Origin: Epithemia pelagica
Taxonomy: Eukaryota; Protista; Bacillariophyta
Direction: 5' to 3'
NCBI GenBank assembly: GCA_946965045.2
Contig: OX337230.1
Coordinates: 3,968,001 to 4,032,000 of the forward strand
DNA: 64,000 bases
This document shows, one piece after another, positions 1 through 64,000 of this stretch. Every line of letters starts with the position of its first letter. The first letter of the stretch is position 1. The notes under the pieces are model-generated. The model was not told where the DNA came from, did not search any database, and saw only the letters and a program-made list of their open reading frames with translations. Both the position numbers and the translations under genes were made by a program.

Positions 1-256
1 AGTGAAAAACTATGTGTTCAATAAAGCTACGTTGTCCATAACTTTTGGACTATGGTGGATCAAAATGCTCCTAGAGAGAAGCGTAATGCCACCATGCGAT
101 AGTCGTTGAGTCGCAGCGATGGTGCGATCTCGCATGCAATTGCTCCAAACATTGAGGCAAAGACTTATCACGTGACGTTTCGACTATGTCACACGGGAGA
201 TTTATTGGTTGACCAACGCGTGCTAGTACCAACAACTTGGTCCATCATGTCGTTCT

Positions 257-3200
257 TCAAAGCCGCTCTCCAAATTGACCAAATTCTTTGGACAGATGTC
301 GAAGCTTGAGTACACCACCCCATTCCCGATACCATCGAAATGCTTCCTTCATGAAAGGAGTTCCATTCTCTTTATCGCCAACAGAGAGAAAGTATCTCCC
401 AGCTCGTTCGTTGGCCAGCGCAGTTTGCATGAGCATGCCCGCTTCCCGTGAGAGGGCCACGGCAGTCGTATATTTTTCCAATGTGGATGAGTGATCCCCT
501 TTTACAACCGCCAACTCTGCTTCCAGCAAGTACTGTGGTATCGCGCAGACTCGTGAGCCACAGCGCCAAATTCAATCCAGCTCTGCATAGTTTAGTGTCA
601 TATCAACGTACCTTTCTCCCCAGAAAATTAAGAGGGGAGTGTTTGGCCCACTGTGATATCCGTTTAATGTCTTTTTGGGCCTGTGCAATGTGTTCTCGAC
701 TGTCATGAAAGGATAAGTGGCCTATCGTTCAAATCGTCCACTCACAATTCCCATAACATGAATACTTACTTTGGTTTGGTCGTTGCGGCCAGAGCCAAGT
801 GTGTCAAAGCCCGAAAAAAGATGACACTATCCAACATGGAAAACAAGGTAACTGTCAAGTGAGCACCTAAAGTGTTCTACGAAAATCACCAACCACAAAG
901 AGTCCAGCACTTACATGGCTACATCCGAAGCCCCAAATGGATGCGACAAGAGAACATCACATCCTTTGGCTTCCATCAATGCTTGTTGATAATCCCCCAA
1001 CAAAAAGGACAAATTCATTCGATGAAAACTGCTCCAGGCATAGACGGTGGGAAGGCGCGCCATATCGTTGCTTGTTTCATCAAATATATCTCCAATTAGC
1101 TTTAGTGGGTTCCCCCGACCCCTTCCCATGTGATTGTTCAAAAACTGCCAATATGGATACATCATCTGTTATAGGGACATGGTGCATATCAGGACTAGTA
1201 TTAAGTGTCACGTTCTGGCTTTCTTTCAGGTTGACAAATCATTGCGTGGAGTCTTAATTCTACGTACCATGAGAGAAGTTTCTTCGGGACGAGAAAAGAT
1301 AATGAGGTTGACTGGTCAAATACAAGGTTCAACGTCCCTTTGTTTCAATAGTGAAGTACTCGAACGTACCTTGTCCATAAAACTTCATTCGATCTGCAAC
1401 TACCGAAATCTCTTGATCTAGGTCGTTGAGGGGTGTATAATCAAGCTGATTCCAAAACATGAGATTTGCATTGATCATGGCAAATTCAATATCACCTTTG
1501 GATCGATGATAAAAACACACAATCGTCAGAGGAACGAGTGCACAAGCCACAAGACTCTTTCCACTGTTGGAATTCTTCTACGTACCGCACTCCATCCCGA
1601 TTCGATACGCTTGTCGAAGGGGTTCCACCGATTCAAGCACTGGTCGTTTCCATCCATGAACACAGCCATAGAAGGCCGCCGAGACACGGCACAGCCAAGC
1701 CTTGGCGGCTGATTTTTCCAACAAGGTAATCGCAAGTTTCCCATACCGCTAGAATATCGCAATTGTAACACATCAAAGAGGCAGAGGAAGGTAAGACTAA
1801 AGGCACAAAAGGGAAGGAAGCAACAACAACCACAAGGTACTCACATATCCTTCATCAATATCATTTCCAATACCAGACAGAACCATTGCGTACACGCCAA
1901 AACCGACACAGGAAACAGCACAGACTCCCTTGGCCAAGGTAATTTCAATCATTTTGAAGCCAATAAAGGGTGCCAGTTCAATTTTGGAGAGAAAGGCATA
2001 GACAAAGAGTAAATTGAGCATATGCATGGCGGCAATTGTGGATGGTTCTTGAAGAACGGGCAACCGTAGCAAGGATTCATTGCTCTTGCCTCGCAAGAGT
2101 TTGGTCGTTTTGGCAAGGCCCCTGTCGACATCCTGAAGCGTTAATTTGGCCGGAAACTCAACGCCCAATTTTTGCAAGACATTGAGTCCCCGATCAATGG
2201 CTTCTTGCATTTTTCCACTGCTCCCCAATGCATACACATTGGTAGCCTGTGCTGATAATTTGTCATTGAAATTTTGCGCCTTGTCCAATATTGTTTCCAC
2301 AAGTTGAAAAACGGAATCAAAATTCGCCGTGCCTATACCATTCGAACAAGAGCAAACCATGTGAGAGATAGTGAGACAAGATGGCCACCCCCATCAACTA
2401 GCTGCTTGAGCTCTTACAGTAGGCTACTTCGGCGGCAAAATTGTGCAAACTCAAACAGAGTTGATAATCCGTCTCCCATCCTTGTCCTCCCAGCAGTTCA
2501 ATACCTTGCATGAGATAGGTGTAGGCCGTGCTAAAACTGGATTGTCGCATGGCGCGGACTCCGGCTTGCAAACAAAGTTTGGACACGGCACTACATTCGC
2601 GTGGATTGGAGAGAATTTGGGATTTGCCCAAGAGCAATTGTCCGACAATGACGTAGATACTATTGTTGTTCAACAAGTCGTCGGCTGGATACGCCTTCCA
2701 CAATCGTCGTCCCACCGTGTAATGAAAGCGTTCCCGGTCCTGAATTGGAATGAGATTGTACACGACATCTTTAATTCCATCGTGTGCAAAGGCAAACGAA
2801 TTGGTCGATGGAGAAAAGACGACAATCCCACGATCGGTGGCTTCGACCAAGAGTTTGAGAATGGGAGACTCCATGAGATAGCCCAAGGAATCTTGATGCA
2901 ATTTGGTTCCCAAACAGGCTGCTAGCTTCAACAGATTTTTCGTTTCGGAACTGAGCGAACCGATTCGTTTTTGAACCAAATCGCGAATTCCATCAAATTC
3001 GATCCGAATTTCTTCCTCGTCCCACATCCATTCTTGTTTCGTCTTGTCGTACCACAACAACTTTTCTTCTCGCATGAGACGCAACAACTCCGTAATAAAG
3101 AAAATATTGCCCTTGGTTTGACCATGCACCACGGCAGTCAAGGACTGCGTTTGTTGTTCGGTGGTATGCAAGAGTTGCGACAAGACGATATTGGTGGTTT

Positions 3201-4455
3201 GGGCGGTAAAGGCTTGCAAAGAGATTTTCAAGAGATGAACAGACCGTCCCAAACAGGACAATTGTTTTTCAATCAAACTGGTATCGGCGTCGTCTCGGAC
3301 AGTACACAGGAAGAGAACACCACGTCGGCGTCCATGAGACGACGACGAAAGAGGAGCATCGTTGATGAGAGACCACACCAAATCGAGGGAGGATTCATCG
3401 GCCCAATGCAAGTCATCCAGAAACAAGACCAGGGGACGTTCCGGACAGGCCACAGCTTGAACAAACAAGCGCAACAAATTCTTGAACCGGTTGATTGCTT
3501 CACTCCCTCCATTTTCCATGGTTGCTGTTGCCGTGGCATCGGGGACCGCATCGGTCGACTCGGGTGCATCGTTGGCATCGACACCGTGCAAGAGTTGATG
3601 CAATTCGGGAATACGTCTGATCAAGCGCGGTGCTTCACTCCCCAATGCCTCCCATATTTTATCTCGTACATGTTGTTGAATGGCTGGACTTTGCTCCAAG
3701 ACTTGAGTGCAAAAACTGCCAAAGGCGATGGAAACGGCATCGTGAGGTTTCGGACCTTGCTCAAATTTGCCGGCACAAAAATATCCTCCATCGACCGTCA
3801 CCGTGTCTCGGAGGGACTGTGCCAAGCAGGTTTTGCCAATTCCAGTCACACCATGAATCATGACGAGTGGAGTTGTGGTAGATGTTGAATGATTGTTGCT
3901 GTTGCTAGAATGGTCCTTGTTGTGATGGTGATTTTCTTCGATGTCGTCATCCTGCCTTCTGATGGATTGATAGGCTTGAAACAAGAGTTTTCCTTCCTCT
4001 TCTCGACAGAGAACTTTGTCGGTCAACAAGGGAATGTCTCGGGTTGCCACACTGGTCGTCGTTGCATCACCGTCACCACCATGATGATGATTGACCATGC
4101 TTGGGCCTTGAGAAAGGGACGACATGTCTACCGCTGTCGTCGTGGTGGAACCCATGGACGGAAGAGTGACAGTAGAGACCGTCAATTGTCCAACAGTCGT
4201 TTCTCGCTTATTTGTTGGAGTCGGATTGTTGTTGTTGCTTGACGGGGAATGATTGTTGTTGTTTTCGGTGGTGGTTTCGACAGTAGTAATAGCCAGTGAT
4301 GGATTCCTCTCATCGTTCGTCACTGGTGGAACGGCTTCTTCGGGCAGCGAAATCATGGCATCTCGGCTGGGAATGACAGCCACGGGTGGTGGTGGTGGTA
4401 GTGGATCCACGCTGTTGGTGTGGGACGACGGCAGTTCGTCAACAACAAAGGACAT
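257..4455 (-). CDS. STAND/AAA_16-type P-loop NTPase with C-terminal helical (TPR-like) region, about 9 exons
   Basis: Walker A GVTGIGKT, GKFEQ motif and Walker B LVLFLDDLHWAD in 2398..4455. Downstream ORF pieces join through GT-AG introns (e.g. about 2333-2416, 1282-1369, 1166-1267) into one frame ending LLEAELA...ANERAGRYF...WYREWGG. Resembles the NTPase+TPR module of bacterial multi-sensor kinases and cyclases. Confidence 0.8.
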
Positions 4456-4729
4456 GGTCGTTCATGGTCAACGTAAGAGAGGCTATGTATTGCTCTTTAA
4501 TTTATGCGGTTAGAGGCAAGGTAGCTTTTGGTACTGCGCGCGCGCGCGGCGTCACCCAGTCGTGGATTCTTGGAGGTTCCGTGAGCGAAAAGATCGACGG
4601 TCAGACGCGCAGGATTTTCGCATCTCCCAAAATTTAAAATTTCAATTGCTTCGCCCCGTAATACAAGGGGCTTTCCTGATACTTCGGGGGGCTCACTCAA
4701 AGTTTGTGATGGCTCTCAGAGTTTGGACC

Positions 4730-6162
4730 ATGGCCGGTTCCGACAAACCCAAATCGACAACAACGACCACAACCTCCAAGCGGAAACACCATGCGTCGTC
4801 GTCATCCACTGCCAATGCCACTTCCGCAGTGTCGTCTGCTCATACTAGCAATACAACATCGATTTTGGCTTTGGTGGTCGATGTGACACCCCTGGCCTGG
4901 GGGGAACGCGATGTTCAACGATCGGCCCAAGACAAGGCTCGCTTTGCGGCGGGCAAACGCAGTCGAGGACCCTGTACCTTGGAAGAACTCTTGACCAGTC
5001 TCCAAGCCTTTGTTGCGGCCTTTACCTCCTTGTACGTAAAAGAGAGAGAGAGAAATTCCAAACCGAAACGAAACGAAATGAAATTTGCTTTGGATGGAGT
5101 TGTTGCTTCCATTTATGGCGTCCTGATGGATTCTCATGAGTGTTATATTCTTGCGGTGTTGTGTTCTGTTTTCACAGAGAACGCCAGGCTGTCTTGTTGA
5201 TTTTGGGTGTGGCCGATCAAGAATCCGCCCTCTTGTATCCTCGCAAGGATGCCTTGCAACAATGGTTGGATCATCCGGAATCCTATTGTCCAGCCGTTCA
5301 AGAGATTCCCGAACAATTATTGACGGGTGTCGCCACCTTGCTCTCTCGTGCCTCGCAAAAAGCCTCGGCTCAACAACAACAAGCACAACAACAAGAGGAG
5401 GACGGATCCAACAACAACCGTCACAACAATGGTACTGCCAATCAAAATGCCCGACAAGGTGCCATTGCTTCGGCTGTATCGCGAGCGCTTTGTATTTTAA
5501 ATCGCATCATGGTGGCGACCGAGGCGGGAGGAGGTATTAGTGCCTTGCATTCCACTCATTATTTGCAACGGACCGAAGATGAGGGCGTCGTGGCGCTCAT
5601 GGGGAATAATAACAAGCGTTCCAAAAAGAGCGATTCGTCCCATACGAATAAATCGGCCTCTTGGTCGCCACGAATTCTCATTGTCCAAGCCTCGGAAGAT
5701 CGTCCGCGTGATTACAATGCCATGATGAATTGTGCCTTTTGCGCCAGTCAACAAAAGGTGGTGATCGATGCATGCTTTTTGAAAACGGATGCTCCCCACC
5801 GTGCCGATTCCTCACCCTTTTTGGAGCAAGTCTGCGATTTGACCAATGGCGTCTACTTGGCGCCGTCGGGAGCCGCCCAAGTCGGTGGTGCCTTGACCGA
5901 AGTTTTGGTCTCTGTCTTTTTGCCCGGTGTCGAGTGTCGACCCAACTTGCAATTGCCGGGAATCAACAAGGTGGATTTCCGGGCACGGTGTTTTGAAACG
6001 GCGGAAATGGTCGATTTGGCTTGGGTCTGCAATCAATGCTTGTCCATTTTTGCCACCAATCCATCCACGCAACAAACCGAACCCCAGTGTCCCACGTGTG
6101 GAGCTCGAATCCGCCAATCTTCCGCCGGGGCAACGACGACTAACCTGCTCAAACACAAGTGA
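4730..6162 (+). CDS. TFB4: TFIIH subunit p34/Tfb4 (vWA domain + C-terminal zinc finger), 2 exons
   Basis: LALVVDVTPLAW, RILIVQASED..YNAMMNCAF...IDAC, LEQVCDLTNGVYL, VDFRARCF...VCNQCLSIF...CPTC. Intron 5032-5177 (GTACGT...CACAG) joins the two ORFs in frame. Confidence 0.92.
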
Positions 6163-6576
6163 GAAAAGGCATGTGTGTGGGCCCACGGTTTGGAAGACGC
6201 ATCACATTACATGGCATCCTATATCATTCCTGACGACGACATGGCTCTGTCGGAATCTCCTTTACCAATACTACGACAAAAGATCATGGTAGCTTCTTTG
6301 GAGACACACAAGTGCATAACAACAGGGGCTTGGTCTGCCCTCATTGCTCAACAGTTCGATCTGCTAAACTTCGTCCGCCTCTTGGGATAAGTTCGTCAGG
6401 CTCTTTTAGGATACAAGTATATTGTATGTTAGCACTAATTTACATGAAAACTTAACTTGTTTTGATCCATCTCAACCAATTCGCTTGTGCAAGCAGGTCT
6501 AGTACGATATGGTACACCGATGCCAAGAAAGCACTGCGAGGCCACCTTTAACTGTGGGCGTGGTGCTTCATCTGGA

Positions 6577-9500
6577 TCAGAGGGGTGGTTCTGGAGGTAT
6601 CATTGCCTTGGGAGCGACCTTGTCTCTCCTGGGTTTTGGCCACGAAGCTGGTTCAAGAGGTCCCTTGTTTCCTCCTTTTTTGGATGATTTGGCCTCTCGT
6701 TTCGTTGTCTTGGGAGTTGATCGAACCTTGCTTGGACTGCTGTCTTGTATGGCATTTGATCTACTGCGAGGAGCCGATTCTGGTCGCTCATTTTTCTTGG
6801 GCACTCTTGGTTTCACCTCGGTCGACGCACCACCAGGTTGATAAACTTCCGAAGTTGTATCACTGGTGGGAATGTCCTTTTCTGATCGGATGCCCTCGCC
6901 ATCTCTCTGATTCCTTCCTGTTGTACCCATTAATTTCTTTGGGCTGTGATTGGAACCTTTTGAATTGGACTTTTCCGAAGGTAGACTCCCGGTGGAGTTT
7001 CTCTTTTTCATTTTGTTCCGGTATTCCGTCGACGCTACAGACTTATCCGTCCGACCAATGGACTGCTCCAAGCGGAGCTTTTCCATCAAAATCTGAAATT
7101 CGACCCATGTGGCACCTCCCTTCTCGGTGGTGGAAGGAGAATCCCGTCGCTTTTGTCTTTCACGGGAACGTGACCTCGAACGCGACGATCCCGGTGCGGA
7201 AGCATTGCTCGACATCTTTTTCGGAGATTTACTTTTGGGACGATTATTCTTTTGCATGAACTTGCGGAGTCCCGTGTCATTGGTGCTTCTCAAAGCACCT
7301 TCCTCTCCTAGTTTTGGTTCATTTGCACGACGCAGCAGGTTTTCGGACAGGCTGACGACACTCCGCTCTTCGTCTCTGGGTAACTCGATATGATCCAAGG
7401 AAGCAGCTTTTTGCCTTTTCTTCTTTTTCTTTTTCAATGGACGACCACTCTGTTTTGCTTCTATGGCAAACCGCTTTAGCTCATCAACAACCTCACGTTT
7501 AGTTTGTCTTTCAATGTCTGGTATGTCCGGTTTGTTTTCTTTTGCTTCTTCGTTACTGAACTCGGGCGTTGAGCGTTCACGAGTGTTAAAGGACCTCCTG
7601 TCGTGTCGAGCATCAGTATGTTGTGCAACACGATCACAAGTCGTCTTTTCAATAACAGAGTCATCATTGCGGCTTTCCAATTGCTCAGTTTTCTTGGTAC
7701 TATCCAAAGCCAATCCAGCATGATGACGCGGTTGTAGGGTGTTGTCCAATCCTTCGGATCCACTGATGGTACCTGTACGCTTGCCGTTGCCAACTGTTTC
7801 GCGTTGAGGCTCGGCGTTTGGAACAATGTCTTCTTTCTTCTCTACTGAAGTGTTTGTGTTGCCATTTCTCATCACTCCTCCTGATCCCCTTCTCTCTCGT
7901 CCCCTTTGTTTGATACTCTCTACAACCTTCTTTTTTGTGTCTTCAGCAACTTTGGTCATACTAGCGCTCTTCCTCAGATCTTTCCTTTTATCTCTTGGTT
8001 CATGAGACTGAAGGTGTGATGTGTTAAGATCAGACACTTCCTTCTCTGAGCGTTTTGTTTTCCCATTCATTTTAGCATTCATTGAATGGACCGAACTTCC
8101 AATATGGTTCAAGCTCGAGGCTTTCTCCAAGCTTCTTCTTTTGGCTTTCCCAATTTTCAACTTATCCGGAGAGTCTTTTTGCTCGATGTTTTCGTCGTCT
8201 GTTTTGTTGTTGTTCGGAATAGTGGGTTGTATAAGATCTACAGGATCACCCGAACTGCCCACTCGACGGTGACTTGTTGACTTCTCCATACTCCCCCTTT
8301 TCAGCACCACATCTTTGGATTCCTCTGGAGATATGAGATCTACAGGATCACCCGAACTGCCCACTCGACGGTGACTTGTTGACTTCTCCATACTCCCCCT
8401 TTTCAGCACCACATATTTGGATTTCTCTGGAGATTGTTGATGCTCCGAGTTCTCGTTCTGATCGCCCGATCCAGCATCACTTGTGGCACCGATGTCTTCT
8501 TTGAGATCAATTCTGACTTCACTGGAGCTTCCAACTCGACGATGGCTTGTGGATTTCTTCATGACTCTACGTTTGCTGCCACCTTCAACAAATAAGCCGC
8601 GAGAAGCTGTTGACGATGTAGAATCATCCATAGTCTTGTTGTGTCCTTGAGAAGAGAGTCGGTTGTTCGTACTCGTCGGCTCATGCTTTTGATCTACCAG
8701 CGTAACTTTCTCAACTTTATGCATGCTTGAGGATCTCTTCCCGTTCTTCTTCTTCCCGATCATCTCATTCGATTTACCTAGGGCATCCTTCGACTTGCTA
8801 GATGAAATGGTCTCATCAAGATTGTCGACTTTTCTGTCATATTCTTCAACGAACTTTTCTTCGCCGTTTGTCGGGTGGTCTGACGTTTCTCCATCCTCAC
8901 TTGATCTCTCCGTTTTCTGCAACCCAGTTCGCGGTTTTGAATTTTTCCTCTTGCCAACTCCGTCCTTCGGTTTACTATGTGAAACTTTCATTTCTTGGTC
9001 TTTTTTGTTACTGTCACCTGTCAGCGGCCGTTGTGTATGTACCGAGTGACTCGAATTTTCAGGACCTTTTCGGCCTCTGCCGGTGCTGTCGTCGGAAGCT
9101 CTCCGGCTCAATGTTGGATTCGTGGTAGCATGAGCCGAACCAGAAAATTTGGGTAAACTTGAAGAGTTCTTCGGCTGTGAATGTTGGGAAGTATGACCCT
9201 CCTCCAATGCTATTTCTTCCGAAGCGGGGCTTGTACTATCCTCTGTGGATGACGCGTCTTTACGACCAGATGCACTACCACTTTGAAGACTGGCTGCCGT
9301 CTTTTTCATATCCTTTCGTTTGGGAGAAACTCCGTCGTTCGTTGTTACAGAACGAGACTGGTTTGACTTGGTCGCATCTTGGAGCTTTTCACCGTTACTA
9401 TCTTCCGAACCTCGGCGAAATGCGGATTTCGTCTTGGAATTGGAAGATGATTCACTGGTGGTTGTCAGTTTATGCATACTCGAAGATTTCTTGAGATTCA

Positions 9501-11754
9501 CTTCCATGGAGTTGTTGGTACTAGCGGCCTGAGAGTTAAGGTCTTCGCTGTCGCCACCGTTCACATTCAATGACGAAGGACCCGCCTTTTTCAAGTCGAT
9601 AGCTTCTTGTCGCAAGATGTCGATTCTCCTAGTGTTGTCCACCGACCCCTTTCGCGTTCGTTTGGATGTCTTGTTTGTGCTTTCGGATGATTCGGTTGTG
9701 TTGGTAAGTTTGTGGTTGCTGGAAGATTTCTTCAGTTGCGCTTTCTTGTCGTTGTGACTAGTAGCATGTTCTGATTTACTCTGTTCCATCCTTCTGCTAC
9801 TGGCCTCATTTATTATTATGGCTGTGGGACTTTCACCTTCGGATTCACCGTGCAAAGACTTTCTCAAGTTTCGTTTGGGACTACCAGGTTCAGAAGACTC
9901 TGTTTTGTGGGTTTTGCTCGAACTGTCTTCCGAACCTTTTCGTCGAGGTTTGGCATTTGTTTTTGAGTTGGCAGACGAACCAGTTAACTTTGGTACACTC
10001 TGCGATTTCTTGAGGTTTAATCTCTTGGAGCTGTTTCCGGCAGCTGCAATAGCAGCTTTTGTGGTGGAATCACTGGATTCGTTGGAATTGGAGCTGGATT
10101 TTCGAGACTTTTTCGAGTCCTTCTTGTTGGCCACCTTCTTTTTGCCAGTCTCGCCATTCTTGGTATCGTTTTTGGATGTTTTGTTTGATGGCATGGAGGT
10201 GGTAAAGCCGGTGCAAATTTGAAGAATGGAGGGAATTTTGCGGGACGAGGCGGTCGAAGAGGCCGATGATCCTCGAGACAAATCATCATCTCCTCCGTCC
10301 CCTTGATGTTTCCGTCGCGCCGACAAAAAAGATGCCAAACTACTATCATCATCCAAAAAGAAATGCGAAGGTTTTTGTTTCTTGGGACGGATTCGAGGAG
10401 GACTCGACAAGAGCGCAACATCCGCAGCATCTCCCTCGTCACCCGACGAGTCTCTGTTCCCATCACCCTCCTTATTGCTCCTATTGTTATTTGGTCCATG
10501 TTCGTTTCCAAGTGTCGATGCGGCTTGCAAGAGTTGACTAATGACCGAGGATCCTGCACTGGAGCCGGAAAAGGCGGCTTCAATCCCTCGTGGAAAATCG
10601 GCAGCAGCCGCTGCCGCCAAGGCTCGACGATTGTCGGCCCCTGCCAAACCTTCGGCGTAACTTCCCGATCGTCGTCGTTGAACCTTTCGAGGAGGTGTCG
10701 AAAAGACAGAAGCAACGGCCGATGAGAGGGGTGTTGTCGTGTCTCTTGTGGTTGTCGTCGTCAAGGTTCGAGGAGCATTGGTATTAGTTCGGGAAGGAAT
10801 GGTACTGACGGCCGCCGCAACCGTCGGTGTAAACAACAATTCATCTTCTTCGTCGTTGTCACTCAAATCACCCATCCCTCCAAACACTCCCAAGGAAGGC
10901 ATGGAGGCTGTACGAATATAAATTCGTTGTCGTCTCGGTCGGGGCCGAGCTGCTGCCGATGCCGTCGACGACACTGTCGCAGAAGGTTTGTGATGGTTGG
11001 ACGACGACGACGACAACAACTTGGGTTTGGTTGGTTCATTGGATGGTTTATTGGAGGAGGAAGCATCCGATGGAGAACCTTTTTCGACGTTGGGTTTGAA
11101 AGTCGTTTCTGCTTCTCCTTCTTTTGCTACCAAATTTTGTTCCAGAGATGTTTTTTCTTGTGATGGATTCTCTTCCGTTGTCGTTTGACTGGAGGGTTTG
11201 GTAGTATTTTCTTCTTTGTTGTTGTTGTTGTGCTGTGCAGTGTTGCGTTTGGGGGGAGAATCTTCGGACAAGGCTTGGCTATAGGCTCGTTTCAAGAGTT
11301 CTTCCGTCAAGGCAATTCGTGTCGATGCCGGTGACATGGATCGTAATTTCTTGGCATTTTGAAAGGAGGCACTTCGCAACACCTTGTTTTGACTTGCCGG
11401 TGCTCGATCGGAATGACGGGCCTTGTGAGGCCGTGAGGGACCTGGACTTTGCAAACTCAGTAGTTTTTCATGGGCGGCTTCGTACCGTCCCGGTGCCAAC
11501 ACCACGACGCCGGGAGACTCGCTGCGTTTGACACTTGGCATTCCATTCTTGCTGCTACTAGGAGTGTTGTGGTTGTTTTGTGCCGATTTTTCCTTGGGCC
11601 GTAATGCCAAGGAGGATGAGGAGGGTGATTGTGGCTCCTCTTTGACTTGCTCCAGTGGCTGCGTAGGTTGTAGCATGGGTTGCTCTTGGTCCTCCGAGGG
11701 CGAAACTGGATCCGTCTTTTGAATCATTCTTGGCGGCTGGTCTCGTGTCTGCAT
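6577..11754 (-). CDS. Large intronless S/K/R/T-rich, probably intrinsically disordered protein (1725 aa), function unknown
   Basis: Uninterrupted 5.2-kb ORF of low complexity; no recognisable folded domain. Confidence 0.75.
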   Translation of the reverse strand: MQTRDQPPRMIQKTDPVSPSEDQEQPMLQPTQPLEQVKEEPQSPSSSSLALRPKEKSAQNNHNTPSSSKNGMPSVKRSESPGVVVLAPGRYEAAHEKLLSLQSPGPSRPHKARHSDRAPASQNKVLRSASFQNAKKLRSMSPASTRIALTEELLKRAYSQALSEDSPPKRNTAQHNNNNKEENTTKPSSQTTTEENPSQEKTSLEQNLVAKEGEAETTFKPNVEKGSPSDASSSNKPSNEPTKPKLLSSSSSNHHKPSATVSSTASAAARPRPRRQRIYIRTASMPSLGVFGGMGDLSDNDEEDELLFTPTVAAAVSTIPSRTNTNAPRTLTTTTTRDTTTPLSSAVASVFSTPPRKVQRRRSGSYAEGLAGADNRRALAAAAAADFPRGIEAAFSGSSAGSSVISQLLQAASTLGNEHGPNNNRSNKEGDGNRDSSGDEGDAADVALLSSPPRIRPKKQKPSHFFLDDDSSLASFLSARRKHQGDGGDDDLSRGSSASSTASSRKIPSILQICTGFTTSMPSNKTSKNDTKNGETGKKKVANKKDSKKSRKSSSNSNESSDSTTKAAIAAAGNSSKRLNLKKSQSVPKLTGSSANSKTNAKPRRKGSEDSSSKTHKTESSEPGSPKRNLRKSLHGESEGESPTAIIINEASSRRMEQSKSEHATSHNDKKAQLKKSSSNHKLTNTTESSESTNKTSKRTRKGSVDNTRRIDILRQEAIDLKKAGPSSLNVNGGDSEDLNSQAASTNNSMEVNLKKSSSMHKLTTTSESSSNSKTKSAFRRGSEDSNGEKLQDATKSNQSRSVTTNDGVSPKRKDMKKTAASLQSGSASGRKDASSTEDSTSPASEEIALEEGHTSQHSQPKNSSSLPKFSGSAHATTNPTLSRRASDDSTGRGRKGPENSSHSVHTQRPLTGDSNKKDQEMKVSHSKPKDGVGKRKNSKPRTGLQKTERSSEDGETSDHPTNGEEKFVEEYDRKVDNLDETISSSKSKDALGKSNEMIGKKKNGKRSSSMHKVEKVTLVDQKHEPTSTNNRLSSQGHNKTMDDSTSSTASRGLFVEGGSKRRVMKKSTSHRRVGSSSEVRIDLKEDIGATSDAGSGDQNENSEHQQSPEKSKYVVLKRGSMEKSTSHRRVGSSGDPVDLISPEESKDVVLKRGSMEKSTSHRRVGSSGDPVDLIQPTIPNNNKTDDENIEQKDSPDKLKIGKAKRRSLEKASSLNHIGSSVHSMNAKMNGKTKRSEKEVSDLNTSHLQSHEPRDKRKDLRKSASMTKVAEDTKKKVVESIKQRGRERRGSGGVMRNGNTNTSVEKKEDIVPNAEPQRETVGNGKRTGTISGSEGLDNTLQPRHHAGLALDSTKKTEQLESRNDDSVIEKTTCDRVAQHTDARHDRRSFNTRERSTPEFSNEEAKENKPDIPDIERQTKREVVDELKRFAIEAKQSGRPLKKKKKKRQKAASLDHIELPRDEERSVVSLSENLLRRANEPKLGEEGALRSTNDTGLRKFMQKNNRPKSKSPKKMSSNASAPGSSRSRSRSRERQKRRDSPSTTEKGGATWVEFQILMEKLRLEQSIGRTDKSVASTEYRNKMKKRNSTGSLPSEKSNSKGSNHSPKKLMGTTGRNQRDGEGIRSEKDIPTSDTTSEVYQPGGASTEVKPRVPKKNERPESAPRSRSNAIQDSSPSKVRSTPKTTKREAKSSKKGGNKGPLEPASWPKPRRDKVAPKAMIPPEPPL
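8234..8433. repeat. 102-bp near-perfect tandem duplication within the CDS (34 aa, VVLKRGSMEKSTSHRRVGSSGDPVDL core)
   Basis: AGATCTACAGGATCACCCGAACTGCCC... occurs at 8234 and 8336. Confidence 0.95.
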
Positions 11755-13346
11755 TCACACACACACACACTTGCGCGTCCACACGTGTACTACAAATTGC
11801 TGGACTGATGCGCTCTCGAATAGAGCTATTGGTCGAACTGGAGCAATCTCGTATAGTCGTCGACAAACAACTCTCGGTGGTCCTCTTCACAACGCGTTCT
11901 TCTTCATTCGATTCCCTTTGTGCCTCTTCTTCTTGTTATCTTTGTTCCAAGTCTCCGGAGAGAGTGTTCTGATCTTGTACACACACGAATTCTATTATCC
12001 GGGAGACGCCGTGTGGTGGTTGCTGTCTCGTCCTTCTTGCCAAATTCGCAACAGACAGTGGCAATCGCAAAAAGAAGAGTGCATAGAGAGAGAAAATAGA
12101 GCATGTAGACAAAGTATGCATAGCCTTTTTGTAGTAGGAGTATTCTTGCGTATTGCCATTGTAGGATGTAGAATAGGAAAGGTACTTCTATAGCCTCAGA
12201 CAGTACAGAAGTGTGACACAGTCCTACTCTATTGTACCTAGAATAGACTCTGAAGCTATTAGTACTCGTATCTCGTAAAGCTAAGTCTGTGGAATGCTAG
12301 TTGTAGATTCCAACGGACAACCCCATATCGGACAATAATAATTGGGCCATTCATCCTTCAAAAAATGGGACACTTGAGACAGAGTTTGTATCTTGATTCG
12401 GAAAGGGCATAAAAAATAATTGGTTGCGTTTCTTGTTTCGGAGAGATGTAACACGCAAAAGAGGGCAATGAGCAATGAGCAAAATGAGCACACACGATAG
12501 ACGATGGGGCTATACCATATCTCTAGATTGATTTTATTGTCCTGTGATGATTAGAAGAAAGATTGTTGATTGCCTCCTCCTGTTTTTTCGGTAGTCTACA
12601 CGTACATTTATGGACGACGATCTGATGAATTCGACTCATTGGCGACTCAAACTGAAACGGGCGGATGTTCCAGTCGATCGTCTCGTCGTCCCTTCTCATC
12701 ACTCCAGGAGTACATTCGGGGATTCCACATTTCTCTACTCTATAATATACCTAGTAGAGGGGGAAACACAGTTTGTCGCAGAACGCCATCTCGTTATGAT
12801 ACACGAGTCTCACTACTTCTCTACTACCTAGAGGAATAGTCTCTCCTCTCCACAGAATTGTGGGTCCATTACTGTTTGGTTTTGCATGTCTCGAGTCCAA
12901 AACCACTCTCTCTCTACGAAGAAGAAGAAGACGCCTTTGCGCGCATGACAGTGGGTGGTTGGTTCTTGTTGTTGTTGTTGTTGTAGTAGTAGTAGCAAAC
13001 GAGGCGGTGTGAACAAATGAGACGGATCCATTCTCCTATTCTATGGGTGTGCCGTCCACAGCAGACAGTGGAACAATCTCCAGAACTATATAATAGAGTC
13101 TTTGGAAACAAAGAAGAAGAAGCAACAGTGTGTGTTTTTTGTCTAGTACCAAACAACAAAACGTATATAGAGTAGAGAGAGAGAGAGAGAGAGAGAGACG
13201 ACCAACAGTCCTTTGGTTGGTTGGGAGCGGTGCCAAGAACCTCACGACGCGCGCGAGTCTTGTCTCGACCCGGAACCACCACCAACGATGGATCAACTAG
13301 ATTGGAAATATCCCCCTGATTTCTTCATGTCGTCCGGTCCCTGTGA

Positions 13347-14491
13347 TTACATGATGGTACAACACATGCGGTATTCGATAATTTCTGCAACCACCACCAC
13401 AACAAACGAGGACCAATACAGAAAAAAAAGAGAGAGAGAGAGAACGGCAAGTCGTAACAGCGCATAATAAGAATAGGATGAGACCACCAACCAATCATTC
13501 CCACACGCACAAAACAACAATCACACTCGAAATTCTCTACACACAACAACAACAACCACCAAAGAAACCTACCATACTCGGGATCGTTGGAAATGACGCG
13601 ATGTTGTGTGACCATGTGCGGTTCTTGTTTGGACACGAGGACGCGTTCGTATTGGACGGGTTTTTCTTCCGTCGTGTAATGCACCAAGGGTTGTTCCACA
13701 TCCGCTTCTGGATCTTGTTGTTGTGGAGGTGGCACGGACGAGGATTCCGCTTGTTGTGGTGCGGCACGGGTATCGACACCGCCTTCGGTCCCTCGCAATC
13801 GCGATTGCGACATGGCCGGAATGACTTTGGGTTCCTCTTCGGGGGCTTGTTGAGGTGGAACTGCCGCCGCTGGTGTCGATCGCAACTTGGCGTGGGCAAA
13901 GACGGGCGGTTTACGTTCCGTCACGGCTTGACTGCTGGGGGCCGGCGGTGCGACATTTTCATCGCCTTGGGCTGCGACGCGTTGTTGTCGTCGTTGAGCC
14001 ATGAGGACGGCCTGATCGGCCATGGACAAGGGTTGATTCGGTGGCGGCGGTGGTTTGGGTCGGGGTTGCGCCACGGCATCGGGGGCCTTGCGTTGTGGTG
14101 GTGCGGCGGCAGTTCCGCCGCCATTGCGTTGGGCCGCCTTGGCCAAAATGGCGGCATTCAAGGCATTCTTGCCAGTGTCGCCACCACCACCCCCAAACAA
14201 GGGATGCGGAGGTCGATTGGCCGGTGGTGCGGCCGAGGATTGAGGAGGAGCGGCAGCTGGGACCAATTTCGAAGACGAAGTAGGTTCTTGGGCCGGTCGA
14301 TCTTGATTCATGCGAGCCGCGGCCAGGGCCAATTCATTCTTGGCACCACCCCCTCCAAACAAGGGATGAACGGGTCGACCGGCTGGAGGAGCAGGAGGCA
14401 TGGCAGGAGTATCGTCGACAACTTCTTCCAAAATGGTTTGTTCTTCGTACTCTTCGTATTCTTCCTCCTCTTCGTAATATTCGTCCGCCAT
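13347..14491 (-). CDS. Proline-rich protein with WH2-like segments and C-terminal CaaX (CCTIM), 2 exons
   Basis: ATG at 14491 (MADEYYEEE). Intron 13385-13572 (GTAGGT...TTGCAG) gives ...DPEYEIIEYRMCCTIM-stop. Confidence 0.7.
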
Positions 14492-15008
14492 GCTTTGTGT
14501 GTAAGAGTGAGTTGTGGATTGGTTGGAAGGAAAGAGGAAACCGACCTTTTGGCTTGTCCCGAGTGCGGATGGATACACTCAAGTGTATTTGTGTCATGGA
14601 AAAAGTGGGAACGGATCGAAAAAGACCGTCGACCGAAAATGACTGATTGGTCATTGAGCAATGCAGGCTGGTTGGTCTTGTCCTGTCTTGGGTGGGCCTT
14701 GCGCAACTTTCGAGCGTTCTTAAATGTGAATAGTTTCAATATATTTAATGAAACGTTTGGAATACAACCGCTCGGAAAATAGACTACGCCGGGCTTCCCC
14801 CCAACAAATATCCAGCCACACCAAGAAACAGAGTTGGGTCAAGTCTCTCCCCGTTCGAACGCCCAAACAAAATTCAGTTTGACACAACATCTCAACCAAA
14901 CAAGACAGAGATTGACACACCTCCATTGAAGCTTCCCCTTTGCGGCACTTGGATTGCCTCCTCTCTTCCTCTCAATACTTTGAAAACTCGAAAGCAACAA
15001 GTGTCACC

Positions 15009-15981
15009 ATGGACGACTTTGATATGGGATTGCTGGACGACACGGCCTACATGAAGGCTGTGTTGCGGTACGTTCTTGTTTGTTGTTGTTCTTGTTGTCG
15101 TTGTTGGTGACACGTTGGTCGTCTCCAGTGGCAAATCTCTGGTTCGGTCTCTCAGTGTCCTGTCGGCACTCACTCACTCACTCACTCATTATGGATTCTC
15201 TCGTCTTCTTCTTCTTCTCCTCCTCCTCTTCCATGGTTGTGTATGTCTACTAGTCAAAAAATGTTGGGCATGTTCCCCGTCTTCATGTATCGAACCAAAA
15301 ACAAGCAAGCCGGAGAAGAATATCTGTAAGTAGTAGAGTGTCGTCGTGATTGTGGTGGTTCTATCGACCAATGGACCCGAAATGGCCTTGTGCCGAGGCA
15401 GACAGACGTGTGTTCTTCCAATTGGGGGCAAGCTCTGGACCGTGTTCACGGTAACTTACTTGTGTTTTTGTTTTTTGCTGTCTTGGTTTCGTTCTTGGTG
15501 TTTGTGCATCCATGATACTACTGACTCGTGGGGAACATGGAAACGCCATTTTTTCGTACCGACGTGGTTGGTGGGTCGATATGATTCATTGTTTTCTATT
15601 CCATTTTCCATATTCCACAGCGCCGACGAATGGAATTTGCGCAAACCGTTGAAACAATGCAGTTTGCGGGTGGAACGACGGGGCGACATTTTGTTTATCG
15701 TCTTTACCTACAAGGAAGAAGGCAGTCCACCGGCCCTGTTTGCCGTGTGCAAGGTGGATTTAATGGCCGAAAACATGACGCACTATGTCCAACCCGTGGG
15801 CGATTCCTCCCGGTACTTTGCCCTGCGTGTTTCCGATGAAGAAACGGGACGCCAAGCCATGGTCGGTTTGGGCTTTAAAGAACGAGAAGAAGCGGAAGAC
15901 TTTACCCAATGTTTGGTCAATTTTCAAACCGCCATTTCCCGAGAACGCATGGACCGAGCTGCCGAAATGGCGGATCAGTAA
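15009..15981 (+). CDS. NECAP-like PH-fold (PHear) protein, 3 exons
   Basis: Exons 15009-15067, 15254-15325 and 15621-15981 join in frame through GT-AG introns. Motifs FPVFMYR...ADEW...LFAVC...VQPVGDSSRYFALRV...VGLGFKEREEAEDF match the NECAP N-terminal domain. Confidence 0.85.
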
Positions 15982-17021
15982 CTACTATATATATACTACT
16001 AGAGAGAGAGAGAGAGGTGTACGAGTGTGTGGGAAACGACGACAAGGAACAATGGACTCGAAGGTGTCAAGCGCACAAACATATATACATACCACAACAA
16101 ACGGGAAACGCATTTGGTTTTTTCTTTTACGATGAGACTTGGTGCAAATCCCTTTGATGATACAAAACAACAACATACAAACCAAACAACAACGACACCA
16201 CACCCGAGGACGCGAGAGAGAATTGTGTAATTTTTTTAGTAGCTGTGTTCTCTGTTTTCAGAAACCAGAGTTCTGCTCGTCGTCTTTTCTGGTTCTTGTT
16301 CTTGTTGCTGTTGTCCTGCTGCAATCCTCTTCTTTGTCGATACAGCAGACTGCTTTGGGAGTCGTTTTGGGGTGCTGTCAAACCACCCACAGACAAGGGA
16401 ACTTATTTAGGAGAGTGGAATGGCGTTTGCTCCTCTCTTTAGATACTCCTTCATTATTTGACATCCACTGCATGTATTCAATCCAGAGACCCGAGAGAGA
16501 GGCGGAATGCATTTCCGATATCCACCAATAAGATAGCATCATCATCATTCTTGGATGAATCCCAGGACAAGGAGGCCAAACAACACCATCCACCAGTACA
16601 TCGTATTATACTCCCCTCCATGTATATGGTCGAGCGCTAGATACTCTACCCAAAGATCCCAACGAGCTTGGCGTCGCGTTTCGATCGCGTTGATTCGCGC
16701 ATCTTCGAAGAAGTTCCTTCCGTGACGTAGATATATCACACGTGGACCGACGACCGTGATGGATTTGCCCACAATTTCATCTGTTCGGCGGCACACACGC
16801 GCATCTTTTGTGGTGGTTCTTTTCTTTTGGTCCAGCTCGGTCGAGAGACAGTCAGCTCTCTCATTTCCCAAATCTCTCCGTCAATCACACCATCCTTTGT
16901 GTGTGGTCGGTGTGTTTTGAATGATTCATTCCTTTCGAATTGTTGTCGTTGTTGTTGAGACTTGATTGACACTCCATCCACATTATTGGTTCTCCTACAC
17001 GCAACCACAATACGCAGCATC

Positions 17022-20000
17022 ATGGCACTGGTGGCACTCTTTTTCTATACCTTGCTCATTCTGCCCTTGGCGCATCCCTTTGTCTCGGGGAGTAGTAGTA
17101 ATACAGCGGCATCCTCCTCGACCTGGAGTACAACGACTACCACAAGCCTTGCGGCGACTCCATCATCCTCATCGACGAACAGTCCCAGACGACAACCAAG
17201 ACGGAGCCGCTTGTTTGCACCCCGACGGTTGACCGAATCCCTTTCCGGAGTCGAATCTTTAAGACGACGGCAATGGTGGAGATTTCCGGGACGAACCACC
17301 CACCATGACAACAAGGACCTCACGGACGCATCCACACGAGCTGCTCCCACAGAAACAACCACCACCACAACCGCCAAAACTCTAGCGGAATTTCCCTGGT
17401 GGTCTCGGTTGCTCTTTTCGTATAGTATTCCCTTGTTGCAAACGGCCCAAGATCGTCATTTGCAAGTGGACGATGCCTTTGGCGTTCCCTCCCACCAACA
17501 AATGGAATCCTCCGTGACGCGATTGTCCGAGATTCATGCCCGTTTGCAACGCGAATCGTCGTCATCGGCAACACTCGTTCCACCATCACACCAACCACAG
17601 AAGGAACAAGCCTGGGTGTCGTCGCAAGCCTGGTTGTTGACCAAGGCCTTGATGTTGCATCAACGACGAGCCTTGATTACGACGGGATTGTTGCGACTGG
17701 TCAATACGGCCATTCAAGCCTTTCCCGCCTTGTTGGTGGCCCGCTTGTTGCGCTTGGCCGAAGCGGGCACGACCGTGCCCGCCACAAAAGCCATTCAAGC
17801 TGCACTCGCACTCGTCAGTGTCTTGTCCCTCAAAATGATGGTGGAAAATCAATACTTTCATCAAGTCGTTCAATGTGCCACAGCGGTACGAGGCTCCGTG
17901 TCGGGCCTCGTCTTTGACAAGGCCTTGGCCTTGCCCGGAGGAGGCAGTGGCGTCCGGCATCCCATGACACTGGTCGATCGCCAACAACAAACCAACAACA
18001 AGAACAACAAGAACAACAACAAGTCACTGGATCCATCGGCTGCTTCCACGACGACTGCCCCAACCACCACCACAACAACAACGACGACGACAGCACCCAT
18101 TGGTTCGGGCGGTGTCTTGAATTTGATGCAAAGCGATGCCGGCTTGTTGGAATTGGCGGCCTTGCAAATTCACACCACCTGGGATGGTTTGTTGCAATTG
18201 GCGGTCTACACGAGCTTGTTGGTCCGCGTCTTGGGACCCAGTGCCTTGTACGGCTGTGCCGTCTTGGTGGCCACCATTCCGCTCAATAGTTGGACGCTCC
18301 GGCTCTTGAATCGATTGTCCCGCTACGAGAATCAAGCCAAAGATGCCCGCACGAAACGCACCACAGAATCGATTGCCCATATGAAACTCTTGAAATTGTT
18401 TGGCTGGCAGGATAATTTTGCCCAGGACATTGAATATCATCGCCAGGAAGAATTGCAACGGCACGTGGCCCGCGGTGTCGTGCGAGCCTTGAACAGTGCC
18501 ATTTCCAATGCCGTGCCGGCGCTCGTCTTGGTGGTGACGCTGCGAGCCTATGCCCGGACGGGAGCGCCCATTGTCGCGTCCACCATTTTTACCGCCATTT
18601 CCCTCTTTCATCAATTGCGCTTTCCCCTCTTTTTTTATCCCATGCTCATTGATGCCTTGGCCAATGGACGAAATGCCATGGTCCGCATTGCCAATTTTGT
18701 CGCCACACCTGAAACGGTACCCTACGTGCAACACTTGCCGGCTGTGGAGATTGCGGCGGGGACGAATCCCCATTACAACAAGAATCAGACTGCCGCGTCC
18801 TTGTCGTCGTCCGTGGACCCATCATCCACGACGGGTGGTGGTGCCATTGCCATGCAGCATGGCAACTTTTTGTGGTCCGTATCGCAAGGAACACCCAGCA
18901 ACGACAAGAAGAATATGGATCCAACGAACCAAGACAAAGACGACAACAATGACGAGACACGGCCAGTGGTTCCATCGTCGTCGTCGATCCCCGCCTTGGC
19001 GCGTGTCAATTTCCAAGTCTCTCCCGGAGAAATGGTGGCCGTGGTCGGGTCGGTCGGTGCCGGGAAGAGTGCCTTGATCCAAGCTCTCTTGGGCGAATTA
19101 AATCCCGTTCCCAGTCTCTTAATGGAACAAGCCCTGTCCCACTCCACCGAGCCGAATGCCGCAACTACTAGTACGGACCAAACGACGACGACCCTCTTGC
19201 CGTCGCCCGACCAAAGTCCCGTCGTGACCATTCATGGAGAAGTGGCCTATTGCTCGCAAGAAGCATGGTTGCCCAAGGGTACCATTCGAGAGGCAATTAC
19301 CTTTGGTCGGGAGTACGATGAAACCCGGTATCGGGCCGCCATTCGAGATGCCGGATTGGACAAGGACATTGCCGAAGAAGCCACGAATGGTGACAACAAT
19401 GACAAGGACAATTCCCACAAGGGTCCACTCCGTCACGATACCAATGTCGGAGAACATGGATCGTCGCTGTCAGGAGGTCAACGCGCTCGTGTGGCCTTGG
19501 CCCGAGCCTTGTACGCAGCCCACGCCAAGGTATTTTTGTTGGACGATTGTTTGGCGGCCTTGGATGCCAGTGTTGGATCGACCGTCTTTGAACGCTTGTC
19601 CCAACGATTGCGATCGCAAAATGCGGCCGTCTTGTTGGTCACCAACGATCCATCCTTGCCACGACGATGCGACCGGACCATTCTCATGGGACGTGTGGAT
19701 GATGACGGGTCGTCGTCGTCGTCGTCGTGTTGTACCATTGTGGATTCGGGATCGTACGATGAACTCCTGGCTCGAGGCCATGACCTTTCCAGTTTTGCTC
19801 CCTCCGATGAAAACGACGACGACAACGACGTGGCCAATCAAAGCCACGTGACATTTGACCATGGCGGATCCAGCAAAAAGGTTTATCCGGTCACGAAACA
19901 ACAACAACAGGCCTTTCAAAGCACCAAGTCAGCAGAACCTCCCAAGTTGATGAAACTCAACAAACACAACATTATTCACGTGGGCAACAATGCCGCCGGT

Positions 20001-22512
20001 CCTTCCAATGGAACATGTGTGTCCAGTAATACATGCCATTCCAATCCAGATTCGACACTGGTTGTCATGGAAAATTGTCCCGTTACGGTATACGAAGGGA
20101 GCATGAGTGACATGGATGATGAGGAATCGGAATCGGGTAGCATTTTTGTGGATTTTTGCTACAACAACAACACGGATCCAGTGGACGTGGCAGTCCAAAA
20201 TGTCGCGGTGAATCCCAGTACACCGGTTGTTTCTGCTAGCAGCAGTGCCACCTCACCGAAAGCATCCTCGCCCAAGGCACTCAAGTCCATGGATGAATCC
20301 ATGACGACTGGAGCTGTTCCTTTTTCGACGTATGTTTCTTATTTCAAAGCGGTTCGAAAACCCTTGTTGATTGCAGCCATGCTCGTCTCTTTTTTGACCG
20401 TCAATGGCGCTCAGTTTTTCCAGCAGTACACCGTGGCTCGTTGGAGTGATGCCGCACGAGACCAAACACTCTCGGCCGCCGTTGGTGCCGGGTACATGAG
20501 ATCCCTCGTGTCGGCGGTCGGTGTAGTGTCTGTCTTCTTGTGGATTCGAAGTTTCTTGAGCATGCAAGTGGGTGTTCGAGCCTCGGAATTCCTTCATTCG
20601 CGAATGTTGTCGTCTGTGTTTGCCGCCCCCTTGTCCTTTTTTGACTCGACTGATTCTGGACAGGTACGAGCATAGTATCTACGAGACTGACTTTGTTCAT
20701 TTCACTGGTTGTCACAAATCTTACTAACTTTTCTGTCACAGCTTCTCTCGCGGTTTGGGAAAGAGACTGAGACGGTCGATCGCGGAGTTCCGGACAGTAT
20801 TCAATCGACACTTTTCTGCTTTTTGCAAATCTTCATGTCCATGGGGGCACTGACAGGAGTCATTAGCCCAGCCATGCTGTTTCCCTTGGTGACGGTTGGG
20901 TTCTTGTATGCCAGGACCATGTCGCTCTTCCGACCCGCAGCTCGAGACTTGAAGCGGGCCGAAGCAAAGACGCGATCACCAATCTACACTCACTTTGGCG
21001 AAGCTCTCCGTGGTGCGGAAACGATTCGTTCCATCCCTGGTGCCAAGAGAACCTGGTCTAGTATGCATCGATCTCTCACGGACGCGAACCTGGGAGTGTT
21101 CTATACGGTGAAAGCCTTGGATAGATGGTTGTCGACTCGATTGGAGACGCTTGGTAACGTTGTTGTCCTTATGGTGGCAATGGCATCCATTTATTTGACT
21201 CGTACAGATCGGTTGGGAGCCGGCTCTGCCGGATGGGGCTTGACACAGGCCTTGTCCGTTACTGGATTGTTGACCTGGGCTGTTCGTTGTTTAACGGATC
21301 TCGAAACCAATATGATGAGCGTTTTGCGTGTGAATGAATTGACGAATGTAGATGCCGAAGAACAAAAAGACAAAAAGTCCTCTTTACCAACACAGTCGCT
21401 CATGCCCCGTGAACCGGCAAACGCCGGAGAGGCATTGGCGCCTTTGATACCCAATCCACAGTTTAAAGCTGCTCTGGCGCCGTCGAGTCCCGAAGCGTTG
21501 TTAAAGAGTGGATGGCCATGGCGTGGAAACATTCGATTCAAGAATGTATCCATGAGATACAATCCTACTGCTCCATTGGTTCTCCGAAATGTGTCTTTGA
21601 CTGTTCCAGCTGGAACGACACTTGGTGTTGTGGGGAGAACTGGGTCAGGAAAGAGCAGCCTGCTTCTGACAGGTAAGTGTTCCTAAATTGGCACAACTGT
21701 GTGAATCCCGCAGTGCTGCCATCAATGTATGCGTCTTGCTGGAGGATTCTGACAAACTCTTCTTGTTCTTTAATCACGCAGTCTTTCGAATCATGGAGAT
21801 TGAACCAGATGGCAGTATTGAAATCGATGGAGTTGACATTCGTGCCTTGAGCTTAAAAACACTCCGACAGTCGTTGGCCATTATTCCACAGGACCCAACC
21901 TTGTTTCAGGGAACGGTCGCATCGAATTTGGATGCCACGGGAGTTGCCAACGAACAAGACATGTGGACTGCACTACAAGCCGCCTCACCGGCCTTGGCTC
22001 GACAATTTCGAGACGACGCGGGGTTGGAAAGCATTATTACGGAAGGTGGAAAGAACTTGAGTCAAGGCCAACGTCAACTCATTTGCTTGGCCCGTGCCCT
22101 TTTGCGTAAAAGTAAGATTCTTGTTTTGGATGAGGCCACATCCAGTGTGGATTCCAAAACCGACCAAGAAGTGCAAGCCACGATTCGCCGCGAATTTGTC
22201 GACAAGGGAGTCACAGTCATTACTGTGGCACATCGACTCGACACGGTCTTGGGCTATGACAATATTGCCGTGCTGGGAGGAGGATCCGTGTTGGAATATG
22301 GGTCTCCCAAACAATTGTTGCAAAACCCCAACGGTGAATTGCGTCAGTTGGTGGAAGCCGATCGGGAAAGTAAGCGCAAAGGAGCCCAAACGACGAATGC
22401 TGGTGGTCCCACAATCCAACACGAAACAGCCCAGTCGACCGAACCAAACATTCGAGTCAATACCAACAATAACAGCAAGTCGCTGAAGACGGCTCGTTCT
22501 AGTCCAAGTTGA
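17022..22512 (+). CDS. ABC transporter, subfamily C (MRP-like), 3 exons, with putative bipartite plastid presequence
   Basis: Two TMD-NBD units: GSVGAGKS/LSGGQ/LLDD and GRTGSGKS/LSQGQ/VLDEATSSVD. Introns 20664-20741 (TACTAAC branch point) and 21673-21781 restore the frame. Confidence 0.93.
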
Positions 22513-23330
22513 GCTCTGCCGTCATTTTTTCAGCCTTTATCATGTCTGCCGAGTTGAAGTACGGAAAACCAAAGCATGGATAGTTGTCCATCAGGAAACG
22601 ATAATGAAAGGGGAAAAAGTCAAAGGGTCGTGGATCATTCTCGTGTCGACTCTGGAATCGCAGGCGGTCTATCAACGACTACAAGACCGTCCCGGGAGAA
22701 CCACGATCATCATTCCCACCACCACATAATAACAACAACCTTCTTGGATCCCTGGAACAAAAGAACCCTTCCTCCTGTGGGGGATATTTGTCCCGGGAAT
22801 CGCGCCCATTGTGTGGGGTTCCAGGAGCATCGTAGACTATCCGATGACTAATAGGTGTACATAAAGAGGACGAATCTACGGGACAAATAGCTATGCAGAA
22901 GCAGTATAGACGTTCTCAACGGGAACATAGACGTGTTGTCATGGTGGAGGCGATCGATCAAGTTTGTGATTCCCAGTACTACCTCTTTCTGATAGCTTGC
23001 AAGATATCGGCCTTTTTGCATGATCAATCAAGGCGAGCATGGAAGGAACGACACTACCTATAGAAGGAATCCCCTCGTTTCATCGTTCGACAGTCAATTT
23101 GTGTTTGCGACAAAGTCACAATGAAAGTTCCTTTTCCAAGTCAACTCCAACGGAGGCGAACAACAAACCTCCATTTCGGTTTCGTTCCAATTATGGATAG
23201 TTACCGACAACTACATACAAAAACCTAGAATAACCCAGATATCTCAAGCTCTGCGTGATGGTTGCGATTGCATACAAACACACACACGTGTGTGCCAGAG
23301 GTAGAAACGCTCCACTCTATACAATACTTC

Positions 23331-25180
23331 TTACTTTTCGTACACGGGATCCCAGAGCCAGAGATTAATGAGCCACTTTTCTCCTTGAGTGACGGGTTCG
23401 GCGGCATGATGGGAATAATCGTCCATATTGCCATCGGGCAATTGGGAATAAAACAAGACGGCCTTGCCAACTTCGGGTTTGACTTCGAGTTTGTGAAAGG
23501 TTTCGCCATTGACGTAGCGGGGAAAGGTGGTGGCCCCGCCCTCCACGTCGTCATTCAAGTACAAGAGCAAGGTCGAAAAGCGGGCCGCTTGTTGGTCTTC
23601 TTCAATGCGGGAAAAACCAAAATCGTGATGGGCAGTATATTCTTGACCCTTTTCGTAATGGACCAATTGTAAATGTTCCGCGAGCGATCGTCGACCGACA
23701 ATGTCGGGTCGTTCGTCGGCATCGCGGACCCGCATGAGGGCTTCATCGACGCGTTGCAAATCGGCGGCTCGTCGATAAATGGCATCCACAATTAGAGATT
23801 CTTCCCGCGGCACCCAGGAATTAAAACTGGTGCGGGTCCGACGACTGTCTTCGTTCCGATCGGCGCCATCGCCATCGCCGGTACTGCTCTGTTTCAAATT
23901 GGCGGCTCCGGCAATGTCCAAAATGTGCGCCACTTCAACGGGCGACAAGAAATTGCGAATTTCAAAGGCCCGCGGTGCCACCGACAAGACTTTGAGCGTC
24001 ATGTTGAGAATGGCTGAGGACGCATCGCGATACTCGGACAAGGCCACGGGATCCTGGTCCGACAATTTCCGGGCCTTGCCTTGGGTCGTAATCTTGGCCA
24101 AGTCGGACGGTGGTGGCAATTCGACAAAGTGTGTTTCCCGAGTCGTGGCCCAATGTTCCTGACCAAAATAATCCGCACCTATATAGAGTATGCATTGAAC
24201 CGAATAGAGAATCATCCAGCAAAAAGAGAACAACGACAAACTCGATGTGAGAAAAACAAACCGACACCACCACTGGGCAGAACACCATTTTCCGCAAAAA
24301 TAAAACACGTACGCCACATGTGATGAATGGGAGGAGCGCGAAGGTAGTTGGAAAGATAGGAACGGCCTGTCAAAACGAAGAGGGAAAGAAGGAGAGAGAA
24401 AGAGGGAGGGATACGATCAAGGAGAAGTATCGTATCGGAACAAAAAAAGGCAAGCCCAAAAGAGTGAATGAGAGATTTCCTCCATGTCCTGAGCCAATAG
24501 TCATGGTCACCAACACTCCACCTACCTGTCGCATTGCGATAAAATTCATTGAACCGCAACGTCTTTTGCCACTTGTCGTAGAGCCGACGTTCCTCTGCCG
24601 TCAAGACTTTGAGATTTTCGGCCGTTTGGACCGGATCATCCGGCACCGTCAAGGGATCGTAGACGTAGATATTTTCGGGATACTCTTGGACAAGCAAAAA
24701 GGTCAAGATTTGCGTCGGATCGTTGGGTTTGGTAAAGTAAAATCGATGCGTCGGAAAGGACGCGGTTCCCGATGCCGTAAAGGGTTTGTGCAATCGCATG
24801 GGATGCATGGTACCCCCTTCGCGATCTTCCCAATACAAGGATACCTTGTCCGGGCTCAAATTGATAAATTTGGCTTGAAAGCCATTGAATTTGGGTGTCA
24901 CCTTGGTTGTTGAGGGAGGATCTTGCAATTGATAAAAACTAGCAATGTCGGGTTCCACATAGACCATGGTCGTTTCCGGTCCTTGACCAATGTCAAAGGT
25001 CATTTCCTGCAAGGCTGGATCTTGGTCGTCCTCTTTGGTCCACGAACACTCCAAGGCCGTCGGAATCTCCGCCTGTACCACCCCTGGATGCCAACATGAC
25101 AGGAATAGTAGCACAAGGATACTAGTAGAAACCCCCATTGACGACGAGAACCTGTGCGAGGCATTCATCCTTCTCATCAT
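23331..25180 (-). CDS. Prolyl 4-hydroxylase alpha-like 2OG-Fe(II) oxygenase, secreted, 3 exons
   Basis: FLSPVEVAHI, LQLVHYEKGQEYTAHHDF, TLLLYLND...GGATTFP, GKAVLFY, HAAEPVTQGEKWLINLW (HxD...H plus K). N-terminal signal peptide; GT-AG introns link the two ORFs. Confidence 0.9.
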
Positions 25181-25347
25181 GGTCCCAGAGTACAGACAAT
25201 CCTTTTTTCGGATCGGAAATTACATGAGAGATCAAAAGAGAGAGAAAAAAAGACTTCTCCAAAAGTGTGACCGTCGTGACCGTGACGGCAGTGTACGCTT
25301 CATCGGTAACAATACTGGTCGCTCTTTAATAATGTAAACATTGGTGA

Positions 25348-26751
25348 AACCCTCGGTATCAGTGTCCACTGCTTAGCTGTTTTTTGTCTGTGCCACCTTC
25401 ATAGGTTCCCAAGTGGACACAGACAGAAAATTTCCTTTTGGACGCAAATGGAAATGACTAAATTGCAAATTGGCACGCATACCAAGCTGGAGTTTTCGCA
25501 GTTCATGAAACTGACGCATGCCCAGCAAGCGGCCCTGCGTGGATGACGGTTGCAGAATGCGCCATCCAAATTCCAAATCCCCCATAAAATCACACAGAGG
25601 CCATCACCCACAATGGCATGGCATGAATTGTCGCCTTTCATGCAGTTGAGGTAAGTTTGAACGTACAAAAATGTCTCCATGACAACAACAGCTTTTGAAC
25701 TGTCATTCTAACTTCTCCCTCACACTTGTATTCGTTTTTCTCTTCTGATATTCAACATTCGACAACTGTCTCTCTCTCTGTCCACTTCATTGAGAGTGAA
25801 TGTTTGTGCCTATGGAATGTCAATTCTCCATTCGAGCCTCGGCTTAAAATTGGAGACCACATAGAGCTTCTTTCTTTGTATACTACTCCTAGGAGTTTCT
25901 ATCAGAAGTTTATTTCCTATCTTATTGATTTTGTAAGATCGTGCGTGTTATTGCCGTGCTTTCAACCACCATGACACTCTGGTGAAGGTTTGGGGCCATC
26001 TTGAAGCAACTGATCGACTCTGTGATCGACGAAGACTAGTTTGAGTAGGCCTAGTGGCAACAAGCTGCCTTAGTTTGTTGTCATCTCTAGGTCTATGTAC
26101 TTGAGTATCCGACACACAAAGAAAGGTTCTTGATCTGTGATCGACATGGAGATGGACTAAGCAAAGCACAATGATGAGAGTAAAAATCCATGCTACAAAG
26201 ATAAGAACACAACCAACATTCAAGGAGCACTACGATTAGAGCAAGGAAAAGTTGTGGCAAACGGCCTACAATGACTTGTCCTCCGTTTGATTGCGACAAA
26301 ATCAAAGGAGCACCAACCATCAGCATTAACAGGGACAAAGATTAATGAGAGAACGTGTGAGAAAACTACGCAGGACATGAAAGAAGCTAAGAGACAAACA
26401 ACAAGCAACAAGAGAGAAAAACCAACCAAAATACTGCTTCAGGTCGCAAGGCTTCATAAAGAGCTCGCTTCATGGTCAATGTCGAATGTCGATGCTTTTG
26501 ACACCGCGTGAGATTTTTGTGACGAGACGAGAGTCGTGTGAAAGGATTCCAAATTTGAATCGTGGTCACGGTCACAGGAAGATGCTAACCGCCAACTGTC
26601 ACTTGCACACCGGCATTTCCACCAGGACGAGGAACTATATTGGTGAAAAGGACAGACGAAAAGTGAAATTTTCTGTCTGTGTCCACTTGGGAACCTATGA
26701 AGGTGGCACAGACAAAAAACAGCTAAGCAGTGGACACTGATACCGAGGGTT
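25348..26751. mobile_element. Non-autonomous DNA element with perfect 87-bp terminal inverted repeats; no TSD found
   Basis: 25348-25434 is the exact reverse complement of 26665-26751 (AACCCTCGGTATCAGTGTCCACT...). Interior has only short ORFs. Confidence 0.8.
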
Positions 26752-27044
26752 CTACATCCCGCTGAGGCAAGGGGCTTTCCCGATAATTGGGGGGAAATTC
26801 GAAGGCCATCACCCAAAAGTTTGTGACTCTCCAAAGAATACTGCTCCTAAAACTATACAGAAAAGCTATCAAACTACTCCTACCTACGAAGTTAATGGTA
26901 AGAGTACTCCGAGGTAGACCATCCAATTTAGTCCTTGTTTCGGTAAATCCTACCATTCCTTATATATTTTGATACTATCTCTATCCTTCATCGTATGCCG
27001 GTTGTTGGTTTGGTGGTCCCTCTTGTTGTTGTCGTGATTCGTTC

Positions 27045-28485
27045 TTACCACGGAATTTCCAATCCATCTTCGCAATTGATAAATTTGCCACTGGTTTCGG
27101 CCGACAAGCGTCCCGTTTCATAAAAGACTCGTTTGGCACCGACCGAGGCATCGACGGCGCCTTCCACTTCCCAAATGTGCGCATATTTGGCCGTCATGCC
27201 CGTCTTGTTAAAGCCCGGATGCAAAATTCCCACCCAAATGCCCTTGCTCTTGACTTCTTGGGCCAACAGGGCCGACATCATGTTGGCCGCCGCCTTGGAC
27301 ATCTGTCACACAAGTGGTGGCAGTGGTGATTTTTCAACAGGTTTTGAAACAACAACAACCACAAGAGAATGTGCAAGTGTGTGAGAAACTATGAGTGGCC
27401 ACCTGGCGGCATGTGTCATACACAGCCACACACTCGCAAATACCAAACAACCATCCTGATACTACTCTATACTACGTACATGATGTCCATAATCAGTGCC
27501 TTCTGGATTTTGCACGGGTCGCCACGAGACGGATCCGCCTTGCGAGGTAATCATGATAATTTTGGATCCCTCTTGCAACAAGCCGCCCTTGAGCAAACTG
27601 GCCGTCACCCGCAAGGGACCACACGCACAAATGTCAATCGTCTTGAGTTGTTCGGGAAAATTCAAGGTTTCCAAGGTTTCCACCGCCTCAATGAAATATC
27701 CAGCATTGTTAATGAGCTATTATATATATATTCGATGGTCGAAATGGCCACAACCACCACAACCAAGAACAAAAAAAAGCAGAAATAGAAAAAAAACAGG
27801 AGCACCAAACAAAACAGTGTCAGATCCAAGAACCGCAGACAGTCGTCGAGAGTGGAGTGGTTCGGGCCACATGCGTATGGCAGAGTGCGGGTGGAGTTGC
27901 GGCGCGTATCGGAGACGACGCGTCCCCACAGATACAGACGCACAGTCTCTTTGTTTCCTCGCAGGATCCACAATCGACACACACACATGCAATTGTACGT
28001 ACAATATCAACCGGTCCTCCCGTGATTTGACTGGCAATGCTTTCGCATTGAGCATCGTTGGTGACATCAATGCCTTGAACAATTTCCACCGGCTTTAATG
28101 CTTCGAGTTCGGGCGAGGAGGATCGGACAATGGCAATGAGTTGTCCACCCGCCTCGACCAATTCCGTCGCCAAGGCCAATCCAATGCCGCGATTAGCACC
28201 GGTAATGGCCACCCGTTTGCCCTTGAGAAAGGACGAATCGTAAACGGTTGTAATATCCAAATATCGTTGATTTTGATCCGCCTTGGCTTGGGCAAAGCGA
28301 GCCGGTTGATCCGGATCCGAATAGACGGGAGCCGATGACATGGACAGGCTTGTCGTCGTAGATGGAGAGGATCGCGAGGTTGTCGTAGCAGCAACCGTAA
28401 AAGCGTGGCAAGTGGTGGTAAGAACAAACGAGACAAGAACAAAGAGGAATCCAGTAAATGTCTTGAGATGGCTTGTGGTCGTCAT
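27045..28485 (-). CDS. Short-chain dehydrogenase/reductase, CsgA/C-factor-like, putatively plastid-targeted, 3 exons
   Basis: ITGANRGIGL, INNAG, ITSQGGS, YGHHMSKAA (YxxxK-type across an intron), LHPGFNKT. Presequence ...TTCHA-FTVAATT. Confidence 0.88.
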
Positions 28486-29074
28486 GTTGTTCTGGTTTGG
28501 TGCTTTGTTTTGTAGAATGGCCTTTGATTGGATCGAAAGATCTCTCTCGCAACTCTCAAAACAATAACTGACACTCACACAAACACACCTTATAGGAGTA
28601 GTAGTATGTATTGAATATTGGATGACGATGGATCTGGGATGCGGCTGATGTGTCTGGGATTGCGATGGATCTTTTTTCTTTTTGTGTTGGAAACTCTTGC
28701 TTTCTTGTGTCATGTGTGTGACGTACTATTGCTCTCCCCCCGAAAACCCCCGAAACATGTATCCTTCCCCTCTTTTTCATGCAAGTCAGCCTTCCAAGAG
28801 GGGGTGTCAAACTGTCAGACTACCAGTAGTGGACCTGGGTTGCATTACTCCTACTCCTAGCTTGAAAAAAAATACATTGTGACTGACAACCTGGAACCAC
28901 ACAATGGTCGTTTTGGGCAATTTGAAACATTCGCATTGCTGCTGGGCGACACCTGTCGTTCGGGCCCGGAGAAAACTCCATGGTGGTGATCCTATAATAG
29001 TGGTCCTGAGGAGCTGCTGGTGATACTTCTACGAATAAAGAAGCTTGCGGTGATGCATGGTCCTCTATTCAACT

Positions 29075-29833
29075 CTATTCTTTTCTATATTGAAATCCCT
29101 GCGGACGACTCTGCAATCGTTGGGAGGCCGCCTCCCATTCGGGTGTATTCACGGGATGATCGATCACCATGCCGGTCGCTTGCATAAAGGCATAGCAGGT
29201 TGTGGGACCGACAAATTTCCATCCACGTTTCTTCAAGGCTTTGGACATGGCCACACTTTCGGGAGAGGTTGTTGGAAAGTCTTGAAGGAGGGTTTTCAAT
29301 GGTGTGTCGTCGTCCTCCTCGGTCCTCTCCAAGGCGAACGAATTGAGAATGGGCTTGTTCTCGACAAAGGACCACAAGAAAGCATCCAAGGCACCATGTT
29401 GAAAAGCATCCGTGGTGTCGTTATGCTCGGGTTGTTCTTGTTGGAGTTGTAACAAGCACTTGGCATTGCGAAGGACGGCTTGAATCTTGCCGCGGTGTCG
29501 AACAATGACATATCGTCCTCCTCTGGTACGAGTCTTGTCGGGTTCTTGGTCCAACAGTCGTTGCACATCGTCGTCCGTCATTTGGGCAATCGAGTGGGGA
29601 TCAAACTGCCCAAAGGCTTGGCGATAGGCCTCTCGTTTGCGCAAAATAGTCAGCCAGGACAAGCCGGCTTGGGCGCCTTCCAAACACAGCAATTTAAACA
29701 AGGCTTGATCACCTCGCACTTCCTGGCTCCATTCATTGGCCATGTACTTATTGTATTCCTCATCGCCCTTGGTAAAACAATCGTACCACGGGCGATGATG
29801 ATGGTCGTTGTCGTTGGGTGGTATACTAGACAC
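29075..29833 (-). CDS. tag: DNA-3-methyladenine glycosylase I (TAG family), intronless
   Basis: LFKLLCLEGAQAGLSWLTILRKREAYRQAF, RHRGKIQAV, SKALKKRGWKFVGPTTCYAFMQATGMVIDH. Confidence 0.93.
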   Translation of the reverse strand: MSSIPPNDNDHHHRPWYDCFTKGDEEYNKYMANEWSQEVRGDQALFKLLCLEGAQAGLSWLTILRKREAYRQAFGQFDPHSIAQMTDDDVQRLLDQEPDKTRTRGGRYVIVRHRGKIQAVLRNAKCLLQLQQEQPEHNDTTDAFQHGALDAFLWSFVENKPILNSFALERTEEDDDTPLKTLLQDFPTTSPESVAMSKALKKRGWKFVGPTTCYAFMQATGMVIDHPVNTPEWEAASQRLQSRPQGFQYRKE

Positions 29834-30312
29834 TGGATGGGTCTCGTCCTCCTTCTTCGTCTGGGGTTTGGGGTCTCTTTTCGACGTCGTTGTTGTGCTC
29901 GGTTTTGTTTTCTTGGTGGGGGGACTTGCGGCGGCGGCATCGGACTAGGACCGACGCGCACGAATTCGTAGTACTGGTTACCGTTCGTAGTACGGCATGG
30001 TGGTGATTGTTGGCACCATGTTTGGCAGCTGCCAGCTGGAGCGATGGATGCGCCCCTGCCGAGGAAGAAGAACGGGAGGACACGGGCATTGTTGTGTAGC
30101 CGTAATAAGTGCCGGGAACCAATAACAACGGCAGAGCACTGGGAGAACAAAAAAAATCTCCACAACAAGGCCTCGCATCTCTCCATCTCCGCGTTGGAAT
30201 GAACTTTTTGTGGAAAGTAGAACGACGAAACTCTTTTGGATTCTCGACAGAAATTGTGTTTTCTTTTATCTGGTGTACCTCGAGAACGTCGACGAAACTT
30301 CCCAATTACAAA

Positions 30313-32229
30313 CGAGATGGGTCGCGTTTGGAAAGTCGACGCACCAAGACACACATAGATCCATGAAACATCCTTCAGCAAAAATAGGAACGAAACAAGA
30401 CTACCTAGTGAAGAAACGGACAATATATCTGATCCAGAGAGACCGTTGATGAGTTGAGGGGAGCCACCCAGTCAAACGGATTCGAACAACAAGAGTCATC
30501 GAGGAGGACAACGTTGTGACAGAGAGTGGACGGTCATCGGAAAATGGCAAATAGTTCCATTAGTATCTTTTTGGCAACCACAGAATTCGTTCCTACTAGA
30601 GTCTGCTGCAACACGTTCCGGAACGTGTCACGGATTCTCTCTCCGTCGTCTGTTGGAATGAATTTTTGTCTTTGCCGACGAAAAACCCATGCACCGTACC
30701 AAACGCCCCAGTGCCATTCCACGGCAACCACACCGATCTCCGAGGAGAGGAGCGGAATCCAACGGAAAAAAGCTTGTAAAAAAAGACAGTGCGTCTACGA
30801 CAACTCAATCTGCCTCGGCGGGCCATCTGAAGGCTTCCTCTGTTGCAGCTGTTCATACGAGGGAGAGAACTCCAATTGAGGTAGCAAGCATTCGAGGACG
30901 TCCATGAAAGTTGCTTCCATTTCTTCTTCTTCGTCCATGAAATCTAAACTATGAGATGTACCATGCATCGTTTTCCTTGTACCACCGGCACCTTCAGAAC
31001 TTCTAGAATCGTGGCTTTCCTGCGGAAGACCATCATTACAAGAACGGACCTGCTTCTTCTCGGGGCTGCCAGACGAACCTCTTTTGTTGTTGCCTCCGTC
31101 GTCGTTACTATCTCCTTCATCTTCTCCTTCATCTTCTCCTTCACCCTTTTCCATGATTGCACCACCTTCCATGCGTTGGGGGAACATTTGATTCCAGGAT
31201 GCACGATTTAGAAAGTCTGTCGGAGCTGAGGAAGCATCCGGGGCCTTCATCATGTGGCGGATAAGATAGTTTGCTTCCCCTTTAGAAGTTGCTGCGTATT
31301 CCATAAGAGCATTTTTCTTTCTGCTGAACCAATAGAAGTTCCATCTTGGACCAAGATCCGTCATGATTGTGAGAATGCCTGTATCTTTGTTCAGAAAACT
31401 AGCTGACAGATGCTGTAGAACAACCTGACGATGAATCTCTTCGGTGGCGTTGTTCTCTTGTTTCTTCAGTTCGATGGCAGCCCACATGTGTCTTTTAGCT
31501 GTGTGGATTCCTTGATGTCGGTTTGCAGCCATCACGACATCAATATTGCCTCTTGTCTTAATGCCAGATGGTAAAAACCTAACGGACAAGAAAGCACCGG
31601 ACTTGGCTGCATCAAAAAGCTTGCTTCCGTCAGGGAGACATAAATTGGAACTTCTGAGGTAGGCCATGTACTGGCTACGATTGTCTTTGGAATCCTCATT
31701 TTTAGTAGCATCCCAATAAAACGGAGCCATGTTCGTGCCTAGCTCATCGCATGCTCGCTTTGTGTCCTCATCCGGTTCCCAATCTGGTGCATCGGGTACA
31801 ATTCCAATCGCATCGATGGCTCTATTGAATCCTGATACCGACGGGTTGGAGATAACTAGAGTTTTTTCCTCCTCCTGTTGTAGCTTCACCCAAGTGTAAA
31901 TGGAGTTAATTTGCGCAGGCGTATCCAATTCGCTCGTGTCGTCTTCCCACTCCGCCGCGTCCCTTTGAAAATGAAAATTAGACGGCCTCTGCAGAAACAC
32001 AGTCAAATACAGAGGTGCATGTGCCGTCAAGGGACGTGGTAAATTAAAAAAAATGATGTGAGGGCTTCAGTTTGTTGACTCTTGGATGGCGTCATGCGAA
32101 ATAGATTGTTGTTCCTGCGGTCATGTAGTTCAATACTAGCCATCCGTCTCGAAAATAGGTGAAGTAGGCAAAGAGAGATTCGAATCTCAACATCGAATAC
32201 AGATACACAATCACAAATTCAAACTCACT
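30313..32229. repeat. 1.9-kb direct segmental duplication, copy 1 (copy 2 is 53720-55631)
   Basis: Near-identical sequence from CGAGATGGGTCGCG to the splice donor; only a handful of substitutions and small indels seen. Confidence 0.97.
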
Positions 32230-32459
32230 TGTGCCTCCTTTTCTTCGCTGGTTCTTTCTGCCTTTCGGAGACGAATAATATATCGATTGAGTCTCCTTCG
32301 CGCAAAGAAATCGGTAACATTTAATGCGTCATATACTTCAGTCATATTTTCATGTTCAGGATCAAATTGCTCAAGGGGTATGCCAGTACCAGATCCATCT
32401 TTATATGCTGCAGCTGCTTTTTTCCATCGCCGTTCCTCATCTGTTGTTTCCATTTCCAT
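30795..32459 (-). CDS. Crinkler(CR)-like effector A: helical SAM-like header exon + REase-fold (PD-(D/E)xK) exon
   Basis: Exon 1 is 32459-32229 (77 codons), phase-0 intron 32228-31989, exon 2 is 31988-30795. Motifs FYWDATKNEDS..NR.QYMAYL, RGNIDVV...IELKK...RQVVLQ...LTIMTDLG.RWNFYWF resemble CRN C-terminal nuclease-fold domains as recalled. Confidence 0.75.
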
Positions 32460-32932
32460 GGTTGCTGTCTTCGGTTTGATTGCCGCTCCATGTAAATTTT
32501 GCGGAGGAAAGCTCTATATCCGGGTTGGATTGGCCTTTCTCCGCAAATCATGCTGCGCACATCGCACATGCTCGAGCATGCTCCGCGCGTCCGATTACAT
32601 GCCCACTGAGCCTGAGGCCGGTCCTTAAACCCAAATGACTCTACGGGAGTATGGATAGCGCGCAGCGGGTCGACTACTCGTAGACCGAAAGTTCAAAGTT
32701 ACAAAGTTGCAAATTTAAAACTTTTAATTTTTGAATAAGCTACTTCGGCGAAGTCCGTTCTAAACTACTCCTACTAGCAACTAGTAGATGGTGGCCGTGA
32801 AGACCGCCCTTCTTCTCCAGCTAGGTACTCCTAGTCCACTGGGCAATCTAAACCAAGTTAGGTCTATATTCATTTGGATGGTTTGGACACTTTATTCAAC
32901 ATTCACAAATCGTTCAATCAATTTCTCCATGA

Positions 32933-35030
32933 TATCAGCGTTCACACAATGAACATGCGCCTCCTCCAAACTCAGCACAGCACATACAAGTTCACGATTG
33001 ACCTCGCACCACATCCTACGAATACATCTAGTCATAATTTCCAAATTTGTAAAACACTCACTACACAGATTTCATTCGTCCCTAGCAGTTTACATACTGT
33101 CAACCGGATTGGACCGATCGACCATGGGAACCTCCACTATTGGAACGGCCGCCTCGTTCGGAACTCCCACGAACAACTCATCGGAGAAACCGTACCTCCA
33201 TTTAACAATGAGAGGTTATGAGCCCAAGCGGTCTCACTGGGCTTTAACCGTGTTCCCTTTACTTTTGTTTTTATACTTCACGATGAAGTTTGATTTACTT
33301 ATCAGTTCAATCGCGATGCGACAGGCTTTACAATTGCCTGAATCCAAAATGCGAACCGAACCACCTCTCGACGGGATCAAGTGGGAGTCAACGTTGCAGT
33401 TGCACATGCATCCGAATACTTTCTGGTCACCCAACCAAATCGCTTCGTTGCCCTTACCTTTACGATTACCTGCACGATCACTTGCACCAACACTCACTTT
33501 TTGGACGAATCCAAAACAGTTACGTGCCAATTGCTTTACGTCGTTTCCATCTACCTCTACGATCACCATGAAGATCCCGACTCCGGTTTCAACCCCCAAG
33601 AAGTCCTCTGGGACGGCCTCCTTTACGGCGGATACCACAATCAATGGTATCTCGTTGACTGCTACGAAAAGTCGCAACTTCGACTTGGGCGCCTTTGCTG
33701 ACACGATTACCCCTGCTTACCGCAGTAGCTTGTCCGGGAAGACGTTGTTTGATTTTCGCAACGATGCTGTTGTTGGTTTGACTCCTCCCTTCAGTTTCTC
33801 TTGGGCCGTCGTCAGTACGACCGATGACAAGTCGTTCTTCCAAGACAACAACAAGACGATGATGCAACTCTACTCCCTCAAGGCCCGGTTGACGACCTAC
33901 TGCATGCATTCGGTTTTTGACATCCTACCTGTCGATCCGGATACCGGCGTGCTTGATTCTTCCGGTGGAACTTTGAACTTGCTGGAACATGCCTGTTCGA
34001 TCTCTGAAGCCCAGGTTCGTCTCAGCAGCCAAATTTATGCTGAACGTACTACGGACAACCTGCATCCGCAGAACTTGTCTTGGACCCAGGATTTACTTTT
34101 GGCCTCTTGCGATGGCACGCTTCGGGCAGACCTCGAGAATCGCTTGGTGACTATTCCCGATAACGAACAAGGTGGGCCCTTGGTTTTACACATGGTCTTG
34201 TCCCAGTTACTCATGACTACAAGTGAAGCAGCCCGTGGAATCGTCCGTCGTTTGGAGAAACACAAGGTGACTGACTATCCAGGCAAAAATATCACTCAGT
34301 TTTGTTGTACGTTTAACAACGTGGTTCTACGCCTTAGTTTGAGCGGTCATATTCCATCTGACATCTGTGGGATTTTCCAAGAGCGCCTTCTCACTTGCAC
34401 CGTCCCGAAGTTCCTCAGCATGATGGAGTATCTCAACAACGACGACGATCCCATCCTTCAAGACTTTTTCGGTTTACGAGAACGCGTCGTCGCCAAGTAT
34501 CAGTCGCTCCTTCTCTCGGAGAAATGGTTGCCTACAACTACTTCTGGTAGTGCAGCCTTTCCAGCCTTGACCGAAACGAAGAAGACTGGCGTCCTTAATG
34601 ATGGATCCAAAGGCAAACGTCCTCCCGTTCCCATCGATACTACACCTCCGGCCGACGGCGAAGACAACTGGAAATTCCATCCAACGAACCCCAAGCGTAA
34701 ATTGTGGTGGTGCGCACTCTGTCCCAATGGGACTCCAACTGGCACGGGCCGTTGGGGCAACCATAGTACCGATCGTCATGATCCCACCAAGGTTAAGCGT
34801 AAATCCTCTGAGACGCCTTCAGCTCCAGCTGCTAACACGGCCTCAGATGCTGGACCTTCCGACTCTCCCACTGCTGCACCGTCTGCCTCGTCGACTACTG
34901 GGGACGATGCTGCACCACCGACCTATGCCAACGTTGCCTTGACCTCCTTGCGTGATTTTCGCTAGGGCGGGTGTTTCTCCAGCACTCCAATGCCCTCTAT
35001 CCCCCTTGGTTGGATACCTTGTTTTGTTGG
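32933..35030 (+). mobile_element. Truncated Copia (CoDi-like) LTR retrotransposon: 5' LTR, PBS and gag; pol missing
   Basis: LTR 32933-33213 (starts TATCAGCG) is homologous to the LTR at 46125-46392. PBS GGTTATGAGCCC at 33214. gag ORF ends at 34965 and is closely similar to 44367..46220. Homology stops at about 35030. Confidence 0.9.
33124..34965 (+). CDS. Copia gag-like protein with zinc-knuckle-like WWCALCP...H motif
   Basis: Closely similar to the gag of the intact element; ATG lies inside the LTR. Confidence 0.8.
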   Translation: MGTSTIGTAASFGTPTNNSSEKPYLHLTMRGYEPKRSHWALTVFPLLLFLYFTMKFDLLISSIAMRQALQLPESKMRTEPPLDGIKWESTLQLHMHPNTFWSPNQIASLPLPLRLPARSLAPTLTFWTNPKQLRANCFTSFPSTSTITMKIPTPVSTPKKSSGTASFTADTTINGISLTATKSRNFDLGAFADTITPAYRSSLSGKTLFDFRNDAVVGLTPPFSFSWAVVSTTDDKSFFQDNNKTMMQLYSLKARLTTYCMHSVFDILPVDPDTGVLDSSGGTLNLLEHACSISEAQVRLSSQIYAERTTDNLHPQNLSWTQDLLLASCDGTLRADLENRLVTIPDNEQGGPLVLHMVLSQLLMTTSEAARGIVRRLEKHKVTDYPGKNITQFCCTFNNVVLRLSLSGHIPSDICGIFQERLLTCTVPKFLSMMEYLNNDDDPILQDFFGLRERVVAKYQSLLLSEKWLPTTTSGSAAFPALTETKKTGVLNDGSKGKRPPVPIDTTPPADGEDNWKFHPTNPKRKLWWCALCPNGTPTGTGRWGNHSTDRHDPTKVKRKSSETPSAPAANTASDAGPSDSPTAAPSASSTTGDDAAPPTYANVALTSLRDFR

Positions 35031-35040
35031 ATCTGTAGCC

Positions 35041-35106
35041 GTTGTATTCTTGCTGATTGGAGAGTAGTAAAGGTTTGCCATCAACAGTGATTAGCTTGCC
35101 CTCCAT
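35041..35106 (-). pseudogene. Truncated CR header exon (ubiquitin-like type), 22 codons
   Basis: MEGKLITVDGKPLLLSNQQEYN aligns with MARKRIIVDGKPVQLSNHQEYN at 55813 and 58748; similar TTGGAAC(A/G)xCACCATGG start context. Confidence 0.75.
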
Positions 35107-35429
35107 GGTGTTGTTCCAATCTTTCTGTGGTACTCCTAATTACCTTTTCACCAAAAACCTATTCATTTCGCCGACTCACGAGGGAGTGTGAGGTTTCCTA
35201 TCTCCTATCACCGAACTGCTGACGTTCCCTACTCTTCCTTCATATTCCCCTACAATACGACTCATTCTACATCTCTCGGTTTCAGTTGTACTGTTTTCAG
35301 TTTTGCTGACGTCACTGTAGAGATTAAAGTATTCCCATTAATCTGTTCGTCTGAGTTCAGTATGAACGGGACGGGTGGGCCGTAAGGCTTGGGGTCTGGG
35401 GTGGGAATTTCCAGGAAGACCAGCTGTAA

Positions 35430-35904
35430 GGCCGTTCCTTACGCCAAACCAAACCAAACCTGAATCCTCAAATTTCACCATCATGACGCCATATATCCGG
35501 GTATTTTGGCTTTTCAGGTTTGGTTCAGATTATTTTGAACCAAACCTGATATCAGGTTTGGTTCAGATTGGCGCGTTTACCAAACCTGAAACACACTAGG
35601 GATAAAGTTTTCGTTATACTAATGTACACCTTTCATACAGTTTCGAATTCGACTTGGCATGCGTGCGTTGAACTCCAACGGTCACACGTCCCCCTATCTC
35701 TAATGAAATGAGACGACATGTCCTGTGTACGATGGAATTCTTTTAGTATTCAATTTAATGAAGTCAAATGGGGGAAGTTGGGGGACGAAGCGCGGTCTCT
35801 GACTTTGGTTTGGTTGAGTGTAAGGACGGCAAATCGCACCTTTTTCCAAACAAATCCTGGAAAGGTCTTCACAGGTTTGGTTTGGTTCGGCGTAAGGAAC
35901 GGCC
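35430..35904. mobile_element. PIF/Harbinger-type MITE (Tourist-like), 475 bp
   Basis: TIR GGCCGTTCCTTACGCC(A/G)AACCAAACCAAACCTG at both ends; 3-bp TSD TAA at 35427-35429 and 35905-35907. Confidence 0.9.
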
Positions 35905-37391
35905 TAAGGGCTGGGTCATCGATTTGACTGCACGTTTTGAAAATGCTAAGGGGCCGTATAGGGTTAAGGATTTCATCATAGATTTTCAAATTACGCGGTG
36001 ATTTCCCTCACATTTTCTTTCGCGATGACCATGGCGGTCTTCCATTGTTGATTGTGAGCCCCGTAGTCAAAAGTAACTGCACAAAATAGCGAAAATAGAC
36101 CCCCCGGGAAATTTGGACAGGGGGAACAACGCCAGCGACATTGCATGCGTAACTGAAAATAGAAGATTAACATATTAATCTGTGAAGTAGAGAAGAAAGG
36201 GGAAAAATCAATAACGACGCGTTGACGCTCAGAACAAATAAACGGGGAAAAATGGCAAAAAAGGGGGGGGGGTGAAAAAATCGAGTTGTATGGATGTCAC
36301 TGACTGTTCTGGGGGCGTGCTGTACGACTATGTAGCAAAGAGATAGATATTTTAAATATGGTGTCGCAGTTTTCCGGGTTTCCACTGAATTCCTGGAAAT
36401 GAGGGATTACCTGGGATTTATTTATCTCCAGCAGTTGGAAGACGTAAATACCTAAATTCGAACATGGAAATTTGGAAGTTGAAGCGATAGGGAAATTTCC
36501 GAAGGACAGAACACGGCAAAAATAATGCATGGTAGCGATGGGGAGTGGCTATAGAAATCTAGTAGTTGTAAGATAAGACAGCTGATGGGGGGAAATAACC
36601 CCACACTAACGGTAAAAGAAGTGCTGGTTGTCTAAAATTAGAGACTCTTATGAAATTGAAGCATTTTGGTTCGGGTCCTTTGGTTCTGAGTTCCACCACG
36701 ATGGGAATGGAGTGAACAATTACAGCGCATAGTGCTCCGGGCCTTGTGGTTGTGGATCTGGCATTGCTTTGTGTGATTGGTGGTTGTTGAGTTTTATTTT
36801 TGCCAGAGTCGCCACGTATGGAATAGGAGAGAAGATTATTTGGAGACGACAAAGAGAGCAGATGAGCGAACGGACGAGAAACAGAAAAAAGCAGTTCAAT
36901 GTAAAACACCATTAGAAGAATAGTGAGCGGAACACGAAAGACGAACAAGAGAGAGGAAAGCAGACGGAACCAACTGGGGTGAAGGGAAGAACTCCATGAC
37001 TGGGACTAAAATGGAGTTGACTTGGTTCCATAGTGATAATGATGATGGGAAGGAAACTGGAGGGAAGGGTGATGATGATATTAGAGGAATGTAAGTAGGA
37101 GCAACAGTGATGAGTGCGAGTCAGTTTACCCCCATGGGAACCAATATGGAGTGCAATATTCCCCCTTCAGACAACCCGTTTCCCTTTCCTGACGCTATCC
37201 CTTTTGCTTTTTGATTGCAACTATTTCGTACATCTTTCACTTAACACAATAAAGCAATGTCAAATAAGGTGGCAAACTAACTCCCACTTTGATTATTTGT
37301 GTAGTGGCTGACACCATCTTGTATCGCATCTCGTACGAGACTGCGTCAATGACATAGACTTTGGAAATACTACGGACTACTCTAACGTCAG

Positions 37392-38157
37392 TTATATTGC
37401 CTCGAGGTCTAAAGAATCAAAGAAGTGGCTGACACCAACTTTAACACCTCTCTGCATCAATTTCAAACTGTCATCTTCATTAGGACAATCATCGTTTCTT
37501 CGACATAGATGAAGGCAAACTTCCTGGGCCAAAATAACAAAGAGCCTTGAAAATAGCACTGTTTTTAGCACGTTGCTTCTTCCTTGACTCTGCAGCAAAT
37601 GGACCCAGTTCCGCACAGGGATGCTGAGTCCACGAGAGTGCGGTTGGACGAGGTGCTTCAGGTTTATCTCGGGAGAGGGGTGCAACCAAGAAAAACGGTT
37701 GTGCCGTTGAGGGGTGCCCCCACCATTGATCAAAATGATAATTTTTATAAATTTTCCATTCCGTAGGGTGTGGCTGAAGATACTCCGGTGGATTGGACCA
37801 ACGGATTGACGCCCATACTTTCAGCGGCTCAATACGTGGTTTCTTAAATGAACGAAAGCTGTCTGTTGGGCACTTCCATTTGGTGCCCAAATCATCCTCC
37901 CAAACTTTCACCATTGTCTCTGATATTCCAACTCCCCTGACCACTTGGTCACCCCATGTGCCTTCACGCAAATCGTGCATGACACCATTTGCATCCATTC
38001 TGCGGAACTGAACGTTGCGCTGCTCCATGTAAGGCAACTTCGTGGATGAGGACATTTGGACTTCTATAGAGACACTTGTGTAGTAGCAGCAATCCTCTTT
38101 TATCGATATGCTTGCACTAAGGCTTGAAATTGGACTGCAGGATGGAGCCGTAATCAA
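37392..38157 (-). pseudogene. Unknown protein, apparently frameshifted (two overlapping ORFs)
   Basis: ORFs 37489..38157 and 37392..37733 overlap in different frames with protein-like composition; no recognisable domain. Confidence 0.35.
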
Positions 38158-38389
38158 TCAGACTAGAACCTGTCCAACTCACTCTTATGGCATTTTGCAC
38201 TATATAGTGGAAGTGTAAGCACATATTCTACTATACAGTGGAACTGTACGTGCACATTCCAGTATACAGTCGAATTGTACGTGTACTGCGTGGACCGAGT
38301 GTGACACGAGCTGAGATGGCAACAAATGGCTGAGACTGTCGCATGCGATGTGATGCAAGATGATGTCATCCACGTGATCCATTTGTATT

Positions 38390-39020
38390 ATCCGGACGGA
38401 CTTTTTCCTGACGCAAGACGAGTCTCAACAATCATGATATGCTGTCTTGAATTAGTCGCGTCACCCACATTATAAACTCTAAATCCTAGATAGCAATGTA
38501 ACTCATAACGGATGTTAGGCTGTTATTACAAGACGAGTGGAAGTAGTGGCATGTGACATGTGATGCGAGATAATGTCACCCACGTCCATAACACGTGAGG
38601 GCCACCATCTTCCATTATGTGACGAACTAGCTGACACCATCCATCACCTACCATACGAGACTGCATGATGCAAGATGCTGGATTATCATGATGGCCTTTT
38701 TCTGACGTAAGAGGAGTCTCAACAGTCATGATATGATGTCGTGAAGTACGTGCGTCACCCACGTTACAAATTCTAAATCCCAATGGTAGGTTGGTATTAC
38801 AGGATGTTTGGAAGTAGTGTCATGCCTCATGTAACGTCACCCACGTCCATAACACGTGATTGCCACCAACTTCCATCATGTTACGAACTGGCTGACACCA
38901 TCGTCCATGACCTACCATACGAGACTGGTTGATGCAAGATGGTATCATGAACGTCATCCATTCCGATTATCTCGATGGCTTTTTTTCTGACGTAAGAGGA
39001 GTCTCAAGAGTCATGACATG
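38390..39020. repeat. Degenerate tandem repeat, period about 285-294 bp, about 2.2 copies
   Basis: Anchor TTTTT(C)CTGACG(C/T)AAGA.GAGTCTCAA with TGACG at 38409, 38703 and 38988. Confidence 0.85.
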
Positions 39021-39185
39021 ATAGTTGCGTCGCTCACGCGTTGGAATGGTTGCGTCGACTGAAATGCGGTAACTCATGTTATGTACGCGTTTTTTGTCAC
39101 TTCGTCTTCTTGGGCTCGCTTTGATTGACCGACCTACACGTGTAGTTGCTGAACACTTCTTTGCAATCCCGACCTCTACGATGCC

Positions 39186-39311
39186 AGATGATGATCAGGG
39201 GATGAGGAGTGAGGATGATGAGAGATTGTTTCTTTTGTTAGATGATGATCAGGGGATGAGGAGTGAGGATGATGAGAGATTGTTTCTTTTGTTGCCCCCC
39301 CCCCCCCCCCC
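39186..39311. repeat. 54-bp perfect tandem duplication followed by a C17 homopolymer
   Basis: AGATGATGATCAGGGGATGAGG... at 39186 and 39240; poly-C at 39295-39311. Confidence 0.9.
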
Positions 39312-39624
39312 TTCCCATGGTGTAGATTGGACGTGAGGTGTCATTGTGAAGGAGTTTTCTGTTCCACCCGACGAGTTGTTCGTAGAATGTCCGAATGAGG
39401 CGGCCGTTCCATTGAGGGAGGTTCCCATGGTCATTCAGAAAAGTTCCGGTTTGCAGTTCGTAAGATTCTGCTAGGGACGAATGTAAACTGTAGTGCAAGT
39501 TTTGTTACTTCTCAAATTATGACTAGGAGCTAAGTTGGGTGTAGTGCGAGGTCGATATTTTGTTGCATGTGTGGGAGTGAATGGAGGAGGCGCATGAACG
39601 CTGATACTCGCCCTTGACCGAGGG

Positions 39625-42600
39625 CTACCAACCCATGATCTTTTTGCGAGCCGTTTCGAAAGGTCCTGTGTCCAATGGTTTGGTAAAGGCATCGCCAAGT
39701 TGATCTGTCGTTGCGATCGCTTTCATGAAGATGCCGTTTGGATCAGTGCTGTTGGGTGAGTTGATGTGTGCGCGGAACCAGTGATATTTGATTCCAATGT
39801 GTTTGCTACGTGGTGTCATTCGCGGTGGATCTTTCGTCGCCAGTTGTAAGGCGGCTTGATTGTCTTCCCAGACGGTGCAAACGAAACTTGGGCCCGCTGG
39901 ATTCAGATGCAAATGAGTAATAATCTTGGCCAATTGATTGCGTAGTGGAAGGAGTGTACGCATGCTGGTTGAGGCAGCAATATACTCGGCTTCCATGGTT
40001 GAGAGTGCAATCTCAGTTTGTAGTTTACTGCTCCATGTGATGGGGGATTGACCGATGGTAATGATGAACCCGGTGCGCGACCGTACGGAAGTTGGATCAT
40101 CGGGGTTCTCGTTACTCCACAGGCCAGCGAAATCGGCGTCCACATAACAATGCAGACTCAGATCCTTGGATGGTTTTAGGATTAGGCCCCTCTCTGCGGT
40201 TCCCATGAGGTAGCGACCGATTCGTTTTAGTGCCTCTCCATGTAGTGCTGTGGGGTTGTTGCTGAATCGTGCCGTTTGGTTGATGGCGAATGCGCAGTCG
40301 GGTCGCGTGTTATTCCCGAGGTAGAGGAGCATGCCCACCACCGATCGGTAATTGTAGTCGGCGTTGAGTGGTGTTCCGTCCAGGTCTTTTCCAATTGTTT
40401 TCGTGGCAGGTGTAGCCTTGGGATTGGATTTGTCGAGTCCCAATGCGCTGATGATGCTACGAGTCAAGTGCGGTTGTCGTAGCTCGACGGTGCCATTCTC
40501 ATGATGCTTGATTTCAACTCCGAGGTACGTTGGAAGATCTCCGAGATGTTCGTAGTCCATCTTCGTCTGTGTCAGTCCCTCGAGGATTCGATTGACGCTT
40601 GCTTCGTCGTGTCCACAAATCACTGCGTCGTCAACGTACGTGATCATCACACAGCCCATTCCGATGAAGAGACATGGGTCGGAACCGTCAGGCTTGAGTC
40701 CAATTTGTTCCAGTTTGTTGCGTAGGTAATCGTACCATAGTCGTGGTGCCCGGCAATCGCCGTAAAGACTCTTGGTCACTTCTAGGACTTTGTCGCTCTG
40801 GCCTGCCCCATACCCTTGTGGCAGATTGACATAGATCGGTTCGGGTAGATCCGATTGGACAAAGGCGTTCTTGAAATCGATTGAGACCGTGTGTAGATTG
40901 TGTTGGATGGACAAGTTGAGAAGAAGACGGACGGTTGGCCAATCAATCACTGGTGCGAAGGTATCGTCTCGGCTAAAAGATGCCTTCTGCTGATCTCCAC
41001 GGACGACCAACCTTGCTTTATACCGTGAGATGGTCCCATCTGGTTTCCGTTTCCGTACAAAGGTCCACATAACGTCTACGATCTCCTTTCCTTTCGCTTG
41101 GATACGAGGGACAAGTTTGAATGTTTTCTTGTTCTCGAGCTCGTTTAACTCCTTGTCCATAGCCGCAATCCACTTGTCCTGTTCTTCCTGAGACAACAAG
41201 CGGATGTCGAAGTAGGATGGCGCGTCTTCGTTAATGGCTTTGGCACTGAAGTAGAGTGGATGCCAATCGTCGATGATGCCCAATGGCGACTGGATTTGAG
41301 CCAAGAGCCGCGAATCGAAGGTGGATGTGAGCTTGTCTGGGTCTAGTCCGTTAGGAAAATCCCACTTGATGGAGTTGGCATAGTGTCCAAAAGCTGTTGG
41401 ATCGTCGTTGATAGCCGTCATGGAGAAACGTTGCCCTGTGACACTTGTGTGTGCCCAAGAGCTGTCTTGATGGGAATCCACATTGTCTGGAAATCGTACT
41501 GGAGCGCGACGTTGACGGTGAGGTCGGCCTGTAGTGGGTTCATGCGTCGCATCAGAGGCTGGACTTGGTGACGACTCGCCCGTTTTTGAACGAGGTGACG
41601 ACTCGCCCGTTTTTGAACGAGGTGACAACTCGCCCGATTTTGAGCTGGGTGACGACTCGCCCGGTTTGGATCGAGGTGTGGTAGGCATGTCGTCGGAAGT
41701 GGAATCGAAAGAGTCAGTCTCGTCAGTCTCGGCAAGAGGTGACAGAGGAGTGATATCGTCCAATTGGATGGGTGTCACGTTAGGATGAGATTCAAGAGTC
41801 GTCCGGCGATGGTTACGACCAAGATCTAATGGTGTGCTTGGTGTAGTAGGCTGGTCGTGTGACGGTTGCTCTGCTCGCTCGCCCTCGGGGATATTCGGAA
41901 CTGGAAGGGACGAAGTGTCGTCGAAGGATACCTTGGGAAGGGACCAGACTGAATCCAAGTCGGGTAATGGTCCATCACGTGTCGGATCGTGGTCGTCGAG
42001 ATAATGATCGCGGGTAAAGAAGTCGGGTAAACTGTTGTCTTGGGGGAATGACCACGTGCTGTTGACAGACATAAATAATTCGTCGTACACCACATGAAAC
42101 TGGGGGGAAATGTGGCCAGTGTCCAAATTCCGAATCATGCCCACCAGACTAGAATGTTGGGGAGAGAAACCCAAGAACTGACCACGACGAGACCGGCGTG
42201 CCCACTTGGGAAGTTTCTTACCGTCCTGCAGTTTTGGATCCAACACGTAACTGGGACAACCCCACACACGAACTCGACGCAGCAGAGTACAATCGATCTT
42301 GGTGCCAGAGAACACTTCCATTGGACACATGTCGTTGTCTTCTTGAGGGACGTGATTGTAGATCCAGGTGGCGTATTCAAGGGCCATGGGCCATAAAGAC
42401 GGTGAAAATGCTGACGGCCATCGAATGTGACAATGGATCATCATGGCTCGGGCCATGTATGTAACTGTTTGAATTGCCCGTTCAGCACCTGCATTGGCAT
42501 GATGAGCTCCGACACCAGAGAGTGTGCTCAAGGGAGAAGGAAAAGTGTTCCGATTGGTCTTGAGAGATTCCTGAAAGGCGTCTGAGGTAAAGACACCGTT

Positions 42601-44361
42601 ATCAGAATGGTATCGAGTAACCTGTCGGCCAGCCTGATGGAGGGAGACTTCGAATTGGTTCTTGGAATTAATGGTGTCGCTGCTACCAAGGGAGACTTGT
42701 GGATAGCAGAAAATGGCTTTTGAACCATGGTCAAAGAAAATGGTACCACCCACAAAGCGATGCTCTGGTCTTTCACGGCCTCGTGTGTGCCAAAGGCGGC
42801 CTCGAACGGTGGACTCGAAGTGATCCATTGAAACCAATTCACCGGGAGAGAGTTTTCGGTCTGTTGGAGTCAAATGGCCTGCTTGGGAGTGTGGTACATT
42901 AGCCTTGGACTGGATTGGCCGACGTCGAGCTTTGGCGTACAAACATGCCAGGCATTGTGGTGCATCACAACTACCACTGCTCTTGAATGTGCAAGGTAGA
43001 CATGATGATGTGCCATCGCTTGGGTCAGAGTTCGAGTTGTCACGATAGAGCCTCTGGAGACGACGCATGTGAATATGTCCCAAGCGTTGATGATCCAACA
43101 ACAATTGTTTCTGTGGTCGGCTCAAGTTCCGATTCATCTCGTCCAAGGGATTTTCGTCATGTTCGGCCAAGAACTGATGCAATGTGAGCTGATTATTGGT
43201 CACAGATGCAGTTTCCAAGTGACATCGACACCACTGATTAAATCCGCAACGACAATCAACCGGTCGGTGCTGGGCTGTTGCTTGAGTGTGATTCTTGATG
43301 TGTTTCACTCGAACGATGGGAAGATTACTGGAATAGTCGATGGGTACAGTAATACGCCGTTCGGATTCCTTGTCAATCATAATGCTTGCGAATGATTGGT
43401 TGCTGACGAAAGTTGGGAAACGTTGGTCTTGACGGAGGTAAGCAGCGTTAATCTGTGGAGAGCAAAGTCTTGTACCAGCTGCCTTACAGAGGTTGGCTGG
43501 ATAGACCCATCGTCGTACAGTGCCGTCTTCGTGAATGGCGTCATATCCAACAATACCGGTACCGATGATAGGAAAGCGGTTGTCACTTGCGGCAGTGGAC
43601 ATGGATCCGTAATTACCGTATACCAACTCAACAAAATCATCCTCACGCATGGTTAAGCCATTGGAGGCGCCAGTGTCAAGGATGATGGGTACCACTGGAT
43701 CACTTGGAGCGTCGTCAGTGTGAGCGACTTGAGATACGATCATGGTCGGATCAATATGATGCATGGCATAACGGTATGTGAAACGGGGTGTCTCACAATT
43801 CGCACGTAAAAGGTTGCTAAAATCTGGACCAAGGGTATAGATCTTGGGATCTCTTGACAAAGGTAACAACTTGAGCTTGTCGTAACAATCAACCGTGTGA
43901 TTGTGCAAACGTAAAGCACGTATCGTGGGCCAATGGTTCCAATTCGTGGCAGATCTTGACTTGGACCATGTGCGTCTTCGTGTTCTCGTACCATGCTCGC
44001 CCCTGACCCGTGGAGGAGTGAAACTCATGACTCCCAAAGGGTAAGTTGACGACGTGAACATGAGGAGATGAAAGGCAAGGTAAAGGACCGAAAGTGGAGT
44101 CAAACAAATCACGTGATCGGATAAGCAAAGGCGACTATCGAAACCACTAGGAGGAAAATGGAACGGAGGTTTGGGAAGCAATCGATTGAGGTGGCGAAGG
44201 TGAGCTCGACTGGACGACGTAAACCGATACAAACAACCAACCAAAGTCAACACAAAACAATCAACCGTCGAGATCAAACAAAACCAACCACAGAGGCATA
44301 GCCAACAAAGAATGGTGTCCAACCAAGGAGGATAGAGAGCATTGGAGTGCTGGAGAAACAC
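39625..44361 (-). CDS. Copia pol (protease, integrase, reverse transcriptase, RNase H)
   Basis: ILDTGAS; LLLDHQRLGH...CLAC; DHF...SDNG...AERAI; YKARLVVRG, YVDD; YVDADFAG, EAEY, WEDNQ, DAFTK. Lies in the -1 frame relative to gag. Confidence 0.97.
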   Translation of the reverse strand: MFLQHSNALYPPWLDTILCWLCLCGWFCLISTVDCFVLTLVGCLYRFTSSSRAHLRHLNRLLPKPPFHFPPSGFDSRLCLSDHVICLTPLSVLYLAFHLLMFTSSTYPLGVMSFTPPRVRGEHGTRTRRRTWSKSRSATNWNHWPTIRALRLHNHTVDCYDKLKLLPLSRDPKIYTLGPDFSNLLRANCETPRFTYRYAMHHIDPTMIVSQVAHTDDAPSDPVVPIILDTGASNGLTMREDDFVELVYGNYGSMSTAASDNRFPIIGTGIVGYDAIHEDGTVRRWVYPANLCKAAGTRLCSPQINAAYLRQDQRFPTFVSNQSFASIMIDKESERRITVPIDYSSNLPIVRVKHIKNHTQATAQHRPVDCRCGFNQWCRCHLETASVTNNQLTLHQFLAEHDENPLDEMNRNLSRPQKQLLLDHQRLGHIHMRRLQRLYRDNSNSDPSDGTSSCLPCTFKSSGSCDAPQCLACLYAKARRRPIQSKANVPHSQAGHLTPTDRKLSPGELVSMDHFESTVRGRLWHTRGRERPEHRFVGGTIFFDHGSKAIFCYPQVSLGSSDTINSKNQFEVSLHQAGRQVTRYHSDNGVFTSDAFQESLKTNRNTFPSPLSTLSGVGAHHANAGAERAIQTVTYMARAMMIHCHIRWPSAFSPSLWPMALEYATWIYNHVPQEDNDMCPMEVFSGTKIDCTLLRRVRVWGCPSYVLDPKLQDGKKLPKWARRSRRGQFLGFSPQHSSLVGMIRNLDTGHISPQFHVVYDELFMSVNSTWSFPQDNSLPDFFTRDHYLDDHDPTRDGPLPDLDSVWSLPKVSFDDTSSLPVPNIPEGERAEQPSHDQPTTPSTPLDLGRNHRRTTLESHPNVTPIQLDDITPLSPLAETDETDSFDSTSDDMPTTPRSKPGESSPSSKSGELSPRSKTGESSPRSKTGESSPSPASDATHEPTTGRPHRQRRAPVRFPDNVDSHQDSSWAHTSVTGQRFSMTAINDDPTAFGHYANSIKWDFPNGLDPDKLTSTFDSRLLAQIQSPLGIIDDWHPLYFSAKAINEDAPSYFDIRLLSQEEQDKWIAAMDKELNELENKKTFKLVPRIQAKGKEIVDVMWTFVRKRKPDGTISRYKARLVVRGDQQKASFSRDDTFAPVIDWPTVRLLLNLSIQHNLHTVSIDFKNAFVQSDLPEPIYVNLPQGYGAGQSDKVLEVTKSLYGDCRAPRLWYDYLRNKLEQIGLKPDGSDPCLFIGMGCVMITYVDDAVICGHDEASVNRILEGLTQTKMDYEHLGDLPTYLGVEIKHHENGTVELRQPHLTRSIISALGLDKSNPKATPATKTIGKDLDGTPLNADYNYRSVVGMLLYLGNNTRPDCAFAINQTARFSNNPTALHGEALKRIGRYLMGTAERGLILKPSKDLSLHCYVDADFAGLWSNENPDDPTSVRSRTGFIITIGQSPITWSSKLQTEIALSTMEAEYIAASTSMRTLLPLRNQLAKIITHLHLNPAGPSFVCTVWEDNQAALQLATKDPPRMTPRSKHIGIKYHWFRAHINSPNSTDPNGIFMKAIATTDQLGDAFTKPLDTGPFETARKKIMGW
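41555..41670. repeat. 27-bp tandem repeat in the pol integrase-RT spacer (GESSPRSK units)
   Basis: GGTGACGACTCGCCCG... repeated about 4 times. Confidence 0.85.
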
Positions 44362-44366
44362 CCGCC

Positions 44367-46220
44367 CTAGCGAAAATCCCGCAAGGAGGTAAGGGCAACA
44401 TTGGCGTAAGTCTGGGGTGGTGCAGCAGTCGGTGTAGCAGGGGCACTGTCAGTCAAAGAGGTGTCGGCGGCTGGAGGAGAATCCGTAGTGTTCGCAATGG
44501 CAGCCGTGTCAGAGGGTGTGGCTGCAGGAGAGCGGCTGGAATTCACCTTGGTGGGGTCATGACGGTCTGTGCTGTGGTTACCCCAACGGCCGATGCCGTT
44601 TGGAGTACCATTCGGACACAAGGCACACCACCACAATTTGCGCTTGGGATTCGTCGGATGAGGCTTGGAGTTGGCCTCACCAGGACCAGGAGGAGTAGTG
44701 TCGATCGGTAAAGGTGGACGACGACCATTGTTCGACTTGGGGGTTCCAACCGGAGCAGCTTTCTTGGTCTCAGTGAGAGCAGGAAAAGCGGAGGTATCGG
44801 TCTTGACGGTCGGAAGCCATTTCTCGGACAACAAAAGAGAATGGTATTTGGCCACGACACGTTCGCGTAATCCGAAAAAGTCTTGAAGGATGGGGTCGTC
44901 GTGATTCTCCAAATAGTCCATCATGCTGAGAAACTTTGGAACCGTGCAAGTGAGAAGTCGTTCGACGAAGATACTGCAAATGTCGGCCGGGACATGTCCA
45001 CTTAAGTTCAAACGTAGAACCACATTGTTAAACGTAGAGCAAAACTGATTTATGTTTTCACCCGGATAGGCAGTGACACTGTGTTTCTCCAATCGGCGGA
45101 CGATACCACGAGCGGCGTCGGTAGTAGTCGTCATGAGTTGCGTGAGGATCATATGAAGAACCAAGGGCCCACCCTGCTCGTTGTCAGGGATCGTGACCAA
45201 GCGATTTTCAAGATCGGCACGAAGAGTCCCATCACAGGAGGCAAGCAACAAGTCCTGAGTCCAAGACAGATTCTGCGGGTGCAGACTATCGGTGGTGCGT
45301 TCCGCATAGATCTGGTTGCTTAAGCGGACTTGAGCCTCGGAGAGCGAACAAGCATGGTCGAGTAAGCTCAAAGTAGCACCTGACGAGTCCAAAATGCCGG
45401 TTTCTTCATCAACAGGAAGGATATCAAACACCGAATGCATGCAGTACGTCGTAAGACGTGTCTTGAGTGTATAAAGTTGCATCATAATCTTGTTGTTGTC
45501 GTCGAAGAAGGACTTGTCATCGGTCGTACTGACAACGGCCCAGGTGAAACTGAAGGGAGGAGTAAGTCCAACAACGGCTTCATTACGAAAGTCAAACAGC
45601 GTCTTCCCGGATAAGGAACTGCGATAGGCTGGAGAGACCGTGTCGGCGAAAGCTCCGAGTTCAAAAGTACGACTCTTGGCGGCAGTCAAAGTGATACCAT
45701 TCATCTGAGTATCGGCTGAAAGGGAACCGACTCCAGAGGTCTTCTTGGGCGTTGAAACAGGAGTAGGGATCTTCATGGTCTCAAAGATAGTAGGCAAAGG
45801 CAAGGAACTCAACAGCAAAGGTAAGCGGTAAGTTTGAGTCTGTTTTGGTTTGGACCAAAAAGTGAGTGTTAGCTCCCGTGCTCCAAGTTGTGTTGGGCCC
45901 AGTAACGGAGTGTTCTGGTTGGTGGACCAAGTCTCCAACTGCAATGTTGACTCCCAGTTGCCGAATGTCGGTCGCGTCAGGGTTCGGATTCGTGTAGGGG
46001 GCACAAATGAAATTTGTCGTACCACGAATGAATCGTTAAGTAAAACAATTCTTGTCGGTAAGTAAACGGTCATCAGTAAGGTGAATACTGTTACAACCCA
46101 GTGGAACCGCTTGGGCTCATAACTTGTCATTGTGAAGGAGTTTTCTGTTCCACCCGACGAGTTGTTCGTAGAATGTCCGAATGAGGCGGCCGTTCCATTG
46201 AGGGAGGTTCCCATGGTCAT
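44367..46220 (-). CDS. Copia gag
   Basis: 617-aa ORF starting within the 5' LTR; C-terminal WWCALCPNG...H motif. Confidence 0.85.
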   Translation of the reverse strand: MTMGTSLNGTAASFGHSTNNSSGGTENSFTMTSYEPKRFHWVVTVFTLLMTVYLPTRIVLLNDSFVVRQISFVPPTRIRTLTRPTFGNWESTLQLETWSTNQNTPLLGPTQLGARELTLTFWSKPKQTQTYRLPLLLSSLPLPTIFETMKIPTPVSTPKKTSGVGSLSADTQMNGITLTAAKSRTFELGAFADTVSPAYRSSLSGKTLFDFRNEAVVGLTPPFSFTWAVVSTTDDKSFFDDNNKIMMQLYTLKTRLTTYCMHSVFDILPVDEETGILDSSGATLSLLDHACSLSEAQVRLSNQIYAERTTDSLHPQNLSWTQDLLLASCDGTLRADLENRLVTIPDNEQGGPLVLHMILTQLMTTTTDAARGIVRRLEKHSVTAYPGENINQFCSTFNNVVLRLNLSGHVPADICSIFVERLLTCTVPKFLSMMDYLENHDDPILQDFFGLRERVVAKYHSLLLSEKWLPTVKTDTSAFPALTETKKAAPVGTPKSNNGRRPPLPIDTTPPGPGEANSKPHPTNPKRKLWWCALCPNGTPNGIGRWGNHSTDRHDPTKVNSSRSPAATPSDTAAIANTTDSPPAADTSLTDSAPATPTAAPPQTYANVALTSLRDFR

Positions 46221-46627
46221 TCGGAAAAGTTCCGGTTTGCAGTTCGTAAGATTCTGCTAGGGACGAATGTAAACTGTAGTGCAAGTTTTGTTACTTCTCA
46301 AATTATGACTAGGAGCTAAGTTGGGTGTAGTGCGAGGTCGATATTTTGTTGCATGTGTGGGAGTGAATGGAGGAGGCGCATGAACGCTGATATGAGGAGA
46401 TAAATGATGTAGTCTTGTATACAGGTGGCATATGAGTTGCGATGCGAGATCATGTCAGCTATGTCAAGAAAGGATGCCGTGGCTGCCACCATCCACTACA
46501 CATGTCGTACGACACTGCATCAATATGTGTGTACTAATGTGGGAATACGCGATGGAAACACAACTTACACGCATTACTATTTTCTGATTGTTATGATGAT
46601 AACCACCCAGTGCATGGTGATTACTCA

Positions 46628-47705
46628 TTACATTGTTAACTTCACCTTTTCTTTTTCTTCATTAGACAAGAATTTCTTTGGAACTCCCAAACATCCAGCA
46701 TCTTCAACTGTCCGTGAACCATAAGGATAAAACAACTTCATCATTTCTTGTTTCTCTTCTGTATTTGCCCAGCCTGTATAAACCTCGAAGTCACTGTATT
46801 GCATGCGCAACAAGGATATAATACCATGCCGAGCAAGACCTTCCGACCCATCGATAGAAAAATTGCTCTCATTGAAATCCTCCAATCCATCCAACACTTT
46901 TTTGTCCTTGAACTTCAGATTATTCACAACGTCGTGAAATGAACGTGTCAAGTAACAAAGAGCTTCTGTATCTGGTTTCTCCTCCATATACACAGCAATC
47001 ATGCCAATATTTTTTATCATATGAATTCCCCGTTGACTTGGCTGTCCCCATCTGACGAATTTCTTTCCCATTCTCGTCCACCATGTAAAAGATGTTATTG
47101 GAGTCGACCATCATATCAGTGAAGAAGTTATTCATGCTATTCTCCACATTATTTATCATGAGGAAGTTTGAAAAACAATAGAGAAATGTACCATCGGATG
47201 CCTTTTTTGCAACAAGTAGTAAGATAACATATTTGTTCATCAGTTGGAAGGGGCCAATGCATCGCGTCTTTGTCAAGTAATTCGTCTTGGTTTCTGTTGG
47301 CTTGTTTGGGCTCCCTGAGACAAACTTAAGCTTCATACCTTCTTTAACAGGGGAATTCATAAGCATTTTCTTCGGTGACATAACAATCATGTTATCGTCA
47401 TCACTGTCATTATCTTCACTGTCTTCAATATCATCGTAGTCATTTGTTTTTATTTCCTTCGTCTTTAAGGTTTCTTCGATCTCCTTGAATGAATCGGTTT
47501 CCATCTTATCGTAAGTGGTTAGAAGTTTGGGTGGCATTGTTGGAGTGTCATCAGAATCATCACTGGAGAAAATTGTCAAGCTTCTAGATGGTCCTGCTTT
47601 GTTTGTCGAATCCTTGGCTTTCTTAGGGATTGACTTCTCTGTGCCATTTGTGGCAGGGCTGTTTCGTGTTGCTTGACCCATAGTTGTGTCTGAATTTATG
47701 ACCAA
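46628..47705 (-). pseudogene. Unknown acidic/K-rich protein, frameshifted
   Basis: ORFs 46920..47705 and 46628..47071 overlap; protein-like composition switches frame near 47040. Confidence 0.5.
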
Positions 47706-48139
47706 TGTTCAAATTCATCTATTCCTTTACCACTTCCATAACGTTTGTATCACTATCCACTGTCTATGCATGACAATGACGTCATGAAGATGAACAAGTG
47801 GATATGCTTCAATAAGCACAGTTCAAGTAGCTGACTTCATATCGCGTCACACTGCCGCAGCGTCTTGATTTTTGATCGCCTTCAGTGTACTTCACAACGC
47901 AGTTGACACATGGTTGATAGCGAGATGACCTCACCTCGTATGCAATTCAATACCTGTCAAATACGTCACACATCGCATCTTCTGTGACTTATGTTTCACG
48001 CACAAATCAAGACGTACTACATGTGTACTTGACACGCACCTAACGGAAAAGATGTCGTTCAGGTATGACAATTGGCAACAGAGCTTGCATGTACTTGAGG
48101 CCACTCGTCCCGCACATCGCACCATAGCGCACTTACCTC

Positions 48140-48385
48140 TAGAACGAAATACAGCTCATAGCTAGATTAGCGCGCTCACGGCCATGAGTCACGAGGTCGA
48201 CTTGCTTGATAAGGTATAAGATACTACGTAGTCGCGCGGGTCAGGACGAACATGGGAGAACAGCATATTTTAGATTATATTTTATAGAACGAAACACAGC
48301 TCATAGCTAGATTAACCCGCTCACGACCACGAGTCCCGAGTCGTACTTGCTTGATTAGGTATAAGGTTACGAGTCACGCGGGGAA
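48140..48385. repeat. About 100-bp diverged direct repeat (period 145 bp) upstream of the MBD gene
   Basis: TAGAACGAAA(T/C)ACAGCTCATAGCTAGATTA at 48140 and 48285. Confidence 0.85.
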
Positions 48386-48459
48386 GGACTCTTGATTGCA
48401 AGTTGTTTGTTTCTCTTCAAAGTCCGTTTGATACGCATCTGGAGCAACCGCGTTGTACA

Positions 48460-49286
48460 ATGGTAGTTACAGTCATCTTCATCGATTCCGACAACAGCTC
48501 CGAAGAAGAGGAGGAAATGAGGCGGGAGGATGGTGGAGGTCCTGAAGGCGCCATACCGGAAACAGATGCGGAAGTGGTCAGCCAGATAATTGAAGAAGAA
48601 GTTGCGGTTGATGATTCAAAGGCAACGCGAACAGGAGCGAACCAGGTTCGCTGTAAAACGAAGGCATTTGAGTCTGTGCTTGACCAATCTTCCTGTTACG
48701 AAAAAAAAAATGCTTGCCATCTGGAGGAAAGAAAAAACAAATAGCTACGAAATCTCTGTTGGATGACAAATCTCAGAAAGAAGGACCTTCGTTAAATGGT
48801 GGAACTACACCCACCGTATCGAGCACTTCAACCACACACAGCCCCAAACAATCCGTCAGCAAAAAGAAGTCTTTGGCTCCATCGCTTGGACAGAAATCAT
48901 CTTCTCCTACTCCGAAATCAACTTCTTCCGTTACATCATCGGTCAAGCCGAAAAAGGCAGTAACGAAAACAACGCTTGTGAAAGCAAAGAAGGAAATGGT
49001 CAAGCGGCAGACAAAAGCTTCCACAGACAAGTCAGCAAACGGTCCAGTCTATGTAGGTGTACCAACGGAATTCCTACGTGAAGAGGGTTGGCCCGAAGGT
49101 TGGGTGGAGAGGCGGTATAAGCGACAAAGTGGAATGACGAAAAGTCGCGTTGATTTCTACTGGTTTCCTCCTACGACGGACGGGAGAGAGCGGAAACTCC
49201 GTAGTATCGTGGAAGTCAAAAGGTACCTTGCCGTACTTGCGACGACAGGAAGTGAAGATAAAGCTTTTGCTGCTCGCAAGGGATAA
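48460..49286 (+). CDS. MBD (methyl-CpG-binding domain)-like protein; interrupted near an A10 run (frameshift or degenerate intron)
   Basis: C-terminal WPEGWVERRYKRQSG...RVDFYWFPP...RKLRSIVEVKRYL fits the MBD pattern P.GW...R..G....D.Y...P....RS..E...YL. The acidic N-terminal ORF is in another frame. Confidence 0.7.
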
Positions 49287-49371
49287 ACCAATGTAAAATG
49301 ATTTACAGATCTGCAATCTTCAGGATGATGCGTGGTATGTCGCATCGTCTAAGTACTTTGTCAGAACACAG

Positions 49372-49938
49372 CTAAGAGCTACTAACGATGAAATGTAGTT
49401 GCAGTACAAATGAATGTAGGTAGTAGGACACCATTCTGTCTTCCAGGGGAACGTCATGAACAATCTTGTGCAGTCTATGTACTAAATCAGAATCAATGAC
49501 TTGGACCCATAACGTTTCCCCCCAATCCCTTGACGGAGGAATGCGAGCCAATTCGCCGGTTGAGGTCGAAGAATGGGCTAAGATAGAGTATGCCTTTGCG
49601 AACGCCATCCATCGAAATCATGACACAAAATCTCTGATTGTACTAGCATTCGAACCTTTGCTCTTTGTGTCAGTTGTGGCGGCGCCGCCTCCAAAGCCGC
49701 CCTTTCGAACGCCATTCGAAACACCACCAAGCCAAGCGAAGCCAGAGGAGACATTGTAGGTTGCAACGCTACCAAACAACCTCTGCTTGTAGTGCATCGC
49801 TCTATATTCCATTTTTGATTCTCTGACGTTCGTCACATTGCTTCGCCGCGATGATGTGCCCACCCCCAACACGTACTCAAATGGCATCCCCACTACCGCC
49901 GCTGATTCATCTTGCATCACATTTACACTGACAATCAT
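49372..49938 (-). pseudogene. Unknown protein with an in-frame TGA
   Basis: ORFs 49618..49938 and 49372..49608 are in the same frame, separated by a single TGA. Confidence 0.35.
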
Positions 49939-50455
49939 TCTCTCAGATGCCTAGGGTCTGACGTGCGCCTGCACATTACTGACTTCATCTCGCATCACAT
50001 TTGATGTTACTGTGCACGTCACCTCTAAGGGGTCATAAGTCCGATGACATCAAACCGTTAGACCTACGAATGACGTAAGTGAAAATGTACACCCAACCAC
50101 CACACGTCACTGTAAAGTGACATCGTCTCACCTACATTGCGCACACTCTACAGCTTCGACCACCAGAAGCAGCACCCTATATTCCATTTTTGAATCCTGA
50201 CGTTCGTCACATCGCTTCGCCGCGATGATGTGCCCACCCCCAACACGTACTCAAATGGCATCCCCACTACCGCCGCTGATTCATCTCGCATCACATTTAC
50301 ACTGACAATCATTCTCTCAGATGCCTAGGGTCTGACGAGCGCCTGCACATTTCTGACTTCATCTCGCATCACATTTGATGCTACTATGCACGTCACTCTC
50401 TTAGGGATCATAGGTCCGATGACATCAAAACCGTTCGACCTACGAATGACGTAAG
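49802..50455. repeat. About 278-bp direct repeat, 2 copies, period 375 bp
   Basis: CTATATTCCATTTTTGA...CCTACGAATGACGTAAG at 49802-50079 and 50177-50455. Confidence 0.95.
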
Positions 50456-50828
50456 AAAAAGTCTATAGTAGTACGCATTAATGCGTGATCGCGTCAGTGA
50501 CCTCATGAATCCGGTATGACTAAGCGAATCTATAGTAGACGCATTAATGCGATCTCGCGTCAGCGACCTTATGAATTCTGCAGTTTAGTAGCTATGCGAC
50601 TATGTGATACCATCTCGTATGACAAGTGATGATGATGGTGTCATCGACTTCTTGAATTCTAATTATATAGATAGCAATATGGCGGACCTCAAACAACATA
50701 TTTGTACCCGTCGGTACATGATACGGTGGAAGACGGCGCAGAAGTGTCATAACTTCTGATTACTTACATATGATGATTACAGCTGTCAAACTGGGTTCAA
50801 TTTTAGTCGTCTTCTCGTTTTGCTACCT

Positions 50829-51836
50829 CTATTTCTGACGTGGTTTCTTGGCTCCACTTTTGTCTTCATTAGTCGTTGAATTGGAGGCAGACTCGTACTC
50901 CGCAAGCAGGTTTCTGTGTCGGCGTGGCCGCATGGTAAGATTACAAGGGCACAGCTTCAGCACAATCTGCTGGCTGTCGTTGACGACGTAGGATGGATGA
51001 ATAGTATCCTTGTTCAACTTCTTGTGGCACTTTGGTACACTGCAGATAAAGGTCGATTTTGGGCCAACTCTCGTGTACACATACATTGTCATGGGATGAT
51101 GGTTTCCTCCACCTTCTGACCATGACACACACTTGTTTTGCGGTCCCAAATATTTCTGCTCCATTGTATAAAACGACGCAGACGATGACGTCTCCATTTT
51201 AAACTTCTTCCGTTCTTTGTTAACCACGTCCAATGGACCGACTTGGAAACTCAATGGATCAAATGTGACAATTTTTGAGCCTTCTTTCATCGTCGCAAAC
51301 AACCCAGCGACAAAATCGTTTAGGTAGGGCGCGGCAGGGGCCGAACGCGTTCCAAACACGTCACCAAAATTGTTACAGAATACTTTCATCACGACGTTTC
51401 CCGACTATGTCAGGAAATGACGATGTTCCGCCTTTTGTAGTTCACCGTTGCGTAGCTCCACCGCCGCGTGACCCACCAACTCCACCAGTTGCTTTCTAAA
51501 AGTAAGCGACATGTCATAACGCCCCTTCACAATCTCGATACCTCGGCTTGTACAGCCATGGGTATAGGCTGCTTGCATCACTGCGTTCCCCAGACCATGT
51601 CCAAAATCTACGAAAATGTCCGATGATTTAAGTTGGAGAAGATCTAACAGCATTGTCTCTGTAGGTTCTGGCAAGAGGCGACCATATTGGGCGCTTGAGA
51701 TGCACGTATTGGCTTTCCTTATTTCACGTTGCGCCTCAATGGCTTGCGTTGAATCAAGCCCAGTAATGTTGCGACCAGCTTTCTCCCAGTTCTCAACGAA
51801 TTCCTCCACGGTAATTCGTGGCATGCTGAAGGCCAC
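50829..51836 (-). pseudogene. DOT1-like (H3K79) class I SAM methyltransferase with an in-frame TAG
   Basis: YGRLLP...LQLKSSDIFVDFGHGLGNAVMQAA...GIEI...; after a single TAG (51405-51407) the same frame continues VFCNNF...MKEGSKIVTFDP. Confidence 0.75.
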
Positions 51837-52548
51837 CTGCTACTGACTCAGCCGTATTACTCTGCCTGTAAGAATTCTGTCTTCCTACATTCACTTATCA
51901 CCATATACCCAGCTGCGTGTGTTCCGTTTTCTTCACAACCAGAGGTGCAAGCAAGTTTTCTTCACCACCAGAGGTCTAAGTGAGTTTTTCACTGGTGGGA
52001 GACTGACGTTCGCTTTCATGCAGTCTCGTGTGGCATGTTACGGAAGATCATTCAGCGATATAACTGACGTCAGGAAATCACTGACGTAGTGTCGTGTATT
52101 ATGTGACGCAACATCGTGTCAGCTAAGTCATAACTGTACTATTACTACTGGCGACGCAGTGGCCTGCACGACCATTGGCAGAATACGCTTACCATCTCAG
52201 CGTCATCCGTTATCATCCATCAGCGTGCACAATACGGTGTACTGCAACAAGGCCAAAATCACATATGCAGGCAGGAGTAAATGACGCACCATGTGCGTGA
52301 CGTATTTGAAGTTATAGTGACTTCGATATTATTAAATATCAGTGTATGACGCGACTCAGCTCTATGCGATGACGTACTTCAAGTGACGCTAGATAACAAT
52401 TCGGCACATTCCTTGTTTGACCATAGCGTATTCATCTCTCAATATATAAAAATTATCATTCTTCTAGGGTGGTTGCCGTCTGTTTGGGGGCTTAAACGCG
52501 CAATTTTGGGGGATAAGTCTCCTATTTCTCATCTCTCTCTCTTCCTGA

Positions 52549-53274
52549 CAGGGTTTGGAATTTCCAAAATCACCCAAGGAAAGGGAATTTAAATTTCCAA
52601 TTTGGCATCATTCAAGTCTCGAAATTGAATTCGAATTCAGGCTTTCCCAGAAGCAAAATTGGAAATTGAATAGAATCCGTAATTTTGGAATTAAAGTCGT
52701 CCGTAATGAACTTGAAATTGACAATTCCAAAGAATCAGTTCCCAAAATTGAATGGAATTTCAAATTTCCAAAATAGAAGTATGAGAAATTGAATCAAAAC
52801 TCTCAATTTCCATTTTACGATTCTTTGAATTGAATTGAATTCACATTTTTACCCATAATTTCATTTCAATTTCGAAATTAGAAGCTTCTTATACGAGAAA
52901 ACTACCCATTTTGCTCACGTAATAGCAAGAAATAGTACAAAATTTTGTGTCAAGTTGAGTAATTGCTCCTTTAAAATATAGGAAATTGAATGGAAATTGG
53001 CCAATGCTCGAGTAGAAGGGATGGAAATTGAATGAAATTAGGCATTCGTCGCATCGCAGTAATAGAAATTGAATGAAATTGGGCATTCCCGATGACTATG
53101 GCAGTGAAATGGAATGAAAATGTGACATTTTACACGAAGGGAAGCGAAATTGGAATTGAAATTATACATTCCGTAGTCGAGGAAGACAAAACTAATGAAA
53201 ATTGAGTAATTTCGTTTAAATTCTTCCCAATTTCCGAAATTTACAAAAATCTCAATTCGGAATTCCAAACCCTG
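52549..53274. mobile_element. hAT-type non-autonomous element (MITE), 726 bp
   Basis: TIR CAGGGTTTGGAATT at both ends; 8-bp TSD CTTCCTGA at 52541-52548 and 53275-53282; interior rich in GAAATT/AATTGAAT motifs. Confidence 0.93.
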
Positions 53275-53719
53275 CTTCCTGAACACACAGCACACAAACG
53301 ATAAATTCTTGGGCGACCTACATGCGAACAAACGTCGTAGAAATAAATTTTCTCAACAGCGCATCAGCATAAAGACTCAATCAGAGACGTTTCTCTTATA
53401 GATCTGTTAGAATAGTTATTCTGAGTAGTGTCTCAAAATAAGAAGGTGCGATGTTGACCGTCTCTAAATAAGCTTAGAATATGTCTTCTTTTGAGCTAAG
53501 TGCTAAGTAGACCTTTTCTATCCGAGTCTTATCTGCAGTGTCCAACTGCTAGAACTACCGACTGCAAACTGCGGACTACGGAGAGACCGCCTCCTCCACC
53601 CAATATTTTCTCACTCCCAGGTAGACTACCTGGAGGAAAACGGTTGTCTCCTAGACTCCTAAAATCCCAAACTTTTTGGACGATTGAAGCCTGATCCAGG
53701 AAAAAGCAATCCATCACAT

Positions 53720-55631
53720 CGAGATGGGTCGCGTTTGGAAAGTCGACGCACCAAGACACACATAGATCCATGAAACATCCTTCAGCAAAAATAGGAACGA
53801 AACAAGACTAGTGAAGAAACGGACAATTTATCTGATCCAGAGAGACCGTTGATGAGTTGAGGGGAGCCACCCAGTCAAACGGATTCGAACAACAAGAGTC
53901 ATCGAGGAGGACAACGTTGTGACAGAGAGTGGACGGTCATCGGAAAATGGCAAATAGTTCCATTAGTATCTTTTTGGCAACCACAGAATTCGTTCCTACT
54001 AGAGTCTGCTGCAACACGTTCCGGAACGTGTCACGGATTCTCTCTCCGTCGTCTGTTGGAATGAATTTTTGTCTTTGCCGACGAAAAACCCATGCACCGT
54101 ACCAAACGCCCCAGTGCCATTCCACGGCAACCACACCGATCTCCGAGGAGAGGAGCGGAATCCAACGGAAAAAGCTTGTAAAAAAAGACAGTGCGTCTAC
54201 GACAACTCAATCTGCCTCGGCGGGCCATCTGAAGGCTTCCTCTGTTGCAGCTGTTCATACGAGGGAGAGAACTCCAATTGAGGTAGCAAGCATTCGAGGA
54301 CGTCCATGAAAGTTGCTTCCATTTCTTCTTCTTCGTCCATGAAATCTAAACTATGAGATGTACCATGCATCGTTTTCCTTGTACCACCGGCACCTTCAGA
54401 ACTTCTAGAATCGTGGCTTTCCTGCGGAAGACCATCATTACAAGAACGGACCTGCTTCTTCTCGGGGCTGCCAGACGAACCTCTTTTGTTGTTGCCTCCG
54501 TCGTCGTTACTATCTCCTTCATCTTCTCCTTCATCTTCTCCTTCACCCTTTTCCATGATTGCACCACCTTCCATGCGTTGGGGGAACATTTGATTCCAGG
54601 ATGCACGATTTAGAAAGTCTGTCGGAGCTGAGGAAGCATCCGGGGCCTTCATCATGTGGCGGATAAGATAGTTTGCTTCCCCTTTAGAAGTTGCTGCGTA
54701 TTCCATTAGAGCATTTTTCTTGCTGCTGAACCAATAGAAGTTCCATCTTGGACCAAGATCCGTCATGATTGTGAGAATGCCTGTATCTTTGTTCAGAAAA
54801 CTAGCTGACAGATGCTGTAGAACAACCTGACGATGAATCTCTTCGGTGGCGTTGTTCTCTTGTTTCTTCAGTTCGATGGCAGCCCACATGTGTCTTTTAG
54901 CTGTGTGGATTCCTTGATGTCGGTTTGCAGCCATCACGACATCAATATTGCCTCTTGTCTTAATGCCAGATGGTAAAAACCTAACGGACAAGAAAGCACT
55001 GGACTTGACTGCATCAAAAAGCTGGCTTCCGTCAGGGAGACATAAATTGGAACTTCTGAGGTAGGCCATGTACTGGCGACGATTGTCTTTGGAATCCTCA
55101 TTTTTAGTAGCATCCCAATAAAACGGAGCCATGTTGCTGCCTAACTCATGGCATGCTCGCTTTGTGTCCTCATCCGGTTCCCAATCTGGTGCATCGGGTA
55201 CAATTCCAATCGCATCGATGGCTCTATTGAATCCTGATACCGACGGGTTGGAGATAACTAGAGTTTTTTCCTCCTCCTGTTGTAGCTTCATCCAAGTGTA
55301 AATGGAGTTAATTTGCGCAGGCGTATCCAATTCGCTCGTGTCGTCTTCCCACTCCGCCGCGTCCCTTTGAAAATGAAAATTAGACGGCCTCTGCAGAAAC
55401 ACAGTCAAATACAGAGGTGCATGTGCCGTCAAGGGACGTGGTAAATTAAAAAAAATGATGTGAGGGCTTCAGTTTGTTGACTCTTGGATGGCGTCATGCG
55501 AAATAGATTGTTGTTCCTGCGGTCATGTAGTTCAATACTAGCCATCCGTCTCGAAAATAGGTGAAGTAGGCAAAGAGAGATTCGAATCTCAACATCGAAT
55601 ACAGATACACAATCACAAATTCAAACTCACT
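53720..55631. repeat. 1.9-kb direct segmental duplication, copy 2
   Basis: Matches 30313-32229. Confidence 0.97.
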
Positions 55632-55813
55632 GGTTGGACAGGCGGCCCCAGCCTGTAGGTGCCGCTGTCATCAAGGGAATCAAAACCGCCTATTTCTGTG
55701 CCGTTCGTATCTTCAAGGCACTCCACGCGCTTTCGATTGATATAGTCGTTATATTCTTGGTGATTGGAGAGTTGCACAGGTTTGCCATCAACAATGATTC
55801 GCTTGCGCGCCAT
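54197..55813 (-). CDS. Crinkler(CR)-like effector B: ubiquitin-like header exon + the same REase-fold exon as effector A
   Basis: Exon 1 is 55813-55631 (61 codons, MARKRIIVDGKPV...SLDDSGTYRLGPPVQP), phase-0 intron 55630-55391, exon 2 is 55390-54197. Confidence 0.78.
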
Positions 55814-56304
55814 GGTGCTGTTCCAATTTTTGGGGGGAAAGGTTATTTGTGTGATTCTATATGTTTTAGGAGTATATTTATACGTCGCCTCTCAGTTAAA
55901 GTTTTGCTGACGTTTTATACGTGACTCAATTTCGCGTCAAGCGAGCTTGTGGACGTGGAAGAAGAACGGGTCGACACAGGCATGGTGCCAGCCGGAACTA
56001 CGAATCGCAGCAGAGCACTTGGAGAAGGAATCGTCGAACGAAAGCTGACAGAAGAACAACAACACTTGCCCACAAGGCCTCGCATTCGCATCGTGTCTCG
56101 TTCCAATCTCCAACAATGGAATGAACTTTTTTTGTTTGTGTACATGTTCTCTACAGAAATCGCTCTCCATACATATAGTAGTGTACTTTGGGAACAAAGG
56201 CGAACTTCTTCCACAAGAGATAGGTCGCGGTTGGAAAGTCGATGCACCGTACAAAACTCCCAGTGCGATTCCACGGCAACACCCTCCACCACAAGGAAAG
56301 AAAA

Positions 56305-56439
56305 GAAACGACAAAAGGATGATGATAGGAAACCACTTTTTCGTAGAAGAAGAAGATGCTCACGTTCGGTGAAACGACAAAAGGATGATGATAGGGAACC
56401 ATTTTTTTTGTAGAAGAAGAAGATGCTCGCGTTCGGTGA
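56305..56439. repeat. About 67-bp tandem duplication
   Basis: GAAACGACAAAAGGATGATGATAGG... at 56305 and 56371. Confidence 0.9.
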
Positions 56440-56595
56440 CGGACCCACTTCGTACATCCGACGAGTTGATAGACCAAAAACACTTACCAGACCGAGGCCA
56501 ATGGAACGCTTGAGTCGCAACATGGCAATGGGCACCACGACAAACCAGGCCGAATACAATTTACCAAGAAAGGCCAAATCCTTGCGTGCCAACAA
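56423..56595 (-). pseudogene. Copied fragment of the MATE gene 3' end
   Basis: ARKDLAFLGKLYSAWFVVVPIAMLRLK versus GRKDLAFVGKLYTAWFVLVPTAMLRLK at about 61800. Confidence 0.85.
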
Positions 56596-56603
56596 AAGAG
56601 TCG

Positions 56604-56690
56604 TTGTGTTTCGAAGGCTCTCAAGCGGGCTTGTCGTGGCTCACGATTTTGGGCAAACGACACGCCTATCGCAAAGCCAAAGCAGAAAGC
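56604..56690 (+). pseudogene. Copied, inverted fragment of a tag glycosylase gene
   Basis: FEGSQAGLSWLTILGKRHAYRKA versus LEGAQAGLSWLTILRKREAYRQA at about 29650. Confidence 0.85.
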
Positions 56691-56787
56691 AGGGGGGATA
56701 ATGGTCTTTCATTCGAAACAATGTTTACAAGTCGACCATATTCAATACCGAACGTTGCTTCAGAACACTAGGCCTCCTTTTAACGTT

Positions 56788-58748
56788 TCATAGTTGTCGT
56801 TTTGGGATGCGATGCCCGCCAGAGTTGACCGCCATGACTGTCTTTACAAAGGACTCTAGGTCATCTCTAGAGCTGTAGTGATACATACGTTCTTCCAGTG
56901 CAGCACTCACGGCAGCTTCGCTACCGTACCGAAAGGTTCCTGCGAACTCATAACCATCAGCGTCTGGACTCAACAGAGCAAATCCCCAATCAATCAGATA
57001 CAGGTTGCCGTTGGCGTCTTGCATGATATTTTCGGGGCGAATGTCCCGATGGAATACCCCAGCCGTATGTACAGTCTTTAAGAAATCCAAAATGCTGGCT
57101 ACATTTCCAACAGACAAAGTTCCAAGAAAGGGCCGCAGTAGCTGATCAAAAAACAACACACCGTTCGAAACCTTTGTGCATTTCAGAATTCCTGCAACTT
57201 TGGACTCCACCAAGCGATCCGATACGGCCTTCTCGTGGTCAGCAATATGCTGTAACCCATCTTTGAATACCTTGATCACTCCATTGTCTCCTCCCCAACT
57301 AGCCGAGTAAACTTTGGCAGTAGCCCCTTCTCCGACAAGGCACAAAACCTTGAGAAGTTTACCATCGACAGGTTCGTCAAACGTGGGAAAGTCTCGGCCG
57401 AGTTCTCTAGAAGACTTGGACAACATTGTAAGTAGTTGGCGTTGTCCTTCGCAACCAGGGAGCAGAGACGCGGGTTTTGTAACCTTGGAAACAAATTGTC
57501 CATCGACCTCCGTTGTTTCGGCCCAGCGGATTACTTGTTCGCCACGAGCGCAGTGGACTAAAGCCGTGTAGGCTCGGCGCCTTCCCCTTTGAATGCACAA
57601 TAATCGCTCACCATAGTCAATAATGTCCATCTGATCAGAGTCTAGAAACTCTTTCTTTTGTGCAAATGCTATTGTAACATCGTATTTTGATTGTGGTAGT
57701 TTGGGCCTCTCATACGAGGGAACCAAGGATTCACCATGAGTACATTCAGTCGTACAAAAATCAGGTTCCACGCCGGCAGATATTCCATTGTCTAATTTGA
57801 GCCAATGGCCTGATTTACTCCAATGTAGTTGCTGGTGAATGGTTCGTCCGGCTTGCACTGCCGATTCGATGAGTGTTGTCATCTCTTTCCAAAAATAACA
57901 ATGGTGGCTGTCGTCCTCGGATGGATCTGGACCATCGCTGCGGAATGCACTTGTCTCCACTGGATCAACTAGATCGAAAAAGAAATCCGTTTGAAAGGAC
58001 ATTCGTTTCTTGGCAATCAGGGATGAGAACGCGTGGCTCTTGGTAACGTAGGAAAGAGTTCGTTTGGGACGCTGCTTGTTCTCAAGAATGCCATGTATGA
58101 GTAGCATTGATTCAACCATTTCCTCGGTACGTCGTACGAGGGAATCGACGGAAAAAAGCTCTTTAGGTAACCAAAAGAGAGGTTGAGCAGTTATGATACA
58201 ACACTACAATCGGAATGCAGCAACAGAGAACAAAACAACAAACCTAAGCCACGCAACTTACCGTTATGCTGCCGGTGAATCGGTTCGTGTCGCCATGCAC
58301 GAGGGATTCCAAACAAGAGGGTTATTTTCAATGGACGACAAACGACGCCATTATCGGATCGGTGATGAAATGAGAGTAGGGAAAAGATGCAGGTAAGTTG
58401 AAAAAAGAGGCTGTGTAGGCTTCCATTCATTTGTGCTGTCCTGCGAAATGGAATGCTGGCAGTGTAGTTCCTCCCAGATAATAGGTGAAATCACGGGCAA
58501 AGAGATTTGAATCTCAACATCGAATACAGATACACCATCACAAATACTTCAAAAACACTCACGAATGGTTGGACCGGTGGACCCAACCGGTAGGTGCCGC
58601 CGTCATCAAGGGATTCAAAGCCGCCCATTTCTGCGCCGTTCGTATCTTCCAGGCACTTGACGCGCTTTCGATGGATATATTGGTTGTATTCTTGGTGATT
58701 GGAGAGTTGCACAGGTTTGCCATCCACAATGATTCGCTTGCGCGCCAT
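56788..58748 (-). CDS. CR-like effector C: ubiquitin-like header + REase-like + protein kinase; middle exon structure uncertain
   Basis: Header exon 58748-58563 followed by a GTGAGT donor and an intron homologous to that of A/B. ORF 56788..58119 has EPDF...AFAQKK...DYGERLL then GEGATAKVY, IKVF, HRDIRPENI, IDWGFA. Confidence 0.7.
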
Positions 58749-59206
58749 GGTGCTGTTCCAATGTTTGGTGAACCGTTTGTGTGATGCTAATAGAGGGAAA
58801 TAAAGGTGGGCGCGACCCCGTGGTCCCAGAGAACAATTTGCAGTCGTCTGGATTTGGCCCATTGCGGCATGGTATCATGGATCACGGGTGTGTTCGTAGT
58901 ACCCGAGAAAAATGTTGCGACACAATGACACATCCCCATTTGCGAAGGTTTCTTCGCAAAATTTCGGCAAAGCGCGACCCGAATCGTGTCGATAAGCAGG
59001 GACTGGTGTGGTGATGGAATGGCAGCTGGAGTTTTGGACGGTTCACATCGAACTTTTTCATCTAGCGTCACGCAAGTTTTGTGCGATACGATCCATGGAT
59101 TCAACACAAAAAGACAAAGACAAACACGGAACAACAACAATACAATCGTAACCGAAAGAAAAAGACACATCAATAACATTGAAAGGAACAACGAAACAGC
59201 AGACCG

Positions 59207-61253
59207 GTGAATAGCAACGACATTGCCAAGCAAAAGCGTCCACTAGGAGATGACGACGACGGTGATTCGAGCAGCAACGGCGCTGGCCGCTGCGGTGGTC
59301 CTGATGGGGAACGCTCAAGCCACGGCATCAGTAGGGGAGGGAAGCACCCGCGGATCGGCCATCACAAGGAAGAATCTTCTCGTGGCTCTAACACTTTTGG
59401 AAACTACCAACCCGCAACAAATGACAAAGACAAGAGTCTCCAAGAAACCATTCGGAAACTGCAAGCACAACTACAGGCACGAGCTGAACAAATACAGGCA
59501 CGAGCTGAACAAATACAGGCACGAGCTGAACAAATACAGGCACGAGCTGAACAAATGAGTCGCTTTTCGTTTGAAACACTTTGGACTGCCAACGCGGAAA
59601 ACTTCAAAGTTGAAAATGCAACATCTCTCTTCTCTCACGCCAAGGACAACCATTTTGGAGCACAAACCGTATTTGACACCAAGTTCCAGCAAAGTGGTCC
59701 CGACCGAGCCATTGTAGGCGCCATGATACGCCCATCGTCTCTTGTTCAAAAATTTCGAATAGGGATGGAAGAAAATGGATTCCAAAAGCATATGGGAGCG
59801 AGGCAGACATTTGCTCTTTCATTTTGGCGGCTGTAGAGGATATTATTTTTCTAGCATAGCAAGCAGGTATCGTCACGGCCAACAAAGTATTTCCCAGGTT
59901 GGAACGGAGTCTTCTCGGGTACCGCCCGGACATTTGATGATTCGAGACGAGGATGGAATCGGATTGGTTGCAATCGTAGTGAAACAGCCTGTTGAGGAAG
60001 CTGAGAGGACGTTGATTGATTATGAAAATGTTGTCGGTCATGCCTATGACCAAGCCCAAGCCATGACCGCTTTCGGGCAAGGAACATCGACCGTCGTAAT
60101 TTCGTCTTTTAAAGAATCCTTTCTTCGCTCCTTGGAGCCGGATGGTCTTTGCTCGGCTGAACACTTACAAGATGACGTCGTGGTTGAGACCGAGACGGCT
60201 AATCAAGCTGCGAAGAATATCAATGTGGCTGAGACCAAGAGATCAGCGATGCGGTGCACTGATACCTCTCCTGGTGTCTCTGGATTTCGAGATATTTCCA
60301 GTCTTTACATCGGGAGTGGAGCTGGTGGTGATTCCAGCAGCTCCACTCCCGATAGAAAGACTGGATCGACCTTTCTTGCTGAGCAAAATCGAAAACAAGA
60401 TCGAAAAATATACTCGACAGCTTCACATCGACCACATGATCTCGTTAGGATGTTGTATGATGCAACCAAGATTGCTAAATCAAAGTACACCACGACTCAG
60501 ATCTTCAAGCTCGATGCTAATAAATCGTACGAGTTTCCAAAGGCACTTTGTGTTGTCGACGGTGAGAAAGAAACATACTGCTGGGGAAAGTTGCAGGCCA
60601 CACTGGGTTACCAGATCGTAAGTAGAAAACACCAGTCCTTGAAACCAACGGCAGCCAAGCAGGAAACGATTGACAGCAATGACAAACAGTCGTATTACAT
60701 TATCGGAAGTCTAGGTCAGGGTTCAACCTCAAACGTCTTTCAAGCTCTTACCTGGGATGGAGAGCACGTTGCCATCAAAGTTTACGTCAAGAGGTATGGT
60801 GACCACTATGAGAGTCTCGACGATTCGGCATTTCAGAATGTTGCAACAGCAGCAGTGGAAAGGGAAAAGGACCATCTCCTCCTCTTCTACCCAGAATTGT
60901 TCGAGGATAAAGTCAAGACTGCAAAACTGTTTGGTCGACCATGCCTTGTCATGCCATTTATTCATCCTTTGACAAGGAATGAGCGATTCGATGCTACTAC
61001 GTTGGCTAGTATGGAAAAAGTTCTTGGGGAACAATTTCTAGGAAAGAACCTTCGATACAGCAAGGACGACGTAAGATGGCGTCATGTTGGGAACTATGCA
61101 AGCAAAGACGGGCCGACGCGAATAGCTTTGTCCAAAACACAATGGACAGTTTCAAAGCTCGCAAGGTCATTGAGAAAGAAACTAAGAGCCCTGTCTTTGT
61201 GTCCAAGGAAACGAATCAAGAGAATGTTCGAGTGTGTGATTTATATTGAATGA
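59207..61253 (+). pseudogene. Degenerate coiled-coil + REase + kinase-like (CR-like) gene
   Basis: Switching frames at about 59760 and 59930 and reading through TAG 59857-59859 gives YGSEADICSFILAAVEDII...RLERSLLGYRPD.LMIRD...IVVKQP...GHAYDQ, then LGQGSTSNVF, VAIKVY, CLVMPF, DDVRWRHVG. Confidence 0.65.
59472..59556. repeat. 21-bp perfect tandem repeat x4 (heptad QARAEQI)
   Basis: TACAGGCACGAGCTGAACAAA repeated 4 times. Confidence 0.97.
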
Positions 61254-61618
61254 GAAGCAGACAAACACGACGACAACCCTTTGGAATCCTGAGCGGATCA
61301 GGTCTCGTGACGAAGATCCATAACGACCAACGATACAGTACTTCCATAATAGAAAAGATATAACTTGTATAACTTGAGCATGGGATTGGTTTGCCAACAT
61401 TCTGCAGCAACACATTCCGGGAACGTGTCACTGATGATTCAAAATTATATCCAAAGGACGAAACTGCCTCGTCCAAACGAGAATATACAACAAGAGATAC
61501 AACCCACCAAGGAATATATCATCCATGAATGCCTCATCATTTGGGTACCAAATCGTTTAAGGTTATGAAACGTGCGCACGCCATGCCAGCAGCAGGAGGA
61601 GGAGGCGAAATCCTCTCA

Positions 61619-64000
61619 TCATGGGTGCGACGACGACACGCGTGCGGCCTCGCGTTCGGTGCGTCCTTGCAACAACAGAGACCGACCCACCCATGTGGTA
61701 CATCGGACGAGTTGATAGACAAAAAAGACTTGCCAGACGGACGCCAATTTTACGGCTGTCGATTGTTGCTTGAGTCGCAACATGGCCGTAGGCACCAACA
61801 CAAACCAAGCCGTATACAATTTGCCGACAAAGGCCAAATCCTTGCGTCCCAACAAGAGTCCTTCAAAGGCTGTTACCGTGGGATGAACCAGCGAGGCAGC
61901 AGCCAAGTAGGGAATGGTCTCGGCCACGACCGCCAAGACGGCCGGATCGGACGTCGACCATTGTGCCAAAAAGGGAATACTGGACATGGCGGCCACCAGG
62001 AAGCCACCCAAGACGACCCCCACCTTGGCCAAATTCGTCATGGTTTGGCGCAAGGCCCGAGCGCGATGCTGTCGGTGCCACGGTGGTTCGTTCGTGTCGT
62101 CGTCGTGTTCCATCAAGAGGGGCGGCACAAAGGATTGGGCCGTCAATCCAAGAGAATCGGCCAGGGGCGTAATGCTATAAAAAAAGCTCAAAATGACTTG
62201 TTGGGCCGCCATGGCCAAGGTCCCCATGGTACTGGATACGACATGACTCATGGCGACGTAACACGAGACGCGACCAATCTGGGTCGACGTGACGGGTAAG
62301 AGGTAGGGCCCAAATGCGCGTCGGACGGCGGCCGAAGGAATCTGGGTCAACTCGTGCAATCGACCCTCCAACAAGCCACGTGTCGCGGCCGCCGAGTTGG
62401 TAGTGGTGGCGTCTGTTGTTGTTGCTGTTGTTGTTGTGGTTGTGGCGACAGGGGACCGCTGACGACGGTACCAATTCCTCCTCCTCGGTGGTTGTGGGAG
62501 GGTGTTGGTTTCCGGAGAAGCGCGTGGTGTTTGGGCATGGACCGAAGTGGTGGTTGTTGTCCTTGTGGATTTACCACCACTGCGCATGAGTTCGAGAATG
62601 GATCGGGAAATATTGACCGTGCGTGCCGTTTTCGTAATCGTCGAGGAGGAGGATGATCGTGGTGGTTCTTTCAGAGTAGTGTCACTCCTTGCTGCGGCTT
62701 TGCGACCCAGCCATTGGACAAAGAGGGCGACGGCCGCATATTGCGAGAGGGTCGTGGCCCAGGCGGCTCCGGCGGCCCCGCCCAACCAGGAAATGTGCGA
62801 TTGTCGCACGAGAATTAAATCGCCGAGCAAATTCACCACGGCCGCCGCCACCAAGACGGCCAGGGGACTTGTGGCATCTTGCAGTCCCAAACAAGCGGCT
62901 TGCGCCGTGCCAATCCAGGCGGCGGCCGGCATGCCCAAGGCTCGAATGCGAACATAGGTCGCGGCTGCCTCGACAACCGCAGGATTTTGGAGGGCACTGG
63001 ACGAGCCCAACAAGAGTCGGACTCCGTGCGGGGCGCCCACAAACAAGACGAGTCCCAAGGCGAGTCCGACGTAGGTGGACAATTGCAAGGACCCGAGCAG
63101 GGTCGACTGGACACTGTTATTGTGGTTGTTTGGGTCGTTGTTTGTGGATTGTGCCGCCGCGACGCGAGCGCGGGCCATGAGATTGGTCGTGCCGGTATAC
63201 AAAAAGGCAATGCACAGGGCACTGTATTCCGTCACGGCCACGGCTGGATTGAGAGCGGCTTGATGCGTCGTGCCGGCCAAGAGTCCGACGGTCGACGTAT
63301 CAATCAAACTGAGCAAGGGACTGCACAACCAAACGCCCGTCGCTGGAATGGCAAAGCGAATCATTTGCCACAAGGTGGGAGCTTCCATCACAGACGACGA
63401 AATAGCAGCAGCAGTAGAAGACAATGGTTCGAGTTGCTCTTGTGGCTCCTGCTCCGGATCCAGTGTCGGAACCGAATCCTTGTCCTCGGGGTGACCCTCG
63501 AGGACCACACTGGCAGCCGTCACAATTGGTGGCGGTGGGTCATCTTGTTCCATGGCAGAACGAGTCGTTGTGGTGGACGATTCGGGAAAGGTTTCGAGTT
63601 GGTCCGCCACTTGTTGGGAGACAAACGAGGCTTCGGCTTCCACAACCGCCTCTTGGGAAGCGGCCAAAATGGCTTGCACGGTATCCTCCGTGGCAGCCAA
63701 GACTGGATCATCTTCTTGTTGCTGTGCTTCTTCCAGTGGTTCTTGGGACAGCTGCGAAACGGAGGAATCCTCCTCCTCCTCCAAGCTGCTTTGTGTCCAA
63801 AACTCTTGGACTTGCTGCGCGGATGGAGTCGCGGCATCTTCTGGTTGTTGTTCCAAAAACTGCCATGTCGCTTGTAGACCCATGACATCTTGCTCGGGAA
63901 GGAACAAACCGTCTTCTTGTGATGAAAGGGACGAATACTCCAGTGCGGCTTGTGGTTGTGGTTGTTCTGTGGATGCATCTTTGCTCCACTCGACAATGTC
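61619..64000 (-). CDS. MATE (DinF-like) efflux transporter; 5' end lies outside the window
   Basis: FAIPATGVWLCSPLLSLIDTSTVG, YVRIRALGMP, QAACLGLQD...PL, LAMAAQQV, DSLGLTAQSF, FEGLLLGRKD. The frame stays open to the window edge. Confidence 0.92.
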   Translation of the reverse strand, partial: DIVEWSKDASTEQPQPQAALEYSSLSSQEDGLFLPEQDVMGLQATWQFLEQQPEDAATPSAQQVQEFWTQSSLEEEEDSSVSQLSQEPLEEAQQQEDDPVLAATEDTVQAILAASQEAVVEAEASFVSQQVADQLETFPESSTTTTRSAMEQDDPPPPIVTAASVVLEGHPEDKDSVPTLDPEQEPQEQLEPLSSTAAAISSSVMEAPTLWQMIRFAIPATGVWLCSPLLSLIDTSTVGLLAGTTHQAALNPAVAVTEYSALCIAFLYTGTTNLMARARVAAAQSTNNDPNNHNNSVQSTLLGSLQLSTYVGLALGLVLFVGAPHGVRLLLGSSSALQNPAVVEAAATYVRIRALGMPAAAWIGTAQAACLGLQDATSPLAVLVAAAVVNLLGDLILVRQSHISWLGGAAGAAWATTLSQYAAVALFVQWLGRKAAARSDTTLKEPPRSSSSSTITKTARTVNISRSILELMRSGGKSTRTTTTTSVHAQTPRASPETNTLPQPPRRRNWYRRQRSPVATTTTTTATTTDATTTNSAAATRGLLEGRLHELTQIPSAAVRRAFGPYLLPVTSTQIGRVSCYVAMSHVVSSTMGTLAMAAQQVILSFFYSITPLADSLGLTAQSFVPPLLMEHDDDTNEPPWHRQHRARALRQTMTNLAKVGVVLGGFLVAAMSSIPFLAQWSTSDPAVLAVVAETIPYLAAASLVHPTVTAFEGLLLGRKDLAFVGKLYTAWFVLVPTAMLRLKQQSTAVKLASVWQVFFVYQLVRCTTWVGRSLLLQGRTEREAARVSSSHP

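Follow-up and report, generated by a model that had tools for sequence, protein, structure and literature searches.

How does one enzymatic exon come to stand, together with its intron, behind two unrelated first exons in the same genome? The diatom Epithemia pelagica raises this question at the locus analyzed here (the window, that is, the whole stretch of 64,000 nt), where an exchange appears to be readable directly in DNA as one core, unrelated exons, and two near-identical blocks ending in or at an intron. The mixing of headers and toxins is known for Crinkler-type proteins, and how it happens in eukaryotic genomes has mostly been inferred from protein architectures. CR proteins, which are found in free-living eukaryotes, have no classical signal peptide and pair headers with toxins combinatorially. 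Crinkler (CRN / CR) effectors were reportedly redefined by Zhang, Burroughs, Vidal, Iyer, and Aravind (2016, NAR 44:3513). We found no report of CR proteins in diatoms in the literature searched.

Two Genes with One Second Exon

Self-BLASTN aligns window 30313-32229 with 53720-55631 at 99.11% identity over 1917 columns (12 mismatches and 2 gaps), and inspection of the boundaries revealed unrelated sequence beyond both ends. Both copies are read from the minus strand. R_A (30313..32229) takes in the entire gene A intron, exon 2, and 482 nt of 3′ flank, and R_B (53720..55631) takes in the corresponding parts of gene B; the duplicated flank holds short ORFs only. Near-identical 1.9-kb copies with pairwise identity ending at the last exon 1 base (32229/55631) were exactly what the original prediction had described. 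Gene A begins with a 77-codon exon 1 (header A, 32459..32229) running from its ATG to a donor site, followed by a 240-nt GT...AG intron in phase 0 (32228..31989) and a 397-codon exon 2 (31988..30798) with its stop codon at 30795-30797. Gene B has a 61-codon exon 1 (header B, 55813..55631), also defined by its ORF and donor site, a phase 0 intron (55630..55391, of which 55630-55440 is the core discussed below), and an exon 2 (55390..54197) composed of 397 aa (55390..54200) and a stop. The introns are 100% identical, and the second exons differ at 10 codons (8 replacements and 2 silent changes). Joined across their phase 0 junctions, genes A and B give reading frames of 474 and 458 aa without stops, in agreement with the intact ORFs that had been predicted. 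Splicing of both genes is deduced from canonical sites, frame, and homologues, and donor, acceptor, and phase are consistent in every family gene examined. By inspection of the reading frame, an unspliced transcript of either gene would reach a stop after 5 intron codons. The proposal that exons 1 and 2 make one protein gains support from other diatoms, in which header-A-like and header-B-like N-termini are joined to the exon 2 domain (R) in uninterrupted ORFs on short, mRNA-like contigs.

Headers and Crinkler Membership

The two headers were predicted to be unrelated, and BLASTP indeed returned no alignment between them at E ≤ 100; neither has a Pfam match at E ≤ 1. Header A (77 aa) is acidic/basic, has no hydrophobic N-terminus, and is ~50% identical to the N-termini of the R-domain proteins P0015, P0091, and P0124. 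Paralogues of its exon occur at loci L007, L008, L014, and L015, with the closest (L007) ~5% diverged from the window copy. Header B (61 aa) is 41% identical to the N-terminus of P0005, and an ORF identical to it is present on 4 contigs. Comparison of header B with header B′, the first exon of a third gene described below, gives a pN/pS of about 0.24, which indicates that header B is under purifying selection. Header A had been predicted to be helical, and the structure model of a B-type header has low confidence. A remnant of a further header-B-type exon (35023..35124, minus strand), with roughly the first 28 codons and 18 nt of leader, is cut off beside a retrotransposon fragment. No signal peptide was found in joined proteins A and B, and a pattern search detected neither of the oomycete motifs LxLFLAK and HVLVxxP in them.

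Outside this genome, R is found with a broad range of N-termini. A profile search collected 366 representative relatives. At least 9 classes with several members, along with 15 singletons, can be told apart among the N-terminal extensions on R across species, and the classes are scattered over the R tree. Diatom R domains follow header-A-like, header-B-like, ubiquitin-like, and many further N-termini. Among the diatom homologues with ubiquitin-like-looking headers, only P0033 matches the Pfam Crinkler model, and it does so below threshold (15.5 bits, E 0.03). The connection to Crinklers comes from fungi. Four proteins from Entomortierella and Ambispora (P0137, P0167, P0183, and P0152) reach 50.6-60.7 bits against the Pfam Crinkler model PF20147, well over its cutoff of 24.6, and the R profile, scored for three of them, matches P0137 (E 8.6e-19), P0167 (E 2.0e-13), and P0152 (E 9.3e-16) with alignment over the D...ExK core; P0183 is a cluster-mate of P0167. 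Because R follows a Pfam Crinkler N-terminal domain in these fungal sequences, we count it among the Crinkler-type modules. The label "Crinkler-like" in the original prediction is therefore justified on the warhead side; headers A and B have no Pfam Crinkler match. Combinatorial association of headers and C-terminal modules, as in CR proteins, is found within the lineage.

The Second Exon Encodes a Predicted Nuclease

In the R exon, a restriction endonuclease (REase)-like core (approximately residues 30-265, including D150, E173, and K175) is accompanied by an acidic/Gly-Ser linker and, at the C-terminus, by a conserved helix motif. AlphaFold models the core with a pLDDT of about 85-98. Foldseek searches of the PDB and BFVD returned weak matches (best E 4.8e-4, prob 0.99, TM 0.25-0.45), nearly all of which have restriction-endonuclease-type names, including Cas4, NucC, HsdR, AdnAB, Uma2-like, YqaJ, and UL24. 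The mitoribosomal chains that head the PDB lists are ones we take to be REase-like too. In a 12-sequence alignment, D150 is invariant, K175 is nearly invariant, and E173 is kept in most rows and replaced in two. The D...ExK residues lie at model strands 151-155 and 170-174, and the predicted strand order fits PD-(D/E)xK. R has no sequence match in Pfam, the PDB, or PADLOC. The modeled core, the fold matches, and the motif all point the same way as the original prediction of a nuclease fold, and we assign R to the PD-(D/E)xK-type, restriction-endonuclease-like domains as a predicted nuclease. A protein search with R gave matches of at least 94% identity on only two contigs, that of the window and L005, with the next match at 61%, which indicates that R of the A/B type is confined to this locus. 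The nearest named homologues are from Seminavis robusta.

A Shared Intron between Headers and Warheads

A third family gene (56788..58748, minus strand) lies next to gene B. Its exon 1 (58748..58563) encodes the 62-aa header B′, with 87% nucleotide identity to header B; a 359-nt intron (58562..58204) follows, the start of which is homologous to the core, and exon 2 (58203..56788) encodes a protein-kinase domain. R shows no similarity to this or the other kinase exons. A paired locus elsewhere (L009/L010) has 55 nt of leader, header B, and intron positions 1-191 at 99.8% identity to window 55868-55440; from there the intron ends in a tail of the kinase type, and the exon that follows in frame encodes a 687-aa kinase. 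This kinase is 72% identical to that of L008, which carries header A, so both R and that kinase type occur with each header. Overall, header A and header B are each found with R and two kinase types, which agrees with the re-assortment of modules that had been proposed.

What these genes have in common is the intron. Positions 1-191 of the gene A intron (window 32228-32038) form a family-wide core, whereas the remaining 49 nt occur only with the R warhead. Among the family loci reached in the same assembly through protein look-ups, the first ~191 nt are homologous in every gene fetched, whether the header is A or B and the warhead R or kinase; in the kinase genes, with either header, the core is 68-82% identical. 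The core is the only sequence common to genes with unrelated headers and unrelated warheads. It carries the donor and not the acceptor, and in all cases examined it lies at the point where header meets warhead in a single gene family. The blocks of near-identity continue from the intron into an exon on one side only, as header B plus core in L009 and as core plus R in gene A. Sequence comparison thus indicates that headers and warheads have been re-assorted across one shared conserved intron, and the prediction that the intron is the interchange point holds. We found no structure, RNA family, or coding signal to explain conservation of the core: it has no Rfam match and no covariation, and its minimum free energy (MFE) is no better than that of shuffles.

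The intron also carries a record of its origin. Header-A and header-B genes are separated consistently by 12 alignment columns (6 substitutions and one indel), every one of which shows the B state in gene A; only some two independent lineages stand behind each header type in this signature. The gene A intron therefore appears to be of the header-B lineage. Where header A was joined to it is less precise than in the original prediction, which put the breakpoint exactly at the splice donor. Header-A and header-B genes share their first 14 intron bases, and no position before 38 is specific to a header type, so the junction is bounded by the alignment only to the interval from the exon end to intron position 37.

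The Second Haplotig

A further contig of the same ENA assembly, L005, is collinear with window 64000->53720 and 32229->20078 and has a single gene, header B plus R, joined directly to the downstream flank of gene A. Segment X (32230..53719, 21.5 kb) is absent from L005 together with one R copy. Since L005 is collinear on both sides but has the header-B gene only, gene A and the 21.5 kb are hemizygous. R_A and R_B differ at 17 columns, and the R of L005 has 29 private columns relative to either copy; at informative columns it is B-like at 13 and A-like at 4, two of which are near the 3′ end. L005 may have kept an ancestral arrangement with a single copy, or it may have lost the segment when two R copies recombined. 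A recent duplication could have made A and B near-identical, and so could gene conversion acting on neighbors of greater age.

Segment X has contents of its own. Just upstream of header A is a 285-nt dispersed repeat (32650..32934, minus strand) with 96-98% identical copies in the L007 gene cluster, followed by a truncated LTR-retrotransposon copy (32947..35030, plus strand; left bound approximate) with part of an LTR and a gag-like ORF. The truncated copy is about 75% identical to a complete Ty1/copia-type LTR retrotransposon (39339..46392, minus strand) that has two long ORFs, 268-nt LTRs at 99.6% identity, and identical 5-nt flanks. DOT1-like methyltransferase ORFs (50829..51836, minus strand) lie inside X and are likewise hemizygous. 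The neighbors of genes A and B are ordinary cellular genes, and no partner gene for the R genes was found.

Proposed Mechanism and Alternatives

We propose a CR-built family of two-exon genes in which exon 1 would be header A or B and exon 2 would be warhead R or one of several divergent protein-kinase modules. Homologous recombination, whether by ectopic crossover, gene conversion, or synthesis-dependent repair, would start in the shared intron core and carry along the sequence on one side, exchanging headers or warheads with the reading frame undisturbed. The tract would end at the limit of homology, which would be why the identity of A and B stops at the exon 1 boundary. Genes A and B would be the youngest product, a 1.9-kb tract of intron, R exon, and 3′ flank, ~0.9% diverged and now behind either header, with the header-A copy on one haplotype only. 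By family membership, R would be a metal-dependent nuclease that attacks nucleic acid during conflict or cell death, with the header setting its routing, partner, or control. Splicing could be a safety catch, since an unspliced transcript would give only the header and 5 residues. We put the probability of this reading as a whole, including the putative nuclease role of R, at roughly three in four. More tentative, and with the odds somewhat against it, is the idea that the ~191-nt core is a maintained recombination linker, a noncoding homology cassette whose likeness among otherwise unrelated genes is kept up by selection or by constant conversion.

The alternative closest to this mechanism is concerted evolution only, in which header-A+R and header-B+R genes are old neighbors, and recent gene conversion homogenized their intron, R, and 3′ flank. 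No new combination would have arisen recently, and the sharp boundary would mark the limit of pre-existing homology, which is where conversion tracts end. Both header+R combinations do exist in other diatoms, the ~5% between header A and its L007 paralogue is far above the 0.9% between R_A and R_B, and L005 could be a deletion between two R copies. However, intron-level shuffling would still be needed to make the combinations, so the date would change and the mechanism would not. In addition, the gene A intron has header-B-type signatures from its 5′ part onward, which this history must attribute to a tract that reached the very edge of homology, and A and B differ less from each other (17 columns) than the R of L005 does from either (29 private columns). 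We consider this history rather unlikely.

The remaining alternatives deny the exchange itself. Assemblies that keep haplotigs apart, as this one does, are open to false duplications, and the 99% identity of the repeats might suggest that the second R copy is one of these or a chimeric join. Such an artefact is very improbable given that the copies differ by 12 substitutions and 2 indels and are 21.5 kb apart, with unique sequence between them that has its own genes and transposons. Neither junction is inside a repeat able to mislead an overlap assembler, other loci also occur as paired haplotigs (L009/L010, 97% identical) as expected for a resolved diploid, and the intron-core and L009 evidence is independent of the window contig. 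It is equally improbable that the shared intron is a mobile "introner"-type element inserted independently in unrelated genes, in which case it would say nothing about exon shuffling. Similar intron sequence does lie between otherwise unrelated exons, but the core has no acceptor, no flanking duplications were seen, and its position in every gene examined is the header/warhead junction of one family. The one-sided extension of the near-identical blocks into exons is a signature of recombination and not of insertion, and in the assembly of another diatom a related R gene combines a ubiquitin-like header with the absence of any intron of this type. Lastly, prokaryote-style gene callers called the internal ORF alone (P0001, 364 aa; P0002, 360 aa), as they would if exon 2 were translated by itself from an internal start, the upstream ORFs were chance, and the end of the duplication were coincidental. 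We give this almost no credence, since homologues of both headers are fused to R in other species at E 1e-9 to 1e-17 and the conserved region of R starts upstream of the internal methionine. The purifying selection on header B and the consistent splice sites and phase argue against it as well.

The preferred reading, recombination in the intron core, would place the newest combination on one haplotype and not on the other. Exon shuffling via intron recombination in a conflict-type family has long been assumed, and it is now testable with ordinary sequence and expression data. The locus also extends CR-type proteins to diatoms, and with it come two families of headers and a nuclease-like module absent from the curated libraries. 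Since the warhead would be translated only after splicing, the intron may provide a further layer of control.

Comparison with Known Systems

Conserved introns beside variable exons are known from Plasmodium var genes and cone-snail toxin genes. As in classical intronic exon shuffling, a conserved intron and a phase-compatible junction would allow module exchange in the diatom genes. Distinctive of the diatom genes is that, within a single genome, two blocks of at least 99% identity end in or at the same 240-nt intron, with one product hemizygous. Within the PD-(D/E)xK nucleases, R shares with Cas4, NucC, Uma2-family, and RecB-type domains the order of strands and helices, an Asp opening one core strand, and ExK on the next. 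It is distinct from known members in having no sequence match to any solved or curated family and in its long N-terminal helical extension, acidic linker, and conserved C-terminal helix.

The architecture of a short N-terminal header and then an enzymatic C-terminal module is that of Crinkler/CR proteins, although headers A and B have no Pfam model and no LxLFLAK/HVLVxxP motif. Among CR C-termini, REase-type nuclease and kinase modules are the most frequent, and some CR headers are not of the ubiquitin type (PMC5289972). For oomycete CRNs, a hot spot of recombination has been proposed at a coding motif that ends the N-terminal region (PMC5289972), whereas the diatom modules are separate exons joined by a conserved intron. 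Bacterial polymorphic toxins (Rhs, CdiA, and relatives) have a constant delivery or N-terminal part and C-terminal toxin cassettes, frequently with PD-(D/E)xK tips, that are swapped at a conserved junction; their junctions are coding motifs, each cassette is accompanied by immunity genes, and their delivery systems have been described (PMC3482391). The diatom genes likewise appear to swap modules by recombination at a conserved junction, but they do so at an intron, with variation at both ends and no immunity partner seen. If the core is indeed a maintained linker, it would let a eukaryote re-assort delivery or control headers and enzymatic warheads in frame, and this locus would be an intron-based counterpart of bacterial polymorphic-toxin cassette exchange, caught segregating and hemizygous.

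Architecture of the Locus and Its Second Haplotig

Self-comparison of the window, which belongs to contig ctg1262l of ENA assembly ERZ21939226, returned a single long direct repeat, 30313-32229 against 53720-55631. The two copies, R_A and R_B, both lie on the minus strand. Their alignment spans 1917 columns and contains 12 mismatches and 2 gaps (99.11% identity), and outside of it similarity drops to background on both flanks. Each copy is made up of an intron of 240 nt (GT...AG), an exon 2 (the "warhead") with 397 open codons, and a 3′ flank of 482 nt. On the 5′ side of the donor, gene A has a 77-codon frame from an ATG (header A; 32459..32229, minus strand) and gene B has a 61-codon frame (header B; 55813..55631, minus strand), and no similarity was found between these two headers. 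The exon junction is phase 0 in both genes, joining the exons gives uninterrupted frames of 474 and 458 aa, and the introns are identical; the original prediction of two intact genes with a common second exon and unrelated first exons was correct to the base. Poly-A tails and terminal repeats, the marks of retroposition or transposons, are absent from the copy ends, and the dN/dS of approximately 1.2 between the copies comes from 11 changes, too thin to interpret. In the protein search, matches to the warhead domain (R) of at least 94% identity were confined to the window contig and one other, with the next best at 61%, which indicates a local origin of one copy from the other.

That other contig, ctg1299l of the same assembly (locus L005), follows the window in two collinear stretches, 64000 down to 53720 and 32229 down to 20078, with 91-99% identity. 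It has just one R gene, with header B, which runs straight into the sequence found downstream of gene A in the window. The intervening 21.5-kb segment (32230..53719), together with gene A and one R copy, is therefore hemizygous, a state that is observed directly; paired haplotigs also occur elsewhere, as in L009 and L010 (97% identical). At 17 informative columns the L005 copy of R is B-like at 13 and A-like at 4, of which two are close to the 3′ end; a further 29 differences are private to it. Two histories can account for this pattern: on the window haplotype a young duplication, or on the other haplotype a conversion followed by deletion between R_A and R_B.

The hemizygous segment houses a complete Ty1/copia-type LTR retrotransposon (39339-46392, minus strand; RVT_2, gag-pre-integrase, and SH3-like matches) whose 268-nt LTRs have one difference (99.6% identical) and whose 5-nt flanking repeats are identical, so the insertion looks recent. 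The segment also holds an inverted, truncated relative of this element (~32947-35030; ~75% identical), a cut-off remnant of a further header-B exon (35023-35124), a dispersed 285-nt repeat, and DOT1-like histone methyltransferase ORFs (50829-51836, minus strand). A weak methyl-CpG-binding-domain match was seen at 48714-49283 (plus strand); the other haplotig lacks both it and the DOT1-like ORFs at this locus, since they lie inside the segment. Tandem or short-range direct repeats of 83-100% identity occupy 38384-39293, 48140-48389, 49802-50455, and 8230-8434. Toward the left end of the window, a 685-aa ORF (2401-4455, minus strand) with AAA_16 and NPHP3_N matches is a STAND/NLR-like ATPase whose N-terminus resembles neither header, and a 1725-aa ORF without a Pfam match (6577-11754, minus strand) lies in a region of strong AT skew. 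No header-like sequence was found elsewhere in the window, this ATPase included. By an offset derived from locus L013, ctg1262l starts only after window position 1, so the window may represent a different or scaffolded version of the assembly; the region of genes A and B is well inside the contig.

A Probable Nuclease Domain

Neither R nor the two headers matched anything in Pfam, PADLOC, or the PDB by single-sequence or profile search. A protein search with R found 28 relatives, the named ones only from the pennate diatom Seminavis robusta, on which the assignment of the window to a diatom is based, and a profile search found 366 among 1.84 billion representatives. AlphaFold models built on alignments of these relatives have a confident core (pLDDT approximately 85-94 in the window protein, 90-98 in the relative P0005). 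When these were compared by Foldseek, the named matches were almost only restriction-endonuclease-fold proteins (Cas4, NucC, the nuclease domains of AdnAB and HsdR, Uma2-like, YqaJ, and UL24) with weak scores (best E 4.8e-4). The top PDB matches were mitoribosomal chains, which we take to be REase-like. In 12 aligned sequences D150 is invariant, and the ExK that follows (E173, K175) is kept in most, with E173 replaced in two; D150 and E173/K175 are placed on consecutive strands of the predicted structure. Together the predicted fold, the weak structural matches, and the D...ExK motif support the proposal of a nuclease-fold exon and suggest that R is probably a PD-(D/E)xK domain. Its core is followed by a linker that is acidic and rich in Gly/Ser, and then by a conserved C-terminal helix.

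Headers and Warheads in Different Combinations

Further family loci of the assembly, reached via protein look-ups, pair the same headers with other warheads. Header A precedes R in gene A, kinase type 1 in L007, and kinase type 2 in L008, L014, and L015, which are three segmental copies. Header B precedes R in gene B and L005 and kinase type 2 in L009 and L010 (72% identical to the kinase of L008). A paralogous header, B′, precedes kinase type 3 in the window (58748..56788) and in L005. Thus R and kinase type 2 are each found with both headers A and B. The R and kinase exons are unrelated; hhalign and BLASTP gave no relation of R to the kinase exon or to a neighboring DUF5898 ORF. That 492-aa ORF (59775-61250, plus strand) has a Pfam DUF5898 match that aligns to the glycine-loop/VAIK region of the neighboring kinase warhead (E 2e-4), and DUF5898 may be a kinase-like N-lobe. 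A Pandoravirus DUF5898 protein is among the weak structural matches of the R model.

Several of these loci have features of their own. L007 holds a cluster of three kinase ORFs (10001-16300), one with the header-A exon, as well as a second copy of the intron core (14251-14395) and the 285-nt repeat known from upstream of header A in the window, here in three copies. On ctg1357l, the header-A kinase gene of L008, L014, and L015 sits in a segment of at least 10 kb present in three copies, in all of which the kinase frame is split into two ORFs by one extra intron or one frameshift. L005 has another header-B-like exon fragment at 1-97, just upstream of a MatE transporter gene, that would fall past the right end of the window. 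In a different assembly (ERZ25042306), L006 has an R-domain gene (9600-11062; 77% nucleotide identity). Immediately upstream of R is a ubiquitin-like-looking header, separated from it by an apparent change of frame and by no intron of this family; copia-type retrotransposons flank the gene.

In other diatoms, several kinds of N-terminus precede R in unbroken ORFs on short mRNA-like contigs. Those of P0015, P0091, and P0124 are approximately 50% identical to header A, and that of P0005 is 41% identical to header B. The rest include a ubiquitin-like-looking class and at least seven more, and the classes are scattered across a crude tree of the R domain. Comparison of header B with B′ gave a pN/pS of approximately 0.24, indicative of purifying selection, and header A has a replacement excess relative to its paralogues (27 replacement and 2 silent changes against L008, p ~0.04). 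The B-type header model reached a pLDDT of only 28-65, with the short header rows misaligned in the underlying alignment.

The Shared Intron as a Candidate Exchange Zone

What the family genes have in common, regardless of their flanking exons, is the intron core. Positions 1 to ~191 of the 240-nt intron are homologous in all of them at 68-82%, a shared core and a two-exon architecture that can be read directly from the loci. The remaining 49 nt are R-specific, and kinase genes have their own longer common tail. L009 and L010 contain a 429-nt block, 99.8% identical to window 55868-55440. It begins with 55 nt of leader, runs through header B and intron positions 1-191, and stops within the intron, where kinase-type sequence takes over. 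With the R_A/R_B repeat, this is the second near-identical block observed to terminate in or at the same intron.

The original prediction placed the breakpoint exactly at the splice donor. Pairwise identity of genes A and B does end at the exon boundary, but the junction itself is bounded less tightly. Intron bases 1-14 are alike in header-A and header-B genes, and position 38 is the first to separate the two intron lineages. Gene A has the header-B state at 12 of 12 separating columns (6 substitutions and one indel), columns that rest on about two independent lineages per header type, so its intron is of header-B lineage throughout. The gene A junction therefore lies no farther into the intron than position 37, with the exon end as its other limit, and its apparent exactness is what recombination yields where homology stops. 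The intron matches no Rfam family and has neither covariation by RNAalifold nor unusual stability in single-sequence folding (z = +1.03). One scan of JGI metagenome contigs with a 27-nt IUPAC pattern from five aligned copies of the intron gave no match.

We propose that homologous recombination in the intron core would re-assort headers and warheads in frame. R may be an active nuclease in some conflict or cell-death context, with the header setting the routing, partner, or control of the protein. Splicing may also gate the warhead, since translation into an unspliced intron would end after five codons. The neighboring genes are ordinary cellular ones.

Other explanations were weighed against this proposal. 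Gene conversion between old neighboring genes is the most serious, if still the less probable account of the near-identity of R_A and R_B, and it would alter the date of the exchange rather than the mechanism. That the duplication is an assembly artefact is very improbable given the 14 differences between the copies, the 21.5 kb of unique spacer, and junctions that lie outside repeats. A mobile introner could place one intron in several genes, yet we regard it as equally improbable here, as the core has no acceptor and no target duplications and is always at one position of one family. Least probable of all is that the header ORFs arose by chance, since header homology extends across species.

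Relation to Crinkler Proteins

The designation of these genes as Crinkler-like holds for the warhead. R has four distant relatives in the fungi Entomortierella parvispora and Ambispora gerdemannii, and all four score 50-61 bits for the Pfam Crinkler N-terminal domain, where the cutoff is 24.6. Three of them were also compared with the R profile, and in each of these R comes after that domain. Neither header A nor header B is the Pfam Crinkler domain, and the oomycete motifs are missing from both. The definition of CR proteins allows for further header families, their commonest C-termini are REase and REase-kinase modules, and signal peptides are not expected in them (PMC5289972). In the literature searched, there was no description of CR-type proteins in diatoms, of headers A and B, of the R module, or of an intron-core exchange zone. 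The modular pairing of a header with a C-terminal module is already known for CR proteins, and the diatom family is of the same kind. Beside that known kind, the occurrence in a diatom, headers A and B, and the uncurated R module would be new, and above all the conserved intron core as a putative exchange zone, seen here in a segregating state.

Follow-up and report, generated by a model that had tools for sequence, protein, structure and literature searches.

Crinkler-type proteins of the CR (Crinkler-RHS-type) class have been studied mostly as effectors of pathogens. As described in PMC5289972, members of this class carry ubiquitin-like or other headers, and a REase combined with a kinase accounts for about one sixth of their C-termini, which places it among the two commonest. 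The class is reported there from pathogens as well as free-living eukaryotes (PMC5289972), and a second account lists it from chlorophytes, plants, amoebozoans and animals (PMC12957317). Cell death caused by CRN8-type proteins is described as requiring the nuclease motif and not kinase activity, with the kinase thought to be a regulator (PMC5289972). The large, transcribed diatom family described below bears on the role of CR proteins outside pathogens, in free-living eukaryotes. A literature search returned no paper tying Crinkler-type genes to a diatom's own genome.

The DNA analysed here, referred to as the window, is a stretch of 64,000 nucleotides from Epithemia pelagica and corresponds to contig ctg1262l of ENA assembly ERZ21939226. 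Gene C (58748-56788, minus strand) had been predicted to join a ubiquitin-like header, through an intron shared with the neighbouring gene B, to a body made of a REase and a kinase, and to form part of a polymorphic effector system together with genes A and B. The family-level picture is solid, and the interpretation of gene C as a whole is partly supported. Gene C probably belongs to a diatom-wide, modular, CR-like family in which a header exon with a predicted beta-grasp fold is followed by a phase-0 intron and by a body composed of a PD-(D/E)xK nuclease and a FunK1-like kinase (Table 1).

Table 1. Positions of the modules, splice features and motifs of genes A, B and C in the window.
Feature	Positions	Strand	Basis or remark
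Gene C exon 1 (header 2)	58563..58748	-	62 codons from ATG 58748; phase-0 end just before GTGAGT
Gene C intron 1 (GT...AG)	58269..58562	-	Partly retained; 5' ~230 nt homologous to introns of A, B and L002
Gene C micro-exon CATAACG, 7 nt (inferred)	58262..58268	-	Phase 0 to 1; X3 contig and frame test
Gene C intron 2, GTAAGT...AAAG, phase 1	58161..58261	-	X3 joint 58160/58262
Gene C exon 3	56788..58160	-	Linker, nuclease and kinase
Gene C exon 3 part 1, linker and PD-(D/E)xK (REase-fold) domain	57373..58160	-	D133, Ala, K168
Nuclease D133	57762-57760	-	Conserved
Ala at catalytic Glu166 position	57663-57661	-	AFAQKK at 57669-57652
Nuclease K168	57657-57655	-	Conserved
Gene C exon 3 part 2, protein kinase domain	56788..57372	-	Pfam Pkinase; premature stop ends at 56788
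Kinase G-loop GEGATAKVY	57333-57307	-	Motif
Kinase VIKVFK	57279-57262	-	Motif
Kinase HRDIRPEN	57051-57028	-	Motif
Kinase IDWG	56994-56983	-	Motif
C-terminal remnant ..NYETLKGGLVF-stop, +1 frame	56763..56807	-	Deletion/frameshift breakpoint 56806/56807
Gene B 5' module: header-2 exon 55813-55631 and intron 55630-55391, phase 0	55391..55813	-	X3 joint 55390/55631
Gene B exon 2, body with invariant NID...ELK...Q motifs, putative REase	54197..55390	-	Motif
Gene A: helical header-1 exon 32459-32229, shared intron, B-type body 31988-30798	30798..32459	-	Sequence comparison

Header 2 and its family

The header-2 exon of gene C translates as MARKRIIVDGKPVQL...GTYRLGPPVQPF. A second copy opens gene B, which lies 2.9 kb from gene C in the same orientation, and a 48-nt pattern taken from the start of the header gave two matches against none expected. 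The close match between the two headers that had been predicted was confirmed, with 87-89% protein identity and an ungapped 203-nt repeat (55631-55833 and 58566-58768) that is 91% identical and takes in about 20 nt of the 5' leader. A further header copy at 35106 ends after 28 residues, beside a retroelement gag-like open reading frame (ORF).

The AF2 model of header 2, built on 66 sequences, reached a pLDDT of 89.7 and has the order beta-beta-alpha-beta-beta-beta. All leading Foldseek matches in the PDB are beta-grasp domains, at E-values of only 0.04-0.4. They include the doublecortin domain of TgDCX (6b4a; TM 0.66-0.67) and a conoid fibre protein (0.68), followed by the EccD Ubl domain, a bacterial Ubl, ubiquitin, SUMO and ISG15. 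Header 2 is thus a predicted beta-grasp, ubiquitin-like domain, and the ubiquitin-like character originally proposed for it holds at the level of the fold. The likeness to doublecortin (DCX) and other beta-grasp domains (TM 0.66-0.68) is a fold-level resemblance alone, as sequence identity is only 10-18% and E-values are 0.04-0.4.

A header-2 profile made from three sequences was searched against 1.84 billion proteins and matched 140 cluster representatives, most of them 55-130 residues long, the size of exon-sized ORFs. The long matches carry kinase, STAND/TniB-like NTPase, trypsin-like peptidase, HNH or TPR regions. Pfam searches with both header-2 copies and ten other headers found no family at E<=1, the Crinkler N-terminal family included; the LxLFLAK and HVLVxxP motifs are absent from the translated header of gene C, and an ESM-Atlas feature search with the header gave no usable match.

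Splicing of gene C

Four sequencing runs hold the locus, and none is recorded as RNA. One of them, X3, was treated as RNA because its depth is nil at 58756-59143, immediately upstream of the gene C ATG, and about 25-fold lower in the gene B intron than in gene B exon 2, and because GT..AG ends on the minus strand mark three of the four joints in it. In gene B, exactly the intron is missing from X3, a gap of 240 nt with the ends CT..AC, and ...VQP continues in phase 0 into RPSNF....

In gene C, one X3 joint removes the 101 nt of intron 2, with CT..AC ends on the plus strand, and a second variant contig has the identical junction between exons 2 and 3. Another contig links 58563 to 58160 via the seven letters CATAAAG (joint 58165/58563). 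The window reads CATAACG at the micro-exon, with ...CCGGCAG before it and GTAAGT after it; since the two differ by one letter, the source of the contig would be another allele or a nearly identical copy. Nine AG acceptors in intron 1 were submitted to a frame test, and only that at 58270/58269 leaves the frame open, giving a 521-aa header-HNE-nuclease-kinase product. A single intron spanning 58562-58161, which would skip the micro-exon, was rejected, as it is out of frame and meets a stop at codon 109. The header is therefore apparently joined in frame to the nuclease-kinase body through a 7-nt micro-exon. The contig and the frame test agree with the original prediction that the header and the kinase ORF can be spliced in frame, with two corrections: two introns separated by the micro-exon stand where one had been assumed, and exon 3 begins at 58160 by the X3 joint, not at about 58164.

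Part of the transcript population appears to follow another path. X3 depth is about 200 across 58174-58561 in intron 1, similar to the exons, although this depth is a per-contig mean in which paralogues may be included. A joint retaining 23 nt or more on the 5' side of the second donor has a depth of 105, against 43.5 for the micro-exon form. From these two observations, retention of intron 1 is probably common. With intron 1 retained, the header ORF encodes an 85-residue peptide ending at a stop at 58491, and downstream of the header lies a 443-codon ORF (58119-56788) with its own ATG at 58119. Header and kinase might thus be expressed separately, as a short header peptide and a kinase translated from that ATG, a reading to which the exon-like depth, the deeper retaining joint and the ATG itself lend weight. 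We nevertheless consider it unlikely. Paralogues may contribute to the depth values; header and body make up a single ORF, or are linked by a single phase-0 splice, both in other diatoms and in intact paralogues; and ATG 58119 lies downstream of the start of the conserved body, whose ..KR..E.. linker aligns from residue 5 of exon 3.

The nuclease-kinase body

The kinase predicted from the HRDIRPEN and IDWG motifs is present in gene C. Pfam Pkinase (PF00069) matches with 42.4 bits against a cut-off of 31.7 (E 7.4e-11), kinases in the PDB match the body with a best value of 1e-7, and the motif HEKAV completes the set formed with the four kinase motifs in Table 1.

The part of the body that precedes the kinase has the alpha-beta-beta-beta-alpha-beta core fold of the PD-(D/E)xK superfamily. 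In a wide VIA-align search its model matched DrdV (7.9) and SgrAI (7.5), and other matches comprise Cfr10I, Bse634I, NucC, NgoMIV, Hjc and type I HsdR. Foldseek with the same model against the PDB gave no match at E<=0.001, and its top rows were mitoribosomal proteins; profiles of the C-type and B-type bodies against PDB sequences returned nothing meaningful. The nuclease family keeps D133 (in GVEPDF) and E166-x-K168 (in AFEQKK). The degenerate PD..xK region that had been proposed is borne out, given that gene C retains D133 and K168 and has Ala in place of the catalytic Glu166, a position occupied by Glu in 30 of 32 relatives. It was also correctly foreseen that the downstream exon of gene C is unrelated to that of gene B, as neither tblastn nor profile-profile comparison (hhalign) matches the two.

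Besides Glu166, gene C departs from its relatives at four further near-invariant positions. The relatives run about 55 residues past the gene C stop and end in ..[DN]Y..LK..LV[FY] followed by a stop. In the window allele the stop comes 10 codons past ..NSGGHRI, which leaves the C-lobe of the kinase incomplete; about 37 C-terminal codons are missing from the assembled allele, which also carries a frameshift. Because the catalytic Glu and the C-terminal end of the kinase are both lost in the assembled allele, gene C is probably a decaying or non-catalytic copy. Contigs from X2, X3 and X4 leave the window at 56806 on both sides and enter sequence encoding the missing family segment. An intact C-terminal form must therefore exist as an allele or close copy, and it is seen in X3.

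These lesions raise the question of whether gene C is a plain pseudogene, in which case the join of header and kinase would be a relic, its transcripts noise, and no protein of consequence would be made. The altered Glu166 and four other positions, together with the C-terminal deletion and frameshift, are what such a gene would be expected to show, as are the loss of the phase-0 acceptor found at the related locus L002 (described below), the retention of intron 1 in transcripts, and the broken header copy at 35106 next to the gag-like ORF. On the other hand, the 443-codon ORF is otherwise open with all kinase motifs intact, the complete C-terminal form exists and is seen in X3, and a second transcribed variant has the same exon 2/3 junction. 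A plain pseudogene is on balance somewhat doubtful, and membership of gene C in a modular family, through a probably decaying copy, is preferred.

Header and body combinations and the shared intron

Gene A begins with header 1, which is unrelated to header 2, and the gene B header is followed by a 411-codon ORF. The two loci share a duplication (30313-32232 and 53720-55634) of 1,920 bp that is 99.06% identical and ends within 4 nt of the splice donor. The bodies of A and B may be REases, which at present is a guess at the level of the NID...ELK motif. The original prediction had paired header 1 with a REase in gene A and header 2 with a REase in gene B; the pairings of headers with bodies stand, and the assignment of these two bodies as REases is less secure, being derived only from that motif.

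Two more loci, L002 and L004, are held by contig ctg1338l of ERZ21939226. At L002, header 1 (by our count about 96% identical in DNA to the gene A header) leads into the shared intron, a phase-0 acceptor and then an intact nuclease-kinase (P0002). L004 has a variant of header 2, a short intron with the shared 5' motif and an intact nuclease-kinase (P0009). L002 supplies the fourth cell of the combinatorial matrix that had been proposed for A, B and C, and the pairings continue across diatoms, more widely than claimed. Across diatoms, N-termini of at least six mutually unrelated types precede the C-type body, and the B-type body follows header 1, header 2, a SAM-like header or still others. Attheya labels one relative of the C-type body, and Seminavis robusta is among the relatives of the B-type body.

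Every header exon has a phase-0 end, and a phase-0 start follows the shared intron in each body exon read (those of B, L002 and L004). All combinations of the modules exist, their joints fall at the intron, and the junctions read are phase-compatible. The homology predicted between the introns that follow the C and B headers (GTGAGT...GTGTATCTGTATTCGATGTTGAGATTC) was recovered over about 230 nt, after which it fades. An 18-mer from the core of the intron picks out the three introns and no other site. A spaced pattern for the intron, its gap fixed at 16 nt, had no match, which is attributed to indels that distinguish the copies. A search of Rfam with 53500-60000 found no match either, so that the conserved intron is no known RNA. 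In the DNA runs, the bin containing the gene B intron (55458-55651) is about 7-13 times as deep as the bins beside it. Gene C lacks the ancestral phase-0 acceptor of L002; in its place stand about 200 nt of sequence unrelated to that locus, together with a second intron.

The neighbourhood of these genes is rich in transposons, and they could belong to mobile elements, as cargo or as derivatives, and be selfish nuclease-kinase genes spreading with transposons instead of effector genes or genes of host defence. Ty1/copia elements lie around the genes (39625-46220, RVT_2), a gag-like ORF adjoins the truncated header copy, and the flanks of L002 and L004 hold ORFs of the piggyBac type and rve/RVT_2 ORFs. 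In addition, the CR class is described as thought to derive from transposase nucleases (PMC5289972), and a CRN-like selfish element has been reported in animals (PMC12957317). However, neither terminal repeats nor a transposase turned up as part of units A, B and C, the duplication shared by A and B is a simple stretch of 1.9 kb, and conserved introns with many header types suit host genes better. An origin as mobile cargo is consequently regarded as very unlikely.

Proposed mechanism and function

Under the modular-family reading, the 5' 45-230 nt or so of the intron would be common to all family members. Since header and body exons are in phase 0, any header could join any body by crossing-over within the intron. 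Non-allelic crossing-over in the shared intron, as suggested by five loci, would swap headers at the 5' end and bodies towards the 3' end, and such exchange may be favoured by clustered or tandem copies in transposon-rich regions. By analogy with CRN8-type proteins, the nuclease could do the damage under regulation by the kinase, with the header as a possible adaptor for localisation or partner binding. The conserved 5' 45 nt or so of the intron adjoins unrelated header exons. It is tempting to go further and suppose that the shared phase-0 intron has been kept as a dedicated recombination adaptor, supporting two-way swapping of header and body cassettes for intracellular defence or cell death and not for export; this stronger proposal is put forward tentatively and is rather unlikely as it stands.

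The N-terminus of gene C has no signal-peptide-like or transmembrane segment, the maximum Kyte-Doolittle mean over 15-mers being 0.36 in the first 75 residues. On this ground an intracellular role is likelier than export. The gene C protein would most likely act inside the diatom cell, in defence, in cell death or in a selfish role. The earlier description of a header that delivers toxic 'warheads' therefore fared less well than the modular architecture, given this N-terminus and the loss of the nuclease Glu. A secreted or translocated polymorphic effector, whose header would carry such bodies into a competitor, pathogen or mate, would fit the pairing of headers and bodies and the repertoire of nuclease, kinase, HNH, peptidase and NTPase, both of which match oomycete and fungal CR effectors as described in PMC5289972. 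It would also fit the divergence of the locus, at which window and runs differ by 1.4-3%, compared with about 0-0.6% in gene B exon 2. Conversely, gene C has neither a signal peptide or hydrophobic segment nor the catalytic Glu, the relatives with a named source are diatoms (Attheya, Seminavis) not known as pathogens, and the ORF lists contain no immunity-like gene noted beside A, B or C. Export is accordingly judged improbable, and an intracellular function of a modular diatom family remains the favoured reading.

Gene structure exposes module exchange in this family, through a phase-0 header exon, a shared intron and a body exon, and through a duplication that ends at a splice donor. As yet, Pfam has no family for either of headers 1 and 2 or for the B-type body. 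As diatoms are transformable, the partners of the headers, the toxicity or protection conferred by the bodies and the intron-mediated shuffling of conflict genes are tractable.

Comparison with known systems

The named relatives nearest to the body are fungal. FunK1 proteins of fungi (PF17667, Pkinase_fungal) with an N-terminal DUF6826 domain (PF20713) may have the same two-part body as gene C, the matches being weak. The ESM-Atlas clusters nearest to the nuclease domain are the N-termini of Pkinase_fungal/DUF6826 proteins (score 0.94, 170 of 256 features), which is taken as a lead only. DUF6826 is weakly matched by 10 of 32 relatives (best E 0.0024), and one relative, P0036, lies just above the Pkinase_fungal cut-off (25.2 against 24.1), with gene C below the PF17667 threshold (E 0.02). 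No fungal FunK1/DUF6826 protein is known to have these headers.

Bacterial polymorphic toxin systems likewise have a constant N-terminal part and enzymatic C-termini that are swapped via recombination (PMC3482391). They differ from the diatom loci, where neither a neighbouring immunity gene nor spare cassettes came to light and there is no link to a secretion system, and where swapping runs both ways, headers included, and through an intron.

The closest likeness is to the REase and kinase subclass of CR proteins, exemplified by CRN8 of Phytophthora infestans, which like gene C is described as combining a ubiquitin-like header, a REase-fold nuclease and a kinase (PMC5289972). The CR class, as far as PMC5289972 describes it, and the diatom family also share swapping of headers and C-termini in both directions, multiple clustered copies and recombination at the joint. 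The architecture is that of the known CR (Crinkler/RHS-type) class and is not new in kind. The diatom family differs from CR in its header, which matches neither the Pfam Crinkler N-terminal family nor the LxLFLAK or HVLVxxP motifs, and from CR effectors in its diatom host and in a header start that is not signal-peptide-like. Its novel feature is the joint itself: where CR proteins have a coding motif, modules of the diatom family are swapped at a shared phase-0 intron.

Possible Polymorphism at Gene C and Its Head-to-Head Neighbour

The locus of gene C, a degenerate copy in which a header-2 exon (a 62-codon, ubiquitin-like first exon) precedes a nuclease-kinase body, is either unusually polymorphic or admixed with reads of a close paralogue. 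Across 56800-58150, contigs from all four sequencing runs that hold the locus diverge from the window by 1.4-3%, compared with ~0-0.6% for exon 2 of gene B, which shares header 2. At position 56773, run X1 is apparently heterozygous, with depths of ~60 for the reference letter and 65.8 for the alternative. The head-to-head neighbour of gene C carries a repeat-length variant of 89 nt at 59459-59549 in run X4. Its 209-aa ORF contains a coiled-coil repeat (4x AEQIQAR), and its 492-aa ORF matches DUF5898 (7.8e-9) and has a kinase N-lobe-like GxGxxS...AIKVY motif; the neighbour may be a further nuclease/kinase-type body.

Features in the surroundings of the gene family
Feature	Position	Strand	Basis or remark
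685-aa ORF, AAA_16 / NPHP3_N (STAND-type NTPase) domains	2398-4455	-	domain matches
Conserved element, ~40-60 nt	30707-30728, 54110-54131, 56259-56280	-	GTTGCCGTGGAAT[CG]GCACTGGG...GTACGGTGCAT
Gag-like ORF, 655 aa	32998-34965	+	adjoins the truncated header-2 start at 35023-35106
Third header-2 start	35023-35106	-	MEGKLITVDGKPLLLSNQQEYNGY...; ends abruptly after 28 residues
Ty1/copia-type retrotransposon	39625-46220	-	domain content of its ORFs
Neighbour head-to-head with gene C	59207-61253	+	209-aa ORF running into 492-aa ORF

Conserved Element Downstream of the Genes

The pattern of the conserved element was matched three times in the window against an expectation of 0. Genes A (header 1) and B each have a copy ~70-90 nt 3' of the stop codon, and the third lies in the spacer between C and B, ~510 nt downstream of the gene C stop. 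The element could be a common 3' signal or a repeat fragment.

Further Headers, Kinases, and Mobile Elements

STAND-type NTPases are also found behind header 2 elsewhere, and tblastn found no header upstream of the 685-aa NTPase ORF. The third header-2 start is a variant identical in type to that of L004, a paralogous locus with an intact nuclease-kinase. From its appearance, this exon was probably disrupted by a retroelement, and the gag-like ORF that adjoins it is similar to the ORF at 44367-46220. In the Ty1/copia-type element, a 617-aa gag-like ORF precedes a 1578-aa ORF with gag_pre-integrs, SH3_retrovirus, and RVT_2 domains. The intact paralogues L002, which carries header 1, and L004 are likewise surrounded by mobile elements and additional kinase genes (L002 1-3152; L004 1-1935 and 4817-7542). 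In the neighbourhood of L002 these are a piggyBac-type DDE_Tnp_1_7 ORF and a Kdo/APH-like kinase protein of 550 aa; L004 is surrounded by RVT_2/rve polyproteins together with a further Pkinase ORF.
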